Shown one piece after another: positions 1-44,782 of a DNA stretch of 44,782 nucleotides. The first letter of the stretch is position 1, and each line of letters opens with the position of its first letter. The translations under genes and the position numbers were made by a program. The notes beneath the pieces are model-generated. The model made no database searches. It had not been told where the DNA came from and was given only the letters and a program-made list of their open reading frames with translations. The stretch lies in sequence record SRR20825006_690. One strand, written 5' to 3'.

Positions 1-28
1 GAGGGTTCGAATCCCTCCCTCTCCGCCA
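1..28 (+). tRNA. 3' end of a tRNA, probably tRNA-Ser (truncated by window start)
   Basis: GAGGG-TTCGAAT-CCCTC T-arm, then acceptor strand CCTCTCC, discriminator G and encoded CCA. The anticodon is outside the window; Ser is inferred from the G discriminator and the CTCTCCGCCA end. Confidence 0.9.
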
Positions 29-30
29 TT

Positions 31-64
31 AAAAGCCTTTAGCTTAGCTAAGGGCTTTTTTTTT
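31..64 (+). terminator. Rho-independent terminator after the tRNA
   Basis: AAAAGCCTTTAGC-TTA-GCTAAGGGCTTTT hairpin (one G-U pair) running into a T9 tract. Confidence 0.85.
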
Positions 65-150
65 GAATAGATGTTAAATTTCTCAATTTATCTGAAAAGC
101 ACCCATTTGTGTAGTACATTAATGATTATGTATTCTTAATATTAAAACTC

Positions 151-168
151 AGTGTAAGTACTTATACT
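151..168. promoter_or_regulatory. 18-bp near-perfect palindrome, candidate operator
   Basis: AGTGTAAGT|ACTTATACT (one mismatch, no loop), ~65 bp upstream of the lipoprotein start. Confidence 0.4.
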
Positions 169-233
169 ATAAAGATGGCTTATATCCGAGAATAATTAGG
201 GTATTTTTAGAATTAACATTAAAAAAATTCAAT

Positions 234-2507
234 ATGGGAAAGAACAACAGGATAATCTGTTTATTGGTAGGATTTGTACTCTTGTACGGATGTGAAATAC
301 CAAAACAACCAGATTTTACTACCTCACACAAAATAGAAGCACCTCTGCTTTTTGATAAAGAATATCAATTTCTTGGTGGAGAAGGAGCGCTCTTAGATAC
401 TACCAAATCTCAATTCGATTCCTTATTTACTGTTTTAGGGAACGAACAGATTGTAATCTCCATCGAAGAAGATTTCGATTTTGGTGATTTAGACGATGCA
501 ATTCCTATTGTTAATGTTGCCCCAACAACTTTTCAATCGAAAGTAGGTGAGTTAGAGATTGGTAGTTTCTCTTCTGGTAATGGGAATTTAGGTACTGCTA
601 GTTTTGAAGATTTGACGGGTTTAAATCCAGCTTTGGTTCCTTCAGGAACTTTAATTCCTGGTGGAACTACTCCTTCACCAGTTATTATTGAAGTAGGTAA
701 CAACACCGACTTTTTTGTAAGCGCTACGGTAAAAAGTGGTGGTATCGAGGTTTCAGTTACAAACAGTCTTGGATTTGATATTAGTAATATCGGTTTGAAA
801 TTAAAGTCTGGTACTACTGAAGTAACAACAGGTAACTTAACAGATGTTAATCATGGTGCTACCACATCAACTGTATTAGCTTTTGTTGAAGGTGATGTTT
901 TAAGTGAGCTTAAAATTGAAGTAACCGTAACATGGTTGGCTCAAAATACATCTGCAGAACCTGGTGAGCTTGTAGTTGAGAATATCGTGGGTGATAATCT
1001 TGTTGCATCTGCTGTAGAAGCAGCTCTAGAACCTCAAGATTTTTACTCTATTAATACATCAAGCTTTGATGCTACTGAATTCGATTTTGGCACTGATGAA
1101 ACCCATTATGTAGAATTGAAATCAGGTGAACTTAATATTGCACCAATTCAAAATGGTCTTGATATAACTATTGAAGATCTTAAAATTTCTTTTCCTGGTA
1201 TTAGAAGTGCTCCATTCGGTGATGCTGATTCACTAATTATCACGTATTCTAATTCCGGTGGTGTTGACGAGCGCATTCTTCGTTCTTCAAGCTCAGTAGT
1301 GAAAAGTATAGATTTAGCTGGATATAGATTCTTTGCTCCAAATAATGAGATTAAGTTTAATATTGCAGCTTCAACTGAGAATACTCAGAATGCAGCTGCA
1401 AATGATCAAACTCGTGTTATTAACGAAGACAACGACATCACTTCTTCAGTAGCCATTTCCAATCTCGCTATAAAAGAAGCATTTGGAATTGTAAAGCAAC
1501 AAAATGTATTACTAAACACCGATGATGGCGAAGATGGAATTCTGGATGTATTTAACGATCTAGAAGCTGAGGTAACAAAAATTGATGGTTTAGAAGATAT
1601 TTCAAAGCAACTTGACGGCTTAGACTTTACAAATCCTAGCCTAACCATTAACTATGATTCAAATATTGGTATAGCAACTACTATTTACGGTGTTTTTGTT
1701 GGTAAAAATGGTAATGGTGAAGAAGTATTTTTAAGTGGTGCTAACAAAGATGGTACTTTCTTAGTTGCTCCAACCGACCCTGTTACAGGTTTATATGCAA
1801 ATGGTACGCAGTTAACTGCTGACCAAATGATTAAATTTGAATTGGAGAAAGTTGTGGGTGGAGGAACAGTTTCTTCAAGTATCTCATTTAATAAGAATAA
1901 TACGAATGTTGATGATTTCTTAAATAACTTACCTAGTCAAATTCGTTTTATTGGTAAAGCAGTTGTTAACCAAGATGAGTTAGAAGGGACAATTGGTGAG
2001 TCTCTAGTATTCGAACCAAAGATTAGTGTAGATTTACCTCTTACATTTACCTCAACTGGGGCAACGTTTAAGGATACTACAGATCAAGATATGTCTAACT
2101 TTCCGTCAACTGAAAATGGAGATGACAGCCGAATTACTAAAGGCCAAATCGAAGTTAGCTACACCAACGGTCTTCCAATGGGTTTTGAAATTGAGCTCAA
2201 CTTTCTCGGTGAACAAGACACCCTTGTTACATCAATACCACTACCAACTGGTGATCCTCTAAGTTTGAATCCTTCTGATATAGATCCAGTAACTTCATTT
2301 TCGTCAACACCCCAAAGTGGTAAGCTTATAATAGCTCTTAATACTGATCAGCTTACAAGATTACACCAGACTAGAAAATTAGAAGTTAACGCAACGTTAA
2401 TTACAACGAGTGTTAATGGAGTTAATCAGTCTGTAAAACTCAGAGCCACTGACAAAATCTCTTTAGGTATCAGAGCAAACATAACAATTGAAAGTGATGT
2501 TAAATAA
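234..2507 (+). CDS. Large acidic beta-rich lipoprotein of unknown function (757 aa)
   Basis: Lipobox LLYG-C20 after a hydrophobic stretch; beta-strand-rich, with a recurring (K/T)xGxIxVSxTNxLx-like motif. Confidence 0.85.
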   Translation: MGKNNRIICLLVGFVLLYGCEIPKQPDFTTSHKIEAPLLFDKEYQFLGGEGALLDTTKSQFDSLFTVLGNEQIVISIEEDFDFGDLDDAIPIVNVAPTTFQSKVGELEIGSFSSGNGNLGTASFEDLTGLNPALVPSGTLIPGGTTPSPVIIEVGNNTDFFVSATVKSGGIEVSVTNSLGFDISNIGLKLKSGTTEVTTGNLTDVNHGATTSTVLAFVEGDVLSELKIEVTVTWLAQNTSAEPGELVVENIVGDNLVASAVEAALEPQDFYSINTSSFDATEFDFGTDETHYVELKSGELNIAPIQNGLDITIEDLKISFPGIRSAPFGDADSLIITYSNSGGVDERILRSSSSVVKSIDLAGYRFFAPNNEIKFNIAASTENTQNAAANDQTRVINEDNDITSSVAISNLAIKEAFGIVKQQNVLLNTDDGEDGILDVFNDLEAEVTKIDGLEDISKQLDGLDFTNPSLTINYDSNIGIATTIYGVFVGKNGNGEEVFLSGANKDGTFLVAPTDPVTGLYANGTQLTADQMIKFELEKVVGGGTVSSSISFNKNNTNVDDFLNNLPSQIRFIGKAVVNQDELEGTIGESLVFEPKISVDLPLTFTSTGATFKDTTDQDMSNFPSTENGDDSRITKGQIEVSYTNGLPMGFEIELNFLGEQDTLVTSIPLPTGDPLSLNPSDIDPVTSFSSTPQSGKLIIALNTDQLTRLHQTRKLEVNATLITTSVNGVNQSVKLRATDKISLGIRANITIESDVK

Positions 2508-2520
2508 TAAGGTAGCAACA

Positions 2521-4023
2521 ATGAATAAATTAAAAACGCTTCTAACGATCTGTTTTGCTTTATCAGCTACCTTAGTGGTAGCTCAAGGGCGACATTACAC
2601 AACTTCATCACTTGGTATGGGTGGTGGCGGAACGGCATATGTAGACGGATATCATGCTAATTTTATAAATCCTGCAAACTTAATGCTACAAACGCATAGG
2701 CCAAAAAGATCTTTAGGTCTTCTTGGAGGTGTTGGAGCAAGAGTTGGTGGTTCTTTAGTTAATATTAGTACTTACAATAAGTATTTGACAAAAGGCCTTA
2801 CAATTGATGGCCAAACTCGTGTTGATATGCTCAACGACTTTTTCGGAAGTAACCCTGAAAATACTCGAGAGTTATCTGGAACTTTAAATATTGTTCCATT
2901 TGGATTTTCGAATCGTGGAACAAAATCTGCATTTAGTTTGAGTTCTCGTGTTAGAGTTACCGAAGATTTAGCGGTGAATAAAGGACTAGCAGAATTAGGA
3001 TTCTACGGGCTTGATTCCGAGAAATTTGGAACACCAACACCCGTGAATTTTGATTTGAACGTTGTGTCTTTTGCAGAAGTTTCAATAGGCTATGCAAGAG
3101 AGGTTTTTAAGTTTGATAATCTTTTATTTGCTAGAAATGTTAAAATTTATGCAGGTGTAGCTCCAAAGTATATCATTGGTGCGCAATCATCTAAAATGGA
3201 TTTTAACTCTACCATTACTGTTAGTGGTACAGATGGAACAAATCAAGGATCTGTGGTTCATAATTTTAACTACTCGATTCATTCTTTTGGGGAACTTTCT
3301 CAGCAATTACAAGACTACTCTGGAGCTCGTAGTTTAAATTCAAAGGCTAAGTTTGATGACTATGTTGATTACTCTGGTTCTGACGTAGGAACACTTGGTT
3401 CTGGCTTTGGGCTAGATATGGGTGTTACTGCAGAAATGGATATATCACACATTAGTATTCCCGTTTTAAACTTTTTTGGAAAGGATAAAAAGCTTCGTGT
3501 TTCTATGTCTTTAACTGATTTAGGTAAAGTATCTTTTGACGAGAATCCATCTAGAATTTATGCGGATGGAACCTTTACTTTTGATGGTGATATCGGCGAA
3601 ACTGAAATAGGTGATTATTACGATAACCTTCAAGATAGTTTGCAGAATGACATTTATGGTAATTTTGATGCTGAAAAAACTGGTGCTGTAGATTATAGAT
3701 TACCAGGCATGTATAACTTTGGCGCTGCACTAACGGCCGGAAAGTTGATGCTTGCTATAGATTATGGCTTTGGCTTTAACAATAACGGCACCAATTCTAA
3801 GAAAAGTTCTCTAAATCTTGGCGTTGAATATCGCTTGCTTGGATTTATGCCATTAAGAGTTGGTACTAGAATGGGTGGGTTTGCTTCAACTGCTTATACA
3901 GGTGGTTTTGGTCTAGACTTCAATTTCTTTGAGCTAACTGTTGCGGGCTCAATTGTTAATGATTCTAAAGAAAACGGTGGCTCTGCTACTGGTGTTTGGA
4001 GTGGTTTAGTATTTAGATTCTAA
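2521..4023 (+). CDS. Outer-membrane beta-barrel protein, DUF5723/FadL-like
   Basis: Signal peptide ending VVA|Q from ATG 2521 (more likely than TTG 2488). N-terminal SLGMGGGGTA...NPANL motif typical of FadL/PorV/DUF5723 barrels; amphipathic strands; C-terminal GLVFRF. Confidence 0.8.
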   Translation: MNKLKTLLTICFALSATLVVAQGRHYTTSSLGMGGGGTAYVDGYHANFINPANLMLQTHRPKRSLGLLGGVGARVGGSLVNISTYNKYLTKGLTIDGQTRVDMLNDFFGSNPENTRELSGTLNIVPFGFSNRGTKSAFSLSSRVRVTEDLAVNKGLAELGFYGLDSEKFGTPTPVNFDLNVVSFAEVSIGYAREVFKFDNLLFARNVKIYAGVAPKYIIGAQSSKMDFNSTITVSGTDGTNQGSVVHNFNYSIHSFGELSQQLQDYSGARSLNSKAKFDDYVDYSGSDVGTLGSGFGLDMGVTAEMDISHISIPVLNFFGKDKKLRVSMSLTDLGKVSFDENPSRIYADGTFTFDGDIGETEIGDYYDNLQDSLQNDIYGNFDAEKTGAVDYRLPGMYNFGAALTAGKLMLAIDYGFGFNNNGTNSKKSSLNLGVEYRLLGFMPLRVGTRMGGFASTAYTGGFGLDFNFFELTVAGSIVNDSKENGGSATGVWSGLVFRF

Positions 4024-4041
4024 ACTTTTTCTACAATTTCT

Positions 4042-4082
4042 AAAGGCTCACTTTCTATGCATATAGGAAGTGAGCCTTTTTT
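4042..4082. terminator. Probable bidirectional terminator between convergent genes
   Basis: AAAGGCTCACTTTCTAT-GCAT-ATAGGAAGTGAGCCTTT inverted repeat followed by Ts, between the stops at 4023 (+) and 4081 (-). Confidence 0.85.
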
Positions 4083-5163
4083 ATTTCAAGAACCTTTTTA
4101 TATCAACCTCTGGCGGGAGAGAAGAGGAGTTGAGAATTAAACCAACAAGAGCGTTAGCTAGATAACTACTGAACAGTAATCCTTTGGATCCCAATCCTGT
4201 AAAGATATAAAAGTTATCAAACTCAGGATGTTTCCCTAAGATGGGCATTCTATCTTGAGTTGAAGCTCTAATTCCAGCCCATTGCGTAGTTTCAACAATA
4301 ACTTCTGAAATAGAGGGCATAACAAGAGCAAGCTTTTTTAAAATGTAATTAAGCCCCTCAGAATCGGTATGCGAATGTTCAAATTTATGTTCATAAGTAC
4401 TTCCTGCAGCAAAGCTCTTTTCACCGTATTCTGAGAAATATCCCAAAGCAGAAACAGAAGCGTTGTAAGGGAAAGGGGCTTTAGTTTCAAGAATGGCTAT
4501 TTGCCCTTTCACAGCATGTAGTGTCAGAAAGTCCCATTGAGAAATACCATTGCTCTCAATTCCGGCGGCTGTGATAACGGTAGAAGCTTCAATCTTAGAA
4601 TCATCAAACTTCAGAGACCAGCTTTTATCACTCTTTGAAAGATCAAACTCTTGGTTTGTGATAAATTCAACGTTTCTGCTTTCCAATAGGTTTGAATAAG
4701 CAGTTAAGAACGCAGGTAATTTCACGCTTAAACCTATTGGAAGCCAAACTCCACCACCTACGCAGTTAATGCCAGGATAAAGTGCCTTAAGCTCTTCTTC
4801 ATCAATCCAAAAACACCAATCTTTTGGCCAATCGGTTGAATCAAAATTCGCCTTCATTCTTGTTGCAATCTTGGTGTCGAGTGCTGGACGTAATACCCCC
4901 GTTTTCTTATAGAAGGATTCTTGAGAATGTCGCTGAACTTTTTCTAAAGTTTCTAAAATGCTTTGGTAACATTCTTCAGCCTTCCAAGTTTTAGTGGCAA
5001 ATCTTCCCGTTGCAGGATTAACTAAACCAAGTGGAGTACCAGAAGCTCCTCCAGCAACACCATTTGGATCAACAACAACTACAGAAGCACCAGTTTCGGA
5101 AAGTTTATCGGCTATGGAAAGGCCAGCTAAACCAGCTCCGAGAATACAAAAATCAAAGGCCAT
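4081..5163 (-). CDS. FAD-dependent oxidoreductase, DAO/glycine oxidase/MnmC-C-terminal-like
   Basis: N-terminal ILGAGLAG Rossmann motif, GGASG, VKGQ, WAGIRAST.DRMPILG and GLGSKG motifs. Confidence 0.85.
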   Translation of the reverse strand: MAFDFCILGAGLAGLSIADKLSETGASVVVVDPNGVAGGASGTPLGLVNPATGRFATKTWKAEECYQSILETLEKVQRHSQESFYKKTGVLRPALDTKIATRMKANFDSTDWPKDWCFWIDEEELKALYPGINCVGGGVWLPIGLSVKLPAFLTAYSNLLESRNVEFITNQEFDLSKSDKSWSLKFDDSKIEASTVITAAGIESNGISQWDFLTLHAVKGQIAILETKAPFPYNASVSALGYFSEYGEKSFAAGSTYEHKFEHSHTDSEGLNYILKKLALVMPSISEVIVETTQWAGIRASTQDRMPILGKHPEFDNFYIFTGLGSKGLLFSSYLANALVGLILNSSSLPPEVDIKRFLK

Positions 5164-5791
5164 ACAATTCAGTGAGATAGTTTATTACATGGGCTGTATT
5201 CGTCAATTTGATCCCATTAAGTTTCATTTCTTTAAGAGCCGAGTCAACCGAATTATCTAAGTCTATTCCTCGAACAGCATCTTCTACTAAATAGACTTCA
5301 AAGCCCTCATTAATAGCATCTATCGCAGACCATTTCACACAAAAGTCTGTAGCAAGACCAGTAACAAAAAGAGTTTTAATGTTTAAAGCTTTTAAATAAC
5401 CAGTTAACCCTGTAGCAGTAGTCTGATCATTCTCGTAAAATGCAGAATAAGAATCTACGGAAGCCCGAACTCCTTTTCTTAAAATAAGATTGGTTCTAGT
5501 AGTGTCTAAGCCTGGATGGAATTCTGCGCCAACACTTCCTTGAACACAATGGTCTGGCCAGAGAACTTGAGTTCCATAGCTCATCTCAATGGTTTCGTAG
5601 GGTTTTTTATTCTCGTGTTGAGATGCGAAACTTGAATGATTTTCAGGATGCCAATCTTGTGTCTGAACTATATGCTTGAAATATCCTAGAATTCTATTAA
5701 TGGGGTTAATTACCAAATCTCCATTGGGGACAGCTAACTCGCCCCCAGGGCAAAAATCATTTTGTACATCAACGATTAGTAAAGTGTGCAT
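5153..5791 (-). CDS. pncA: Nicotinamidase/pyrazinamidase
   Basis: VDVQNDFCPGG, TQDWHP, WPDHCVQG, DSYSAF and GLATDFCV motifs; adjacent to pncB. Confidence 0.95.
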   Translation of the reverse strand: MHTLLIVDVQNDFCPGGELAVPNGDLVINPINRILGYFKHIVQTQDWHPENHSSFASQHENKKPYETIEMSYGTQVLWPDHCVQGSVGAEFHPGLDTTRTNLILRKGVRASVDSYSAFYENDQTTATGLTGYLKALNIKTLFVTGLATDFCVKWSAIDAINEGFEVYLVEDAVRGIDLDNSVDSALKEMKLNGIKLTNTAHVINYLTELYGL

Positions 5792-5793
5792 GG

Positions 5794-7197
5794 CTAATGT
5801 GTATTTGAGTTTAGAATAGAATCTCTTAGGGCTTTTAAGTTAGCACTAATTCCAACCTTATAAACGTGTGGATTATCGAAGCGTTTATGTTCAGGATTTA
5901 ACTTACGGAGCTGTTCTTTTGCATATTGAGCACTTTCTGTTACCGTTGGAATTTCTATGACTATTTTTCCATTATGAACAACGAGTTGTAATAAATCACA
6001 GGATTTTAATCCTTTTAAATTAGTTTTTTTAGTGGGATAAAATGGATGTTGAATGGTGTCTAAATCAGGCTCATCTAATAACGCAATTCCATCAGCATAA
6101 AAGCTTCCGTCTTCATTAAAGTATCGAGTTACTTTCTTTGCACCAGGAAGGGTTACTTTTTCAACGTTTTCTGAAATTTTGAGCGTTGGTCGTTGCTGTA
6201 TAGAACTGAGTTTATAAACTCCATCTAAGGCAGGATTATCGTAAGCAGTGACGAGTTTAGTTCCCACTCCGAAAATATCGATAGGGGCGTTTTGATCAAG
6301 CAAACTTTTGATTAGATGCTCATCCAATTGATTTGAAGCGGCAATCTTTACGTAATTCAAACCAGCAGCATCAAGTTGAGCTCGAGCACTTTTGGAGAGA
6401 TAAGCTAAATCTCCACTATCCAAACGAATAGCTTTTAATTGGTGGCCATTTTCTTCGAGTTCTTTAGCTACTGCGATGGTGTTAGGAATCCCACTTTTAA
6501 GCGTGTCGTAGGTGTCTACAAGAAATACACTGCTATCTGAGTAAAATTTAGCATATGCTCTAAAAGCCGAAAGTTCGTCTTCAAAAGATTGAATCCAAGA
6601 GTGCGCCATGGTTCCGCTAACATCAAAGCCGTATGTCATTCCACTATACACGTTCGAAGATCCATCTAAACCGCCGATGATTGCCGCTTTGCTAGCATGT
6701 ATACCTCCAAAGCCTTGCGAGCGTCTGAGGCCAAAATCTAAGACCGTTCTATCGCCTGCAACATGACGTACTCTAGATGCCTTGGTAGCAATTAGAGACT
6801 CGAAGTTTAGAATATTCAGAAGTAGCGTCTCAATAATCTGAGCTTCTATAAGTGTGCCTTCAACACGCAAAATGGGCTGGTTAGGGAAAATTATCTCACC
6901 TTCTTTTGCGGAATAGATATTTCCTTTAAAACGGAACTGTTTTAAGAACTCAAGAAATTCTTTTTTAAATCCATACGATTTTAAAAACTCTAGTTCATCT
7001 TCATGAAAAGTGAACTCTTTTAGTTCCTCCAAGAAGTCTGCAAGTCCTGCAAACACTACATAGCCACCTTTAAAAGGTAGTTTTCTAAAGAAATAATCGA
7101 AGGTGCATTGTTCAAGATGTCTATCTGCAAGAAAATACCCCTGCGCCATGGTAAATTCATAATAATCAGTATAGCTGGCAGGACGATTTAGTATCAT
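5794..7197 (-). CDS. pncB: Nicotinate phosphoribosyltransferase
   Basis: TDYYEFTM, DFGLRR, GTMAHSW, LVDTYDT, IRLDSGDL and FGVGTKL motifs. Confidence 0.95.
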   Translation of the reverse strand: MILNRPASYTDYYEFTMAQGYFLADRHLEQCTFDYFFRKLPFKGGYVVFAGLADFLEELKEFTFHEDELEFLKSYGFKKEFLEFLKQFRFKGNIYSAKEGEIIFPNQPILRVEGTLIEAQIIETLLLNILNFESLIATKASRVRHVAGDRTVLDFGLRRSQGFGGIHASKAAIIGGLDGSSNVYSGMTYGFDVSGTMAHSWIQSFEDELSAFRAYAKFYSDSSVFLVDTYDTLKSGIPNTIAVAKELEENGHQLKAIRLDSGDLAYLSKSARAQLDAAGLNYVKIAASNQLDEHLIKSLLDQNAPIDIFGVGTKLVTAYDNPALDGVYKLSSIQQRPTLKISENVEKVTLPGAKKVTRYFNEDGSFYADGIALLDEPDLDTIQHPFYPTKKTNLKGLKSCDLLQLVVHNGKIVIEIPTVTESAQYAKEQLRKLNPEHKRFDNPHVYKVGISANLKALRDSILNSNTH

Positions 7198-7400
7198 TAT
7201 TTGAGAAATGAATTAATTGATGGGAGTAAAATAAGTGAACCGTTGCCGTTCTCAAACCTAAAAACCCGTTTATTTTGTAGAGTTTACTTGTTCTTTTAAG
7301 CTTATAAAGAGGCCAAAAAATAATATTTAAAAATACTCATCATAGAGTCACTTAAACCTTATATTGAGGGCTACATTAAAGATTCTACTTTCTTCCATTT

Positions 7401-9290
7401 ATGACATATTTATCTACAGAAAACCTTTCTAAACAATTTGGGCTAAAGCCGCTGTTTCAAAATCTTACTTTTGGTATTTCCAAGGGAGATAAAACAGCAT
7501 TAATTGCTCAAAATGGTACAGGGAAGTCAACTTTGCTAAAGATTTTGGCAGGCAAAGAAACTGCTGATGCTGGCGAAGTAATGGTTCGAAATGGAATTCG
7601 TATTGGGATTTTGGAGCAAGAGCCAGAAATGGACGACAGCATGACCATTAGCCAGTTTATTGCTCATGGCGATAACGATATGGTTAATATTGTGAAGGCT
7701 TACGATAAAGCTGTAGCTGCCCAAGCAGAAGATTATAATACTGAAACTCAAAATGCATTTGATAAAGCTCTAGCAGCAATGGATGCAGCGAATGCTTGGG
7801 ATTATGAGCAACGTTTACATCAAATTTTGAGCGTTTTAAATATCACCGATTTAGATCAGTCTATAGCATCACTTTCGGGTGGACAAAGAAAACGTGTGGC
7901 ATTGGCTTTTGTACTGTTAGATGAACCAGATTTGTTGATTCTTGATGAGCCAACTAACCATCTTGATGTTGAAATGATTGAGTGGCTTGAAGCGTATCTC
8001 ACAAAAAGTAAGATGACATTACTTATGGTAACTCACGATAGGTACTTCTTAGATCGTGTTTGTAACCATATTTTAGAAATTGAAGACAGCAAACTGTACC
8101 ATCATAATGGGAATTACGCTTACTTTTTGCAGAAGAAAGAGGAAAGGGAAGAAGTTTACGCAATTGAAGTTGCTAAAGCCGGCAAGCTCGCCAAGAAAGA
8201 ACTAGAATGGATGCGTCGCCAACCGAAGGCGAGAACTACGAAGTCAAAATCTAGAATAGATGCTTTTTACGAAACGGAAAAGAAAGCGAATTCTGGCAAA
8301 GTTAAACAAGAAATTAAGCTAGATGTAAGTGTTTCACGAATTGGAGGGCAAGTACTTGAACTTCAAAAAGTAAGCAAGAGTTTTGGTGACCTAACGATCC
8401 TGAAAGATTTCGATTATTCCTTTAACAAAGGCGAAAGAATCGGGATAATTGGCAAGAATGGAGTTGGTAAAAGTACGTTCTTGAAAATTGTAACTGGTGT
8501 TGAACCCGTTGATTCTGGTGAAGTGCTTTCTGGTCAAACCATTGTGTATGGCCATTATAAGCAAGAGGGGATGAAGTTCAAAGAAAGCGAACGCGTAATT
8601 GATGTAATTAAAGAAGTGGCGGAAGTGATTAAACTTTCGAACGGAGATCAGATTTCGGCATCTCAGTTTTTAGAGCATTTTATGTTCGATTCTAAAATGC
8701 AGTACACACCCGTTAGTAAACTTAGTGGCGGGGAAAAGCGCCGTTTAGGCTTAATGATGGTGCTTATAAAAAATCCGAACTTCCTTATTCTGGATGAGCC
8801 TACGAATGATTTGGATCTTATCACCCTAGAAAAATTAGAGGTTTTTCTATCGGAATTTGGTGGTTGCCTCATTATCGTTTCTCACGATAGGTATTTCATG
8901 GATAATTTAGTTGATCATTATTTCGTATTTGAAGGAAATGGCGAAATCAACGACTTTAACGGAACTTACCAAGAGTATAAAACTCAAAGTTTAGAGTTAG
9001 AAGCTGAGTCTCGGAAAGATGCAGACAAGAAAGTAAAGCAGACTTCTAACGCTCCAAAATCTGCTCCAAAAGAAGAAAAGAAGTTAAGCTTCAAAGAGAA
9101 GAAAGAGTACGAGACTTTAGAAAAAGAAATTGCAAAGCTAGAAGCTGAGAAAACTAAACTAGAGACGGAAATTGGTTCTGGTAAGGCTCACTATGATAAG
9201 TTGCAGGAATTAACTTACCGTTACGGAGAAGTTAAAACCGAAATTGAAGAGAAAGAGTTTAGATGGTTGGAGCTTGCTGAAAGACTCTAA
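7401..9290 (+). CDS. ABC-F family ATPase (Uup-like)
   Basis: Two ABC domains (NGTGKST/LSGGQ/DEPTNHLD and NGVGKST/LSGGE/DEPTNDLD), no TM helices, C-terminal coiled coil ending RWLELAE. Confidence 0.92.
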   Translation: MTYLSTENLSKQFGLKPLFQNLTFGISKGDKTALIAQNGTGKSTLLKILAGKETADAGEVMVRNGIRIGILEQEPEMDDSMTISQFIAHGDNDMVNIVKAYDKAVAAQAEDYNTETQNAFDKALAAMDAANAWDYEQRLHQILSVLNITDLDQSIASLSGGQRKRVALAFVLLDEPDLLILDEPTNHLDVEMIEWLEAYLTKSKMTLLMVTHDRYFLDRVCNHILEIEDSKLYHHNGNYAYFLQKKEEREEVYAIEVAKAGKLAKKELEWMRRQPKARTTKSKSRIDAFYETEKKANSGKVKQEIKLDVSVSRIGGQVLELQKVSKSFGDLTILKDFDYSFNKGERIGIIGKNGVGKSTFLKIVTGVEPVDSGEVLSGQTIVYGHYKQEGMKFKESERVIDVIKEVAEVIKLSNGDQISASQFLEHFMFDSKMQYTPVSKLSGGEKRRLGLMMVLIKNPNFLILDEPTNDLDLITLEKLEVFLSEFGGCLIIVSHDRYFMDNLVDHYFVFEGNGEINDFNGTYQEYKTQSLELEAESRKDADKKVKQTSNAPKSAPKEEKKLSFKEKKEYETLEKEIAKLEAEKTKLETEIGSGKAHYDKLQELTYRYGEVKTEIEEKEFRWLELAERL

Positions 9291-9314
9291 GTTCTAGATT
9301 CAGGTGGGTAAGTT

Positions 9315-10238
9315 TTAAATTCCCACTGCTTTCGCAATTCTATTAATCAACGCAGAATACATCGGGTGGCTGGAAAAAATATCTAGCGACTCGATATAGA
9401 TGACTTTGTAACCGTCAACATCAGCTTGACGAAAACGATCATAGATTTCTCTAGCCATTTTGGCTAAGTCGCCGTGGTAGAATATTACATTTGGCGCATC
9501 AACTACTTCATTTTGAAGCAGGAATAAAGCATCTGTTTCTTCAATACTCTGAGCTGGTTTAAACCAACGAACTTCAGCATTGGGCTTGTAGTGCGAATAT
9601 TTCTGTCCAGGACTTTTAGGTGATTCCGGAGCCTTTGTTGAAAGTTGAACTTCTTGATGTAGGATAGCCTCAATTTCACTTTTGCCTATAGCACCTGGGC
9701 GCAGAATTGTTGGGGTTTCAGAAGTTAAATCCAGAACGGTAGATTCTAATCCGATCGAAGTCGCACCGCCATCTATTACTGGGAAATCCGGTCCAAAATC
9801 TAGTAAAACGTGTTCAGCCTTGGTAGGGCTTGGCTTACCCGAAGTATTTGCTGATGGAGCGACAAGAGGCCCAGTTTTGGAGATAAATTCCAGTGCAATA
9901 GAATGGTTTGGCATTCTGATGGCAACGGTGTTTAAACCAGCCGTTACAACATCCAATACGGTAGGTACTTTTTTCAAGACAAGCGTCAAAGGTCCTGGCC
10001 AAAAAGCATCCATTAAAAGTGAAGCGGAATCGGGAATTTCAGAAGCAAAGTCACTCACTTGTTCTGTTTTGGAAATATGAACAATGAGTGGATTATCTGA
10101 AGGACGCCCTTTGGTAGAAAATACCTTTTGTATTGCTGATGGATTCCACGCATCGGCGCCAAGACCGTACACAGTCTCCGTTGGAAAGGCAACAATATCG
10201 CCAGATTTAATAGCTTCTATGTAGCTTTTTGAAATCAA
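9315..10238 (-). CDS. sua5: L-threonylcarbamoyladenylate synthase (Sua5/TsaC, with C-terminal SUA5 domain)
   Basis: VAFPTETVYGLGA, KGRPSDNPLIVH, APSANTSG and SPGQKYSHY motifs; TTG start overlaps the mfd stop. Confidence 0.93.
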   Translation of the reverse strand: MISKSYIEAIKSGDIVAFPTETVYGLGADAWNPSAIQKVFSTKGRPSDNPLIVHISKTEQVSDFASEIPDSASLLMDAFWPGPLTLVLKKVPTVLDVVTAGLNTVAIRMPNHSIALEFISKTGPLVAPSANTSGKPSPTKAEHVLLDFGPDFPVIDGGATSIGLESTVLDLTSETPTILRPGAIGKSEIEAILHQEVQLSTKAPESPKSPGQKYSHYKPNAEVRWFKPAQSIEETDALFLLQNEVVDAPNVIFYHGDLAKMAREIYDRFRQADVDGYKVIYIESLDIFSSHPMYSALINRIAKAVGI

Positions 10239-13200
10239 TGGGTGTTTAATAATTGCTTTAAAAATGGAGTTACCGCAAAGATGTCATCAATATCTTGAAT
10301 TGCGAAACGCATGATATCATTTTTTTGAACCAGCTGATATTTATCAGCTCGTAGTTTGCCAAGGCCTTCCATTATTGCTTGGAACTTTCCGCTATCGTAA
10401 AAATGAGTCCCAATTTTTGATTCTGGTTTTGGACAAACAGCCCACATTCTTTTGGAGCGGATGGTTACCTTGGTGAACATACATCGAGAAGCGTAAAGCT
10501 TAATTTTACTCGCCTCAATTAAATACTTTGCTTCTTTTGGGGCAGGGCCGAATCTATCTACAATTTCATCCTCCCACTCAATAATTTCTTTTTCCGTTTT
10601 AGCTTGAGATAATTTGCGGTAAAGATTCAATCTTTCGACGTTATCGTTCACATAATTTGTAGGAAGAAGGGCAGATTCATCAAATTCAACGAGAGTTTCT
10701 GGAAGATCGATTTCAGCTTCAATACCTTCAAACATATGGCTAAACTCAGATTCTTTCAACTCACGGACGGCATCGTTCAGGATCTTAGTATATAAATCGA
10801 AACCAATATCGTTGATAAAGCCACTTTGTTCTGCACCTAGAATATCGCCAGCGCCACGGATGTCTAAATCACGCATGGCAATATTAAAACCAGAACCTAA
10901 ATCAGAAAACTCTTCTAAAGCGAGTAACCGTTTTCTTGCTTCTGGAGTGAGCGTTTCGATAGGACGAGTGATGAGGTAACAAAAGGCTTTTTTATTGGAA
11001 CGACCTACTCGTCCACGCAATTGATGAAGCTCTGCCAATCCAAAATTATCAGCGTTGTTGATGATAATAGTATTTGCGTTAGAGATATCTATGCCGTTTT
11101 CAACGATTGTTGTGGAAACTAAAACATCAAATTTATGTTTGTAGAAATCGCCAATTATTTTCTCTAATTGTGGCCCCGTCATCTGTCCATGCCCAAATCG
11201 AACACGAATATCAGGAACTAACCGACGAATCATTTCAGCAACTTCTTCAATATTTTTCACTCTGTTATGAATGAAGAATATTTGTCCACCGCGGCTTATT
11301 TCTTGAAGAATAGCGTCTCTGATAAGCTCTTCATTAAAGCCATGAATTTCGGTGTAAACAGGTTGCCTATTCGGTGGTGGTGTATTGATGACACTTAAGT
11401 CGCGAGCACCCATCAAAGAGAACTGTAGTGTTCTTGGAATTGGTGTTGCCGTAAGAGTTAATACATCAACTGCGGCTCTAAATTCCTTAAGCTTTTCCTT
11501 AGCACTCACTCCAAAACGTTGCTCTTCATCAACAATGATAAGTCCGAGATCTTTGAATTTAACGTCTTTAGAAAGCAATCGGTGAGTACCAATAACGATA
11601 TTCAAATCACCGTTTTCTAAATCTTTGATAACCTTGGTCTGCTCAGATTTTGTTCTAAATCTGGACAGAGCTTCTATCTTTACCGGAAATTTACCTAAAC
11701 GCTTTTCAAAAGTTTTAGCATGTTGTTCAGCCAAAATGGTGGTTGGCACCAAAACGCCAACTTGTTTGTTATCCATCACCGCTTTGAAAGCAGCTCTTAC
11801 GGCAACTTCAGTTTTACCAAAACCAACATCACCACAAACTAGGCGATCCATGGGCTGTGTATTTTCCATATCCGCTTTTACGGCAATAATGGCAGCGTTT
11901 TGATCTGGAGTCTCTTCGTATTGGAAATTGGCTTCCATTTCAATTTGCCAATTATTATCAGGACCGAAAGCGTAGGCTTTTTGAGCTTTTCGTTTGGCGT
12001 AAAGGAGGATAAGTTCACGGGCAATGTCTTTTACCCGCTTTTTGGTTTGAGCTTTTTTACGAGCCCATTCGCCAGAGCCTAGTTTGGTAATTCGAGGCGC
12101 GGTGCCTTCCTTACCAGAGTATTTCTGAAGTTTATGAAGACTAGTAACATTTACATAAAGAACGGAATCGTCTTTATAGTTAAGCACAACAACTTCTTGT
12201 TCGTTGTCTTTTACCAGAATCTTTTTGAAGCCAGCAAATTTTCCAATCCCATAATCCACATGAACAACAAAATCGCCAATTCGAAGATCTTTGAGTTCTT
12301 TGAATGAGATTCCGCCCGAATACTTACGTCGCTTAACTTTGGGGCGGTGATAGCGGTTAAAAATCTGGTGATCGGTGTACAGGGCTATATTCGCGTCTTT
12401 GAGGATAAAGCCTTCGTGAAAGGACTCGATTACAAGCGAGTAATTAAAACTAGGAGAAGCTTCACCTAAAAGTTCTTCAAACCGATTTTTTTGTCCGTCA
12501 TTATCACAGCAAATAAGAACATGGATTCCAGCTTCACTATTTTTGATGATGTCTTCGCGAACGAGCTCAAAATTACCATGAAAATCGGGCTGTGGTTTAC
12601 TGCCCATTTTTGCAATAGCAGCATTGGAATTTTGGCTAATATCAGAGCTTCCAAAGATAACGGAGCTTTCAAACTTACTAAGTTGAGTCTCAAGCTCTTC
12701 TTTACTAAGGTAGAGTACTTTAGGTGATGTTAGTTTTTCATCATCTTTTGAAAGATAGACATCATTTGCTCTTGTAAAACGTTTGTCAATTTCAGCAAAG
12801 ATGAGCTCCGGATTTATAAGTACGACCACAGTGTCGTCTTTGAAATAAGAAAGGAAGCTGTCTTTATCGCTATCGGGTAAATTGGATAAATCGGGAATGA
12901 AACGAGTTTGATTCAAAAAAGCGATAGAACGTTGTGAATCTGGATCAAATTCCCGAATGGATTCTAATTCATCTCCAAAAAATTCCAAACGAATAGGATA
13001 TTCACCTGCGTAAGGATAGACGTCTACAATACCCCCTCGAATAGCAAATTCACCCGGTTCATCTACAAAACGAGTAGGGGAATAGCCTTGATCTACCAAT
13101 TTCTCTTTTAAAGCGTCTTGTTCAATCTCATCACCTTTAGTAAGTATAATACTTACTTTATCGAGCAACTGAGGTGGAGCTACTTTTTCGAATAGAGCCT

Positions 13201-13567
13201 CAGCTGAGGTAAAAACGACCTTCTTTTTCGATTTTTGAACAGCTTCTAAAGCTTCAGAGCGTTGAACAAGGAGAGCGGAGTCTAGGATTTGCTCTTCATC
13301 GTAAGGCTTATGGTTTGTGGGAGGGAAGCTAGTGCTTTCATTTCCATTTAACACTTCAAGGTCGGATTTTACAAAACGCTCGTTTTCATCAGTATCGGTA
13401 ATAACCAGAATCGTTTTCGCTTCTTTTTGAAGCTTACTAATTACGAGCGCATTTAGAGAACCGACACTTTCTTTTAGATACAGTTTCGAGTACTCTTTGA
13501 GCTTAACAGAAAGCTCTTGAAAAGCAGGAGTACTATGAATACTCTTGATAAGTTTGTCTTTTTTCAT
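10235..13567 (-). CDS. mfd: Transcription-repair coupling factor
   Basis: UvrB-like N-terminus (GEFAIRGGIVDVY), RID (VVHVDYGIG), CGDVGFGKTE, DEEQRFG, TATPIPRTL, QLRGRVGRS and TRCF C-terminus. Confidence 0.97.
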   Translation of the reverse strand: MKKDKLIKSIHSTPAFQELSVKLKEYSKLYLKESVGSLNALVISKLQKEAKTILVITDTDENERFVKSDLEVLNGNESTSFPPTNHKPYDEEQILDSALLVQRSEALEAVQKSKKKVVFTSAEALFEKVAPPQLLDKVSIILTKGDEIEQDALKEKLVDQGYSPTRFVDEPGEFAIRGGIVDVYPYAGEYPIRLEFFGDELESIREFDPDSQRSIAFLNQTRFIPDLSNLPDSDKDSFLSYFKDDTVVVLINPELIFAEIDKRFTRANDVYLSKDDEKLTSPKVLYLSKEELETQLSKFESSVIFGSSDISQNSNAAIAKMGSKPQPDFHGNFELVREDIIKNSEAGIHVLICCDNDGQKNRFEELLGEASPSFNYSLVIESFHEGFILKDANIALYTDHQIFNRYHRPKVKRRKYSGGISFKELKDLRIGDFVVHVDYGIGKFAGFKKILVKDNEQEVVVLNYKDDSVLYVNVTSLHKLQKYSGKEGTAPRITKLGSGEWARKKAQTKKRVKDIARELILLYAKRKAQKAYAFGPDNNWQIEMEANFQYEETPDQNAAIIAVKADMENTQPMDRLVCGDVGFGKTEVAVRAAFKAVMDNKQVGVLVPTTILAEQHAKTFEKRLGKFPVKIEALSRFRTKSEQTKVIKDLENGDLNIVIGTHRLLSKDVKFKDLGLIIVDEEQRFGVSAKEKLKEFRAAVDVLTLTATPIPRTLQFSLMGARDLSVINTPPPNRQPVYTEIHGFNEELIRDAILQEISRGGQIFFIHNRVKNIEEVAEMIRRLVPDIRVRFGHGQMTGPQLEKIIGDFYKHKFDVLVSTTIVENGIDISNANTIIINNADNFGLAELHQLRGRVGRSNKKAFCYLITRPIETLTPEARKRLLALEEFSDLGSGFNIAMRDLDIRGAGDILGAEQSGFINDIGFDLYTKILNDAVRELKESEFSHMFEGIEAEIDLPETLVEFDESALLPTNYVNDNVERLNLYRKLSQAKTEKEIIEWEDEIVDRFGPAPKEAKYLIEASKIKLYASRCMFTKVTIRSKRMWAVCPKPESKIGTHFYDSGKFQAIMEGLGKLRADKYQLVQKNDIMRFAIQDIDDIFAVTPFLKQLLNTH

Positions 13568-13640
13568 GAAAAGCGGAATGGCAAAAACAGCCAGTTTAGG
13601 ATATCATTCAGACACAGAAGTTACCAAAACTTCTGCGGAA

Positions 13641-14636
13641 TTAAGAATTAACAATGCTACGTAAGTAAAAACGGTTAATTACTAGCGCTGCTAGAAAGAA
13701 GGCAAAAGAAAGTCCTAGATAAATAGGATACTCGTCTTCGTAATCGGTGTAAATGAGTTCTTCAACTTTTGTTTTTTCGAGAGAGTCGATTTCTTCATAC
13801 ACTTTATAAAGCTCATTAGTGTCGGTAGCACGGTAGTATTTACCGCCGGTAAGTTTAGCAACAGAGCTTAACATTTCTTCATCAATATTTACTTCTATAT
13901 TCTGATGACGAAGGCCAAAAATAGGATCTTGGATAGGGTAGGGAGCCGTTCCTCTTGTTCCAGCACCAATGGTGTAAATTTTAATTCCGTAAGTTACTGC
14001 CAAGTCGGCTGCTGTTACTGGATCAATTTCGCCTGCATTATTTTGCCCATCTGTTAACAGAATAATAATTTTACTTTTAGTGTCACTATCTTTAAGGCGA
14101 TTTATGGCGGTGGCAATACCCATGCCAATAGCCGTACCATCTTCAATAATCCCCATTTTAAGTTCATCTAATAGATTATTTAGTAAGTTATAATCTAGTG
14201 TTGGTGGGACCACGGTAAAACTCTTCATAGCAAAAGTTACGAGACCAATTCTATCGGAAGCTCTTTTGTCAACAAAGGCTTTGGCTACATCTCTAGCAGC
14301 TTCAAATCTATTTGGCTTCAAATCTTCAGCCCGCATTGATGAGGAAATATCTAGAACCATCACTATATCAATACCCTCAGCATTTTTTTCAACAGTGGTA
14401 AGCGTAAGTTGGGGACGGGCAAGTGCTACAACTAATAGTGAGAATGCGGCCCATGAAAGAAGTGCTGTTAGCCAGTGTAAGTGGACTTTCCAGTTTCCGG
14501 GTAATTTCTCAGCCGAGTTTAGTGTGGAGAAGGTAAAGGTCGTTTTCTTCTTACCAAAATAGCTATAAATATAGAAGCCAATAATTATGGGTAGTAATAA
14601 TAATGCCCAAAACCATTCAGGATTAGCCCATTCCAT
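13641..14636 (-). CDS. batA: BatA-type VWA domain membrane protein
   Basis: N-terminal BatA TM segment (FANP-like WANPEW...ALARPQ), MIDAS DISSSM, GTAIGMG, LLTDGQNN, C-terminal TM helix. Confidence 0.88.
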   Translation of the reverse strand: MEWANPEWFWALLLLPIIIGFYIYSYFGKKKTTFTFSTLNSAEKLPGNWKVHLHWLTALLSWAAFSLLVVALARPQLTLTTVEKNAEGIDIVMVLDISSSMRAEDLKPNRFEAARDVAKAFVDKRASDRIGLVTFAMKSFTVVPPTLDYNLLNNLLDELKMGIIEDGTAIGMGIATAINRLKDSDTKSKIIILLTDGQNNAGEIDPVTAADLAVTYGIKIYTIGAGTRGTAPYPIQDPIFGLRHQNIEVNIDEEMLSSVAKLTGGKYYRATDTNELYKVYEEIDSLEKTKVEELIYTDYEDEYPIYLGLSFAFFLAALVINRFYLRSIVNS

Positions 14637-15619
14637 CAGTTACCGTCCTCTTGGTCTAATTCTAGTTCTGCTTTTTCGAATTGCGACTCGAAGCGTTCTT
14701 TTAATCTAGCAATTCGCTGAATATCATAAACTCGTGCTCTTTCTAAGAATGCCTGTGCGTGTTGATAAGCAACCCAAGATTGATCTAAGGTTGGAATCAT
14801 TTTTGCGAATTTAATCATATCCGCTTCATTAAGAATGAGGCGCGTATATTTGATAAGGTCAAGATCTACACCAAAGGCATCCATATACCTTGCTAACTCT
14901 CTAGTGGTAGATTCTAGAGCAGGGATAGCATAAAGATTTTCTAAATACGCTCTAATAGCATCGCCGAGTTGGCTATAAAATAATTTGTAATCTTTCTCAA
15001 CGCTCTGAGTATGTTCTTCTTTTATAAACTCTAGGCGTTGCTCGAGCTCAACTAACGGACTAACAAATTCGGGTATTTCTCTTACCACTTGTATAGGAGG
15101 CGTTCTATCTTTATAGAACTTCTGATACAAGAAATAGGCTAGTGCCGATAATAACAATGCGCCTAATATCCAGGGCCAAAGAACTAAGCTAAAGTTGAAA
15201 TTAGGTTTTAGAGGATTGAGTTCGTCATTTTCAGAAGACAACACTGTTTTGAAGAACAAGGGAAAAGCTTCAGTAAAGAATAAAGTGGTATCTGCTCCTT
15301 CAATTAGTTTTACTGGAAGAGGTGGAATGATAATGTCTTTATTGGCGAAGAATTGAAGTGAATAGCTTGTGCTATCTGAAAAGTTAGGTAACCTAAATTG
15401 TTTGCGGCTAATAAATTCTAAATCATCGTTAAAAATCGAGGAATCTGGGAAGATTATTTTATCGTACTCTGATTTATTATTCAATGTGAGAGAGAAATTG
15501 AACAAAGTCCCAACTGTAAGAGAGTCGGTAGGGCCAGATACACTTACTTCTTGAGCCGTTCCAAGAAATGGTATAAGTGACGTTATAAATAAAAGTAATA
15601 ATAGTTTGTGTCTAGTCAA
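14636..15619 (-). CDS. Bat-cluster hypothetical membrane protein (signal peptide, Ig-like domain, TM helix, helical C-terminus)
   Basis: Stop overlaps the batA start. TM helix LWPWILGALLLSALAYFLY; ALESTTRE and ADMIKFAK resemble the conserved gene preceding batA. Start re-placed to TTG 15619 (signal peptide ending GTA|Q) instead of 15733. Confidence 0.72.
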   Translation of the reverse strand: MTRHKLLLLLFITSLIPFLGTAQEVSVSGPTDSLTVGTLFNFSLTLNNKSEYDKIIFPDSSIFNDDLEFISRKQFRLPNFSDSTSYSLQFFANKDIIIPPLPVKLIEGADTTLFFTEAFPLFFKTVLSSENDELNPLKPNFNFSLVLWPWILGALLLSALAYFLYQKFYKDRTPPIQVVREIPEFVSPLVELEQRLEFIKEEHTQSVEKDYKLFYSQLGDAIRAYLENLYAIPALESTTRELARYMDAFGVDLDLIKYTRLILNEADMIKFAKMIPTLDQSWVAYQHAQAFLERARVYDIQRIARLKERFESQFEKAELELDQEDGN

Positions 15620-15818
15620 AAGAATCTGAAGTATGTCAATTAAGTTGCCAATATAAAAAGGGAGAAATCTTAAGGGCAAGAATATATAGTAAAGCTTTCT
15701 AAAAAGAAGCCCGAATCTATCAAGTTTATCCAAATTTACAACTCTTCTTTTTTTATGATATGATTAAATTATCTCTTAGTTTCCGTTTTTATTGAAGGAA
15801 ATCATCTACAATTAGTCT

Positions 15819-17099
15819 ATGTCTATAAATTCGGTTAATAAGGCAATTATTATTGCTTGTTTTACAACCATTTCTATGTCTTGTCAGTTTTCAGGGCAAA
15901 AACCAGAAAATGAAACAGTGTCGGTTACTGAAGCTAATCTAGTAGAGATTAAGGAACTTCCTGGATATGATTCGTACGGTTTTTTAAGAGATGGCTCTGA
16001 AGTTGAAGAACACCGTGTTAGAAAGAATGAGAGCTTATATTTGATTCTACGAGCTTTAGATGTTTCCCCACAAACGATTTATGATTTAGAGCAAGAAGCC
16101 AAAGGTAAGTTTCAATACAATAGAATTCGTCAGAATCAGAAGTATTATACCTACTTAAACTCTGAGACTGGTAAACCTAGCCGAATGGTTTTTCATAATT
16201 CGGCTACTGATTACGTTATTTTTGATTGGGACGAAGGAGTATCAGTTACCAAAGGTGTTAAAGAGGTTCGCAAAGAAGTAGCCTCTTCTTATGGAACTAT
16301 AAAGTCTTCTTTATATGAAGCGCTAGTAGATCAAGATGTAAATATTTTGGTAGCAAACCGACTCAGTGAAATTTTTGGATGGCAGGTAGACTTTTTTAGA
16401 TTATATCCTGGCGATGGATTTAAAGTAATTTATGAAAAGCAGTTTGTTGATGATAAACCATACGGAATTGGAGATATTTTAGCTGCAGAGTTTGTACATC
16501 AGGGCGATGTTTATAATGCGTATTGGTACGAAAGTGCAGATAGAACTGGTTTCTTTGATAGTGAAGGAAATAGCGTTCAAAAAGCCCTTTTGAAAGCCCC
16601 ATTTACCTATTCTCATAGAGTTAGTTCGGGTTTTTCGTTAAATAGATTCCACCCAGTACTGAAGGAAAATCGTCCACATTATGGCGTAGATTATGCCGCC
16701 CCTCTAGGAACACCGGTAATAGCGGTAGGAGATGGAGAGATTATTGAATCTCGTTATAGAGGCGCAAGTGGAAATATTGTTAAAATTCGACATAACTCTA
16801 CCTATACAACCGCTTACCTACATTTGAATGGTTTTGCTAAAGGAATCAAAAAGGGTGCTAAAGTACACCAAGGACAGGTTATTGGTTATGTTGGTAGAAC
16901 GGGCCGAGTAACAGGTGTACACTTAGATTATAGAGTGTACAAGAATGATTCGCCGATGAATCCTCTCAAAATCAAACTACCACCATCAGAAGGCATTTCT
17001 GCAAATAATATGGATGTGTTTAAGGTTCGCATATCTAATTTAAGAACCGAGCTAGAGGGAATGACTGAAGAAAAAGAAGTAATAGCTAACCTTAACTAA
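15819..17099 (+). CDS. M23 family peptidoglycan DD-endopeptidase (MepM-like), probable lipoprotein
   Basis: HYGVDYAA (HxxxD), YLHL and GVHLDY (HxH) motifs; MepM-like middle domain (FGWQVDF...GDGFKVIY); possible lipobox SMS-C22. Confidence 0.9.
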   Translation: MSINSVNKAIIIACFTTISMSCQFSGQKPENETVSVTEANLVEIKELPGYDSYGFLRDGSEVEEHRVRKNESLYLILRALDVSPQTIYDLEQEAKGKFQYNRIRQNQKYYTYLNSETGKPSRMVFHNSATDYVIFDWDEGVSVTKGVKEVRKEVASSYGTIKSSLYEALVDQDVNILVANRLSEIFGWQVDFFRLYPGDGFKVIYEKQFVDDKPYGIGDILAAEFVHQGDVYNAYWYESADRTGFFDSEGNSVQKALLKAPFTYSHRVSSGFSLNRFHPVLKENRPHYGVDYAAPLGTPVIAVGDGEIIESRYRGASGNIVKIRHNSTYTTAYLHLNGFAKGIKKGAKVHQGQVIGYVGRTGRVTGVHLDYRVYKNDSPMNPLKIKLPPSEGISANNMDVFKVRISNLRTELEGMTEEKEVIANLN

Positions 17100-17106
17100 A
17101 TACTTC

Positions 17107-17997
17107 TTAATATCTGTTTACTCGTCGCATTAAGAAGTTCATAAGTGGTTGAACATACGATTGGTTAGTACTAACTTCTACAGAATCGATTTTCATTTTG
17201 CGTAGCTTTTCCGAGAGCTCTTTTTTAAGAATAAATCTGCGCTTTTTGTATTCAGAACGTACTTTTTTACTTGAAGTATCGATAAGAATATCTTTTCCCG
17301 ATTCTGCATCTTTGAATGGAATGATGCCCATATTTGGCAATTCATCTTCCATAGCATCATTAACTATGATGCTTACCAAATCATGCTTTTGATTGGTTAT
17401 TCTGAGCTCTTTGTCAAAGTTTGAGTCTTGGAAGTCAGAAGCTAGAACTACGATAGCTTTTCTATCAAGTAAACGGTTTATGTAAGAGAGGGCACCGCTG
17501 ATGCTAGTTCCATGGCCTTCAGGTTTAGTAGTATAAAGCTCCCTAATCAGGCGTAAAACGTGGGTTCTACCTTTTTTAGGAGGAACCACTTTTTCAATAC
17601 GATCGCTAAAAAGTACTAAGCCAACCTTATCGCTATTTTTTATTGCGCTAAATGCGAGCACAGCACAAATTTCAATAGCGAGATCCATTTTTGTTTGCTC
17701 TACACTTCCAAAAACTCCACTTTGAGAGATGTCTACACAAAGCATAAGTGTTTGTTCCCGCTCTTCTTCAAAGATTTTAATATAAGGGTCACCTGTTCGA
17801 GCGGTAACGTTCCAGTCGATTTGGCGAATATCATCACCGTAGTTATAAGCTCTTACTTCCGAAAACTCCATTCCACGACCTTTAAATGCCGATTGATACT
17901 CTCCACCAAACAAGGTATTTACGATTCCTTTGGTCTGAATTTCTAGCTTACGAATCTTTTTTAAGACTTCTTTTGATATCACAAATTTACCATTCAA
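17107..17997 (-). CDS. DUF58 family protein (MoxR-associated)
   Basis: FKGRGMEFSEVRAYNYGDDIRQIDWNVTAR, FEEERE, VDISQS and SDF motifs. Confidence 0.92.
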   Translation of the reverse strand: MNGKFVISKEVLKKIRKLEIQTKGIVNTLFGGEYQSAFKGRGMEFSEVRAYNYGDDIRQIDWNVTARTGDPYIKIFEEEREQTLMLCVDISQSGVFGSVEQTKMDLAIEICAVLAFSAIKNSDKVGLVLFSDRIEKVVPPKKGRTHVLRLIRELYTTKPEGHGTSISGALSYINRLLDRKAIVVLASDFQDSNFDKELRITNQKHDLVSIIVNDAMEDELPNMGIIPFKDAESGKDILIDTSSKKVRSEYKKRRFILKKELSEKLRKMKIDSVEVSTNQSYVQPLMNFLMRRVNRY

Positions 17998-18262
17998 TTA
18001 AACAATTCTATTCAAAATTTAGAGAATTATAGCATACTATACCATATGTTATAAAGTATATTATAAATAATCATTATATAGGATATTATTACTATTTTAA
18101 AGATGAATAAATTTTACAAATGTTAGATTCCAACGTTTGTAAAAAAGGCTTTAGTAGAGGCTTCTAAGGCATACTTTTATATTAAGAAACTCTAATATTT
18201 AAAATAGAAAAAAGAGGGTTTTACATTAGAGTGATTTAACGGGGTAAAAGTAGTAATAAGGG

Positions 18263-18270
18263 TATATTTG
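18263..18270 (+). promoter_or_regulatory. Possible Bacteroidota-type -7 promoter element (TAnnTTTG) for the DUF11 operon
   Basis: TATATTTG 40 bp upstream of ATG 18311, in an AT-rich divergent intergenic region; no clear -33 TTTG. Confidence 0.3.
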
Positions 18271-18310
18271 TGGAGCCTAAAATGGGTTAATAAACAAATA
18301 TGCAAGAATT

Positions 18311-18796
18311 ATGAAAAATAAACTGCTTTTTATAGTACTAATAATTATGATCTTACCTGCGCTAGTAATAGCTCAGGATGGTGGCCCAGTTTCTTCGGTC
18401 TTGTCGGTGTATAGAATTACACTTGACGCTGACGGAAAAGAAATAGCCACAATTACAAGTGAGGTAACACCTGGTGATTTGATAGAATACAGGGTCTCAT
18501 ATACAAACAACGATGCAGGGGCAATCACGGCGCTTCAACCGATGCTGCCAATTCCAACTGGAATGGAATTTGTGAAAGACTCTGCTCGTCCTGCCATAAT
18601 AAGTGCCAGTGTTTCCAGTACAGGTACTGATTTCCAATCACTTCCTTTAACCCGACAAGTGCGACGCCCGGATGGAGCGGTAGTTACCGAAGAGGTACCT
18701 GCTCGTGAATTCCGCAGATTAAAATGGATGGTAGAGTCGCTGGACGTAGGGGAAAGTGTAATTCTAGTCGCCCGGGTAAAGGTGATAGACAAGTAG
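18311..18796 (+). CDS. Small secreted single truncated DUF11-like domain protein (candidate chaperone/cap)
   Basis: Signal peptide VIA|Q. PGDLIEYRVSYTN...PIPTGMEFV...LKWMVESLDVGESVILVARVKV matches the DUF11 core but stops before the last strands. Confidence 0.85.
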   Translation: MKNKLLFIVLIIMILPALVIAQDGGPVSSVLSVYRITLDADGKEIATITSEVTPGDLIEYRVSYTNNDAGAITALQPMLPIPTGMEFVKDSARPAIISASVSSTGTDFQSLPLTRQVRRPDGAVVTEEVPAREFRRLKWMVESLDVGESVILVARVKVIDK

Positions 18797-18857
18797 TCAT
18801 TTTGGAAATCTAAAATTAAAACAAACAATTAATAATTCTAATCTAATAGGATAGAAA

Positions 18858-21494
18858 ATGAACAAAAACAAACATATACATAGTAAGAAAGCATTAAGCT
18901 TTGTTGGTATGCTGTTGCTTTGCGGGTTGTTTATCGGGCTTTCATCATCTGATGTATTTGCTCAGGTACCTCCAGCAGGTCAAAGCATTGGTAACACTGC
19001 TTCTGCAACGTATAAGGATACTGGTGGGATTACCCGTCCAGCTACTTCTAATACTGTAACAACAATCGTTCAGCAGGTTGCTGGATTGACTATTACTCCA
19101 GGTATTTCTAAAACAGTAAGTCCTGGTAACAACATTGCGTTCTCTCATACAATTACCAATACTGGTAACGGTACTGACAACGTAACTGTTGGTGTAGTTG
19201 ATGCCAATCCTTCTGGCGGAGATTTTGATTATACAAACATCAAAGTTTACGGCGATAATGGTGGTGCACCAGATTTAGGTAATGAAATTACAACTGCGAT
19301 TTCAATTCCTTCTACTGGTTCTAACACATACAAAGTATGGATTGTTGCTTCTGTTCCAGCTGGCGCTTCTGATGGCGATACTGAGAACTTAGTAATTACA
19401 GCTACAAGTGGTGTTGGTGCTAATCCATCTGTAACAGCTACTGATATTGGTACAGTTGCAGAAGATGCAGTAATTAACGTTGTAAAAGCAGCGAATACTA
19501 ATATTGCAGAAGTTGGCGATACACTTACTTATACCTTCACGTACAGTAACACTGGTAACGCAGCTGGTACTAACCTTAGAATCTCTGATGAGTTACCAAG
19601 TAATGTAACTTACATTCCTAACTCTGCAGTTTGGTCTGGTACAGCAGGTAACTTAACGGATGCAGCAGCAGGTGACCCAAGTGGTATTACTTACCAATAC
19701 AAGTCTGGTGTTACTGATTCGGTTATTTATGTAGTATCAACTGTAAACTCAGGTAACTCAGGTACAGTTAGTTTCAAAGCTAAAATTAATACTGGCTCTG
19801 AAGGTGCAACTATTTCCAACGAAGGTTTCTATACTCATGATGACATTACTGGATCAGCATCAACTGGCCAAGTAGATGTTACTATTGACGAAGTTTATGG
19901 TATCGTAGTTCAAGGTCCAGCTGTTGTGTCTTCAGATTCTGTAGATCAAGGTTCTACTGTTGATTTATTGAACAAGTTCACAAATATTGGTACTGATACT
20001 GATAACTTTGCGATTACGTACTCTGGAAATACATTCCCAGCTGGTACTCAAATCTTATTTTACCAAACTAATGGTTCTGGCGTTGCCACTAACCCTTACT
20101 CTGGTAATATAGTAACAGGTATTGCACCGGGCGCTACCATTGAAGTTGTTACTCGTATTAGTCTTCCATTAGGAGCTACAGGTGGTCCGTTTAAATTAGA
20201 CAAGACCTTAACTTCTGATAACGATCCAAGTAAATCAGCAACAATTCGTGACTCTTTAGGCGGTATCTTTACTGCAACTGTAGATCTTACGAATGATTTT
20301 GCTTCAGGTACTGCAGGAGCATTAGGTGAAGGTGTAACTACAAATGGTGAAGTTGCAGCTGTTAAAACTCAATCTGCTCTTCCTGCTACATCTGTTAATT
20401 TTACATTATTCGTAAAAAACACAAGTGATATTGATGACAACTACGGTCTATCATATAGCACAGACAATACTTTTGCAGCTATTACTCTTCCTTCAGGATG
20501 GAGTATTGTATTTAAGGATCCAGCTAACGGTAACAGTATAATTACTACTACTGGCAACATCACTGCAGGTGCAAGCAAGCAAGTTATTGCTTCTGTTAGT
20601 ATCCCAGCTGGTTACGCACCAGGCGACGTTGAAATGTTTTTCCGTGTGTTATCTTCAAACACAGGTGCTAAGGATATTATCCACGATAAAGTAACTGTAT
20701 TAGTTAACCAGAGCATTACACTTAACTCAAGCCAATCAGGTACTATTTTCCCAGGTGGTTCTAAGACGTTTGTTCACTCATTTAATGTGAACTCTAACGT
20801 TGACGAGAATGATGGTACTAACTCTGACTTTGAAATCACACTTTCTAACAGTCAGTCTGGTTACAGTGCTCAGGTTTATGTTGATAATGACAACAACGGT
20901 ATTATTACTAATGTCGATTCACTTATTACAAGTGCAACTAGTGGTGCAAATGGTTTCCCTACTACAGTAGGTACATTAAACTACGGCGACGTTGTTAAAC
21001 TGATTGTTAAAGTAACAGCTCCTGCTGGTGCAACTGTAGGTGATAACAACACTACTACATTATCAATCGCTGATCTTGAATCTAATGTTTCTACGCTTAC
21101 CAACACCGATTTGGTAACTGTACAAACAGGTGTATTGAAGATTGAAAAATATCAGTCTCCAGATTCAGCTAACGTTGCATTTGCTCAAGCAAATTTGACT
21201 TCAGTTCCTGGCGATACCATGTACTACAAGCTTGTTATTTATAATGATGGTTCAGGATTTATTTCTGATATCAACATTAGTGATTCAACTCCTGCTTACA
21301 CAAAAATTGTAGGTTCAGCAGTTCTAGAATTCAATGCAGCAAACTTTGCTGGTACAACTGGTGATCTGGCTCCTTCAATTGTTTCTCAGCCAGCAGATGG
21401 CACAAGTGGAACATTGAGTATTCATATTGATAAGCTAGATGCCTCTGATGATGACGTGGTTATCATATTTGCCGTAAAAATTAATGGCAATTAA
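18858..21494 (+). CDS. Secreted tandem Ig/DUF11 protein (878 aa), candidate fibre shaft subunit
   Basis: Signal peptide VFA|Q; N-terminal PAGQSIGNTASATY...SNTVTTIV segment; four NxGxxxD-type Ig domains; one complete DUF11; C-terminal truncated DUF11. Confidence 0.88.
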   Translation: MNKNKHIHSKKALSFVGMLLLCGLFIGLSSSDVFAQVPPAGQSIGNTASATYKDTGGITRPATSNTVTTIVQQVAGLTITPGISKTVSPGNNIAFSHTITNTGNGTDNVTVGVVDANPSGGDFDYTNIKVYGDNGGAPDLGNEITTAISIPSTGSNTYKVWIVASVPAGASDGDTENLVITATSGVGANPSVTATDIGTVAEDAVINVVKAANTNIAEVGDTLTYTFTYSNTGNAAGTNLRISDELPSNVTYIPNSAVWSGTAGNLTDAAAGDPSGITYQYKSGVTDSVIYVVSTVNSGNSGTVSFKAKINTGSEGATISNEGFYTHDDITGSASTGQVDVTIDEVYGIVVQGPAVVSSDSVDQGSTVDLLNKFTNIGTDTDNFAITYSGNTFPAGTQILFYQTNGSGVATNPYSGNIVTGIAPGATIEVVTRISLPLGATGGPFKLDKTLTSDNDPSKSATIRDSLGGIFTATVDLTNDFASGTAGALGEGVTTNGEVAAVKTQSALPATSVNFTLFVKNTSDIDDNYGLSYSTDNTFAAITLPSGWSIVFKDPANGNSIITTTGNITAGASKQVIASVSIPAGYAPGDVEMFFRVLSSNTGAKDIIHDKVTVLVNQSITLNSSQSGTIFPGGSKTFVHSFNVNSNVDENDGTNSDFEITLSNSQSGYSAQVYVDNDNNGIITNVDSLITSATSGANGFPTTVGTLNYGDVVKLIVKVTAPAGATVGDNNTTTLSIADLESNVSTLTNTDLVTVQTGVLKIEKYQSPDSANVAFAQANLTSVPGDTMYYKLVIYNDGSGFISDINISDSTPAYTKIVGSAVLEFNAANFAGTTGDLAPSIVSQPADGTSGTLSIHIDKLDASDDDVVIIFAVKINGN

Positions 21495-21559
21495 GAAATT
21501 GCATTAACCCAATGAGGTTAGGGTTGAGAGCCCTTTCTTCATCTTAAAAAACAAAGAAC

Positions 21560-24500
21560 TTGAAAAACATCCTTAAACATACACTTCTTTTTGTTCTGCT
21601 TTTAGCAGGCTTGGGAGAGGTATATGCTCAGGATGGAGTTCCTCCGCACAACACGAAAATTGTAAATATTGCAGACGGTACTTATGATAGTGCTAAAGGC
21701 CCGGGTGTTGTACACTCAAACTCTGTATTAATCAATATTGATAATCCAGATAGAATAGATTTATTCCCAAATCATACAGTAAGTGAATTTAGAGGTACGA
21801 GTGTACAATTCAATCATACCCTTACAAACAAATCTCCAAATAGTGATTCTTTCGAAATTCAAATTTTCAATGATGGAGATGATGATTTTGACCTAGAAGA
21901 TTTAAAAATCATTTCGGAAGAAAAGTCTAAATCTGTGGCCACTGATACTCTTAAACTACAAGTTACTCTTGCTGCAGGGCAGTCATTTATATTCAAATAT
22001 CAAGGAACAATCAATACTACGGAGCAAACGAGAATAACTGCAAAGATGGTAATTAGAGCAATATCTCTAACAAGTCTTGACCAGGTAGACAACATTGATG
22101 TTATTTCGATATTAAATGGTACAGAAATTCAACTGAATAAAACGTTTGAAGAAGGTTCCGAGTTTGTTCGTGGCGAAACTTTCAATTATGTATTGGAAGG
22201 TAAAAATATAGGTGATATATCAGCTAATGGTACATCCGTTGTTTTAGATGGAGCACCAGCGTCGAAAGTAATTTTAAGAGATAAAATTCCTGCAAATACC
22301 ACGTTCGACAGATTTGTTAGCACTTCTAAAGGAACTCCAGTTTATCATTTATTTGGTAGTGGTGAAGTTGAATACACTTCAATTATACCAACTAGTTTAG
22401 ATGAAATCGATGAGATTGCTGTTCTCTATGACTCAGTTCAAGCAGGTGAGGCTTTTAGCACAACTTTTAGCGTGAGAATTAATGATGCAGCATCAGACTC
22501 ACTGGTCAACGTAGCTGAAGTAACTTATGTTGATCCTGATGGAGATATTACAAAAGCGGCTGCTTCTCAGGAAGTTGTTGCTGAACTCGAAGAAGGCGAT
22601 GCAGACATCAACTACTTTACAGATGAAGGCTTTGGGCAAAAAACGGGTACATCTACTATTGGGAAGCCACTTTTCTTGCAAGCAAGTGCAGGTGCATGTA
22701 ATGAAAATGCTGGCTTAATTGAAACTGTTCGTATTGAAATTACATCTACGCTTACTGGAGACATGGAAGAGTATGGAGCTACCGAAACAGCTCGTAACAC
22801 TGGTATTTTTAGAGTTGATAACCCTGTGCCAACTAGAAGCGCTGCTGAATTCGAGCAGATAACGGGAAACTTGATTTTAGAGGTACTTGAGCAAGACGTA
22901 TTAATTGCAAAACTTGATTGCCAGAACTCTAAAACACAAAATACTTCAATTACTACTCAAATAATTCTAGATCCTTTTGGAATTGTATTTGACTCAGAGT
23001 CTAACAAACCTGTAGAAGGTGCTTTGGTAAAGTTGATTGATGTAACTGGTGCTGGAAACGGTGGTAATGCTGGTGGTTTAGCTAAAGTTTACGATGTTGA
23101 TGGAGTAACTGAGCTGCCAAATGAGCAAATAACTCCTGCAAATGGTGAGTATCGTTTTCCTTTTATTCAACCAAGTTCTTACCGAATTGAAGTTATAGCT
23201 CCTAAAGGTTACGAAGCCCCATCGCAAGTAAATAAAGCTTTGCTGGATCCAGCAAGAATAGTTAAAGATTCATTGTCATACGGTGGAGTATTTATTATTA
23301 ACGTTATTCCACAATCAATTGAAAGTGATATTCCAATTGATCCAACAGGAACTAATGTTTTATTCACTAAGAAAACAGTTAATAAATCTGCCGTTGAAAT
23401 TGGAGATTACCTTACTTATACAATTACAATTTCTAGTAAAGCGGTAAACAATATCGATTCTACCAAAATTGAAGATCATCTTCCTTTTGGTTTTGAATAT
23501 CAGCTTGGCTCTGCTCGACTAGATGGCGTAGCTTTTTCAGACCCAGTTGGTGGAACTGGTCCAACCTTAATCTTTAATGTTGGTACTGTAAAGCCTTTAA
23601 CCTCTGTTGAACTAAGCTACAAAGTGTATGTAGGACCAGGGGCAGAGCGTGGTGATGGAATAAACACTGCAATTTCAAGCAGTGAAGAAGGTGTTGTACA
23701 CCGCCAAAGTTTACCAGCTAAAGTGAAAGTAGAAGTAAACGGTGGTGTTTTTAGTAACGACGCATATATAGTTGGAAAGGTTTTTGCCGACCTCAACGAA
23801 AATAAAGTTCAAGACCCTTACGAAAAAGGTGTGCCAGGCGTCCGTTTATACTTAGAAACTGGCTCTTATGTTGTAACCGATGTAAAAGGTAGATATACTT
23901 TTTACGGTATTACCCCAAATAAACATGTTCTAAAGCTCGATAACACTTCACTACCTAAGGGTTCTCGTCTTAATATTCTTGATAACCGTCATGCTAACGA
24001 TCCATCAAGCAGGTTTGTGGATTTGAAAAATGGTGAAATGCAACGAGCCGATTTTGCAATTTGTTATTGCGCAGGTGATATTGTTGATGAAGAAATTGAC
24101 CGCCGTATTACTGCATACTCTGAAAACAATGATGAATTAAAGAACTCTTTAAATCAAAGCTTTTCTACAGAAGAACAAGCTACCTCTAAACAAGGTGGTT
24201 ACGGTAACATTAGTGGTGTTGTTGGGGGAGCAGAAGTTAAAGATGTTAAGCGCAATACAACTAGCACAACTAAAGCTGTTGATTCCACTAAAGTGGAAAG
24301 CTCTATCGCTAAAATTGAAGAGCGAGATTTACTCCTAGAAGCTGTTGAAAATGGAAGTCCTGATCTTGAAATGTTAAATATCGTTGATGGTGATACTCTA
24401 AAGTCTACCACATTGAAGCTTCAAGTAAAATCATCATCAAGCGCTACAGTATATTTATATGTTAACGAAGACCTTATTGGTGTAGATAATGTAGGGCGAA

Positions 24501-27500
24501 CTGAAATCAATGAGAATACTGGAGTTCAAGGGCTGGAGTTTTATAACCTAGGTTTAAAAACAGGCAAAAACGTACTTACGCTTCAAGTAAAAGATCCTTT
24601 TGGAAATGTTCGAGAAGAACAGATTGCTACACTTTACGCACCAGGTAAACCGGCTCAATTAGTAATAACTATTCCTAGAAATAATATTGAAGCAGATGGC
24701 GAATCCAAAGCCTTAATTAATGTTGATGTAACCGATGAAAACGGAATGCATATCGGTTCTGAATTTCAAATCACTCTCGATCTATCTGAAGGCAAATTGC
24801 TTGTTCAAGATGAAAACCCTAAAGAACAAGGCACACAAGTTACCCTAAGTTCTGGGAAAGGAAGCTTTACGTTAAAGGCACCAATTGAGCCAAGAACAGT
24901 GAAAATAGTTGCGAAACTAGGAGTTTTAACTGATGAAGCTCGATTAAACTTTGTTCCTAATTTAAGACCTCTAATTGCTGCTGGTATTATTGAAGGTACG
25001 ATTAGACTTAGCGAGCCATTGAGTATTAGCTCTGCGAGCAGTTCTGATGGTTTTGAGCGTGAACTAACAGCTCTTTCTCGTAGTTTCGAGAACTTCACTT
25101 TAGATGGTCGTTTCGCATTCTTCTTAAAAGGTAAAATTGCTGGTAGTACTTTATTAACGGCATCGTACGACTCAGAGAAATCTGAAGAAGAGCGTTTGTT
25201 TAGAGATATAAGGCCAGATGAATTCTATCCTGTTTATGGCGAAACATCGCTAAAAGGATACGATGCACAAAGTTCTGGTAGACTTTATATCCGTTTAGAC
25301 CATAACAAAACCTACGCTGTTTACGGCGATTTCATTACGCAGGAAAGAGACCAAGATCGTCAACTTGGTGATTATAGCCGTGCCCAAACAGGTATTAAAA
25401 CTCATTTCGAAAATGAAATATTAAAAGCTACAGCATTTGGTAGTCAATCTTACTCTAGCAGATTAGTAAGAGAATTCTCTGGACAAGGTATTTCAAGATA
25501 TGAGCTTCCAGATGAAGAGATTGTTATAAATAGTGAGATTATTGAAATTCTTGTTTACGATAGAGATCAACAAGATGTTCTATTAAGTAGTACTCGTTTA
25601 ACACGTTTCAAAGATTATGCGATTGAGCCGTTTACAGGAACATTGGTATTTTCAGAAGCTATTTCTAGTGTAGATGAAAACTTTAATCCTGTTGTGATTA
25701 GAGCCACTTATGAAGTAGAAAACGGTGGCGACAAATACCTTATTGGTGGGGCAGATGTATCAGTTAGCCCAATTGATGGTTTAGAAATTGGAGCTGGTAT
25801 TGTTCAAGATCAAAATCCTGAAGACAATTTCAACCTTACTTCTGTTAATGCTGGCTATAGCATTGGGAAAAACACAAAAATAGTTATTGAAGGTGCTCAA
25901 ACTATTACTGATAGCAAGGGCACGGGCCAAGCAGGTAGAGTAGAAATTCAGCATAAAAATAACTTAGCAAATGTTAGACTTCAGGTTGGTAGATCCGATA
26001 AAGATTTTGCAAACCGATCTACAACATTAAGCAGTGGTAAAACAGAAGCTAAAGTTAAAGGTCGTTTGAAACTGGGTAATTCTTCAAGTTTAAACACCGA
26101 AGCTCTTTATTCTCGTAATGATACTACTGGCAACGAAACTGTTGGTGGCTTAATGACCTTGCAAAAAACATTCTTTGGAAACATCAGTACTGAGTTAGGT
26201 TTGCGCTATTCAAGACAAGAAACAGGTGTTGGTACTACCTCAGCTGAGGTTATTGAGAACACAAACTTAAGAAGTAAGCTTTCTGCGGATCTTCCATTTA
26301 TTGACGGCTTCTCAACTTTTGCGGAATACGAGCAAGATTTAAACAATGCTGATAAGCGTCTTTTTGCATTAGGTGGCGATTATAAAATCAACAACTTTGC
26401 TAAAGTGTATGCTCGCCACGAGTTTTCTTCTTCTGCTGAAGGTAGATACACATTAAACGAGAATGTTAGAAAACAAAACTCGGTATTTGGTATTAAGTCG
26501 AGCTATATGAAGAATGGCGAAGTATATAGTGAATATCGTATTAACGACGCTGTTGACGGTGAAAGTGGACAAGCTTCATTAGGGCTAAGAAATAGTTTTC
26601 AGTTAGCCGATGGCTTTAACTTAAACGCCGGCTTTGAACGTATCTTTACTGTGAAAGGGAAAAGAGGCGGAGACGGAACGGCAATTTCTACGGCCTTAGA
26701 TTACACGGCAAATCCAAACTGGAAAGCTACAGCAAAAGCAGAAGCTCGTTTTACTAGCTCTGACAGAACGTATGTAAACAGTCTCGGTTATGGCCAACGT
26801 ATTAATGAGTCTTGGACATTCTTAGGTAAAAACATTATTGCACTAGCTGAAAAAGCAGGTACTTCAGGCTTTAGCAAAGTTCAAGAAAGATTACGTTTAG
26901 GTGCTGCATATAGAGACGTAGATACCAACAGGTGGGATGCTCTTTTCCGTTATGAATTTAAATACGAAAACGACAAAAATGTAAGTGCTGATTACGAAAG
27001 AAGTGTACACGTTTTCTCAAACCATGCAAACTATCATCCTTCAAATGATTGGACTTTCTCTACTCGTTTAGCTGCAAAATACGCTGTTGAGAATGATACT
27101 GACTTCAGTGAGTCAAGCTTCTTAGAGTTAGCTTCAGGTAGAGCTTTATACGATATCAACGAAAAGTGGGATGCAGGCGTAAACGCTAGTTTGTTAGCAA
27201 ATAGCGACTTTACTACTAAAGATTATGGAATGGGAGTTGAAGTAGGTTTTATTGCAGCAACGAACCTAAGAATTGCAACAGGCTTTAACTTCTTTGGATA
27301 CGATGACGAAGATCTAGTGGATAATTCTTACACAAGAAAAGGTGCTTATTTAGGCTTTAGCTATAAATTTGATGAACGTTTGTTTGAGTCACTTGCGCCT
27401 ACTAAACATAAGCCATTCCTAGATCCAAACTTGTATCTAACCTGTGATGCTGTTGAAGTTTGTAATCCAATATTAATCTTGGATTTAGAAAAAGACTGGT

Positions 27501-28735
27501 TTACCGCAAGCTTAACACCTGCACAAATTGAAGCAGTTAATTTTGTATATGAAGAACTTGAATCACAGACCTTGTTACCTAAACAAATTCACTTTGACAA
27601 CAACTTGACTTATATCAACCGCCCTGCTTCGCAGATGCTTGATAAGGTTGCAAAGTTCTTATTTGAGAGAGACGATTACATTATCAATGTTACCGGCCAT
27701 ACGGATAGTAAAAGTACTTATGCATATAACTTAGACCTCTCTAAGAGAAGAGCAAAAGCAGTAAGAGCTTACTTGGTTGCTTCTGGTGTTGATCCTGACA
27801 GGTTGGTATTTGATGGAATGAGCTTTAACGAGAATGCTGCTGTTGAGAATGATCCAATTGATATGGCTAAAAACAGACGTGTAGAGTTAGATTTAAATTC
27901 AGAAAACTTAAACGTTCGTTTTGTTGACCAAGTAGAAGATTTACAGGTTAACAAAAAAATCCCTGCAATTGGTGGATGGGATTTCATTTATAACCCAGAG
28001 CATAAAGCGGTTCCAGCTAACATCAACCTAACAAATGGTTTCAATCAATTAAGCCCTATTAATAGCTACATGATAGAGCGAATTGCAATTGCATTAAAAG
28101 AATATACTGAAGTAGATGTAACAGTTGGTATTGCTGGCAGTCCTGAGTTTGAAAATATAAGCGAACTTATAGAGGCAGAATTTATTTTTAATGGTATTTA
28201 TGATGACAGAGTTAGCTTCGAAAAAACAACAGGGGCTAATCCTTTTGTAGTTTCATTGACGTATACGAAACCACAATTATTGGAAATCATAGAGCAAAGT
28301 GATGACGTGAAATTTAAAGGGGACAAAAAGGCGTTCAGTATGATGCAGAACTTATTGGATGTTCTTAAAAAGCGTGATGATTACACATTATTACGTGACT
28401 TCTCTCAAACGTATGTAGTTCCAGATAGAATTAAATACGAGGCTCGAATTTCAAAACTAAGTAACGAAAATCAAGCAATTCTATCTAGAATTGGCTCGTA
28501 CTTAAGAAATAGCCAAGGAGTTTATTTAGAGCTTAGAGCAGACGGCTCAGGTACTGGTGCTAGTAGAATGCAAGCAATTAAAGATTATTTAGTGAAATGG
28601 GGAATAGCAGAAGGTAGAATTAGCATCAGTGAGATGGGAAGTGGCTTAGATAGTAATAGAGTGTTGTTCAAGTATCTAAAAGCTGATGCTATCAATCTTT
28701 TGGATATAGACATTCTCTATAGAGGTGGAAATTAA
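21560..28735 (+). CDS. Giant outer-membrane protein: Ig/DUF11/SdrD-B-like domains, large beta-barrel region and OmpA-like C-terminus (2391 aa)
   Basis: Signal peptide VYA|Q; two DUF11 domains; SdrD-B-like GKVFADLNENKVQD...GVPGVRLY; long amphipathic-strand region ~24960-27370 ending GAYLGFSYKF; OmpA motifs GHTDS...YNLDLSKRRAKAV...NRRVEL. Confidence 0.88.
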   Translation: MKNILKHTLLFVLLLAGLGEVYAQDGVPPHNTKIVNIADGTYDSAKGPGVVHSNSVLINIDNPDRIDLFPNHTVSEFRGTSVQFNHTLTNKSPNSDSFEIQIFNDGDDDFDLEDLKIISEEKSKSVATDTLKLQVTLAAGQSFIFKYQGTINTTEQTRITAKMVIRAISLTSLDQVDNIDVISILNGTEIQLNKTFEEGSEFVRGETFNYVLEGKNIGDISANGTSVVLDGAPASKVILRDKIPANTTFDRFVSTSKGTPVYHLFGSGEVEYTSIIPTSLDEIDEIAVLYDSVQAGEAFSTTFSVRINDAASDSLVNVAEVTYVDPDGDITKAAASQEVVAELEEGDADINYFTDEGFGQKTGTSTIGKPLFLQASAGACNENAGLIETVRIEITSTLTGDMEEYGATETARNTGIFRVDNPVPTRSAAEFEQITGNLILEVLEQDVLIAKLDCQNSKTQNTSITTQIILDPFGIVFDSESNKPVEGALVKLIDVTGAGNGGNAGGLAKVYDVDGVTELPNEQITPANGEYRFPFIQPSSYRIEVIAPKGYEAPSQVNKALLDPARIVKDSLSYGGVFIINVIPQSIESDIPIDPTGTNVLFTKKTVNKSAVEIGDYLTYTITISSKAVNNIDSTKIEDHLPFGFEYQLGSARLDGVAFSDPVGGTGPTLIFNVGTVKPLTSVELSYKVYVGPGAERGDGINTAISSSEEGVVHRQSLPAKVKVEVNGGVFSNDAYIVGKVFADLNENKVQDPYEKGVPGVRLYLETGSYVVTDVKGRYTFYGITPNKHVLKLDNTSLPKGSRLNILDNRHANDPSSRFVDLKNGEMQRADFAICYCAGDIVDEEIDRRITAYSENNDELKNSLNQSFSTEEQATSKQGGYGNISGVVGGAEVKDVKRNTTSTTKAVDSTKVESSIAKIEERDLLLEAVENGSPDLEMLNIVDGDTLKSTTLKLQVKSSSSATVYLYVNEDLIGVDNVGRTEINENTGVQGLEFYNLGLKTGKNVLTLQVKDPFGNVREEQIATLYAPGKPAQLVITIPRNNIEADGESKALINVDVTDENGMHIGSEFQITLDLSEGKLLVQDENPKEQGTQVTLSSGKGSFTLKAPIEPRTVKIVAKLGVLTDEARLNFVPNLRPLIAAGIIEGTIRLSEPLSISSASSSDGFERELTALSRSFENFTLDGRFAFFLKGKIAGSTLLTASYDSEKSEEERLFRDIRPDEFYPVYGETSLKGYDAQSSGRLYIRLDHNKTYAVYGDFITQERDQDRQLGDYSRAQTGIKTHFENEILKATAFGSQSYSSRLVREFSGQGISRYELPDEEIVINSEIIEILVYDRDQQDVLLSSTRLTRFKDYAIEPFTGTLVFSEAISSVDENFNPVVIRATYEVENGGDKYLIGGADVSVSPIDGLEIGAGIVQDQNPEDNFNLTSVNAGYSIGKNTKIVIEGAQTITDSKGTGQAGRVEIQHKNNLANVRLQVGRSDKDFANRSTTLSSGKTEAKVKGRLKLGNSSSLNTEALYSRNDTTGNETVGGLMTLQKTFFGNISTELGLRYSRQETGVGTTSAEVIENTNLRSKLSADLPFIDGFSTFAEYEQDLNNADKRLFALGGDYKINNFAKVYARHEFSSSAEGRYTLNENVRKQNSVFGIKSSYMKNGEVYSEYRINDAVDGESGQASLGLRNSFQLADGFNLNAGFERIFTVKGKRGGDGTAISTALDYTANPNWKATAKAEARFTSSDRTYVNSLGYGQRINESWTFLGKNIIALAEKAGTSGFSKVQERLRLGAAYRDVDTNRWDALFRYEFKYENDKNVSADYERSVHVFSNHANYHPSNDWTFSTRLAAKYAVENDTDFSESSFLELASGRALYDINEKWDAGVNASLLANSDFTTKDYGMGVEVGFIAATNLRIATGFNFFGYDDEDLVDNSYTRKGAYLGFSYKFDERLFESLAPTKHKPFLDPNLYLTCDAVEVCNPILILDLEKDWFTASLTPAQIEAVNFVYEELESQTLLPKQIHFDNNLTYINRPASQMLDKVAKFLFERDDYIINVTGHTDSKSTYAYNLDLSKRRAKAVRAYLVASGVDPDRLVFDGMSFNENAAVENDPIDMAKNRRVELDLNSENLNVRFVDQVEDLQVNKKIPAIGGWDFIYNPEHKAVPANINLTNGFNQLSPINSYMIERIAIALKEYTEVDVTVGIAGSPEFENISELIEAEFIFNGIYDDRVSFEKTTGANPFVVSLTYTKPQLLEIIEQSDDVKFKGDKKAFSMMQNLLDVLKKRDDYTLLRDFSQTYVVPDRIKYEARISKLSNENQAILSRIGSYLRNSQGVYLELRADGSGTGASRMQAIKDYLVKWGIAEGRISISEMGSGLDSNRVLFKYLKADAINLLDIDILYRGGN

Positions 28736-30270
28736 TGAAAGGATTCATGGCTACATATAGATTAGTTACAATGCTTGTGATGACACTTGTATTTGGTGCA
28801 GTTGCAGTGGCACAACCATCTGGGTATAAATACTCGAAAAGTGTTACAATAAATGCGTCCCAAGTTCAGGGTACTAATACCGATTTCCCAGTATTAATTA
28901 GTGTTACAGATGCAAACCTTAGTAGCAATGTTGAGAATAGTAACGGCTACGATATCATTTTTACTTCTAATGCAAATGGAACTGGAATATTAAGCCACGA
29001 GCTTGAGAGTTTTAATTCAGGAACGGGCAAATTAACAGCTTGGGTTAAAGTTCCTTCAATAAGTTCGGGATCTAACACTACCATTTATATGTTTTATGGG
29101 AGAAGTTCAGGAACTGCGAATACTTCTACCACAGCGACTTGGGATACTAATTTCAAGTTAGTAATGCACATGGAAGCAAGCCTAGTTGATGCTACCTCTA
29201 ACGGTAACAATGGCTCAAATAATGGAACTGGGGCAGCTACAGGGTTAATTGGAAATGCTAGAGACTTCGAAAGAAATAACGATGACTATATTACTGTAGC
29301 CGACGATAATAGCTTAGATTTAACCAACCAGTTAACTATTTCTTTTTGGCTTAATTTAGAATCAGATATTGAACCTGATTATATCACAAAAGGCCAAAAT
29401 GAGTCCTATGAAATTTCATCTAGAAGTACAAGAAGGCCTTTCTTCAAAAGAAATAATAATTCAAGTTCTTTAAGCTCTGGTACTACTATAGCTCAAGGGT
29501 CATGGGTTTATCTTAGCTATGTAAAAACTACGACACAAAAACTCATTTATATTAATGGGAATTTAGATACCTCACATAATGATTCAGGAAGTTTTGACAC
29601 AAACAGTGATGACCTTCAAATTTCTAGAAGTGGAGATGCTATGGACGGCCTCATGGATGAGATTCGTATTTCAAGCATTCCTCGTTCTGCAAATTGGATT
29701 AAAACAGAATATAACAACCAACTAAATCCAGGTGCATTTATAACACTTGGGCCACAAGTGGAATACATTCCTCCAACAGCTCCTCAAAATGTAGTAGCCA
29801 CTTCATTAGCAGGTGGTAACTTAAGAATTTCTTTTGATGATGTTGACGAATCAGGTTCTGGCGTAGCTAGTTATTCTGTAAAACGATCTGCCACTCAGGG
29901 TGGTCCTTACACTCAAGTTGGAACAGTAACCGATAACGAAAGTGCTATCTATTATTTTGATGATAGCACCGTATCAAACAATGTAACTTATTACTATGTA
30001 GTTACTGCCATTGATGGCGACAACAACGAAAGTGTGATTTCTGCTGAAGTTTCGGCTTTGTCTGATGGTATAATTCCTCCAGCGCCTACAAATGTAAGCG
30101 CTACAAGTCAGCCTGGTGGGGGAATCCTCATAGCTTTTGATGATGTAGACGAAACAGGTTCGGGTGTTAAAGATTATTCAATTCAAAGATCTACTACTCA
30201 AGGTGGACCGTATAGTGGGGTTGGTGTGGTAACAGATAAAAGAAAGTGCGAGCTACACATATACCGATAA
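28735..30270 (+). CDS. N-terminal part of a frameshifted giant adhesin: DUF2341 + LamG/ConA-like lectin + FN3 repeats
   Basis: Signal peptide AVA|Q; DFPVLIS...YDIIFT...AWVKVP...IYMFYG (DUF2341); LamG (IYING...GLMDEIRISSIPRSANWI). The reading frame breaks inside the second FN3 repeat. Confidence 0.85.
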   Translation: MKGFMATYRLVTMLVMTLVFGAVAVAQPSGYKYSKSVTINASQVQGTNTDFPVLISVTDANLSSNVENSNGYDIIFTSNANGTGILSHELESFNSGTGKLTAWVKVPSISSGSNTTIYMFYGRSSGTANTSTTATWDTNFKLVMHMEASLVDATSNGNNGSNNGTGAATGLIGNARDFERNNDDYITVADDNSLDLTNQLTISFWLNLESDIEPDYITKGQNESYEISSRSTRRPFFKRNNNSSSLSSGTTIAQGSWVYLSYVKTTTQKLIYINGNLDTSHNDSGSFDTNSDDLQISRSGDAMDGLMDEIRISSIPRSANWIKTEYNNQLNPGAFITLGPQVEYIPPTAPQNVVATSLAGGNLRISFDDVDESGSGVASYSVKRSATQGGPYTQVGTVTDNESAIYYFDDSTVSNNVTYYYVVTAIDGDNNESVISAEVSALSDGIIPPAPTNVSATSQPGGGILIAFDDVDETGSGVKDYSIQRSTTQGGPYSGVGVVTDKRKCELHIYR

Positions 30271-31280
30271 TTCTGCTGTAAATGGTACTTCTTATTATTA
30301 CGTAGTGGTTGCGCTTGATGGAGCTAATAATGTGAGCTTAGAATCCAATGAAGTTTCTGATGTATCAGATGGAAGTGCTCCAAACGCTCCAAACAATGTG
30401 GTTGCAGCAGGCTTAGCTGGTGGCGACATTCAAGTTTCGTTTGATGACGTTGATGAGACAGGAAGTGGAGTAGCAAGCTATTCGATTAGAAGATCCACCA
30501 CACAAGGAGGGGCATATACACAAGTTGGAGTGATTAATGATAATGAGAGTTCTAGCTATACTTATACCGATAATACAGTTTCAAATGGTACAACCTATTA
30601 CTATGTAGTAGCAACTGTTGATGCTGTTGGAAATACAAGTTCTAACTCTTCCGAAACTTCTTTTACAGCAGATTCGATTATTCCTGTGCTACAATCGGCA
30701 ACTGCGGAAGGAACGATGTTGGTTCTAGATTATAATGAACCTTTAGAGAGTTCACCTGTTCCTAGTAATGGTGATTTTGTTGTAAAAGTGAATAATCTTA
30801 CTAGGAATGTGGCTTCTGTAGCAATAAGTAATGATTCTGTAAAAATTACATTGAGTAGCACAATAATTATCGGTGATAACATCCAGGTAAGTTATACTGC
30901 CGGAACTAATCCAATTCAGGATATTTCTGGAAACGATGCAGTAAACTTAACGAACCAAACTGTTACTAATAATACACCAGATAACACAGCACCTCCTGCA
31001 CCAACTAATGTAGCAGCTTTTGCTCTTGTAGGAAGCGATATTGATATTAAATTTGATGATGTTGATGAAGTAGGGAGTGGTGTTGTTTCTTATTCCATTC
31101 GAAGAGCTACTGTTTCAGGAGGTCCGTATTCACAAATTGGGACAATTACAGATATTGAAAGTGTTAATTACACTTATACCGATAATACAGCGTCTATTGG
31201 CACTACTTATTATTATATAGTGGTGGCAATTGATGCTTCTTCAAATGAAAGCACAAACTCATCAGAAGTAACAGCTGAGT
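29770..31280 (+). repeat. Four closely similar FN3-type repeats in the adhesin
   Basis: Recurrent AP.NV.A...GG.I.I.FDDVDE.GSGV.SYSI.R..T.GGPY..VG...D.ES..Y.Y.D...YYYVV.A.D at ~29770, ~30075, ~30375 and ~30990. Confidence 0.85.
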
Positions 31281-34200
31281 CAGGTACTGTTACGGATGCT
31301 ACCGCTCCAAGTGTATCTACAACTACTGTTTCTGGAAACAGATTGATACTTGATTACAGTGAAGATTTAAATGAAAATTCGGTTCCTTCAACCACTGATT
31401 ATGTAGTTAAAATTAACGGCTCTCCAGCAACAATTTCAGCTGTAGATATTAATGGGGATAAGGTAAGTATTGATTTCACACCAAGTGTAGATGCAGGTGA
31501 TAATATTACCGTAGATTATACCGCTGGAGTAAATCCAATTCGTGATATTGTTGGCAACAACGCCAATAGTTTTACTTCTTTATTAGTTAATAACAGCGCA
31601 GCATTTACTACAGGTTTTGGGCCCGATCCTTGTCCTATCGTAAATGGGAAAGATGCTGCATGGACTTGTTTCGATGGAAGCAACAATGGTACAACCATGC
31701 GTGCTGAAGTTGGTGGGCTTGAAATAGCAACTATTACAGCCGCCTCAGGAAGTCAAACAACATTCTCACCCAATGCACTACAATCTTGGACAAGCGGTGC
31801 TTTTTCTGGTGATGAATTTAACGGCCCACAAATCAATGCTACAGGGAACGGTGGTAATGCTACTTCATTCGATATAAACATTCCTGTAGGTGTGCCATCC
31901 GATGCAATTATGTTATCGTTAAACAGATTACGTCCTGATGGTGGTGGAACTTCGTACACGTTAGAAGCTTTTGACGGAAGTAACACAAAAGTTCCACTTA
32001 ATGGTTGGTTAACTGGGCAAGGATCTGATGGGGGAGTTTGTACAAATTCAGTTAATATTAATTATGCAAATGGAAACACCACTATACAGTTTCAGCCTAC
32101 GGTTTCTGGCGTTCCTGCATGTGCGTCTTCATCAACTCCAGTTTGGTTTAAAATTACAAACGAAAACGTCCGACGGATTGAATTAAGAAAAACAGCTGCT
32201 CAACCAGATAACATTTATTTAGGATTAGCTTTGGTTGCTGACTTTGGTGATGCACCAAACGTTTATGGAACGAGCTACAGTTCAAGAACAGCGCCTCCTG
32301 CTTTTCACCTGCTAAATAATGATGCTCCAAACGTTGTTTATTTCGGTGCTGGCGTAGATGCAGATGGTAACGGTATACCTAGTTCTGCTGCCAATAATGA
32401 TGTAGAGGATGCAATTGTAAACTTTCCAGTTCTTACTTCTGCTACTACAAATTATTCGGTTACATTAAGTTGTACCAACGGTGGAAATGTAGGAGCATGG
32501 ATAGATTTTGATCAGTCAGGATCTCTTGATGAAGGCGAATTTGACTCAGGAATTTGTTCCTCAAATAGTGTAACGCTAAACTGGTCGGGACTTTCTGGAA
32601 TGATTACAGGAACGTCTTATGCTCGTTTCAGAATTGCAAGCAGCGCTAATGAAGTAGCTACACCAACAGGTTCTGCAAAAGATGGTGAAGTTGAAGATTA
32701 TCAAATAACTATTTCTGAGCCAAAAACACCAGATTTGAGTCTTGTTAAATCGGTTAATAACTCTACTCCAATTGTGGGAGAAACCATCACCTATACGTTA
32801 ACTGTAACTAACCCTGGTGAATATATTGCTACCGATGTTAGAGTTACAGATGTGCTCCCTGCTGGCGTTACATTTGTAAGCTCAACTGCTAGTCAAGGTA
32901 ATTATAATAACGTAACGGGTGTTTGGATTATAGGCAACTTTGCTGCTGGCGATACTACTATTGCTACACTAGATATAGAAGCTTTAGTTGATGCTGGCAC
33001 TTTAGGTTCGGTTATTACCAACTCGAGTTCAATTTCGAACTTAAACGAAACAGATTTAAACCTTGCCAATAACTCTTCTGAAACGGGTATTACCGTTGTT
33101 CCAGAATCTGCTGATATCGGGATTACAAAAATAGCGAGTAACGCAAACCCAATTGAAGGCGAGTTTATGTCCTTTACGGTTTCAGTTACTAACAACGGGC
33201 CAAAAGCAGCAACGAATCTTAAAATTCTGGACCAATTACCTACAGGTATTACATATCAAGATTCTTTGCCAAGTGTAGGTATTTACAATCCCTCAACAGG
33301 AATTTGGGACATTGGAAATTTAGCTAATGGAGCAAGTGCTTCATTAATTCTAAACGTTAGAGTAGATGGAAGCACTCAAGGAAATACCATAAATAATACG
33401 GCTGCACTTAATGGAATGGACCAATCAGATTCTAATTCCCAAAATAACACAGCAACTGCTTCTATTACCATAGTTCCACCAATAGCTAATTTATCGTGTG
33501 GACTTCCATACTTGAAATTCCGAAACGCGTCACTTATATCAGGGAGTGCGCTGCAAATAGGGGCCGTATATAAATTTCCGAATGTTCTTACTGGGGTTTA
33601 TGCAAAAGTTGAAATTGTTACTATTAATAACGCCACAATAAAGAATATTGATGATGGCGTTACAAGTGGTCTACCAAATGAATTTTCTCCCTTTATAGAA
33701 AATACAACTGGTGGTAACGGTTACCTTGACTTTGAGATCTCATTTTATGATTCGGCGTCTAATCTTTCTCGTTATTTATCTTTCGCAGCTACTACTTCCG
33801 ATGTTGATGGGACTGGTGATCTGAAGGATTTTGTTGGATATCAAAATCTAAACTCATTTATAGTTGAGAATACAACTGAACTGGTTGTTGGTACAGAAGG
33901 GTTATACACAACTTTTACTTCAAATGACTTTTCAGATACTTCGCCTAATCAGAATGATTATTCAGAATACAAAGTCTATACATCTTACACTAATGAGCCA
34001 AAATTTAGGCTTCGTGCAGGGATAAAAGCTGGAAACACAGTTGATGATCGTATTATTTCAGTAAATTTTGATCCTTGTGAGATTAATACATTCAATGATC
34101 CTGTAACTCAAAGTGTGGTCGATGTTGGTGTAACAAAATCTGTTGATGATAATTCAGTTACTGTTGGTCAAACTGTAACCTATACTGTACAAGCTGCCAA

Positions 34201-37200
34201 TAAAAAAGCTAATGCTGTGGGGAGTGTGAAAATTACAGATCAACTTCCAGGGGGTTTGACTTACGTTTCTTCTAACCCAAGTCAAGGTACTTATAACAGC
34301 GGAACTGGCATTTGGGACGTTGGGTCACTTTCAGGATTACAAGTTGCTACTATTGATATTGTAGCAACAGTAAATACTGGTCAGCAAGGAAATACCATTA
34401 CTAACACTGCAACTCTAAGCGATAATAGCGGCGTAGATGGAGTTGCCGCAAATAATACAGCATCAGTAGCAATCGCTGTATTTGATCCAAACTCTGGATT
34501 GAGTTGTACTGAACCGCCTAAATATTCTTTTATCAATTATAACCTTGAACAAGGGTCTAATAATCAAGTAAATTCGATTTACCGTTTTTCTAGTGTAGCA
34601 TCTGGTGTGGATGCAAAGGTAAAGATTATAGGAATTAATAACGCCACAATAAACGCTTTAGATGATGATGGAACAGTATCAAGTGGACAAGCAACTACCA
34701 CTAACTTCTCGCCATTATTTACCACAAATAATGGTACAAGTGCAGGTTATATCGATTGGGAAATTACATTTGTTGAGGCTGGAACTAATACTCCAATAAA
34801 AAGTAATTTCTCTGTTACTGCCTTAGATATTGATGGTACAAGTTCGGGTGGACAAACTATTCGAGATTATTATGGTTTTGCTCAGAATTTGTCTTCTACT
34901 GTTCAAGCTGGAAATAATATTAACGTAAGTACTCAAGGCCCATTTCAAATCTTTGAATCTTCGGTAACAAGTGATGCCAATGGTTCTTTCGATATCGATC
35001 ATATGGCGTATATTTCTTATAAATATACTTCTGTCTTTCAAGTTAGGTCTGGTTCTTTCCCAACGGGAGGGTACTCGAGTCAACGTATGGTTGAGTTTAA
35101 TTTTACGGAATGTTTGAATCAGGAATTTACAAACCCTGTTATAACAACTAGAGATGCTGATTTACAAGTTACAAAAACAGTAGATCAAGCTAATCCTTTA
35201 GAAAACGAAACCGTTAACTTCACAATCAGTGTTAAGAATAATGGACCTGAAGATGCTACAGAAGTTTCAATTAACGAGGCATTGCCAGCAGGCATTACTT
35301 TAGTTGAAGCTGTTCCAAGTCAAGGAACTTATAACCAAATTACAAAGCTTTGGAATCTTGGAACACTTGCAAATAACGCAACAGCTACCTTAGCACTCGA
35401 AACAACTATTAATCAAGGTTTGAGCCAAGATTCTTTGATTAACAAAGCATATGTAAAAGGCTTTAACCAGTACGATCCAACCATAGCAAACGATACTTCT
35501 CAGGTTGTATTGAAAGTTAGCGTTCAAGTAACTGGTACGGTGTTTAGAGATAAAACAGGCGATGGAATTACCGATGGCGATACCAATTTTGGAGATGCTT
35601 CAGGTGATCAACAAGCATTAGAAAATGTAGAAGTGCATCTCTTTAAAGACGGAGGAGATGGACTCGCTAACGGTGTGGATGATATCTACAAAGCTACAGT
35701 TCTGACAAACAACCAAGGAAAGTATGTATTCCAAATAGGTGAAAATGCGCCTTACTGGATTGCTGTAGATTCAAAAACTGGTGGGCTTTCGAATAACACC
35801 ACTTGGGCAGAACAAACGTATGCTCCAATTAACGCTCTTTGCAACGATGGTAATGGTGGAACCGATACTACAACAGTTGCTGGAAATTGCTTTGGTGGTA
35901 GAAGAGGTGGCGTTTCAGATAATATATCTACAAATCCTGTAGCCAGTGATTTGGCAAATGCTGAACACGTGGCTAAAGTTGCTGTATATGGTGGTGGTAC
36001 TACCGGTATCGACTTTGGTTTTAGCTTTAACGTAGTTACTGACGTTAGAGATGGTGATGATGATGGTTCCACTGCTCGTTCCATTCAAGGTTCGCTGCGT
36101 CAATTTATTGCAAACGCCAATGCAATTACTGGTGCGAATTCAATGCGATTTGTACCAGCGGTACCAACAAATCAATCATCTGGTGGGGGTAATTGGTGGT
36201 CTATTACGGCTTCATCGGCATTTCCGGCAATCACAGATGCACTTACAACCGTTGACGGTTCTGCTTTCGATCAATTTGCTCCTGTAACAGAAATGGACGA
36301 TAACTCTGGTTCTATCGGAACAGGCGGAAGTGTAGGTTTAGATTTACTTTCTATAAACTCTGCTAGTTTAAAAGAGCTAGAACTGAACTTAAATGATATT
36401 GGAGCAAGCGCTCTAAACATAAATAGCTCTGGTGCAGTTATAATTCGAGATTTAGCGATTTACAATAACAGTGTTGGTATTCAAATTACTTCGATGTCTG
36501 GCGGAACCATAGAAAATAACATGATTGGTACACGTGCAAATGGCGTTGACCCAACCGGTTCATCTAGATTAGACAAAGGTATTTCAGTAGTTGGAAGTGG
36601 CTCACTTTCGGCTCTTATAACTAAGAATTATATCGCATATGCAAATACAACGGGTGTTGCTGGTGATAACCCAAGTTCAAGTGTAACCCTATTTAAGAAT
36701 GAGGTTTATAAGAATGGTTTAGTTTCGGCAGGTGGCGATGGTATTGAAATAATCGGTACTTGGTCGGTCGAACAAAACTTAATTCACGAATCTGGTAATT
36801 CTTCCAGCTCCCCAATATCAGGCGGAAACGGTATTGAGATTGGTAAAGCTTCAGGTTTAAGCACAGGTAGCACCATTCGAAATAACACCATCATAAATAA
36901 CAGTGTTACAGGTATTAACGTATTTAACAACGTAACCAACACCGTTATTGAAAAGAATATAATTACTGGAAACGGAACCAATTATTCGTCGGCAAACACG
37001 CGACTTGGAGCAGGTGTTAAACTCACTTTCCCAAATACTCAGCCTCAGAATGGAATTAAGATTACTAATAACAGCTTTGCAAATAATTATGGTTTAGCAA
37101 TTGATATCGTTACCTCTGGTTCTGGGCAAGCTGATGGAGTTTCAGGTAATGATGGCGTTCTAGAGTCCACTTCAACTGAGCCAAACAGAGGAATTGATTA

Positions 37201-38956
37201 TCCAGTATTTACGCTTTCAACTCTTAATGGCTCGGTGTTACATGTTGAAGGTTATATAGGAACTGTGGCTACAAAATTATCTGGTACTTATACTATAGAA
37301 GTTTATAAGGCCAGTAATGATGGCGATAACAATGGCGCTCGTGAAGAAGGTGATGGACAGCTTGAACCGCACGGTGAAGGCCAATACTTATTAGGAACTA
37401 TTACGTCTAATCCAAATGGCTACTTTAGCCAAGATATCACAGTTCCAGGGTCAGTTTCTCTAGTATTTAATGATAGAATTACTGCTATAGCAATAGGATC
37501 AGCAAACAACACTTCTGAGTTTAGTACTAATCAACGGGTTGTTCCAACAGGTGTGTCTGTAAATGGTACGGTCTATCATGATACGAACTATAACTCGGTA
37601 CTAGAAAATGGAGAAACTGGGATTCAGGGAGTAACCATTGTTCTCTTTAATGTTTCTCAGAATAACTGTAAGAGTGTACTTACTGATGCAAACGGATTTT
37701 ATCAATTTGATAACGTACTTAATGGCCAATACCAAGTAATTGAAGCTTATGGCGAGGCAGTACCAACGCCTAATATTTGCACACCGGCTGCTGCAGATCC
37801 AACCGATCATGTTTCAACAAACACAAACTTACGTGATGTAACCATCAACAACTTACCATCTATTCAGAATTTTGGAGATTTTGAAGGAACCAAGGTTCAG
37901 GGTAAAGTATTTAAGGATAATGGTATTGGAAGTGGCATACCTAACGATGCTGTGCAGAATGGCGGTGAACTTGGATTAGGCAATGTTATTATTCAGGCAC
38001 TTAATAATGCAAATTCATTAATTCGCCAAACTACAACTAATGCTTCAGGAGCTTATACCTTATATCTTACAAAAACGGCTCTTCCAAATGGCAGTAGTGT
38101 TAAAATTAAGGAAAGCAATTTATCTGGTGATATCTCAACAGGTGGGAAGGTCGGAAATTCTGGTGGGACATATAATATTGCAGATGATGAAATTGTATTT
38201 ATAAGCTCGGTTGGCTTTAGCTATACTGAACTTAATTTTGGTGATGTTTCAACAAGTACATTACTTAACGATGGCCAAAGAATTGTGGCAGCTGGTTCTT
38301 CAACACAATTGTCGCATATTTTTGAAGCCAAAACTGGTGGGAATGTTACATTTACAACAGCTAATACCTTCGATCCAAGCATAATATGGCCAGTTATTAT
38401 CTATAGAGATTTAAATTGTAATAGCATTATTGACTCAGGTGAACCAGTACTAGACGGGAATACAGCTATCGCGGTAACTGCTAACGAAATGGTTTGTATT
38501 GTTGTAAAAGTGACAGCCCCTAACGGCTTGTCTAATGGTGCTTCAAGTACTTCAGTTGTTACGGCTAGTTTTGCATTAGTGAATACCACACCACTAATTA
38601 CGCAAACACTTTCAAAAACCGATTTAGTTACAGTAGATAACGCTCAAGGTGGCTTTACAATCACTAAAGTTGTAGACAAGAACTCGGCATTACCGGGTTC
38701 AATTCTTACCTATACTGTTACTTATTTAAATAATGGCTCAGATCCAATTTCTACTATTAAAGTTTCGGATACAGTTCCAGCTTATACCACTTTCAATTCT
38801 GCAGCTTTTGCAACACCGCTTCCTGATAACTTAACAGGATGCACAATTACAGCACCAGCAGTTGGTGCCACAGGACAAATAAAATGGGAATTTACAGGTA
38901 CTCTACTTCCAGGACAAAGTGGAACTGTTTCCTTCACGGTTAAAATAAACCAGTAA
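30305..38956 (+). CDS. C-terminal part of the same giant adhesin: FN3, SwmB-like, GEVED, 4x DUF11, SdrD-B-like, beta-helix, C-terminal truncated DUF11
   Basis: No signal peptide of its own; the frame is open from 30242 (ESASYTYTDNSAVNGTSYYYVVVALD), completing the FN3 repeat. DFGDAP...DGEVEDY; DLxxxK...TD.LP...ITN; GSLRQFIANANA followed by Asn-ladder repeats. Joined product would be 3406 aa. Confidence 0.88.
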   Translation: MVALDGANNVSLESNEVSDVSDGSAPNAPNNVVAAGLAGGDIQVSFDDVDETGSGVASYSIRRSTTQGGAYTQVGVINDNESSSYTYTDNTVSNGTTYYYVVATVDAVGNTSSNSSETSFTADSIIPVLQSATAEGTMLVLDYNEPLESSPVPSNGDFVVKVNNLTRNVASVAISNDSVKITLSSTIIIGDNIQVSYTAGTNPIQDISGNDAVNLTNQTVTNNTPDNTAPPAPTNVAAFALVGSDIDIKFDDVDEVGSGVVSYSIRRATVSGGPYSQIGTITDIESVNYTYTDNTASIGTTYYYIVVAIDASSNESTNSSEVTAESGTVTDATAPSVSTTTVSGNRLILDYSEDLNENSVPSTTDYVVKINGSPATISAVDINGDKVSIDFTPSVDAGDNITVDYTAGVNPIRDIVGNNANSFTSLLVNNSAAFTTGFGPDPCPIVNGKDAAWTCFDGSNNGTTMRAEVGGLEIATITAASGSQTTFSPNALQSWTSGAFSGDEFNGPQINATGNGGNATSFDINIPVGVPSDAIMLSLNRLRPDGGGTSYTLEAFDGSNTKVPLNGWLTGQGSDGGVCTNSVNINYANGNTTIQFQPTVSGVPACASSSTPVWFKITNENVRRIELRKTAAQPDNIYLGLALVADFGDAPNVYGTSYSSRTAPPAFHLLNNDAPNVVYFGAGVDADGNGIPSSAANNDVEDAIVNFPVLTSATTNYSVTLSCTNGGNVGAWIDFDQSGSLDEGEFDSGICSSNSVTLNWSGLSGMITGTSYARFRIASSANEVATPTGSAKDGEVEDYQITISEPKTPDLSLVKSVNNSTPIVGETITYTLTVTNPGEYIATDVRVTDVLPAGVTFVSSTASQGNYNNVTGVWIIGNFAAGDTTIATLDIEALVDAGTLGSVITNSSSISNLNETDLNLANNSSETGITVVPESADIGITKIASNANPIEGEFMSFTVSVTNNGPKAATNLKILDQLPTGITYQDSLPSVGIYNPSTGIWDIGNLANGASASLILNVRVDGSTQGNTINNTAALNGMDQSDSNSQNNTATASITIVPPIANLSCGLPYLKFRNASLISGSALQIGAVYKFPNVLTGVYAKVEIVTINNATIKNIDDGVTSGLPNEFSPFIENTTGGNGYLDFEISFYDSASNLSRYLSFAATTSDVDGTGDLKDFVGYQNLNSFIVENTTELVVGTEGLYTTFTSNDFSDTSPNQNDYSEYKVYTSYTNEPKFRLRAGIKAGNTVDDRIISVNFDPCEINTFNDPVTQSVVDVGVTKSVDDNSVTVGQTVTYTVQAANKKANAVGSVKITDQLPGGLTYVSSNPSQGTYNSGTGIWDVGSLSGLQVATIDIVATVNTGQQGNTITNTATLSDNSGVDGVAANNTASVAIAVFDPNSGLSCTEPPKYSFINYNLEQGSNNQVNSIYRFSSVASGVDAKVKIIGINNATINALDDDGTVSSGQATTTNFSPLFTTNNGTSAGYIDWEITFVEAGTNTPIKSNFSVTALDIDGTSSGGQTIRDYYGFAQNLSSTVQAGNNINVSTQGPFQIFESSVTSDANGSFDIDHMAYISYKYTSVFQVRSGSFPTGGYSSQRMVEFNFTECLNQEFTNPVITTRDADLQVTKTVDQANPLENETVNFTISVKNNGPEDATEVSINEALPAGITLVEAVPSQGTYNQITKLWNLGTLANNATATLALETTINQGLSQDSLINKAYVKGFNQYDPTIANDTSQVVLKVSVQVTGTVFRDKTGDGITDGDTNFGDASGDQQALENVEVHLFKDGGDGLANGVDDIYKATVLTNNQGKYVFQIGENAPYWIAVDSKTGGLSNNTTWAEQTYAPINALCNDGNGGTDTTTVAGNCFGGRRGGVSDNISTNPVASDLANAEHVAKVAVYGGGTTGIDFGFSFNVVTDVRDGDDDGSTARSIQGSLRQFIANANAITGANSMRFVPAVPTNQSSGGGNWWSITASSAFPAITDALTTVDGSAFDQFAPVTEMDDNSGSIGTGGSVGLDLLSINSASLKELELNLNDIGASALNINSSGAVIIRDLAIYNNSVGIQITSMSGGTIENNMIGTRANGVDPTGSSRLDKGISVVGSGSLSALITKNYIAYANTTGVAGDNPSSSVTLFKNEVYKNGLVSAGGDGIEIIGTWSVEQNLIHESGNSSSSPISGGNGIEIGKASGLSTGSTIRNNTIINNSVTGINVFNNVTNTVIEKNIITGNGTNYSSANTRLGAGVKLTFPNTQPQNGIKITNNSFANNYGLAIDIVTSGSGQADGVSGNDGVLESTSTEPNRGIDYPVFTLSTLNGSVLHVEGYIGTVATKLSGTYTIEVYKASNDGDNNGAREEGDGQLEPHGEGQYLLGTITSNPNGYFSQDITVPGSVSLVFNDRITAIAIGSANNTSEFSTNQRVVPTGVSVNGTVYHDTNYNSVLENGETGIQGVTIVLFNVSQNNCKSVLTDANGFYQFDNVLNGQYQVIEAYGEAVPTPNICTPAAADPTDHVSTNTNLRDVTINNLPSIQNFGDFEGTKVQGKVFKDNGIGSGIPNDAVQNGGELGLGNVIIQALNNANSLIRQTTTNASGAYTLYLTKTALPNGSSVKIKESNLSGDISTGGKVGNSGGTYNIADDEIVFISSVGFSYTELNFGDVSTSTLLNDGQRIVAAGSSTQLSHIFEAKTGGNVTFTTANTFDPSIIWPVIIYRDLNCNSIIDSGEPVLDGNTAIAVTANEMVCIVVKVTAPNGLSNGASSTSVVTASFALVNTTPLITQTLSKTDLVTVDNAQGGFTITKVVDKNSALPGSILTYTVTYLNNGSDPISTIKVSDTVPAYTTFNSAAFATPLPDNLTGCTITAPAVGATGQIKWEFTGTLLPGQSGTVSFTVKINQ

Positions 38957-39357
38957 TGCATAAAGAGAAAAAAGAACCAAAATATATAAAGCCACTTGTA
39001 TTCATTGTTGAAGACAATGAGGCTTACCGAATTCTTTTAGGGCGTATTTTAGAGAAAAGAGGATTTATGATTATGATGTTCGAGAACGGGCGTAAAGCCG
39101 TGGAAATGCTCGAATACTGCAAGCCTAGCCTTATTATATCAGACATCCAAATGCCTTGTATGGACGGCTTTGAATTGTATGTTATGATTAAGAAAAGGTA
39201 CCCTAAATTTGATATACCTTTTGTATATCTATCTTCAACAACGTCACAAGAAGAAATTGAAAAGGCCACCAAACTAAGCATGCGCGAAATGTTAGGTAAA
39301 CCCGTTCGCCCAGATGAACTAATGCATTCTATTAACAAAGCTATTCTTTCTGCTTAA
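38956..39357 (+). CDS. Single-domain response regulator (CheY-like receiver)
   Basis: IVEDN, SDIQMPCMDG (phospho-Asp), YLSS and GKP motifs; ATG overlaps the adhesin stop (TAATG). Confidence 0.92.
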   Translation: MHKEKKEPKYIKPLVFIVEDNEAYRILLGRILEKRGFMIMMFENGRKAVEMLEYCKPSLIISDIQMPCMDGFELYVMIKKRYPKFDIPFVYLSSTTSQEEIEKATKLSMREMLGKPVRPDELMHSINKAILSA

Positions 39358-39441
39358 TTGAAAACGCTTTTATGTGAGTTTTTTTAGAGAAGTTATGAAG
39401 TAAAAGTTTCTTTTTGTTGGTTGGAAGAATAAGTTGAAGCT

Positions 39442-40170
39442 ATGACAACAACCTCCCAAATTATTATACTGCGCTGTATTGATTATCAAGAATCGAGCAG
39501 GATTATTACCGTTTTAAGTCAAGAACATGGGAAAATAGCGCTAATTGCAAGAGGGGTTAAGAAACCAAAAAACAAGCTGGCTGGTTTAATTGAAGTCGGT
39601 AATGTTCTAGATGTAGTCTATTATTATAAAGCTTCTCGTGAAGTACACACCTTATCTGAAGCTTCCATTTCCTATCAATCGTTAAGCTTTCGCCAAGATT
39701 TTGAGAAAGCATCTGTTCTGTACGCTACCTTAGAGTTAGTGAGCCAAATCATCCACGATAATCATGAGAACACCGAAATATTTACTTTCACAAAACGCTT
39801 TATCGAATGGCTTGGGGAACAAGAAGAGCCTAAAGTAGCTGTATTCCCTTATGTGCAAATACGGTTGGCCCAGTTAATTGGATTTGCCCTAGTTAACGTG
39901 TGTGAAAATTGGGATGAAACAGTTTTTCTAAATATCAGTAGTGGAACATTATCAAACGAACCCGATTCTGAATTGTCCTACAAGCTTACAAGCCGTCAAT
40001 CTACTTTTGTACTCAAAGCACTTCAATCCCGAAGAAATGATATATTCCAATTAGGCTTGGCCAACAGAGAACTAAAACAATTAATTTATCATTTAGATGT
40101 TTACTTTAAATATCACATTGAAGGCTATAAAGAACGACGATCGGATTCCATTTTTGAACAAATGATTTAG
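39442..40170 (+). CDS. recO: DNA repair protein RecO
   Basis: IILRCIDYQESSRIITVLSQEHGKIALIARGVKKPK N-terminal OB-fold signature; typical length. Confidence 0.9.
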   Translation: MTTTSQIIILRCIDYQESSRIITVLSQEHGKIALIARGVKKPKNKLAGLIEVGNVLDVVYYYKASREVHTLSEASISYQSLSFRQDFEKASVLYATLELVSQIIHDNHENTEIFTFTKRFIEWLGEQEEPKVAVFPYVQIRLAQLIGFALVNVCENWDETVFLNISSGTLSNEPDSELSYKLTSRQSTFVLKALQSRRNDIFQLGLANRELKQLIYHLDVYFKYHIEGYKERRSDSIFEQMI

Positions 40171-40178
40171 GCTTGCTC

Positions 40179-41708
40179 ATGAAAAAAAGAGACATTTATT
40201 TAACATCAGTTCTACTCCTTTTGGTAGGGGTTACATTAGGAACTCTCGTCGCACTTTATGTACTGAACGATGACTTAACACCTCTATCTGAAGTTAGATT
40301 TACAGAAGTCACCAAAAACGATGCCCCACTATTTGACGAAGAAATATTAGCTTCTAGCGATGCTCGGTTTTTATTCAAAGCTGTTGCCGAAAAAGTTACT
40401 CCAGCTGTAGTGTATATTGAAACCATTGTTCCCGTTGAAACCGACGTTCCAGACGATGAGAATCATGAATTTGACGATAGCTTCTGGGACAAAGTAATGC
40501 CGAGAAGGGCGAGAACAGTTGGCTCAGGGGTAATTATTTCTACCGATGGATACATTCTTACAAATAATCACGTTGTAGAAGATGCCGTAAAGCGAGGCAT
40601 AAAAGTAGTACTAAGCGACAAAAGAGAATATCAAGCCACTGTTGTAGGTTTAGACCCTAGCACAGACTTGGCAGTTATTAAAATCTCGGCGAAAAACCTC
40701 CAGGCTGTAACCATAGGGAACTCTGAGACCGTTGATGTTGGTGAATGGGTACTAGCAATCGGTAATCCATTTCGATTACGTTCTACGGTAACTGCGGGCA
40801 TTGTGAGCGCTTTAAGTAGAGATGTGCAGATCATAAACGACAATTTCAGAATTGAAAGCTTTATTCAAACAGATGCGGCCATCAACAAAGGAAATAGTGG
40901 CGGTGCGCTCGTTAACACAAGTGGACAGCTTATTGGCATAAACACAGCTATTGCTTCTCAAAGTGGTGCATATCAAGGTTATGGCTTTGCTGTGCCGAGC
41001 AATCTCGCAATGAAAGTGGCTACCGATATTATCGAATTTGGTAAAGTAAAACGTGCGCTTTTAGGGGTAACCATCGCCTCTGTAAATTACGACAGAGCCG
41101 TTGAGTTAGGAATGAGCGAAGTAAGAGGTGTTGAAATTATTGGAACGTCGGAAGTAGGCTCCGCATACAAATCGGGCATTAGAAGCGAAGATGTGGTTTT
41201 ACGTGTAAATGGATTTTTGGTAAATGAGTCAAATCAGCTACAAGAAAAAGTAGCGATTTTACGTCCTGGTGACACCGTTAAATTAGATATTCTTCGCAAA
41301 GGTAAAGAGTTTACGAAAGAAGTTTTGCTAACAGATATCGCTCCTGAAAGGGTAGAGGAGCTATCTTTCGAAGATATTCCTGTGAATGTGGAAGAAATCC
41401 CAGAAGAAGATAATCTTAAAGTTGACAGTCATGAATTTGAACTAGGTTTTAGAGTTATCGAAGTTCCAAAAGAAGAAGCGGAAGGATCTAACACGCTATT
41501 CGTGGCTAAAGTGTTTAAATATTCTGAAGCGTGGAACCGTGGCTTACGTGCCGACCAAAAAATTATAGCTATAGACAAAGAAAAGGTTGAAGATATCTCA
41601 ACTTTAAAAGAACTTATCAAAACTAACTTAACTAAAAACGGAACGGTTAAAATCGAGGTAATTAATAAAGACAATGCCCGTGGTTTTATCGAATTGAAGA
41701 ACAAATAA
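40179..41708 (+). CDS. degP: HtrA/DegP (Do family) serine protease with two PDZ domains
   Basis: Catalytic triad motifs TNNHVV, TDLAV and GNSGG; IQTDAAIN; N-terminal TM/signal; two PDZ-like domains. ATG 40179 preferred over TTG 40173. Confidence 0.9.
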   Translation: MKKRDIYLTSVLLLLVGVTLGTLVALYVLNDDLTPLSEVRFTEVTKNDAPLFDEEILASSDARFLFKAVAEKVTPAVVYIETIVPVETDVPDDENHEFDDSFWDKVMPRRARTVGSGVIISTDGYILTNNHVVEDAVKRGIKVVLSDKREYQATVVGLDPSTDLAVIKISAKNLQAVTIGNSETVDVGEWVLAIGNPFRLRSTVTAGIVSALSRDVQIINDNFRIESFIQTDAAINKGNSGGALVNTSGQLIGINTAIASQSGAYQGYGFAVPSNLAMKVATDIIEFGKVKRALLGVTIASVNYDRAVELGMSEVRGVEIIGTSEVGSAYKSGIRSEDVVLRVNGFLVNESNQLQEKVAILRPGDTVKLDILRKGKEFTKEVLLTDIAPERVEELSFEDIPVNVEEIPEEDNLKVDSHEFELGFRVIEVPKEEAEGSNTLFVAKVFKYSEAWNRGLRADQKIIAIDKEKVEDISTLKELIKTNLTKNGTVKIEVINKDNARGFIELKNK

Positions 41709-42241
41709 TGAATCGAATTTATTTATCACTAGCAGTATTAACTCTCTTTTTAATAACTGCATGCTCTAGCACACAAACTACTGCTGTAAAAGAAAAAGTC
41801 GTAGCCTCCATCTATCCAACATGGTATCAACAAAGTGGTTTTGAAACCGATTCTAGTTCTTACGCTATGAGTGCCACTGCTGTAGCATCAGACTCAGTAA
41901 CAGCGATCAAACGCGCTGAAACAGAAAGTAGAATGTTACTGGAAAGCTATATTTCTAAAGAAATGGAAAAAGTACGCACAACGCTTGAACGTGCTGGCTC
42001 AAAATCGGTTAGCAAAGCAGACTTCATACTAGCTCTTAGAAACGCACATGTTGCAGTAGAAAAAGAAGCCCAAGCCCAGTTCCAATTAAGTACCAAAACA
42101 GAATTGGGATATAGAGGTTTTGCTAGAGTAGACATCACCAAAGCCAAACTAAATGAACTCATGGAAAAAGGTTTTGCTGGCAAGTCTGCATACTGGAAAG
42201 AGTTCGGTGGTAGCGAAGCTTACCAGGCACTGGTGAAGTAA
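41708..42241 (+). CDS. Lipoprotein of unknown function (LPP20-like)
   Basis: Lipobox ITA-C19 followed by SS; PTWY motif; start overlaps the degP stop (TAATG). Confidence 0.75.
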   Translation: MNRIYLSLAVLTLFLITACSSTQTTAVKEKVVASIYPTWYQQSGFETDSSSYAMSATAVASDSVTAIKRAETESRMLLESYISKEMEKVRTTLERAGSKSVSKADFILALRNAHVAVEKEAQAQFQLSTKTELGYRGFARVDITKAKLNELMEKGFAGKSAYWKEFGGSEAYQALVK

Positions 42242-42307
42242 CGCTGAGTTGAAGTCTAGAGATTATGTGATTTAGTGATTAGGAAAGAATATCCGTCATT
42301 ACGTATG

Positions 42308-42321
42308 ACACATTGTTAGCA
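42308..42321 (-). repeat. Half copy of the attC-like motif
   Basis: Minus strand TGCTAACAATGTGT, 13/14 identical to 43238-43251, 12 nt after the stop of the DUF2310-like gene. Confidence 0.5.
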
Positions 42322-42333
42322 CCAGTTGCTTCT

Positions 42334-43080
42334 CTATTTATCGTCATAACCAAATACTGTATTACAAGTCTTACAAATTTTAGAAGGTCGTTTTAGCCCA
42401 GAATCAGAACCGTCTTGTCCGCAGACCAAGCAAGATTGATTATTGTCTAGTTCATCAACAAAGTAACTTATGTAAACTGGTATTTGGAAGTAGTCAGAAA
42501 GTTGATTTCTTATTTTCGCTCCTTCCAAGTTTAGTTTCCCCTTTTTATAATTAGTAAGTTCTTTGAAAGCTTCTTTTTCAAATAGTCCACTTTCTAACCA
42601 GTTTAAATAAACTCTTTCGTGTTTTGTCTGCCAGTCTTCAAGTTTTATTATGAGTGGCACTTTTGAGTATGAAATTTGTCCGAAACAATTGCTACAAGTC
42701 AACTCGTTTGCAAATTGCAAAGAACGTCCCTGCAAAATATAAAAGGCGGACTTTTGACATGTACAGTTGATTACATTGTCCACTTCTATAATGACGTCTC
42801 GTTCTTTAATTGTTTTAGGCTCGGCAGAAAGCAGCTTATCAAATTTAGTTTGCCAATAATCTTTTATTTCTGTGTTCTTACTCCAGTTCTTGAATGAATT
42901 GTTGTCACGAAAAATTACTATCAGCTCTAAAGAGTTTTCATCTCGCCTTAATTCTCGTGGCTCTGAAAAAATCAAATTTTGTGTATATAGTGAACCTGAC
43001 AAACCAATAAACTCTTCAGCTGTAGCATTAATGTCGGCTAAGGTTAAAAGAATTTTTGCTGGTATTGGTCTGTCGGTCAT
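42334..43080 (-). CDS. Zn-ribbon protein, DUF2310-like
   Basis: CTC, CSNC, CLVCG and CKTC Cys pairs; DWQ...W..SG..EK.A..EL...G.LN.EG pattern. Confidence 0.7.
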   Translation of the reverse strand: MTDRPIPAKILLTLADINATAEEFIGLSGSLYTQNLIFSEPRELRRDENSLELIVIFRDNNSFKNWSKNTEIKDYWQTKFDKLLSAEPKTIKERDVIIEVDNVINCTCQKSAFYILQGRSLQFANELTCSNCFGQISYSKVPLIIKLEDWQTKHERVYLNWLESGLFEKEAFKELTNYKKGKLNLEGAKIRNQLSDYFQIPVYISYFVDELDNNQSCLVCGQDGSDSGLKRPSKICKTCNTVFGYDDK

Positions 43081-43120
43081 TTTGTAAATATTTTTTGTAT
43101 GTGTCGTCTTACACGATTGG

Positions 43121-43251
43121 GGATAACGGTCTTGTGTATGATTAGTGGCGTAAAAGTATGCGATTTATTTTCCGCAATACAATGTAGTGAATTGTAAGAA
43201 AAGATCATGTCCTTAGCCAGCAAAAGTAATTGATTATACACAGTGTTAGCA
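43121..43251 (-). repeat. ~130-bp imperfect inverted repeat with attC-like ends
   Basis: Minus strand TGCTAAC-ACT-GTGTATAATCAAT ... ACTAATCATACAC-AAGACC-GTTATCC, filling the gap between two co-oriented genes. Confidence 0.55.
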
Positions 43252-43257
43252 AATGTT

Positions 43258-44769
43258 TTAATCTGCAAACTGTACTCTAACCAGAGGACTATTTATGAGA
43301 CTATAAAAAACTTTAACGTTCATATGAAAACTTGAAGAAATAGATTGTGTAAAGTTTTTTAGTTCATTTAATTTATCTGAATCATAATAAATCCCATTCA
43401 TGATAACTCCATTAATTGTTTTTGAATTAGTTATACTATCTAAAGGGTTTTTATCCAAAATAATTAAATCTGCAATTTTCCTATTTTCAATTGTTCCATA
43501 ATCTTTATCTATTCCAGCAAATTTTGCTGGAATAATAGTAGCACTTTGCAAGGCCTCAAGGTTCGATAAACCACTCTTTGTTAAATCTTCTAATTCGTCA
43601 TGCATACTAAACCCAGCAAAAGTATAGGAATCTGTCACATCTGTTCCCGTCATAATTGGGACACCAATATCATTGGCCATTTTAATTTGTTTTTTTGCCA
43701 CATTATAAAAATCTGTACTTAATCCATTTCCTTCTTCAGATAAATTCTTTTTCTTGTTATTTCTAACATCAATGCCCCACCATATGTCTTTTCGTATTGA
43801 AGTAACATATTTTAAGTTAGGATTGTCTATAAATGCAGATTTATGAGCAAATGCCTCGAATTTGAGGGTTTGAAGCGTTGGTGTCCAGTACGCGTTATTT
43901 TCTTTCATTAACGTCATTAATTTAATCGCAGTATTTGGATTGAAATCTTCAACCATTGATTTTTTTGATTTCGAAAAGAACACTTCCCAATTTTTTGGAT
44001 TTCGCAAACTATCTGCTTTAGGAAAAGACTCAAACATAAAAATACGTCCGTGTTCAAAACTTCTTTGCCCTAATAAAATGGCATCTTCAAGACTTACAAA
44101 CATTGGTTTGTGTCCTGCAAGATGTAATCCATATTTTGGTGCAGCTAAAGCCAAATTTCTATACATTTTGGGTTTTATTTGTTGATATACTTTAATGAAA
44201 TCTACTTTTTCATTTTTGTAGAATCTTAAAATAGAATCAATATGTTCCTCTTTTTCTACTGTAAAAAAATCAGAAAAATTTTTCGGTACAGAAGAAATAC
44301 CATCAATTTGGTAACTACTTTGCAAAACATATCTTGGTGTTATTCTTTCATTATTAAGTAATTCGGTATTCCAACGTAAACGTTCTTTGCTTCCAACCCA
44401 ATAACTGTCTCTTTTGTTAAGTTGACCTGACATATCGCGAATACCAGTAACACCATTAGCTATATAAAGTGGATGATGAAGCCATTCTGAATGTTGATTT
44501 GAATGTGTATGCATATCCCACAAACCTGGCATTATGTATTTGTCAGATCCATTAATAATTAAAGCAGTTGGGTTTACTTTTATTATGCCAGTAGTATCGA
44601 TGGCACTAATAATATTGTTTTTTATAAGAATATCTCGATTTTCTAAAATACCCCCCGATTTCACATCAATTATGTTCACAGATTGTATTAGGACTGTATC
44701 AAACTTTTTAGGTGGGTCTAATTTTGGCATTGGCCATAGAACAGCAGATATTATAACCTCTAGGTTCAA
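43258..44769 (-). CDS. Amidohydrolase family protein (5' end truncated or interrupted)
   Basis: MPGLWDMHTH, NGVTGIRDM, DFIKVY, GH, SFEH, GTD and G.IE..K.ADLIILDKNPL motifs. The N-terminal hydrophobic segment is incomplete and there is no convincing start. Confidence 0.88.
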   Translation of the reverse strand: MNLEVIISAVLWPMPKLDPPKKFDTVLIQSVNIIDVKSGGILENRDILIKNNIISAIDTTGIIKVNPTALIINGSDKYIMPGLWDMHTHSNQHSEWLHHPLYIANGVTGIRDMSGQLNKRDSYWVGSKERLRWNTELLNNERITPRYVLQSSYQIDGISSVPKNFSDFFTVEKEEHIDSILRFYKNEKVDFIKVYQQIKPKMYRNLALAAPKYGLHLAGHKPMFVSLEDAILLGQRSFEHGRIFMFESFPKADSLRNPKNWEVFFSKSKKSMVEDFNPNTAIKLMTLMKENNAYWTPTLQTLKFEAFAHKSAFIDNPNLKYVTSIRKDIWWGIDVRNNKKKNLSEEGNGLSTDFYNVAKKQIKMANDIGVPIMTGTDVTDSYTFAGFSMHDELEDLTKSGLSNLEALQSATIIPAKFAGIDKDYGTIENRKIADLIILDKNPLDSITNSKTINGVIMNGIYYDSDKLNELKNFTQSISSSFHMNVKVFYSLINSPLVRVQFAD

Positions 44770-44782
44770 GTTTGAAGTGCAA
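44759..44782. mobile_element. Probable terminal inverted repeat of an IS30-family element (rest outside window)
   Basis: TCTAGGTTCAAGTTTGAAGTGCAA resembles the IS30 IR pattern TGTAGATTCAA-N8-TGCAAC (from memory). The minus strand reads (G)TT GCA CTT CAA ACT TGA = VALQT*, like IS30-type transposase C-termini. Confidence 0.55.

Follow-up and report, generated by a model that had tools for sequence, protein, structure and literature searches.

Organization of the locus

The window, the whole 44,782-nucleotide stretch of record SRR20825006_690 that was analyzed, contains an operon of a marine Balneola bacterium in which four adjoining genes encode secreted proteins, each with half of a self-crosslinking adhesin domain. 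In order, the genes specify a cap (161 aa), a shaft (878 aa), an anchor (2391 aa), and a tip adhesin (~3400 aa); there is one gene of each kind, and the genes overlap or are closely spaced. The features are as follows, with the evidence in parentheses.

18311..18796, + strand: cap gene, 161 aa (TIGR01451 match; cap profile against the C-terminal-domain profile; alignments)
18858..21494, + strand: shaft gene, 878 aa (Pfam DUF11, DUF7507, and NPCBM_assoc; invariant columns in 45 non-redundant shafts)
18963..19073, + strand: shaft “tag,” residues 36-72, strands 8-9 of DUF11 (hhalign columns 88-121; predicted interface)
21117..21491, + strand: shaft “catcher,” residues 754-878, strands 1-7 of DUF11 (hhalign columns 10-87; predicted interface)
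21560..28735, + strand: anchor gene, 2391 aa (Pfam, NCBIfam; kept beside the shaft gene)
21629..21739, + strand: anchor “tag,” residues 24-60, with Asn36 at 21665-21667 (tag HMM, E 4e-16 in the near-identical L027 copy)
24974..27373, + strand: predicted giant outer-membrane beta-barrel of the anchor, approximately residues 1139-1938, roughly 35-39 long strands (AlphaFold2)
27593..27877, + strand: OmpA-like peptidoglycan-binding domain of the anchor, residues 2012-2106 (PF00691, E 1.1e-21)
28735..30270, + strand: tip adhesin, first ORF, 511 aa (Pfam DUF2341 and Laminin_G_3; junction sequence)
30239..30242, + strand: +1 frameshift site splitting the tip gene (three-frame translation; alignment with genome G001)
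30305..38956, + strand: tip adhesin, second ORF, 2883 aa (Pfam; domain alignment)
38648..38953, + strand: tip “catcher,” with Lys at 38666-38668, Asp at 38768-38770, and the end FTVKINQ (alignments)
38956..39357, + strand: receiver-only response regulator, 133 aa (PF00072, E 1.2e-23)

The cap, shaft, and anchor reading frames lie on the + strand where the preliminary description had placed them, and all of its coordinates are correct. The giant adhesin that it took for a single ORF does end in a truncated domain but is here divided between two ORFs. The first, whose start overlaps the anchor stop (TAATG), encodes a signal peptide, DUF2341, Laminin_G_3, and repeats, with no tag; the second encodes SWM repeats, GEVED, four complete DUF11 domains, a beta-helix, SdrD_B, and the C-terminal truncated DUF11 domain. 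The frameshift, previously overlooked, consists of one extra A at 30241 together with A for T at 30240. In the nearest genome, G001, the tip gene is a single open frame of 3406 aa, and the extra base is absent from contigs of three public runs (X1, X2, and X4); contigs of X5, the closest run, leave 30173-30268 uncovered. The tip C-terminus is kept in all seven tips compared, while their N-terminal parts are very different (949 to 3406 aa), and among related loci tips range from 279 to 3406 aa with the same C-terminus throughout. The response regulator, whose start overlaps the tip stop (TAATG), occupies this site in Balneola-type loci and is not found there in the paralogous locus or in G026.

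A Pfam scan of the 23 ORFs of the window gave no match to sortase, PapC/PapD, or Fim/Mfa families, as had been claimed, nor to any usher, chaperone, or fimbrial pilin family, and searches for an LPxTG motif and a lipobox found none. The operon architecture is kept in 21 of 23 genomes of the genus and is present in 63 of 75 related loci from three phyla, with a cap in 58 of the 63. Some loci (L073, L079, and L085) have two shaft genes; the cap is absent from loci with two shaft genes (L073, L078, and L085).

A DUF11 domain divided between proteins

The C-termini of the cap, shaft, and tip correspond to a DUF11/CLIPPER domain that breaks off at the end of strand 7; the two-strand hairpin missing there forms the N-terminus of the shaft and anchor, directly after the signal peptide. 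Against a reference profile of 20 complete DUF11 domains (127 columns), a 72-sequence profile of the C-terminal domain aligned by hhalign with columns 10-87 (E 1.9e-10), the match stopping at the last residue of the protein. A 101-sequence profile of the N-terminal peptide aligned with columns 88-121 (E 7e-4, with a probability of only 26% because the tag is short). The pieces therefore abut in register (87|88), as the split-domain observation of the preliminary description implied, and the internal DUF11 copies of the same proteins are complete. Sequence comparison thus establishes the split, its register, and its conservation.

The shaft comprises a signal peptide, the N-terminal hairpin, seven or so tandem Ig-like domains, one of them a complete DUF11 domain (K210, D244, and N321), and the C-terminal truncated DUF11 domain. 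Its tag, at the mature N-terminus, holds the invariant Asn46 (codon 18993-18995) and Asn65, and its catcher holds Lys764 (21147-21149) and Asp809 (21282-21284) and ends in FAVKINGN. In the anchor, the signal peptide and tag are followed by ~1100 aa of Ig-like domains (DUF11, SdrD_B, CarboxypepD_reg, and Big_1), the giant beta-barrel, and OmpA-like domains, with no C-terminal truncated DUF11 domain; the tag motif is visible by eye in twelve further anchors.

The proposed bookkeeping of donors and acceptors is right and holds across phyla: the anchor has only the N-terminal piece, the shaft has both, and the C-terminal piece alone is found in the tip and cap. The pattern is kept in all seven fully fetched operons, and a shaft with both pieces occurs in 58 of 63 classified loci (Balneolaceae, Proteobacteria, and Abditibacteriota). 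Both pieces are likewise present in 118 of the 120 best database homologues, the other two being truncated proteins. The same operon always encodes a tag-only protein (anchor) and catcher-only proteins (tip and cap).

In the cap, a signal peptide precedes a single isolated, truncated DUF11-type domain, which stops where the C-terminal domains of the shaft and tip stop; the cap profile and the C-terminal-domain profile are co-terminal (probability 97.9%, E 4.7e-13). AlphaFold2 modeled it with a mean pLDDT of 89.3, and a fold search gave no informative match (best E 7e-3, TM ≤ 0.45). In the alignments, caps have Leu at the position of the catalytic Asp, which was never found in them, and Arg at that of the Lys, a feature absent from the preliminary description. 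Since the catalytic Asp is missing, the cap probably binds without a covalent bond.

Predicted docking and the Lys/Asp/Asn triad

Prediction of a complex between shaft residues 745-878 and 36-202, a check that the preliminary description had proposed, gave a median score of 0.88 (runs, 0.87 to 0.89), against 0.00 for the best of three controls. For reference, 51 of 78 solved complexes attained this score, as did 2 of 108 mismatched pairs. It expresses likeness rather than binding in trans, is blind to cis versus trans, and may stem from the model having learned the intact CLIPPER fold, because the two pieces together make up a single known domain. The runs shared at least 98% of contacts, with a partner pLDDT of at least 92. 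The prediction sets residues 36-72 into the open face of the C-terminal domain, where they meet residues 756-766, 800-810, and 875-878, and the catcher pLDDT is ~90 with the tag versus 57 to 70 in controls. Packing of the N-terminal peptide into its own adjacent domain, which would have spoken against the proposal, is not seen in the model; the tag docks on the catcher, and only residues 102-104 of the next domain are in contact. Modeling thus supports tag-catcher docking.

DUF11 domains form an Asp-catalyzed Lys-Asn isopeptide bond, demonstrated crystallographically in PDB 9IFR (K715, D748, and N806, the last preceding the final strand) (PMC12617251). That DUF11 is a known isopeptide domain had not been recognized in the preliminary description. 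In the split copies, the Lys and catalytic Asp lie on the C-terminal half and the conserved Asn on the N-terminal hairpin. Alignment of 45 non-redundant shafts shows no variation at N46 or D809, and at least 90% of them have K764. The tag Asn is present in 49/49 unique shaft tags and 42/42 unique anchor tags found by HMM, and unique shaft C-termini have the catcher Lys in 57 and the Asp in 59 of 60 cases. Three of 12 tips, all from one lineage (Abditibacteriota), lack the Lys and also the Asp (Q and N instead); in tips the two residues are lost together, not singly.

With Lys and Asp on one piece and Asn on the other, the joint is probably covalent, and complementation should probably give an enzyme-free covalent link like that of a natural Tag/Catcher pair. 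We infer this bond between subunits; the lowest-error contacts of K764 in the predicted complex are S64, N65, and V67, not N46, and N46 was chosen as the bonding Asn by its spacing relative to 9IFR, whose alignment covers the first 57 columns only.

Proposed assembly and alternatives

We consider it likely that the secreted proteins of this operon assemble by themselves into a chain, linked via the split CLIPPER (DUF11) domain. The catcher (strands 1-7, with Lys and catalytic Asp) ends the tip and shaft, and the tag (the strand 8-9 hairpin, with Asn) begins the shaft and anchor, directly behind the signal-peptide cleavage site. The tag of a protein would enter the catcher of its distal neighbor, whose beta-sandwich it would complete; this would unite Lys, Asp, and Asn, so that an isopeptide bond could form spontaneously. 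The product would be tip-(shaft)n-anchor, with n ≥ 1. The anchor, having a tag and no catcher, would be the chain terminus, and the DUF2341/LamG-like modules, being N-terminal in the tip (Pfam), would be distal, in agreement with the distal lectin end proposed earlier. Of the head-to-tail chain put forward there, the donor/acceptor logic and the predicted docking stand on computational grounds, while n > 1 is only inferred.

The giant barrel would hold the chain in the outer membrane and the OmpA-like domains would tie it to peptidoglycan; a second OmpA-like stretch follows the first ahead of the anchor stop, the two lying within residues 2019-2391. As the sole conserved membrane component of the cluster, the barrel is the likeliest exit for the chain, which may leave through it as in an usher or autotransporter. 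AlphaFold2 modeled residues 1099-2018 with moderate confidence (mean pLDDT 73.2). No Pfam family matched the barrel even at E ≤ 1, and Foldseek returned only generic large barrels (LptD, SlpA, MtrB, SprA, and FimD; TM ≤ 0.26) and no solved translocon closely resembling the model. The cap, a catcher lacking Asp, probably binds tags in a reversible manner, serving as a placeholder in the periplasm or forming a minimal end of the chain on the distal side.

Strand complementation might instead stop at one tip, one shaft, and one anchor, giving a three-piece giant adhesin (n = 1) and thereby a means of exporting a stalk of >5000 aa in pieces. The single gene of each kind in one compact operon is consistent with this, as is an anchor tag that, tethered at the barrel, could capture the first shaft; we regard it as possible yet doubtful, because the shaft has both tag and catcher, its own tag is predicted to dock on its own catcher, and some loci have two shaft genes. 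It is also rather unlikely that the joint is a non-covalent donor-strand complementation in which the conserved Lys, Asp, and Asn serve the fold only. Chaperone-usher and type V pili, whose stability needs no covalent bonds, provide a precedent, and Lys and Asp are missing from the Abditibacteriota tips and from all caps; however, these residues are lost jointly rather than singly, and split copies from different phyla retain, with very few exceptions, the triad of the isopeptide family (PMC12617251).

Closure in cis, with the N-terminal hairpin of the shaft completing its own C-terminal domain in a closed loop, would agree with the presence of both pieces on one polypeptide and with a prediction compatible with cis or trans. 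It would, however, have to bridge seven or so tandem domains and would leave the tag-only anchor and the catcher-only tip and cap without partners, and we judge it very unlikely. We give hardly any credence to the reading of these proteins as ordinary independent DUF11 adhesins with misread domain boundaries: DUF11 limits are fuzzy in Pfam matches, but the register is exact, the internal domains are complete, the pattern recurs in nearly all homologues, and the tag is predicted to dock on the catcher rather than on its own next domain.

Comparison with known systems

The chain proposed here, for which we found no published description in the literature searched, draws on a known family. The complete DUF11 copies within the shaft, anchor, and tip are typical of the CLIPPER/DUF11 (PF01345) isopeptide domains of fibrillar adhesins (Pfam, TIGR01451; 9IFR, E 0.0046), with Lys, Asp, and Asn at the same positions as in 9IFR (PMC12617251). 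In the known form the bond is intramolecular and the domain serves as a repeat unit of the stalk, whereas in this operon the terminal copies stop after strand 7 and their two parts belong to separate secreted proteins, so the same chemistry would join subunits; the portion of PMC12617251 available to us contains no reference to a split form.

Donor strands combined with an isopeptide lock have been published before, in other folds, as donor-strand “exchange and lock” in Sulfolobus acidocaldarius threads (PMC9715654) and in Clostridium perfringens BsaA of the TasA family (bioRxiv 10.1101/2024.11.04.621531). According to these reports, an N-terminal strand completes the beta-sheet of the next subunit and an intermolecular isopeptide locks it, with no sortase. 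Those subunits are single-domain, of TasA-like or thread fold, from monoderm or archaeal hosts with no outer membrane, and lack a barrel anchor or separate modular tip; here the fold is CnaA-like CLIPPER, the shafts are multidomain (~880 aa), and an outer membrane, barrel anchor, and modular tip are all present.

Chaperone-usher pili (Fim/Pap) share the order from tip to anchor or terminator, an N-terminal donor fitting a groove on the preceding subunit, a lectin-like distal domain on the tip adhesin, and a large outer-membrane barrel at the base. They differ in donating one strand rather than a two-strand hairpin with a probably covalent joint; the present system has no PapD-like chaperone, PapC/FimD usher, or fimbrial pilin match (Pfam), and its barrel is part of the same polypeptide as the last subunit and the OmpA domains, with FimD only a weak generic match (rank 32, TM 0.18; Foldseek). 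Type V pili (Fim/Mfa, Bacteroidota) are also built by strand exchange, and an anchor subunit stops their growth, but the subunits here have no lipoprotein signal and no Fim/Mfa family match. In type V secretion (autotransporters, intimin/invasin), passenger and barrel likewise form one chain; here no autotransporter family matched, and the barrel is far larger and followed by OmpA domains. Sortase pili of Gram-positive bacteria resemble the proposed chain in their covalently linked multidomain pilins, internal isopeptide domains, tip adhesin, and basal subunit, but this diderm locus has neither a sortase gene nor an LPxTG motif, and the link would be autocatalytic, within a reconstituted domain.

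SpyTag/SpyCatcher is a man-made split of a CnaB-type isopeptide domain, in which a short peptide with one reactive residue and a larger part with the other two reconstitute the domain and bond spontaneously. Split isopeptide domains have also been designed de novo (bioRxiv 10.64898/2026.08.13.744004). The tags and catchers of this operon divide the residues in the same way as SpyTag and SpyCatcher but would represent a natural split, of a CnaA-like domain, serving fiber assembly.

Gene organization and the tip frameshift

Five co-oriented genes occupy 18311-39357:

18311-18796, + strand, cap (161 aa)
18858-21494, + strand, shaft (878 aa)
21560-28735, + strand, anchor (2391 aa)
28735-30270 and 30305-38956, + strand, tip adhesin, two ORFs in the window
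38956-39357, + strand, receiver-only response regulator, its start overlapping the tip stop codon

A TAATG overlap is present at both the anchor/tip and the tip/regulator junctions. In Balneola-type loci, namely those of the nearest genome (G001), of the related genomes G005, G016, and G017, and the first locus of G012, the response regulator is kept at the post-tip position. The preliminary description treated the giant adhesin as one gene. This holds for G001, where the tip is a single open frame of 3406 aa and the shaft protein is 99% identical to that of the window, but in the window itself the frame is broken inside a repeat by one extra base at 30241 (site 30239-30242), leaving two ORFs. 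The extra base is absent from G001 and from the contigs of three public sequencing runs. The break may be a sequencing or assembly error or a strain-specific mutation; an assembly error is possible because X5, of all runs the one nearest to the window, lacks a contig for 30173-30268, a coverage hole exactly at the frameshift.

Bat/aerotolerance-related genes lie just upstream of the operon on the - strand (13641-17997), with a peptidase gene between them, and two further ORFs run antisense to the operon:

13641-14636, - strand, BatA + VWA
14636-15733, - strand, 365-aa ORF, no family
15819-17099, + strand, M23 peptidase
17107-17997, - strand, DUF58 + VWA
35752-36084, - strand, 110-aa antisense ORF inside the tip gene
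39024-39338, - strand, 104-aa antisense ORF inside the regulator gene

The two antisense ORFs are most likely not genes. Farther upstream (234-4023), a 757-aa ORF without a Pfam family is followed by an overlapping 511-aa DUF5723 protein.

A DUF11 domain divided between proteins

DUF11 (TIGR01451) was matched in all four structural proteins by Pfam and NCBIfam. PF01345 scored 27.6 bits in the shaft, 41.9 in the anchor, and 371 in the tip (curated cut-off, 24.6), and the cap scored 27.3 bits against TIGR01451 (cut-off, 24). The N-terminal 1100 residues of the anchor contain SdrD_B, CarboxypepD_reg, and Big_1 domains, and its C terminus consists of OmpA-like domains (PF00691 at residues 2012-2106, E 1.1e-21, 77.5 bits against a cut-off of 27.2). 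The tip begins with DUF2341 and Laminin_G_3, followed by SWM repeats, GEVED, a beta-helix, and several complete DUF11 domains.

Twenty complete DUF11 domains, all taken from tip proteins, were combined into a complete-domain profile of 127 columns. A set of 72 unique C-terminal domains from shafts and tips matches columns 10-87 of this profile (E 1.9e-10) up to the last residue of the protein, while a set of 101 unique mature N termini from shafts and anchors matches columns 88-121, a short match with an E value of 7e-4 and a probability of 26%. As the C-terminal pieces (catchers, strands 1-7) end at column 87 and the N-terminal hairpins (tags, strands 8-9) start at column 88, the two abut exactly. 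The cap profile is co-terminal with the C-terminal-domain profile (probability 97.9%, E 4.7e-13), making the cap a free-standing version of that truncated domain. Thus the nine-strand CnaA-like sandwich is incomplete within one chain for the terminal copies only (columns 10-87 and 88-121 of 127). The split is real and conserved. The register at 87/88 confirms the earlier reading that shaft, tip, and cap end in a DUF11 domain cut short and that shaft and anchor begin with the missing piece; profiles and homologous loci likewise uphold the assignment of the anchor as donor only, the shaft as donor and acceptor, and the adhesin as acceptor only.

A putative isopeptide triad divided between tag and catcher

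In 2025, DUF11 was described under the name "CLIPPER": the domain is CnaA-like, and an isopeptide bond forms within its own chain by autocatalysis (PMC12617251). In crystal structure 9IFR, the bond joins Lys715 to Asn806 with Asp748 as the catalytic residue, and Asn806 precedes strand 9, the last strand, which holds Cys818-Cys821. By alignment, the internal complete domains of the operon proteins carry the triad, with K210, D244, and N321 invariant, and in the complete-domain alignment (A4) columns K6 and N95 are invariant. For the terminal copies, sequence alignment divides the triad between two proteins: the catcher holds the Lys (shaft K764, "IEK") and the Asp (D809, "ISDSTP"), and the N-terminal hairpin holds a conserved Asn (N46, "I-G-N-T-A").

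In a set of 45 non-redundant shafts, every sequence has N46 and D809, and at least 90% have K764. The Asn is found in 49/49 shaft hairpins and 42/42 anchor hairpins (unique sequences), and unique shaft C termini keep the Lys in 57 and the Asp in 59 of 60 cases. Tips without the Lys (3 of 12) all come from Abditibacteriota, hence from one lineage, and have lost the Asp too (Q and N at these positions). These tips are 647 aa long (loci L060:18594-20537, L062:18663-20606, and L065:12785-14728), and shafts of the same loci keep both Lys and Asp. The replacement of Lys and catalytic Asp by Gln and Asn suggests that the tip joint in this lineage is not covalent.

A search of one complete DUF11 domain against PDB sequences gave no match, and a four-sequence profile found 9IFR over its first 57 columns only, so that the Asn is not mappable by alignment. 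The choice of N46 as the bonding residue over N65, which is conserved to the same degree, was instead made by spacing: Lys and Asn lie 89 residues apart in the complete domains of this system and 91 apart in 9IFR. Judged from these conserved residues, an isopeptide link between tag and catcher is moderately probable.

Predicted docking of hairpin and catcher

Docking of a C-terminal domain with an N-terminal peptide had been proposed as a check of the split. When shaft residues 745-878 were folded with shaft residues 36-202, the shaft/shaft pair gave a median score of 0.88 (three runs, 0.87-0.89) versus 0.00 for the best of three controls, in agreement with the proposal; the tool's mark is reached by 51/78 solved complexes and by 2/108 mismatched pairs. 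The runs share at least 98% of their contacts, and the partner pLDDT is at least 92. In the predicted interface, catcher strand 1 (756-766), the Asp-bearing strand (800-810), and the C-terminal end (875-878) face residues 36-72 of the partner, whose own first domain barely contacts the catcher (residues 102-104 only). The lowest-error contacts predicted for K764 are S64, N65, and V67. Catcher pLDDT is ~90 with the hairpin, compared with 57-70 with control partners.

Because the two segments are halves of one domain, the pair may have passed through likeness to the intact known fold. The model is also equally compatible with docking in cis and in trans. Docking of the N-terminal hairpin on the catcher is supported by the prediction, and we regard complementation in trans as likely.

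Conservation across genomes

Of the 23 genomes in the genus, 21 have the four-gene operon, as do 24 of the 41 relatives searched. All seven operons fetched whole share one layout, including a paralogous second locus of G012 and the locus of G026, a genome from another family; the tips, 949 to 3406 aa long, have their C terminus in common, whereas their N termini are unrelated. The second locus of G012 (L021:968-13420, also L055) is a diverged copy of the whole system, with a 38-40% identical shaft, an anchor of 2121 aa, a tip of 949 aa, and no response regulator after it. In G015, a TAG stop interrupts the shaft gene (L037:9908-12667), giving ORFs of 448 and 443 aa.

Scanning species-representative genomes with the shaft alignment yielded 75 loci. 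Genes were classified by HMM in 63 loci, which come from Balneolaceae, Gracilimonas, Beta-, Gamma-, and Alphaproteobacteria, and Abditibacteriota. The other 12 loci (Chloroflexota, Nitrospirota, and Elioraea) were weak partial matches with no tag, cap, or anchor by HMM and were left out. A cap is present in 58/63 loci. The donor/acceptor pattern expected of homologous operons is kept: a shaft with both the N-terminal hairpin and the C-terminal truncated domain occurs in 58/63 loci, and 118 of the 120 best shaft homologues in a collection of 5.8 billion proteins have both pieces, the other two being truncated. HMMs found the anchor hairpin in 42 loci, and inspection by eye added 12; another two "anchors" are fragments of split genes. 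Catcher-only tips were found in 12 loci, a count bounded by the 10-kb flank. Among L073, L077, L079, L080, and L085 (gammaproteobacterial and other Pseudomonadota loci), some have two shaft-like genes, and three lack a cap within the fetched flank. The proteobacterial OmpA part is encoded on its own, by a gene of 200-400 aa that follows the barrel gene. Carriers that are in culture include Gracilimonas mengyeensis DSM 21985, Balneola sp. EhC07, and Ramlibacter sp. 2FC.

The shaft family comprises at least 814 clusters at 90% identity, with the database names "hypothetical," "DUF11 domain-containing," "TIGR01451 family," and an automatic "trimeric autotransporter adhesin" only. A cap profile search of 1.84 billion representatives returned 12234 proteins (E≤0.001), a number that is no measure of this system because giant multi-DUF11 proteins matching the core only dominate it; about one quarter of the top 150 are cap-sized and full-length. 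Protein Atlas names for the cap are automatic only ("DUF11 domain-containing protein" and "TIGR01451 family").

The cap and the anchor barrel

In the cap, the Asp position is Leu in 37/37 aligned sequences and the Lys position is variable (K, R, L, N, V). The cap is absent from the fetched flanks of the two-shaft loci L073, L078, and L085 and is thus not universally required. All caps have an extra hairpin between strands 5 and 6 (residues 112-139; P112, G122, and W139 invariant) without a counterpart in shaft and tip catchers. Residues 114-128 of this hairpin may occupy the groove of the cap itself, which would otherwise be open, or the hairpin may extend into a partner. A Foldseek search of the cap model against the PDB gave no usable neighbor (best E 7e-3, TM ≤0.45, rmsd >8 Å). 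As a catcher without catalytic residues, the cap would probably bind a hairpin reversibly, serving as a periplasmic placeholder or a minimal distal end.

Between its Ig-like and OmpA parts, the anchor has 920 residues without a Pfam match, even with the threshold relaxed to E≤1. The AlphaFold2 model of this segment (mean pLDDT 73.2) is a very large beta-barrel with some 35-39 long strands. Foldseek retrieved only generic giant barrels (LptD, Deinococcus SlpA, MtrB, SprA, and FimD; TM ≤0.26), and no family was assigned from these hits. Across phyla, the cluster keeps no membrane component other than the barrel, which makes the barrel the inferred exit of the chain, as in an usher or autotransporter; export through it is possible but somewhat doubtful.

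Proposed assembly

Once exported by Sec and freed of its signal peptide, a protein would insert its hairpin into the open sandwich of its distal neighbor, giving the chain order tip, shaft(s), anchor, with about even chances of more than one shaft per chain. Completion of the fold would unite Lys, Asp, and Asn, and the bond would form spontaneously. The anchor, having a hairpin and no open domain, would end the chain and tie it to the outer membrane through the barrel and to peptidoglycan through the OmpA domains. The head-to-tail chain of the preliminary description is supported computationally by register, conservation, and shaft/shaft docking, and the conserved residues make enzyme-free covalent assembly probable. 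Taken jointly, these elements would amount to a new class of Gram-negative fibre: an enzyme-free covalent polymer built via a naturally split CnaA-like isopeptide domain, in which a family-less barrel (~36 strands) on the last subunit is export pore, terminator, and cell-wall anchor, a dead catcher (the cap) is the chaperone, and one C-terminal plug mounts adhesins of 279 to 3400 aa on one stalk. We put forward this joint reading tentatively, at slightly less than an even chance.

If it is true, diderms of several phyla (Balneolota, Proteobacteria, and Abditibacteriota were seen) make covalent fibres from four genes, with no sortase, usher, or ATPase, and textbooks gain one more pilus class. 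For marine Balneola, it would also explain how an adhesin of >3000 aa could be shown on a modular, exchangeable stalk, and it would flag an uncharacterized giant outer-membrane barrel as a possible protein conduit. Engineered Tag/Catcher pairs use the same chemistry as proposed here; their principle would have a natural counterpart, and protein engineering could draw on the family for many natural peptide/domain pairs that ligate themselves and may be orthogonal.

Relation to known systems

The Pfam scan of 23 ORFs contained no PapD-like chaperone, PapC/FimD usher, fimbrial pilin, or sortase family, and neither Pfam nor NCBIfam matched a Fim/Mfa family, as had been stated for the window. No LPxTG motif occurs in the five ORFs, and no lipobox within the first 40 residues of the operon proteins. 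The Por secretion tail TIGR04183 of type IX cargo had no NCBIfam match in the five proteins, and the C termini where it would sit are truncated DUF11 domains. TasA-like (peptidase M73-like) proteins, the thread-subunit fold, and SipW-type signal peptidase had no family match in the operon or window. A lead to TafC of tafi, the archaeal TasA-like fibres, was discarded, as it covered the LamG part only (26.2 bits against an NCBIfam cut-off of 410). The stalk cluster (sfz) of Gallionella and Zetaproteobacteria, with BcsB-like and glycosyltransferase genes, bears no relation to the operon.

The preliminary description knew of no account of this assembly mechanism, and our searches of article full texts found no description of split DUF11/CLIPPER assembly; the supplementary tables of PMC12617251 might list truncated domains. 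The proposed logic is that of chaperone-usher and type V pili, as noted earlier, with a different fold and with their defining families unmatched. A donor strand combined with a covalent lock is also reported for archaeal threads (PMC9715654) and for Clostridium perfringens BsaA (bioRxiv 10.1101/2024.11.04.621531), whose defining families are likewise absent here. The system is best filed as a putative variant of the donor-strand fibres, with a new fold and a new outer-membrane component.

Follow-up and report, generated by a model that had tools for sequence, protein, structure and literature searches.

The small gene at positions 18311 to 18796 of the window (the whole stretch of 44,782 nucleotides from sequence record SRR20825006_690 that was analysed) codes for what is probably the acceptor half of a split CLIPPER (DUF11) domain, a half that is 'dead' by nature and binds donor strands non-covalently. 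The gene lies in an operon that appears to encode a surface fibre with a CLIPPER domain divided between two polypeptides. The fold class of the small protein, its truncation point, the loss of its Lys and Asp, the motifs carried by its neighbours, the linkage of the genes and the predicted mode of binding were all obtained by computation. The small gene has the following features.

18311..18796, + strand: small gene, coding for a 161-aa secreted, shortened and putatively unreactive acceptor of the DUF11/CLIPPER type
18311-18373, + strand: signal peptide of the small protein, Sec type, cleaved between VIA and QD
18401-18403, + strand: codon for Leu31 of the small protein
18545-18547, + strand: codon for Leu79 of the small protein

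The small protein contains no Cys, so that a lipobox Cys is absent as well, and its mature part comprises residues 22–161 (~140 residues). It scored 27.3 bits against the DUF11-type repeat model TIGR01451, which exceeds the cut-off (24 bits; residues 49–93), and 15.6 bits against Pfam DUF11, which falls short of the cut-off (24.6 bits; residues 49–157, profile positions 10–83 of 114). At E≤1 the Pfam scan returned, besides DUF11, only DUF6414 at chance level. When a profile of the small family was searched against 1.84 billion representatives, 13,780 proteins matched at E≤0.001, a figure that is dominated by multi-DUF11 giants and is no count of small family members; among the 150 matches listed from this total nearly all were giant multi-DUF11 proteins, aligned at profile positions ~40–90. 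The TIGR01451 match, the sub-cut-off Pfam match and the profile matches together identify the small protein as a DUF11-superfamily domain. Among the ESM Atlas neighbours of the small protein were clusters of 164–183-aa 'DUF11/TIGR01451' proteins, mostly from Pseudomonadota, and a search for fused forms found no close homologue of 283–2000 aa at 1e-5, which is weak evidence.

The AF2 monomer of the small protein is a single all-beta domain with a mean pLDDT of 85.5 and 114 residues at 90 or above. Foldseek searches of the PDB with this model gave nothing at E≤0.001, and a sequence search of the PDB gave a chance match only (E 1.1). The VIA wide fold search recovered generic Ig-sandwich matches only (best Z 8.2), and comparison with the solved CLIPPER domain (9IFR) gave Z 7.1 (rmsd 2.6 Å over 87 residues, 20% identity), a value that falls inside the range of the generic Ig matches. 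A monomer that is modelled confidently on its own and resembles Ig sandwiches in general is what would be expected if the small protein were an ordinary, self-complete Ig-like DUF11 protein, with an insertion filling the open edge of the sandwich and no binding of donors; a predicted complex would then be an artefact of likeness. The absence of the triad from many DUF11 domains, according to the available part of the CLIPPER paper (PMC12617251), points the same way. We consider this explanation quite improbable for reasons that emerge from the truncation point, the gene neighbourhood and the modelled complex. The insertion in question comprises ~30–40 residues and is missing from the other DUF11 domains aligned. 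Two of its residues, P112 and W139, are invariant and lie outside the predicted donor interface, and the surrounding stretches LPLTR and EYRRLRW are kept across the small family, as read from the alignment. This suggests a second contact surface on the insertion.

In the CLIPPER domain (DUF11, PF01345; PDB 9IFR) an intramolecular isopeptide bond links Lys to Asn, presumably with catalysis by Asp748; judging from residue positions, the Asn lies on strand 8 of 9, the last but one, and the available text of the paper also mentions DUF11 domains without the triad (PMC12617251). The sequence-only reading had described the small protein as an acceptor domain in which both reactive residues were replaced by Leu. 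The Lys and Asp positions are indeed lost, but the term 'both reactive residues' needs amendment, as the bond in the solved domain joins Lys and Asn and the Asp is the presumed catalyst; the Asn, the third residue, is carried by the donor. Three alignments agree on the replacement of Asp by Leu79. This residue occupies the Asp column both when the small protein is aligned by MAFFT to ten DUF11 domains of the operon and when it is aligned by hmmalign to an HMM of five complete domains from the window; with hhalign, 48 small proteins compared with 23 C-terminal domains of the 878-aa type (96.7%, E 4.3e-10) place Leu79 opposite Asp809. The replacement of Lys by Leu31 is indicated by alignment by eye and by the complex model, strand A being outside all HMM and profile alignments. 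Whatever register is chosen, no Lys column is conserved in the 48 members of the small family, in which the invariant columns are G42, P54, G55, Y60, N66, P82, P112 and W139.

The loss is consistent among orthologues. In 40 close homologues Leu31 is nearly invariant and Leu79 invariant, and in the translations of 21 more distant loci the Leu31 position is L or M and the Leu79 position L, G or Q, never K or D. The same pattern of loss is common to relatives in Balneolaceae and Proteobacteria; because the small family is monophyletic, however, the uniform loss may represent one ancient event rather than repeated selection. The small protein does not carry a Lys-Asp-Asn triad within one domain and, given Leu at both the Lys and the Asp positions, would be unable to form an isopeptide bond.

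The other two structural claims of that reading, that the final strands and a donor peptide are both missing, were borne out. The small protein stops at a column shared with the C-termini of the 878-aa and 2883-aa proteins, directly before the Asn-bearing 'G..I.N.A' strand of complete domains (MAFFT, HMM and hhalign), and in hhalign the small-family and 878-aa acceptor profiles are aligned to the last residues of both. At the other end, the mature N-terminus leads directly into strand A. The small protein therefore shares its truncation point with the acceptors of the operon but not their conserved Lys and Asp. An end column identical to that of reactive acceptors is difficult to reconcile with a self-complete protein. 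The genes that encode these acceptors and the matching donors lie downstream on the same strand.

18858..21494, + strand: gene for an 878-aa subunit ('MID') with an N-terminal donor, internal Ig-like domains and a C-terminal truncated acceptor
18963..19097, + strand: donor segment of the 878-aa protein, aa 36-80, with the Asn46 codon at 18993-18995
21120..21491, + strand: reactive C-terminal acceptor of the 878-aa protein, aa 755-878, which stops before the Asn strand
21147-21149 and 21282-21284, + strand: codons for the acceptor residues Lys764 and Asp809 of the 878-aa protein
21560..28735, + strand: gene for a 2391-aa protein ('BIG') with an N-terminal donor-like segment, DUF11, SdrD_B and Big_1-like domains and a C-terminal OmpA domain
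21638..21739, + strand: donor-like segment of the 2391-aa protein, aa 27-60, with Asn36 in the donor Asn column
28735..38956, + strand: giant adhesin, in two ORFs (28735-30270 and 30305-38956)
38639..38953, + strand: reactive C-terminal acceptor of the giant adhesin, with Lys and Asp kept and the same end column as the small protein

The donor of the 878-aa subunit is a 45-residue segment that follows the signal peptide and aligns without gaps across 24 loci from Balneolaceae, Beta- and Gammaproteobacteria. Its mean column identity is 67%, compared with 39% identity for the whole protein, and its invariant columns are A5, I9, N11, A13, D19, S29, N30, V36 and V39. The donor Asn (Asn46 in the window) is present in all 24 loci. 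At the C-terminus of the same subunits, Lys and Asp are each retained in 22 of 23 acceptors, the exception being L033, which has neither. The HMM of the five complete domains from the window places the 878-aa donor at positions 94–127, which cover the Asn and the last strand, albeit weakly (3.2 bits), and the two C-terminal acceptors at positions 7–90 and 16–88. In addition, a whole CLIPPER domain lies inside the 878-aa protein (residues 201–325), and its K210/D244/N321 triad is almost invariant. With this triad and the truncated C-terminal acceptor, the 878-aa protein would combine one intramolecular lock with half of an intermolecular one. In its AF2 model the donor segment is confident and stranded (pLDDT 85–90); the model does not distinguish cis from trans docking, and the protein may close in cis on its own donor.

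The donor profile finds an N-terminal donor of the 2391-aa type in 23 of the 24 loci. Of the 24 loci, 20 have the Asn; in L033, L040, L041 and L043 it is replaced by V or T. The 2391-aa protein is closed by an OmpA domain (1.1e-21, Pfam) and has no C-terminal acceptor. A long stretch of it (aa 1151–2000) has no sequence match in the PDB and no match in Pfam, and is a putative beta-barrel. In the giant adhesin a signal peptide is combined with DUF2341, LamG, five DUF11, GEVED and beta-helix domains, and no donor motif was found; a search of the nearest genome (G001), used in place of the window's own, gave only one donor match at E≤10. An acceptor-only adhesin, an 878-aa protein with both donor and acceptor and a donor-only 2391-aa protein suggest a polarity, and the simplest reading of these sequences would be a fibre running from the adhesin at the tip through 878-aa subunits to the 2391-aa protein as terminator and anchor. 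With regard to the chain terminator that had been proposed as one role of the small protein, the donor-only 2391-aa barrel protein would be the better candidate for terminator and anchor alike.

The two ORFs of the giant adhesin (511 and 2883 aa) are in different frames, with the break at ~30240–30300. The equivalent adhesin ORF in the nearest genome (L089) is one gene, free of stops for at least 1038 aa, and the break in the window represents either an assembly error or a disrupted adhesin gene. A 133-aa ORF (38956–39357) begins at the adhesin stop codon and, by eye, has the look of a CheY-type receiver.

In order to model the binding of a donor, the complex of the mature small protein (22–161) with the donor segment of the 878-aa protein (aa 36–80) was predicted without alignments. 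The ipSAE values were 0.90, 0.89 and 0.89, whereas three controls scored 0.00–0.01 (best 0.01); 51 of 78 solved complexes and 2 of 108 mismatched pairs attain this mark. Contacts agreed between runs to at least 94%, and the partner pLDDT was at least 86. The small protein is thus predicted by the model to take up the N-terminal two-strand donor. In the model, the two strands of the donor pair with residues 73–80 and with strand A of the small protein, whose interface consists of strand A (25–33), residues 49–54, alternate residues of 58–64, residues 68–80, 82–85 and 144, and the C-terminus (158–161). The donor contributes residues 9–20 and 27–40, which include eight of its nine invariant columns. 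Leu31 contacts donor residues Asn11, Thr12, Ala13 and 29–32, and Leu79 contacts Ala13. From this contact pattern the donor would occupy the place that the final two strands have in a complete CLIPPER domain, with its Asn predicted to be set against Leu31, the replacement of Lys, and with Leu79, in place of Asp, meeting the neighbouring Ala13.

The alignments and the model (0.89 versus 0.01) thus agree with the earlier description of the small protein as an acceptor-type half-domain that has lost its triad residues. The score may do no more than mirror a resemblance to complete CLIPPER domains, through which the two parts of any split domain tend to pass such a test, and is silent on affinity and on which acceptor a donor prefers. 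The near-zero controls, the position of the insertion outside the modelled interface and the tight linkage to donor-bearing genes all speak against a self-complete protein without a donor.

This linkage was followed across loci. Searches with the small protein led to 49 loci, of which 38 have an ORF of ~875–980 aa and then one of at least 1,900 aa downstream, and these are spread over Balneolaceae, Beta- and Gammaproteobacteria; in L009 the long downstream ORF is split in two pieces, and several other loci are cut by contig ends. The donor profile alone, applied to 301 genomes of the phylum, found matches in 40, including 33 of 49 genomes of the window's family and 18 of 18 of its genus. The small gene lies directly upstream on the same strand in all 30 Balneolaceae loci found with this profile (E 1e-50 to 6e-71), which are kin and no independent cases. 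In five loci from other families of the phylum (L080, L081 and L083–L085) no small gene was detected within the 14 kb read. A scan for promoters and terminators performed no better than shuffles.

Several further observations were made on these loci. A further, diverged triad of small, subunit and barrel genes is present as a second copy in one genome of the window's genus (L088, 6228–14000 of G029:C1:2052000-2066000); its small protein measures 162 aa in the stop-to-stop frame and matches the family profile with E 1e-32. Contigs from marine RNA libraries contain parts of the small gene (window 18339–18752; two runs, two studies, 90–95% identity) and of the subunit gene (window 18855–21509; four studies), which signifies presence in RNA libraries only, neither transcription nor its level.

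The position of the other half of the domain allows a mechanism to be outlined. One subunit would end in a domain equipped with Lys and the catalytic Asp and shortened by its last two strands; these, the Asn included, would be provided by the mature N-terminus of the next subunit. The small protein, having the same truncated fold, would accept the same two donor strands with no isopeptide bond and would then hand them over to a reactive acceptor, where the covalent bond would make the transfer irreversible. Our preferred, if tentative, reading is therefore that of a periplasmic holdase or placeholder for donor strands, which is in line with the chaperone role suggested from the sequence. Several observations favour it: the small gene belongs to the invariant core and adjoins the subunit gene, the chemistry of its relatives has been lost, and the conserved insertion lies outside the modelled interface. 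For the small protein we infer that no bond is formed, that binding is transient, that its location is periplasmic and that hand-over takes place. Strand-complemented complexes are typically very long-lived. 'Non-covalent' need not therefore imply 'transient', which counts against a holdase.

Long-lived binding leads to another explanation, namely that the small protein stays for good on the free donor of the most distal 878-aa subunit as a cap or initiator, either as the minimal tip of adhesin-free fibres or as a primer with which assembly begins at the outer-membrane protein. Given the inferred polarity, a protein that is an acceptor only could act at the distal end only, or transiently, and the 'chain terminator' of the sequence-only reading is for this reason better termed a distal cap or initiator. 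An acceptor without a donor fits no other position in a donor-to-acceptor chain of this polarity, and the modelled complex is a completed canonical fold with no strained intermediate, as would suit a permanent cap. Proteobacterial loci are often devoid of a giant adhesin within the flank examined. The giant adhesin of the same operon, however, possesses a reactive acceptor suited to donors of this kind, with which a permanent cap would compete, and one would expect a loaded tip to retain the covalent lock of its relatives. The conserved insertion would have no obvious role in a cap, and the small gene is the first and most tightly linked of the core triad, as is the case, by analogy only, for assembly factors more than for optional tips.

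Variant loci bear on the same question. In three loci from other families of the phylum the gene directly upstream of the donor-plus-acceptor subunit gene encodes a secreted protein of 358–431 aa (L082:5301-6593, + strand; L086:1945-3018, + strand; L087:7446-8624, − strand) with a C-terminal truncated DUF11 (Pfam, 31.8–37.1 bits) that ends at profile positions ~54–79 and has Thr or Ser in the Lys column and Asn in the Asp column. The N-terminal parts of these proteins (~250 aa) have no match in Pfam. A larger protein of at least 647 aa, from another family of the phylum, has Leu and Ala in the Lys and Asp columns of its truncated DUF11. Unreactive truncated DUF11 domains at the end of larger proteins look more like a means of cargo attachment than like chaperones, and such fusion to larger N-terminal parts in related systems is consistent with a cap. 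So is the occurrence of non-covalent junctions elsewhere in the system, which seem to be structurally tolerated, as four of 24 barrel donors are without Asn and one acceptor is without Lys and Asp. All in all, we regard a permanent cap or initiator as somewhat unlikely, and the holdase remains our preferred reading.

The junctions just mentioned deserve a separate description. In L033, a Polaromonas MAG, the acceptor of the subunit (gene 10469–13411) has Thr in both the Lys and the Asp columns, and the barrel-protein donor encoded by the next gene (from 13465) has Val in the Asn column, while the donor of the subunit itself keeps its Asn; the whole triad has apparently been lost in a coupled manner at one junction. 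In the betaproteobacterial loci L040, L041 and L043, in which proteins of at least 2,262 aa are encoded by ORFs cut by the locus end, the donors have Thr, Val and Thr, respectively, with no Asn, and the subunit acceptors retain Lys and Asp. In these loci, attachment to the anchor may therefore do without a covalent bond, as a feature of the clade.

The predicted donor binding and the absent bond chemistry would also suit a competitive decoy that titrates donor strands and so sets the number of subunits per fibre or the amount of free barrel donor. Upstream co-transcription, with no terminator-like site before the subunit gene in a scan that was no better than chance, would be compatible with such a length or display regulator. 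Specific support for regulation was not obtained, however, and strict conservation across phyla is less expected of a regulator, which makes this alternative very improbable.

In the literature searched, with most subscription journals outside its scope, neither a split or intermolecular CLIPPER fibre nor its small subunit was found to be described. The operon apparently brings known principles (donor-strand complementation, spontaneous isopeptide locking and accessory strand-complementing proteins) together in an undescribed diderm system. In its boldest form, which we consider doubtful, the proposal would be that the small protein is a dedicated chaperone and the first natural 'dead catcher', keeping the reactive tag strand safe within the periplasm and delivering it to an outer-membrane barrel that serves as usher, terminator and peptidoglycan anchor, in an undescribed class of sortase-independent covalent fibres built from split CLIPPER domains in diderms (Balneolaceae, Beta- and Gammaproteobacteria and others). 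If this were true, diderms of several phyla would build covalently locked fibres without sortases by sharing a self-crosslinking domain between subunits, and a chemically disarmed catching half would have been retained to control the crosslinking reaction. It would add an assembly pathway to those of chaperone-usher, type IV, type V, curli and sortase pili, offer a possible role for thousands of small 'DUF11 repeat' proteins, and provide a natural orthogonal trio of tag, catcher and dock for protein engineering.

The closest relative is the CLIPPER domain itself, with which the small protein shares the sequence superfamily (TIGR01451) and the Ig-like sandwich fold. Unlike CLIPPER, the small protein has no Lys, Asp, Asn strand or last strand, and is a free-standing protein of ~140 residues when mature, with an insertion of 30–40 residues; the strands that it lacks are apparently supplied by another polypeptide. 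The available text of the CLIPPER paper does not use the word 'split' and refers to intermolecular bonds in general terms only (PMC12617251). A locking principle of a similar kind is known for BsaA of Clostridium perfringens, a member of the TasA family, in which 'donor-strand exchange and lock' ends in a spontaneous Lys-Asn bond (bioRxiv 10.1101/2024.11.04.621531). As far as the accessible part of that report goes, an N-terminal strand is likewise inserted into the next subunit and then locked, and paralogues without the N-E-K triad are encoded alongside; BsaA differs in fold and family, in having Glu rather than Asp as catalyst, in its monoderm host and in its secretion route, and no role as donor receptor is proposed there for the triad-less paralogues (10.1101/2024.11.04.621531). 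NCBIfam and Pfam scans of the small protein gave no TasA-family match, and the N-E-K triad is absent from it.

The thread filament of Sulfolobus acidocaldarius likewise unites donor-strand complementation with isopeptide bonds between subunits, but it is archaeal, its subunit is unrelated and no dead acceptor is described in the available part of the paper (PMC9715654). In the Elr (WxL) system of Enterococcus faecalis, the portion of the report at hand describes a near-universal core of chaperone (ElrE) and pilin with variable tips and anchors, and subunits that the chaperone primes through strand complementation (bioRxiv 10.64898/2026.10.17.759780). As characterized there, ElrE differs in being a membrane-anchored DUF916/DUF3324 protein, and the system in its WxL fold, its non-covalent fibre and its restriction to Bacillota. 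The isopeptide passages of a 2026 review attribute covalent crosslinking of pili to monoderm sortase pili only. Matches to 'DUF11' in the tafi paper turned out to be DUF1102, which is unrelated.

The Pfam scan of the small protein gave no match to the PapD-like two-domain sequence families. PapD and FimC are small periplasmic Ig-like chaperones that complete the fold of a subunit non-covalently until it is handed over to the next subunit. The proposed analogy is that a small Ig-like protein is encoded together with a subunit and an outer-membrane protein. Apart from the lack of sequence similarity, the small protein consists of one domain and PapD/FimC of two, and the polarity is reversed, as the small protein would offer the groove and the subunit the strand. 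In contrast to chaperone-usher fibres, moreover, the final contact between subunits is predicted to be covalent. The engineered SpyCatcher/SpyTag pair is a split isopeptide CnaB2 domain from a Gram-positive adhesin, and the non-reactive SpyDock binds the tag reversibly. The small protein would be analogous to SpyDock, a catcher half that has been made unreactive and retains tag binding; unlike SpyCatcher and SpyDock, however, it occurs naturally, is CnaA-like and belongs to an operon.

Follow-up and report, generated by a model that had tools for sequence, protein, structure and literature searches.

A split CLIPPER (DUF11) domain as a candidate covalent joint between subunits of a proposed four-gene bacterial surface fibre

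In a stretch of 44,782 nucleotides from sequence record SRR20825006_690 (the window), we identified a four-gene operon encoding a small protein, a shaft subunit, a giant-barrel anchor and an adhesin, in which a CLIPPER (DUF11) domain is split between subunits; the two parts tile the complete domain, they are conserved, their genes are syntenic, and they dock confidently in a structural model. The best explanation for the whole, which we consider probable, is that complementation of the split CLIPPER domain joins the subunits of a surface fibre and is followed by spontaneous isopeptide locking. The features of the operon are the following.

18311..18796, + strand: small secreted protein, 161 aa (TIGR01451, Pfam DUF11, hhalign)
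18858..21494, + strand: shaft subunit, 878 aa (domain searches, homologue alignments, AF2 model)
18963..19082, + strand: shaft donor hairpin, aa 36-75, equivalent to beta8 and beta9 (conservation, hhalign, complex model)
21123..21491, + strand: shaft acceptor domain, aa 756-878, without the last two strands
21560..28735, + strand: anchor, 2391 aa (domain searches, barrel model)
21629..21745, + strand: anchor donor hairpin, aa 24-62 (conservation in 73 anchor ORFs)
24965..27409, + strand: anchor beta-barrel region, aa 1136-1950 (AF2 model)
27593..27877, + strand: OmpA-like peptidoglycan-binding domain of the anchor, aa 2012-2106 (Pfam OmpA, E 1.1e-21)
28735..38956, + strand: tip adhesin, in two ORFs (28735-30270 and 30305-38956) with a frameshift between them
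38642..38953, + strand: adhesin acceptor domain, aa 2780-2883 (Pfam DUF11 3-84/114, E 1.8e-10)

A script check of the reading frames found the reactive residues where the initial annotation had located them. The donor Asn residues are N46 of the shaft (codon 18993-18995) and N36 of the 2391-aa anchor (codon 21665-21667), while the acceptors keep Lys and Asp as K764 (21147-21149) and D809 (21282-21284) of the shaft and as K2788 (38666-38668) and D2822 (38768-38770) of the 2883-aa adhesin ORF; codon 18963 encodes Q36 of the shaft, the first residue past the predicted signal peptide. The SDxxPAYT motif described for both acceptors is present, as ISDSTPAYT and VSDTVPAYT. All seven complete DUF11/CLIPPER domains of the operon (one in the shaft, two in the anchor and four in the adhesin) likewise retain Lys, Asp or Glu, and Asn, with Glu as the acidic triad residue of the fourth adhesin domain. 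No signal exceeding the shuffled expectation was given by a promoter and terminator scan.

The shaft is composed of a signal peptide, the donor hairpin, five complete Ig-like domains and the C-terminal acceptor domain. One of the five is a complete CLIPPER, whose triad K210/D244/N321 is invariant in an alignment of 78 sequences. The adhesin acceptor matches DUF11 (PF01345) at positions 3-84 of 114 with 41.6 bits (E 1.8e-10), over the Pfam cut-off of 24.6 bits, and the shaft acceptor matches positions 10-81 of 114 with 19.0 bits (E 0.0018), under that cut-off, its resemblance to the family being seen through hhalign. Both chains end where the DUF11 match ends, at about position 81-84 of 114, and neither acceptor holds the triad inside one domain of one chain, given that the chain ends before beta8 and the Asn is absent there. 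Judged by their profiles, the acceptors are split CLIPPER/DUF11 members, in which the triad would be complete only after the donor hairpin of another chain has been added. Of 120 shaft homologues with identities as low as 35%, 118 have K764 and 118 have D809, with gaps in the other two. In complete adhesin C-termini (505-2883 aa) both Lys and Asp are found in 21/21, and all 21 finish 1-3 residues beyond the last acceptor strand. With the full shaft model as query, Foldseek gave nothing beyond generic tandem-Ig proteins (ciliary central-pair proteins, complement C5, titin; TM 0.10-0.21).

The donor is a two-strand hairpin, corresponding to beta8 and beta9 of the domain (about residues 43-71 of the shaft), and not one strand. 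I44, N46, A48, Y52 and D54 are found in 120/120 shaft homologues at identities down to 35%, and eight of the 46 invariant columns of the 78-sequence shaft alignment fall within residues 44-65, namely I44, N46, A48, Y52, D54, T63, S64 and N65. The last of these, N65 (codon 19050-19052), is a second invariant Asn on the shaft donor. Among 73 anchor ORFs, the donor residues are kept at N36 in 68, I34 in 62, A38 in 61, S53 in 65, N54 in 65 and V56 in 71, and N36 is replaced by Ser or Ala in four. When 45-aa donor fragments were scanned alone, there were no Pfam matches. Across phyla, shaft, anchor and adhesin show little or no variation at the triad positions, in line with the earlier claim that these residues are kept in trans, and this pattern of conservation is far more than chance would give.

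Profile alignments place the two parts end to end on the complete domain, the mature N-termini of shaft and anchor supplying the two missing strands, which agrees with the expectation that acceptor plus donor would rebuild the full fold. On the complete domain within the shaft itself, the shaft acceptor profile covers positions 7-116 (hhalign probability 96.9%, E 1.7e-10), with K764 equivalent to K210 and D809 to D244. The donor profile takes up positions 114-133, N46 being equivalent to N321 (E 0.0033), in an alignment that is short and has a probability of only 9.7% taken alone. The equivalences were taken from hhalign and the family alignments; MAFFT --addfragments placed the shaft acceptor and the anchor donor wrongly.

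The idea that the donor hairpin fits the open acceptor domain is borne out by a two-chain model, in which the donor docked on the acceptor with ipSAE values of 0.86, 0.87 and 0.86, against 0.00 for the best of three controls, with a partner pLDDT of at least 84 and a contact agreement of at least 98%. The docking mark is attained by 51 of 78 solved complexes and by 2 of 108 mismatched pairs, and the complex predictor, its alignments unused, may pass the halves of a split domain through their resemblance to solved intact domains. In the model, donor residues 44-57 pair with the Asp strand (800-809) and residues 62-72 with the Lys strand (756-766); the hairpin is predicted to occupy the canonical position, with the canonical topology reproduced. 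Tiling and model together give an incomplete Ig-like fold and a fitting N-terminal extension, as in donor-strand-complemented fibres. The K764-N46 pair is absent from the 25 lowest-error contacts listed, in which K764 appears with residues 64, 65 and 67. N65 was considered as the reactive Asn since it is among these contacts. It was kept as second choice, because the residue that lines up with N321, the invariant Asn of the intact domain, is N46 and because no Asn is conserved on the last strand of that domain in the shaft family alignment.

The product of the first gene matches TIGR01451 (E 2.7e-6) and Pfam DUF11 at positions 10-84 of 114 (E 0.013), and it aligns with the shaft acceptor profile (hhalign probability 95.7%, E 9.9e-9), both finishing together; ESM Atlas names for it are generic only ('DUF11/TIGR01451'). 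Sequence comparison makes it a paralogue of the truncated acceptor, one that lacks the catalytic residues. In the 87 small-protein ORFs found across 88 sources, the Asp-equivalent column is Leu in 83, and the Lys-equivalent column, as taken from a MAFFT --addfragments alignment, is K in 33 and R in 31. Since the small protein keeps the fold with Leu at the Asp position, K and D are dispensable for the fold itself. The small-protein gene adjoins the shaft gene in 14 other loci listed, and its product is probably a non-covalent holder of donor hairpins, a candidate periplasmic chaperone or cap.

The anchor comprises a signal peptide, the donor hairpin, two complete CLIPPER domains, a CarboxypepD_reg/SdrD_B/Big_1-like region, a giant beta-barrel and an OmpA domain. 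The AF2 model of the barrel (pLDDT 77.9, pTM 0.69) has about 40 long antiparallel strands, and its best Foldseek matches were Deinococcus SlpA, T9SS SprA, LptD and MtrB, all giant outer-membrane barrels and all at low TM (0.14-0.30), for which reason the barrel was not assigned to a family. The OmpA-like C-terminal part has matches in 33 ORFs and is absent from all eight listed anchors outside Balneolaceae-like loci (L035, L038, L044, L045, L062, L064, L070 and L077); anchors of other phyla finish where the barrel finishes. The adhesin carries a signal peptide, DUF2341, LamG, SWM repeats, GEVED, four complete CLIPPER domains, a beta-helix, SdrD_B and the C-terminal acceptor. It is split into two ORFs by a frameshift within the window, and in the nearest genome (G001) it is a single open frame of 3410 aa. 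In operons from many phyla, adhesins have an acceptor without a donor and anchors have a donor without an acceptor.

The four-gene module was found in Balneolaceae, Burkholderiales, Verrucomicrobiota, Acidobacteriota, Eisenbacteria, Armatimonadota and others, and relatives are encoded by at least 516 of 599 pattern-matched stretches among the matches listed. Isolates named Polaromonas sp. and a Comamonadaceae bacterium are among the carriers. At 51 distant loci, the small protein, the shaft and the anchor are present in 51/51, the adhesin in 36/51 and the flanking genes in 0/51. Pfam and NCBIfam searches of the operon and its flanks, together with the 51 distant loci, revealed no ligase or other enzyme gene conserved with the four genes, so that the view of the module as enzyme-free is upheld.

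We propose that these proteins would form a fibre on the surface of a diderm bacterium, a member of the Balneolaceae going by the names of relatives. In both the adhesin and the shaft, the last domain is a CLIPPER that keeps beta-strands 1-7 and lacks strands 8 and 9; strand 1 bears the acceptor Lys, and one of the middle strands the catalytic Asp. The shaft and the outer-membrane anchor start, right after the signal peptide, with the Asn-bearing beta8-beta9 hairpin. The hairpin would enter the open domain of the neighbouring subunit and complete its fold, bringing Lys, Asp and Asn together, and a spontaneous Lys-Asn isopeptide bond between the subunits would then form with release of NH3. Because each protein carries a given donor or acceptor half, the order of subunits would be fixed: the adhesin, with an acceptor only, at the tip; the shaft, with both, in the middle, once or repeated; and the anchor, with a donor only, at the base, fixed in the outer membrane through its giant beta-barrel. 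The shaft may polymerise rather than be incorporated a single time, and the barrel may also serve as export pore.

Hairpin complementation could also take place without a covalent bond, as in chaperone-usher or type V pili, the triad being kept for packing or hydrogen bonding. The four of 73 anchors that lack the donor Asn still keep the hairpin, the fold of the small protein tolerates loss of Asp and Lys, and the complex model does not give the geometry of a K764-N46 bond, all of which would suit such an arrangement. However, the triad is invariant or nearly so where the homologous intact domain has a proven bond, and it is lost only in the paralogue expected to bind reversibly, the small protein; we consider a purely non-covalent fibre unlikely, with an appreciable chance nonetheless of being correct. 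Alternatively, the shaft could close on itself, its own N-terminal hairpin completing its own C-terminal domain, with only adhesin and anchor joined in trans. The AF2 monomer model of the shaft (mean pLDDT 89.3) folds the N-terminal hairpin with high confidence (pLDDT about 87-92) while its pTM is only 0.54. Structure predictors often self-complement donor-strand subunits, a habit that may count on the side of self-closure. Against it, five complete domains separate the two ends of the shaft, trans pairing is needed anyway for the anchor donor and the adhesin acceptor, and it is hard to see what a shaft closed on itself would contribute to a four-gene module that is strictly conserved. The initial annotation had called self-closure less likely on the steric ground of the five domains. 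Trans pairing in the system holds on a stronger argument, since the anchor donor and the adhesin acceptor have no partner on the same chain and trans complementation is therefore required; for the shaft itself, self-closure stays a rival, and one that we rate as distinctly improbable.

A further reading dispenses with complementation altogether: the C-termini would be stable seven-strand Ig domains, the hairpin would be part of the first domain, and the likeness to a split triad would be coincidental. Compact seven-strand relatives of DUF11 are known (DUF7507; PMC12617251), and the isolated donor segments match no Pfam family, but the Asn of DUF7507 lies within its own domain according to the same source. 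Moreover, the acceptor and donor profiles tile the complete domain with zero overlap, three different proteins share the pattern across phyla, and the docking model is confident relative to its controls, so that coincidence is very hard to credit. Complementation in trans with isopeptide locking is thus the explanation that we retain.

To our knowledge, the prevailing view is that covalent pili are Gram-positive and sortase-dependent, whereas Gram-negative pili are non-covalent. Sortase-assembled pili are covalent fibres of Ig-like pilins that contain internal isopeptide domains, and sortase catalyses the bonds between their subunits at LPXTG motifs. The operon module differs in having no conserved sortase gene or sorting signal: family searches detected no sortase in the operon and its flanks, and the C-terminal ends of the shaft ('...VKINGN') and the adhesin ('...VKINQ') close at the truncated domain. 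The ordering logic of the proposed fibre is the same as in chaperone-usher pili (type 1, P), where the tip adhesin has a groove without a donor, each shaft subunit combines groove and donor, and the incomplete Ig fold is filled by an N-terminal extension. The subunits of such pili are held together non-covalently through one donated strand, with the help of a PapD-like chaperone and a FimD/PapC usher. Pfam and NCBIfam detected neither of these families among the operon proteins, and no usher was among the best 50 Foldseek matches of the barrel model.

DUF11 had only been proposed as an isopeptide domain in the initial annotation, and it is now demonstrated as such by the CLIPPER crystal structure 9IFR of an Acinetobacter silvestris adhesin, in which a K715-N806 bond links beta1 to beta8 with D748 (PMC12617251). 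The operon shares with it the family (PF01345), Lys on beta1, a catalytic Asp and Asn on beta8, and contains seven intact copies of the same domain. The bond in 9IFR is intrachain and stabilises a stalk domain, whereas strands 8 and 9 of the operon's split domain are, with the Asn, on another polypeptide; in the text of PMC12617251, supplementary tables aside, the words 'split' and 'operon' occur 0 times. The principle of a natural Tag/Catcher also has precedents in Sulfolobus threads and in Clostridium perfringens BsaA, the nearest analogues of the proposed fibre. In the Sulfolobus acidocaldarius thread, as described in PMC9715654, N-terminal donor-strand complementation goes together with an intermolecular isopeptide bond that is proposed to form without an enzyme, and chaperone-usher genes are not involved. 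Unlike the proposed fibre, it is archaeal and built of a single subunit, without an outer-membrane anchor or tip adhesin, and its bond, in that account, connects the N-terminal alpha-amine of Asp24 to Asn57 of subunit n+2, with no Lys-Asp-Asn triad of a split CnaA-like domain. BsaA, of the TasA family, follows an 'exchange and lock' scheme, in which an N-terminal segment enters the sheet of the neighbour and an isopeptide bond is then formed, and mutating the bond residues abolished its oligomers (bioRxiv 10.1101/2024.11.04.621531). BsaA belongs to a Gram-positive species, adopts the TasA and not the CLIPPER fold, needs SipW and type IV pilus genes, and donates a single strand in a homopolymer rather than an adhesin-shaft-anchor series. 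By contrast, the operon subunits give only DUF11-type and other Ig-like domains in Pfam and NCBIfam, and the conserved four-gene module has no signal peptidase gene.

In SpyTag/SpyCatcher and other engineered Tag/Catcher pairs, an isopeptide Ig-like domain is likewise divided, one part being a reactive peptide and the other a truncated domain, and the two ligate spontaneously (PMC6539128, PMC5487036). Such pairs are man-made, mostly CnaB, with a one-strand tag, whereas the operon's split is natural and CnaA-like, has a two-strand hairpin donor and would be used to order a fibre. The Litorilinea 'grappling hook' DUF11 paper concerns one 6596-aa protein and is unrelated to the split domain; literature searches yielded no account of such a split system.

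That the module represents an undescribed class of Gram-negative fibre across many phyla, with ordered, enzyme-free covalent ligation, a dead 'catcher' as chaperone or cap and a barrel as export pore, is a broader proposition, for and against which we see the balance as about even. If true, it would be a sortase-free covalent fibre of diderm bacteria, made from four genes and widespread in environmental phyla, in which a common intramolecular stabilising domain has been converted into an assembly device. The donor/acceptor rule would let fibre architecture be read from sequence, and protein engineering would gain, in the hairpins and their acceptors, natural and orthogonal Tag/Catcher pairs of the hairpin type, a two-strand form of the Tag/Catcher at which evolution would itself have arrived.

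The proposed fibre is encoded by a co-directional gene run on the + strand (18311-38956 of the window), which comprises:

18311-18796, +, small secreted protein, 161 aa
18858-21494, +, shaft, 878 aa
21560-28735, +, anchor, 2391 aa
28735-30270 and 30305-38956, +, adhesin (proposed fibre tip), split in two ORFs of 511 and 2883 aa

Pfam and NCBIfam detected DUF11/TIGR01451 repeats in every protein of this run, besides SdrD_B, CarboxypepD_reg, Big_1-like and OmpA domains in the anchor and DUF2341, LamG, SWM repeats, GEVED and a beta-helix in the adhesin. The flanks encode an M23 peptidase, a DUF58/VWA protein, a response regulator, RecO and a DegP-type protease, and the same databases identified no sortase or transglutaminase among the genes flanking the operon in the window. 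Within 30150-30330 the adhesin gene is frameshifted, near 30230-30250 in an A-rich stretch, and its FN3-like repeat resumes in the next frame; in the nearest genome, whose shaft is 99% identical, it is one open frame of 3410 aa, so that the frameshift reflects a sequencing error, strain variation or phase variation. A terminator-like hairpin separates the shaft gene from the anchor gene (21520-21534; one site versus a shuffle mean of 2.1, thus not above shuffles), which could serve to raise the shaft-to-anchor ratio.

DUF11 is now named CLIPPER, and its crystal structure (9IFR; PMC12617251) is a CnaA-like sandwich of nine strands in which an isopeptide bond joins K715 to N806, with D748 adjacent; from residue positions within the 708-828 domain, we assign the Lys to strand 1 and the Asn to strand 8. 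The initial annotation had proposed that this triad is split between subunits, and the residues that it named were all found at their codons. Lys, Asp/Glu and Asn are indeed kept in 7 of 7 complete CLIPPER domains of the operon, and the C-terminal acceptors are incomplete as described, since the DUF11 profile match (114 positions) stops early, at 81 in the shaft (from 10) and at 84 in the adhesin (from 3), and both proteins end there. Aligned with the shaft's own complete CLIPPER, the profile of the shaft acceptor covers positions 7-116 (probability 96.9%, E 1.7e-10) and puts K764 on K210 and D809 on D244, while that of the mature shaft N-terminus covers positions 114-133 and puts N46 on N321, a short match (E 0.0033, probability 9.7%). 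The two pieces therefore tile a single domain. As for the donor, it is a hairpin of two strands, 'IGNxAxxxYxD' being equivalent to strand 8 and 'TSNxVxT' to strand 9, and the anchor N-terminus shows the same pattern.

Of 8000 scored candidates, 844 matched the shaft with an E-value of 1e-3 or lower, and the top 120 of these matches are all 728-924 aa long. In an alignment of the shaft with 119 of these 120, I44, N46, A48, Y52, D54, S64 and N65 are each conserved in 120/120 sequences and K764 and D809 each in 118/120. In a 78-sequence subset, 8 of 46 invariant columns fall in residues 44-65, and K210, D244 and N321 of the intact CLIPPER are likewise invariant. The acceptor Lys (K2788) and Asp (D2822) are kept in all 21 adhesin ORFs whose C-terminus is complete (505-2883 aa, from several phyla), and all 21 terminate 1-3 residues past the last acceptor strand. 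At the position of the anchor's N36, 68 of the 73 anchor ORFs of other loci have Asn, two have Ser, two have Ala and one has a gap; in the Ser or Ala anchors (loci L044, L054, L061 and L075) the remaining hairpin is kept, and judging from these substitutions the base link of the fibre may be non-covalent in some lineages. A second donor Asn, in the 'TSN' of the second strand, is found in 120/120 shafts (N65, 19050-19052) and 65/73 anchors (N54, 21719-21721); it may set the register of docking or be an alternative to the first Asn as the reactive residue.

Two-chain prediction of shaft 745-878 (acceptor) with shaft 36-80 (donor) gave ipSAE values of 0.86, 0.87 and 0.86, with 0.00 for the best control, partner pLDDT of at least 84 and at least 98% of contacts shared between runs; solved complexes attain this mark in 51 of 78 cases and mismatched pairs in 2 of 108, and split-domain halves may pass through likeness to solved intact domains. 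In the model, donor residues 44-57 run antiparallel to the Asp strand (800-809) and 62-72 lie along the Lys strand (756-766), the predicted arrangement being that expected of CLIPPER strands 8 and 9. A48 faces D809 in the contact register, so that N46, two residues along, would lie on the same, D809-facing side of the donor, as we infer from the contact list. K764 contacts residues 64, 65 and 67, and a K764-N46 contact is absent among the 25 contact pairs listed.

Whether the halves meet within one shaft or between subunits was also considered. As the initial annotation argued against self-closure, five complete domains separate hairpin and acceptor in the full-length shaft model (pLDDT 89.3, pTM 0.54), where the N-terminal hairpin is confidently folded. 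The comparative argument for complementation in trans is stronger: adhesins carry the acceptor without a donor and anchors the donor without an acceptor, a division that recurs in Balneolaceae, Burkholderiales, Verrucomicrobiota, Acidobacteriota, Eisenbacteria, Armatimonadota and other operons. In the nearest genome acceptor-type matches are confined to this operon, and a congener with two operons carries a single shaft acceptor and a single adhesin acceptor per operon. A split domain completed in trans is, in our view, very probable.

The small protein is homologous to the acceptor domain, with the same end point (hhalign probability 95.7%, E 9.9e-9), and among 87 such proteins the catalytic-Asp column is Leu in 83 and the column that we equate with the Lys has K 33 times and R 31 times. 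We infer that it is a reversible binder of the donor hairpin, a chaperone or cap. It is also a natural control, since its fold needs neither the Lys nor the Asp, and the fact that both are invariant in the acceptors of shaft and adhesin therefore suggests a chemical role. A covalent link between subunits is favored, with less assurance than the split itself.

The model of anchor residues 1136-1950 (pLDDT 77.9, pTM 0.69) is an antiparallel barrel of very large size, whose closest folds, at low TM-scores, are the giant outer-membrane barrels SlpA, SprA, LptD and MtrB; export of the other subunits through it is a speculation. A cluster of short strands at barrel-model residues 176-252 (anchor about 1311-1387, window 25490-25720) may be a plug or inserted domain. 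Anchors of other phyla end where the barrel ends, whereas that of the window continues with an OmpA domain and a further ~280-aa C-terminal region (27593-28735); the OmpA-containing part was matched in 33 ORFs and in none of the 8 anchors listed from outside Balneolaceae-like loci.

Full-text searches, which covered main texts and few subscription journals, turned up no account of a CLIPPER/CnaA domain split in nature, nor of this operon. Archaeal threads (PMC9715654) and clostridial BsaA (bioRxiv 10.1101/2024.11.04.621531) are likewise reported to pair the insertion of a donor strand with an isopeptide lock, engineered Tag/Catcher pairs work similarly, and chaperone-usher pili share the ordering logic; the proposed fibre belongs to none of these families.

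Relatives are encoded by at least 516 of the 599 pattern-matched stretches listed from species-representative genomes. Outside the Balneolaceae-like set 51 loci were compared: all 51 gave matches to each of small protein, shaft and anchor, 36 to the adhesin (many loci end before it) and none to the window's flanking genes, cross-matches that shared DUF11 repeats possibly inflate. The shaft was found in 6 of 61 genomes sampled from the window's own phylum, 6/6 in one genus and 0/2 genomes from other genera of the family, indicating that the module spread patchily and probably horizontally. One congener (G029:C1, about 2058784-2070697 and 2440477-2460169) carries the whole module twice, with shafts only 40-47% identical to that of the window, and the two may constitute orthogonal fibre systems within one cell.
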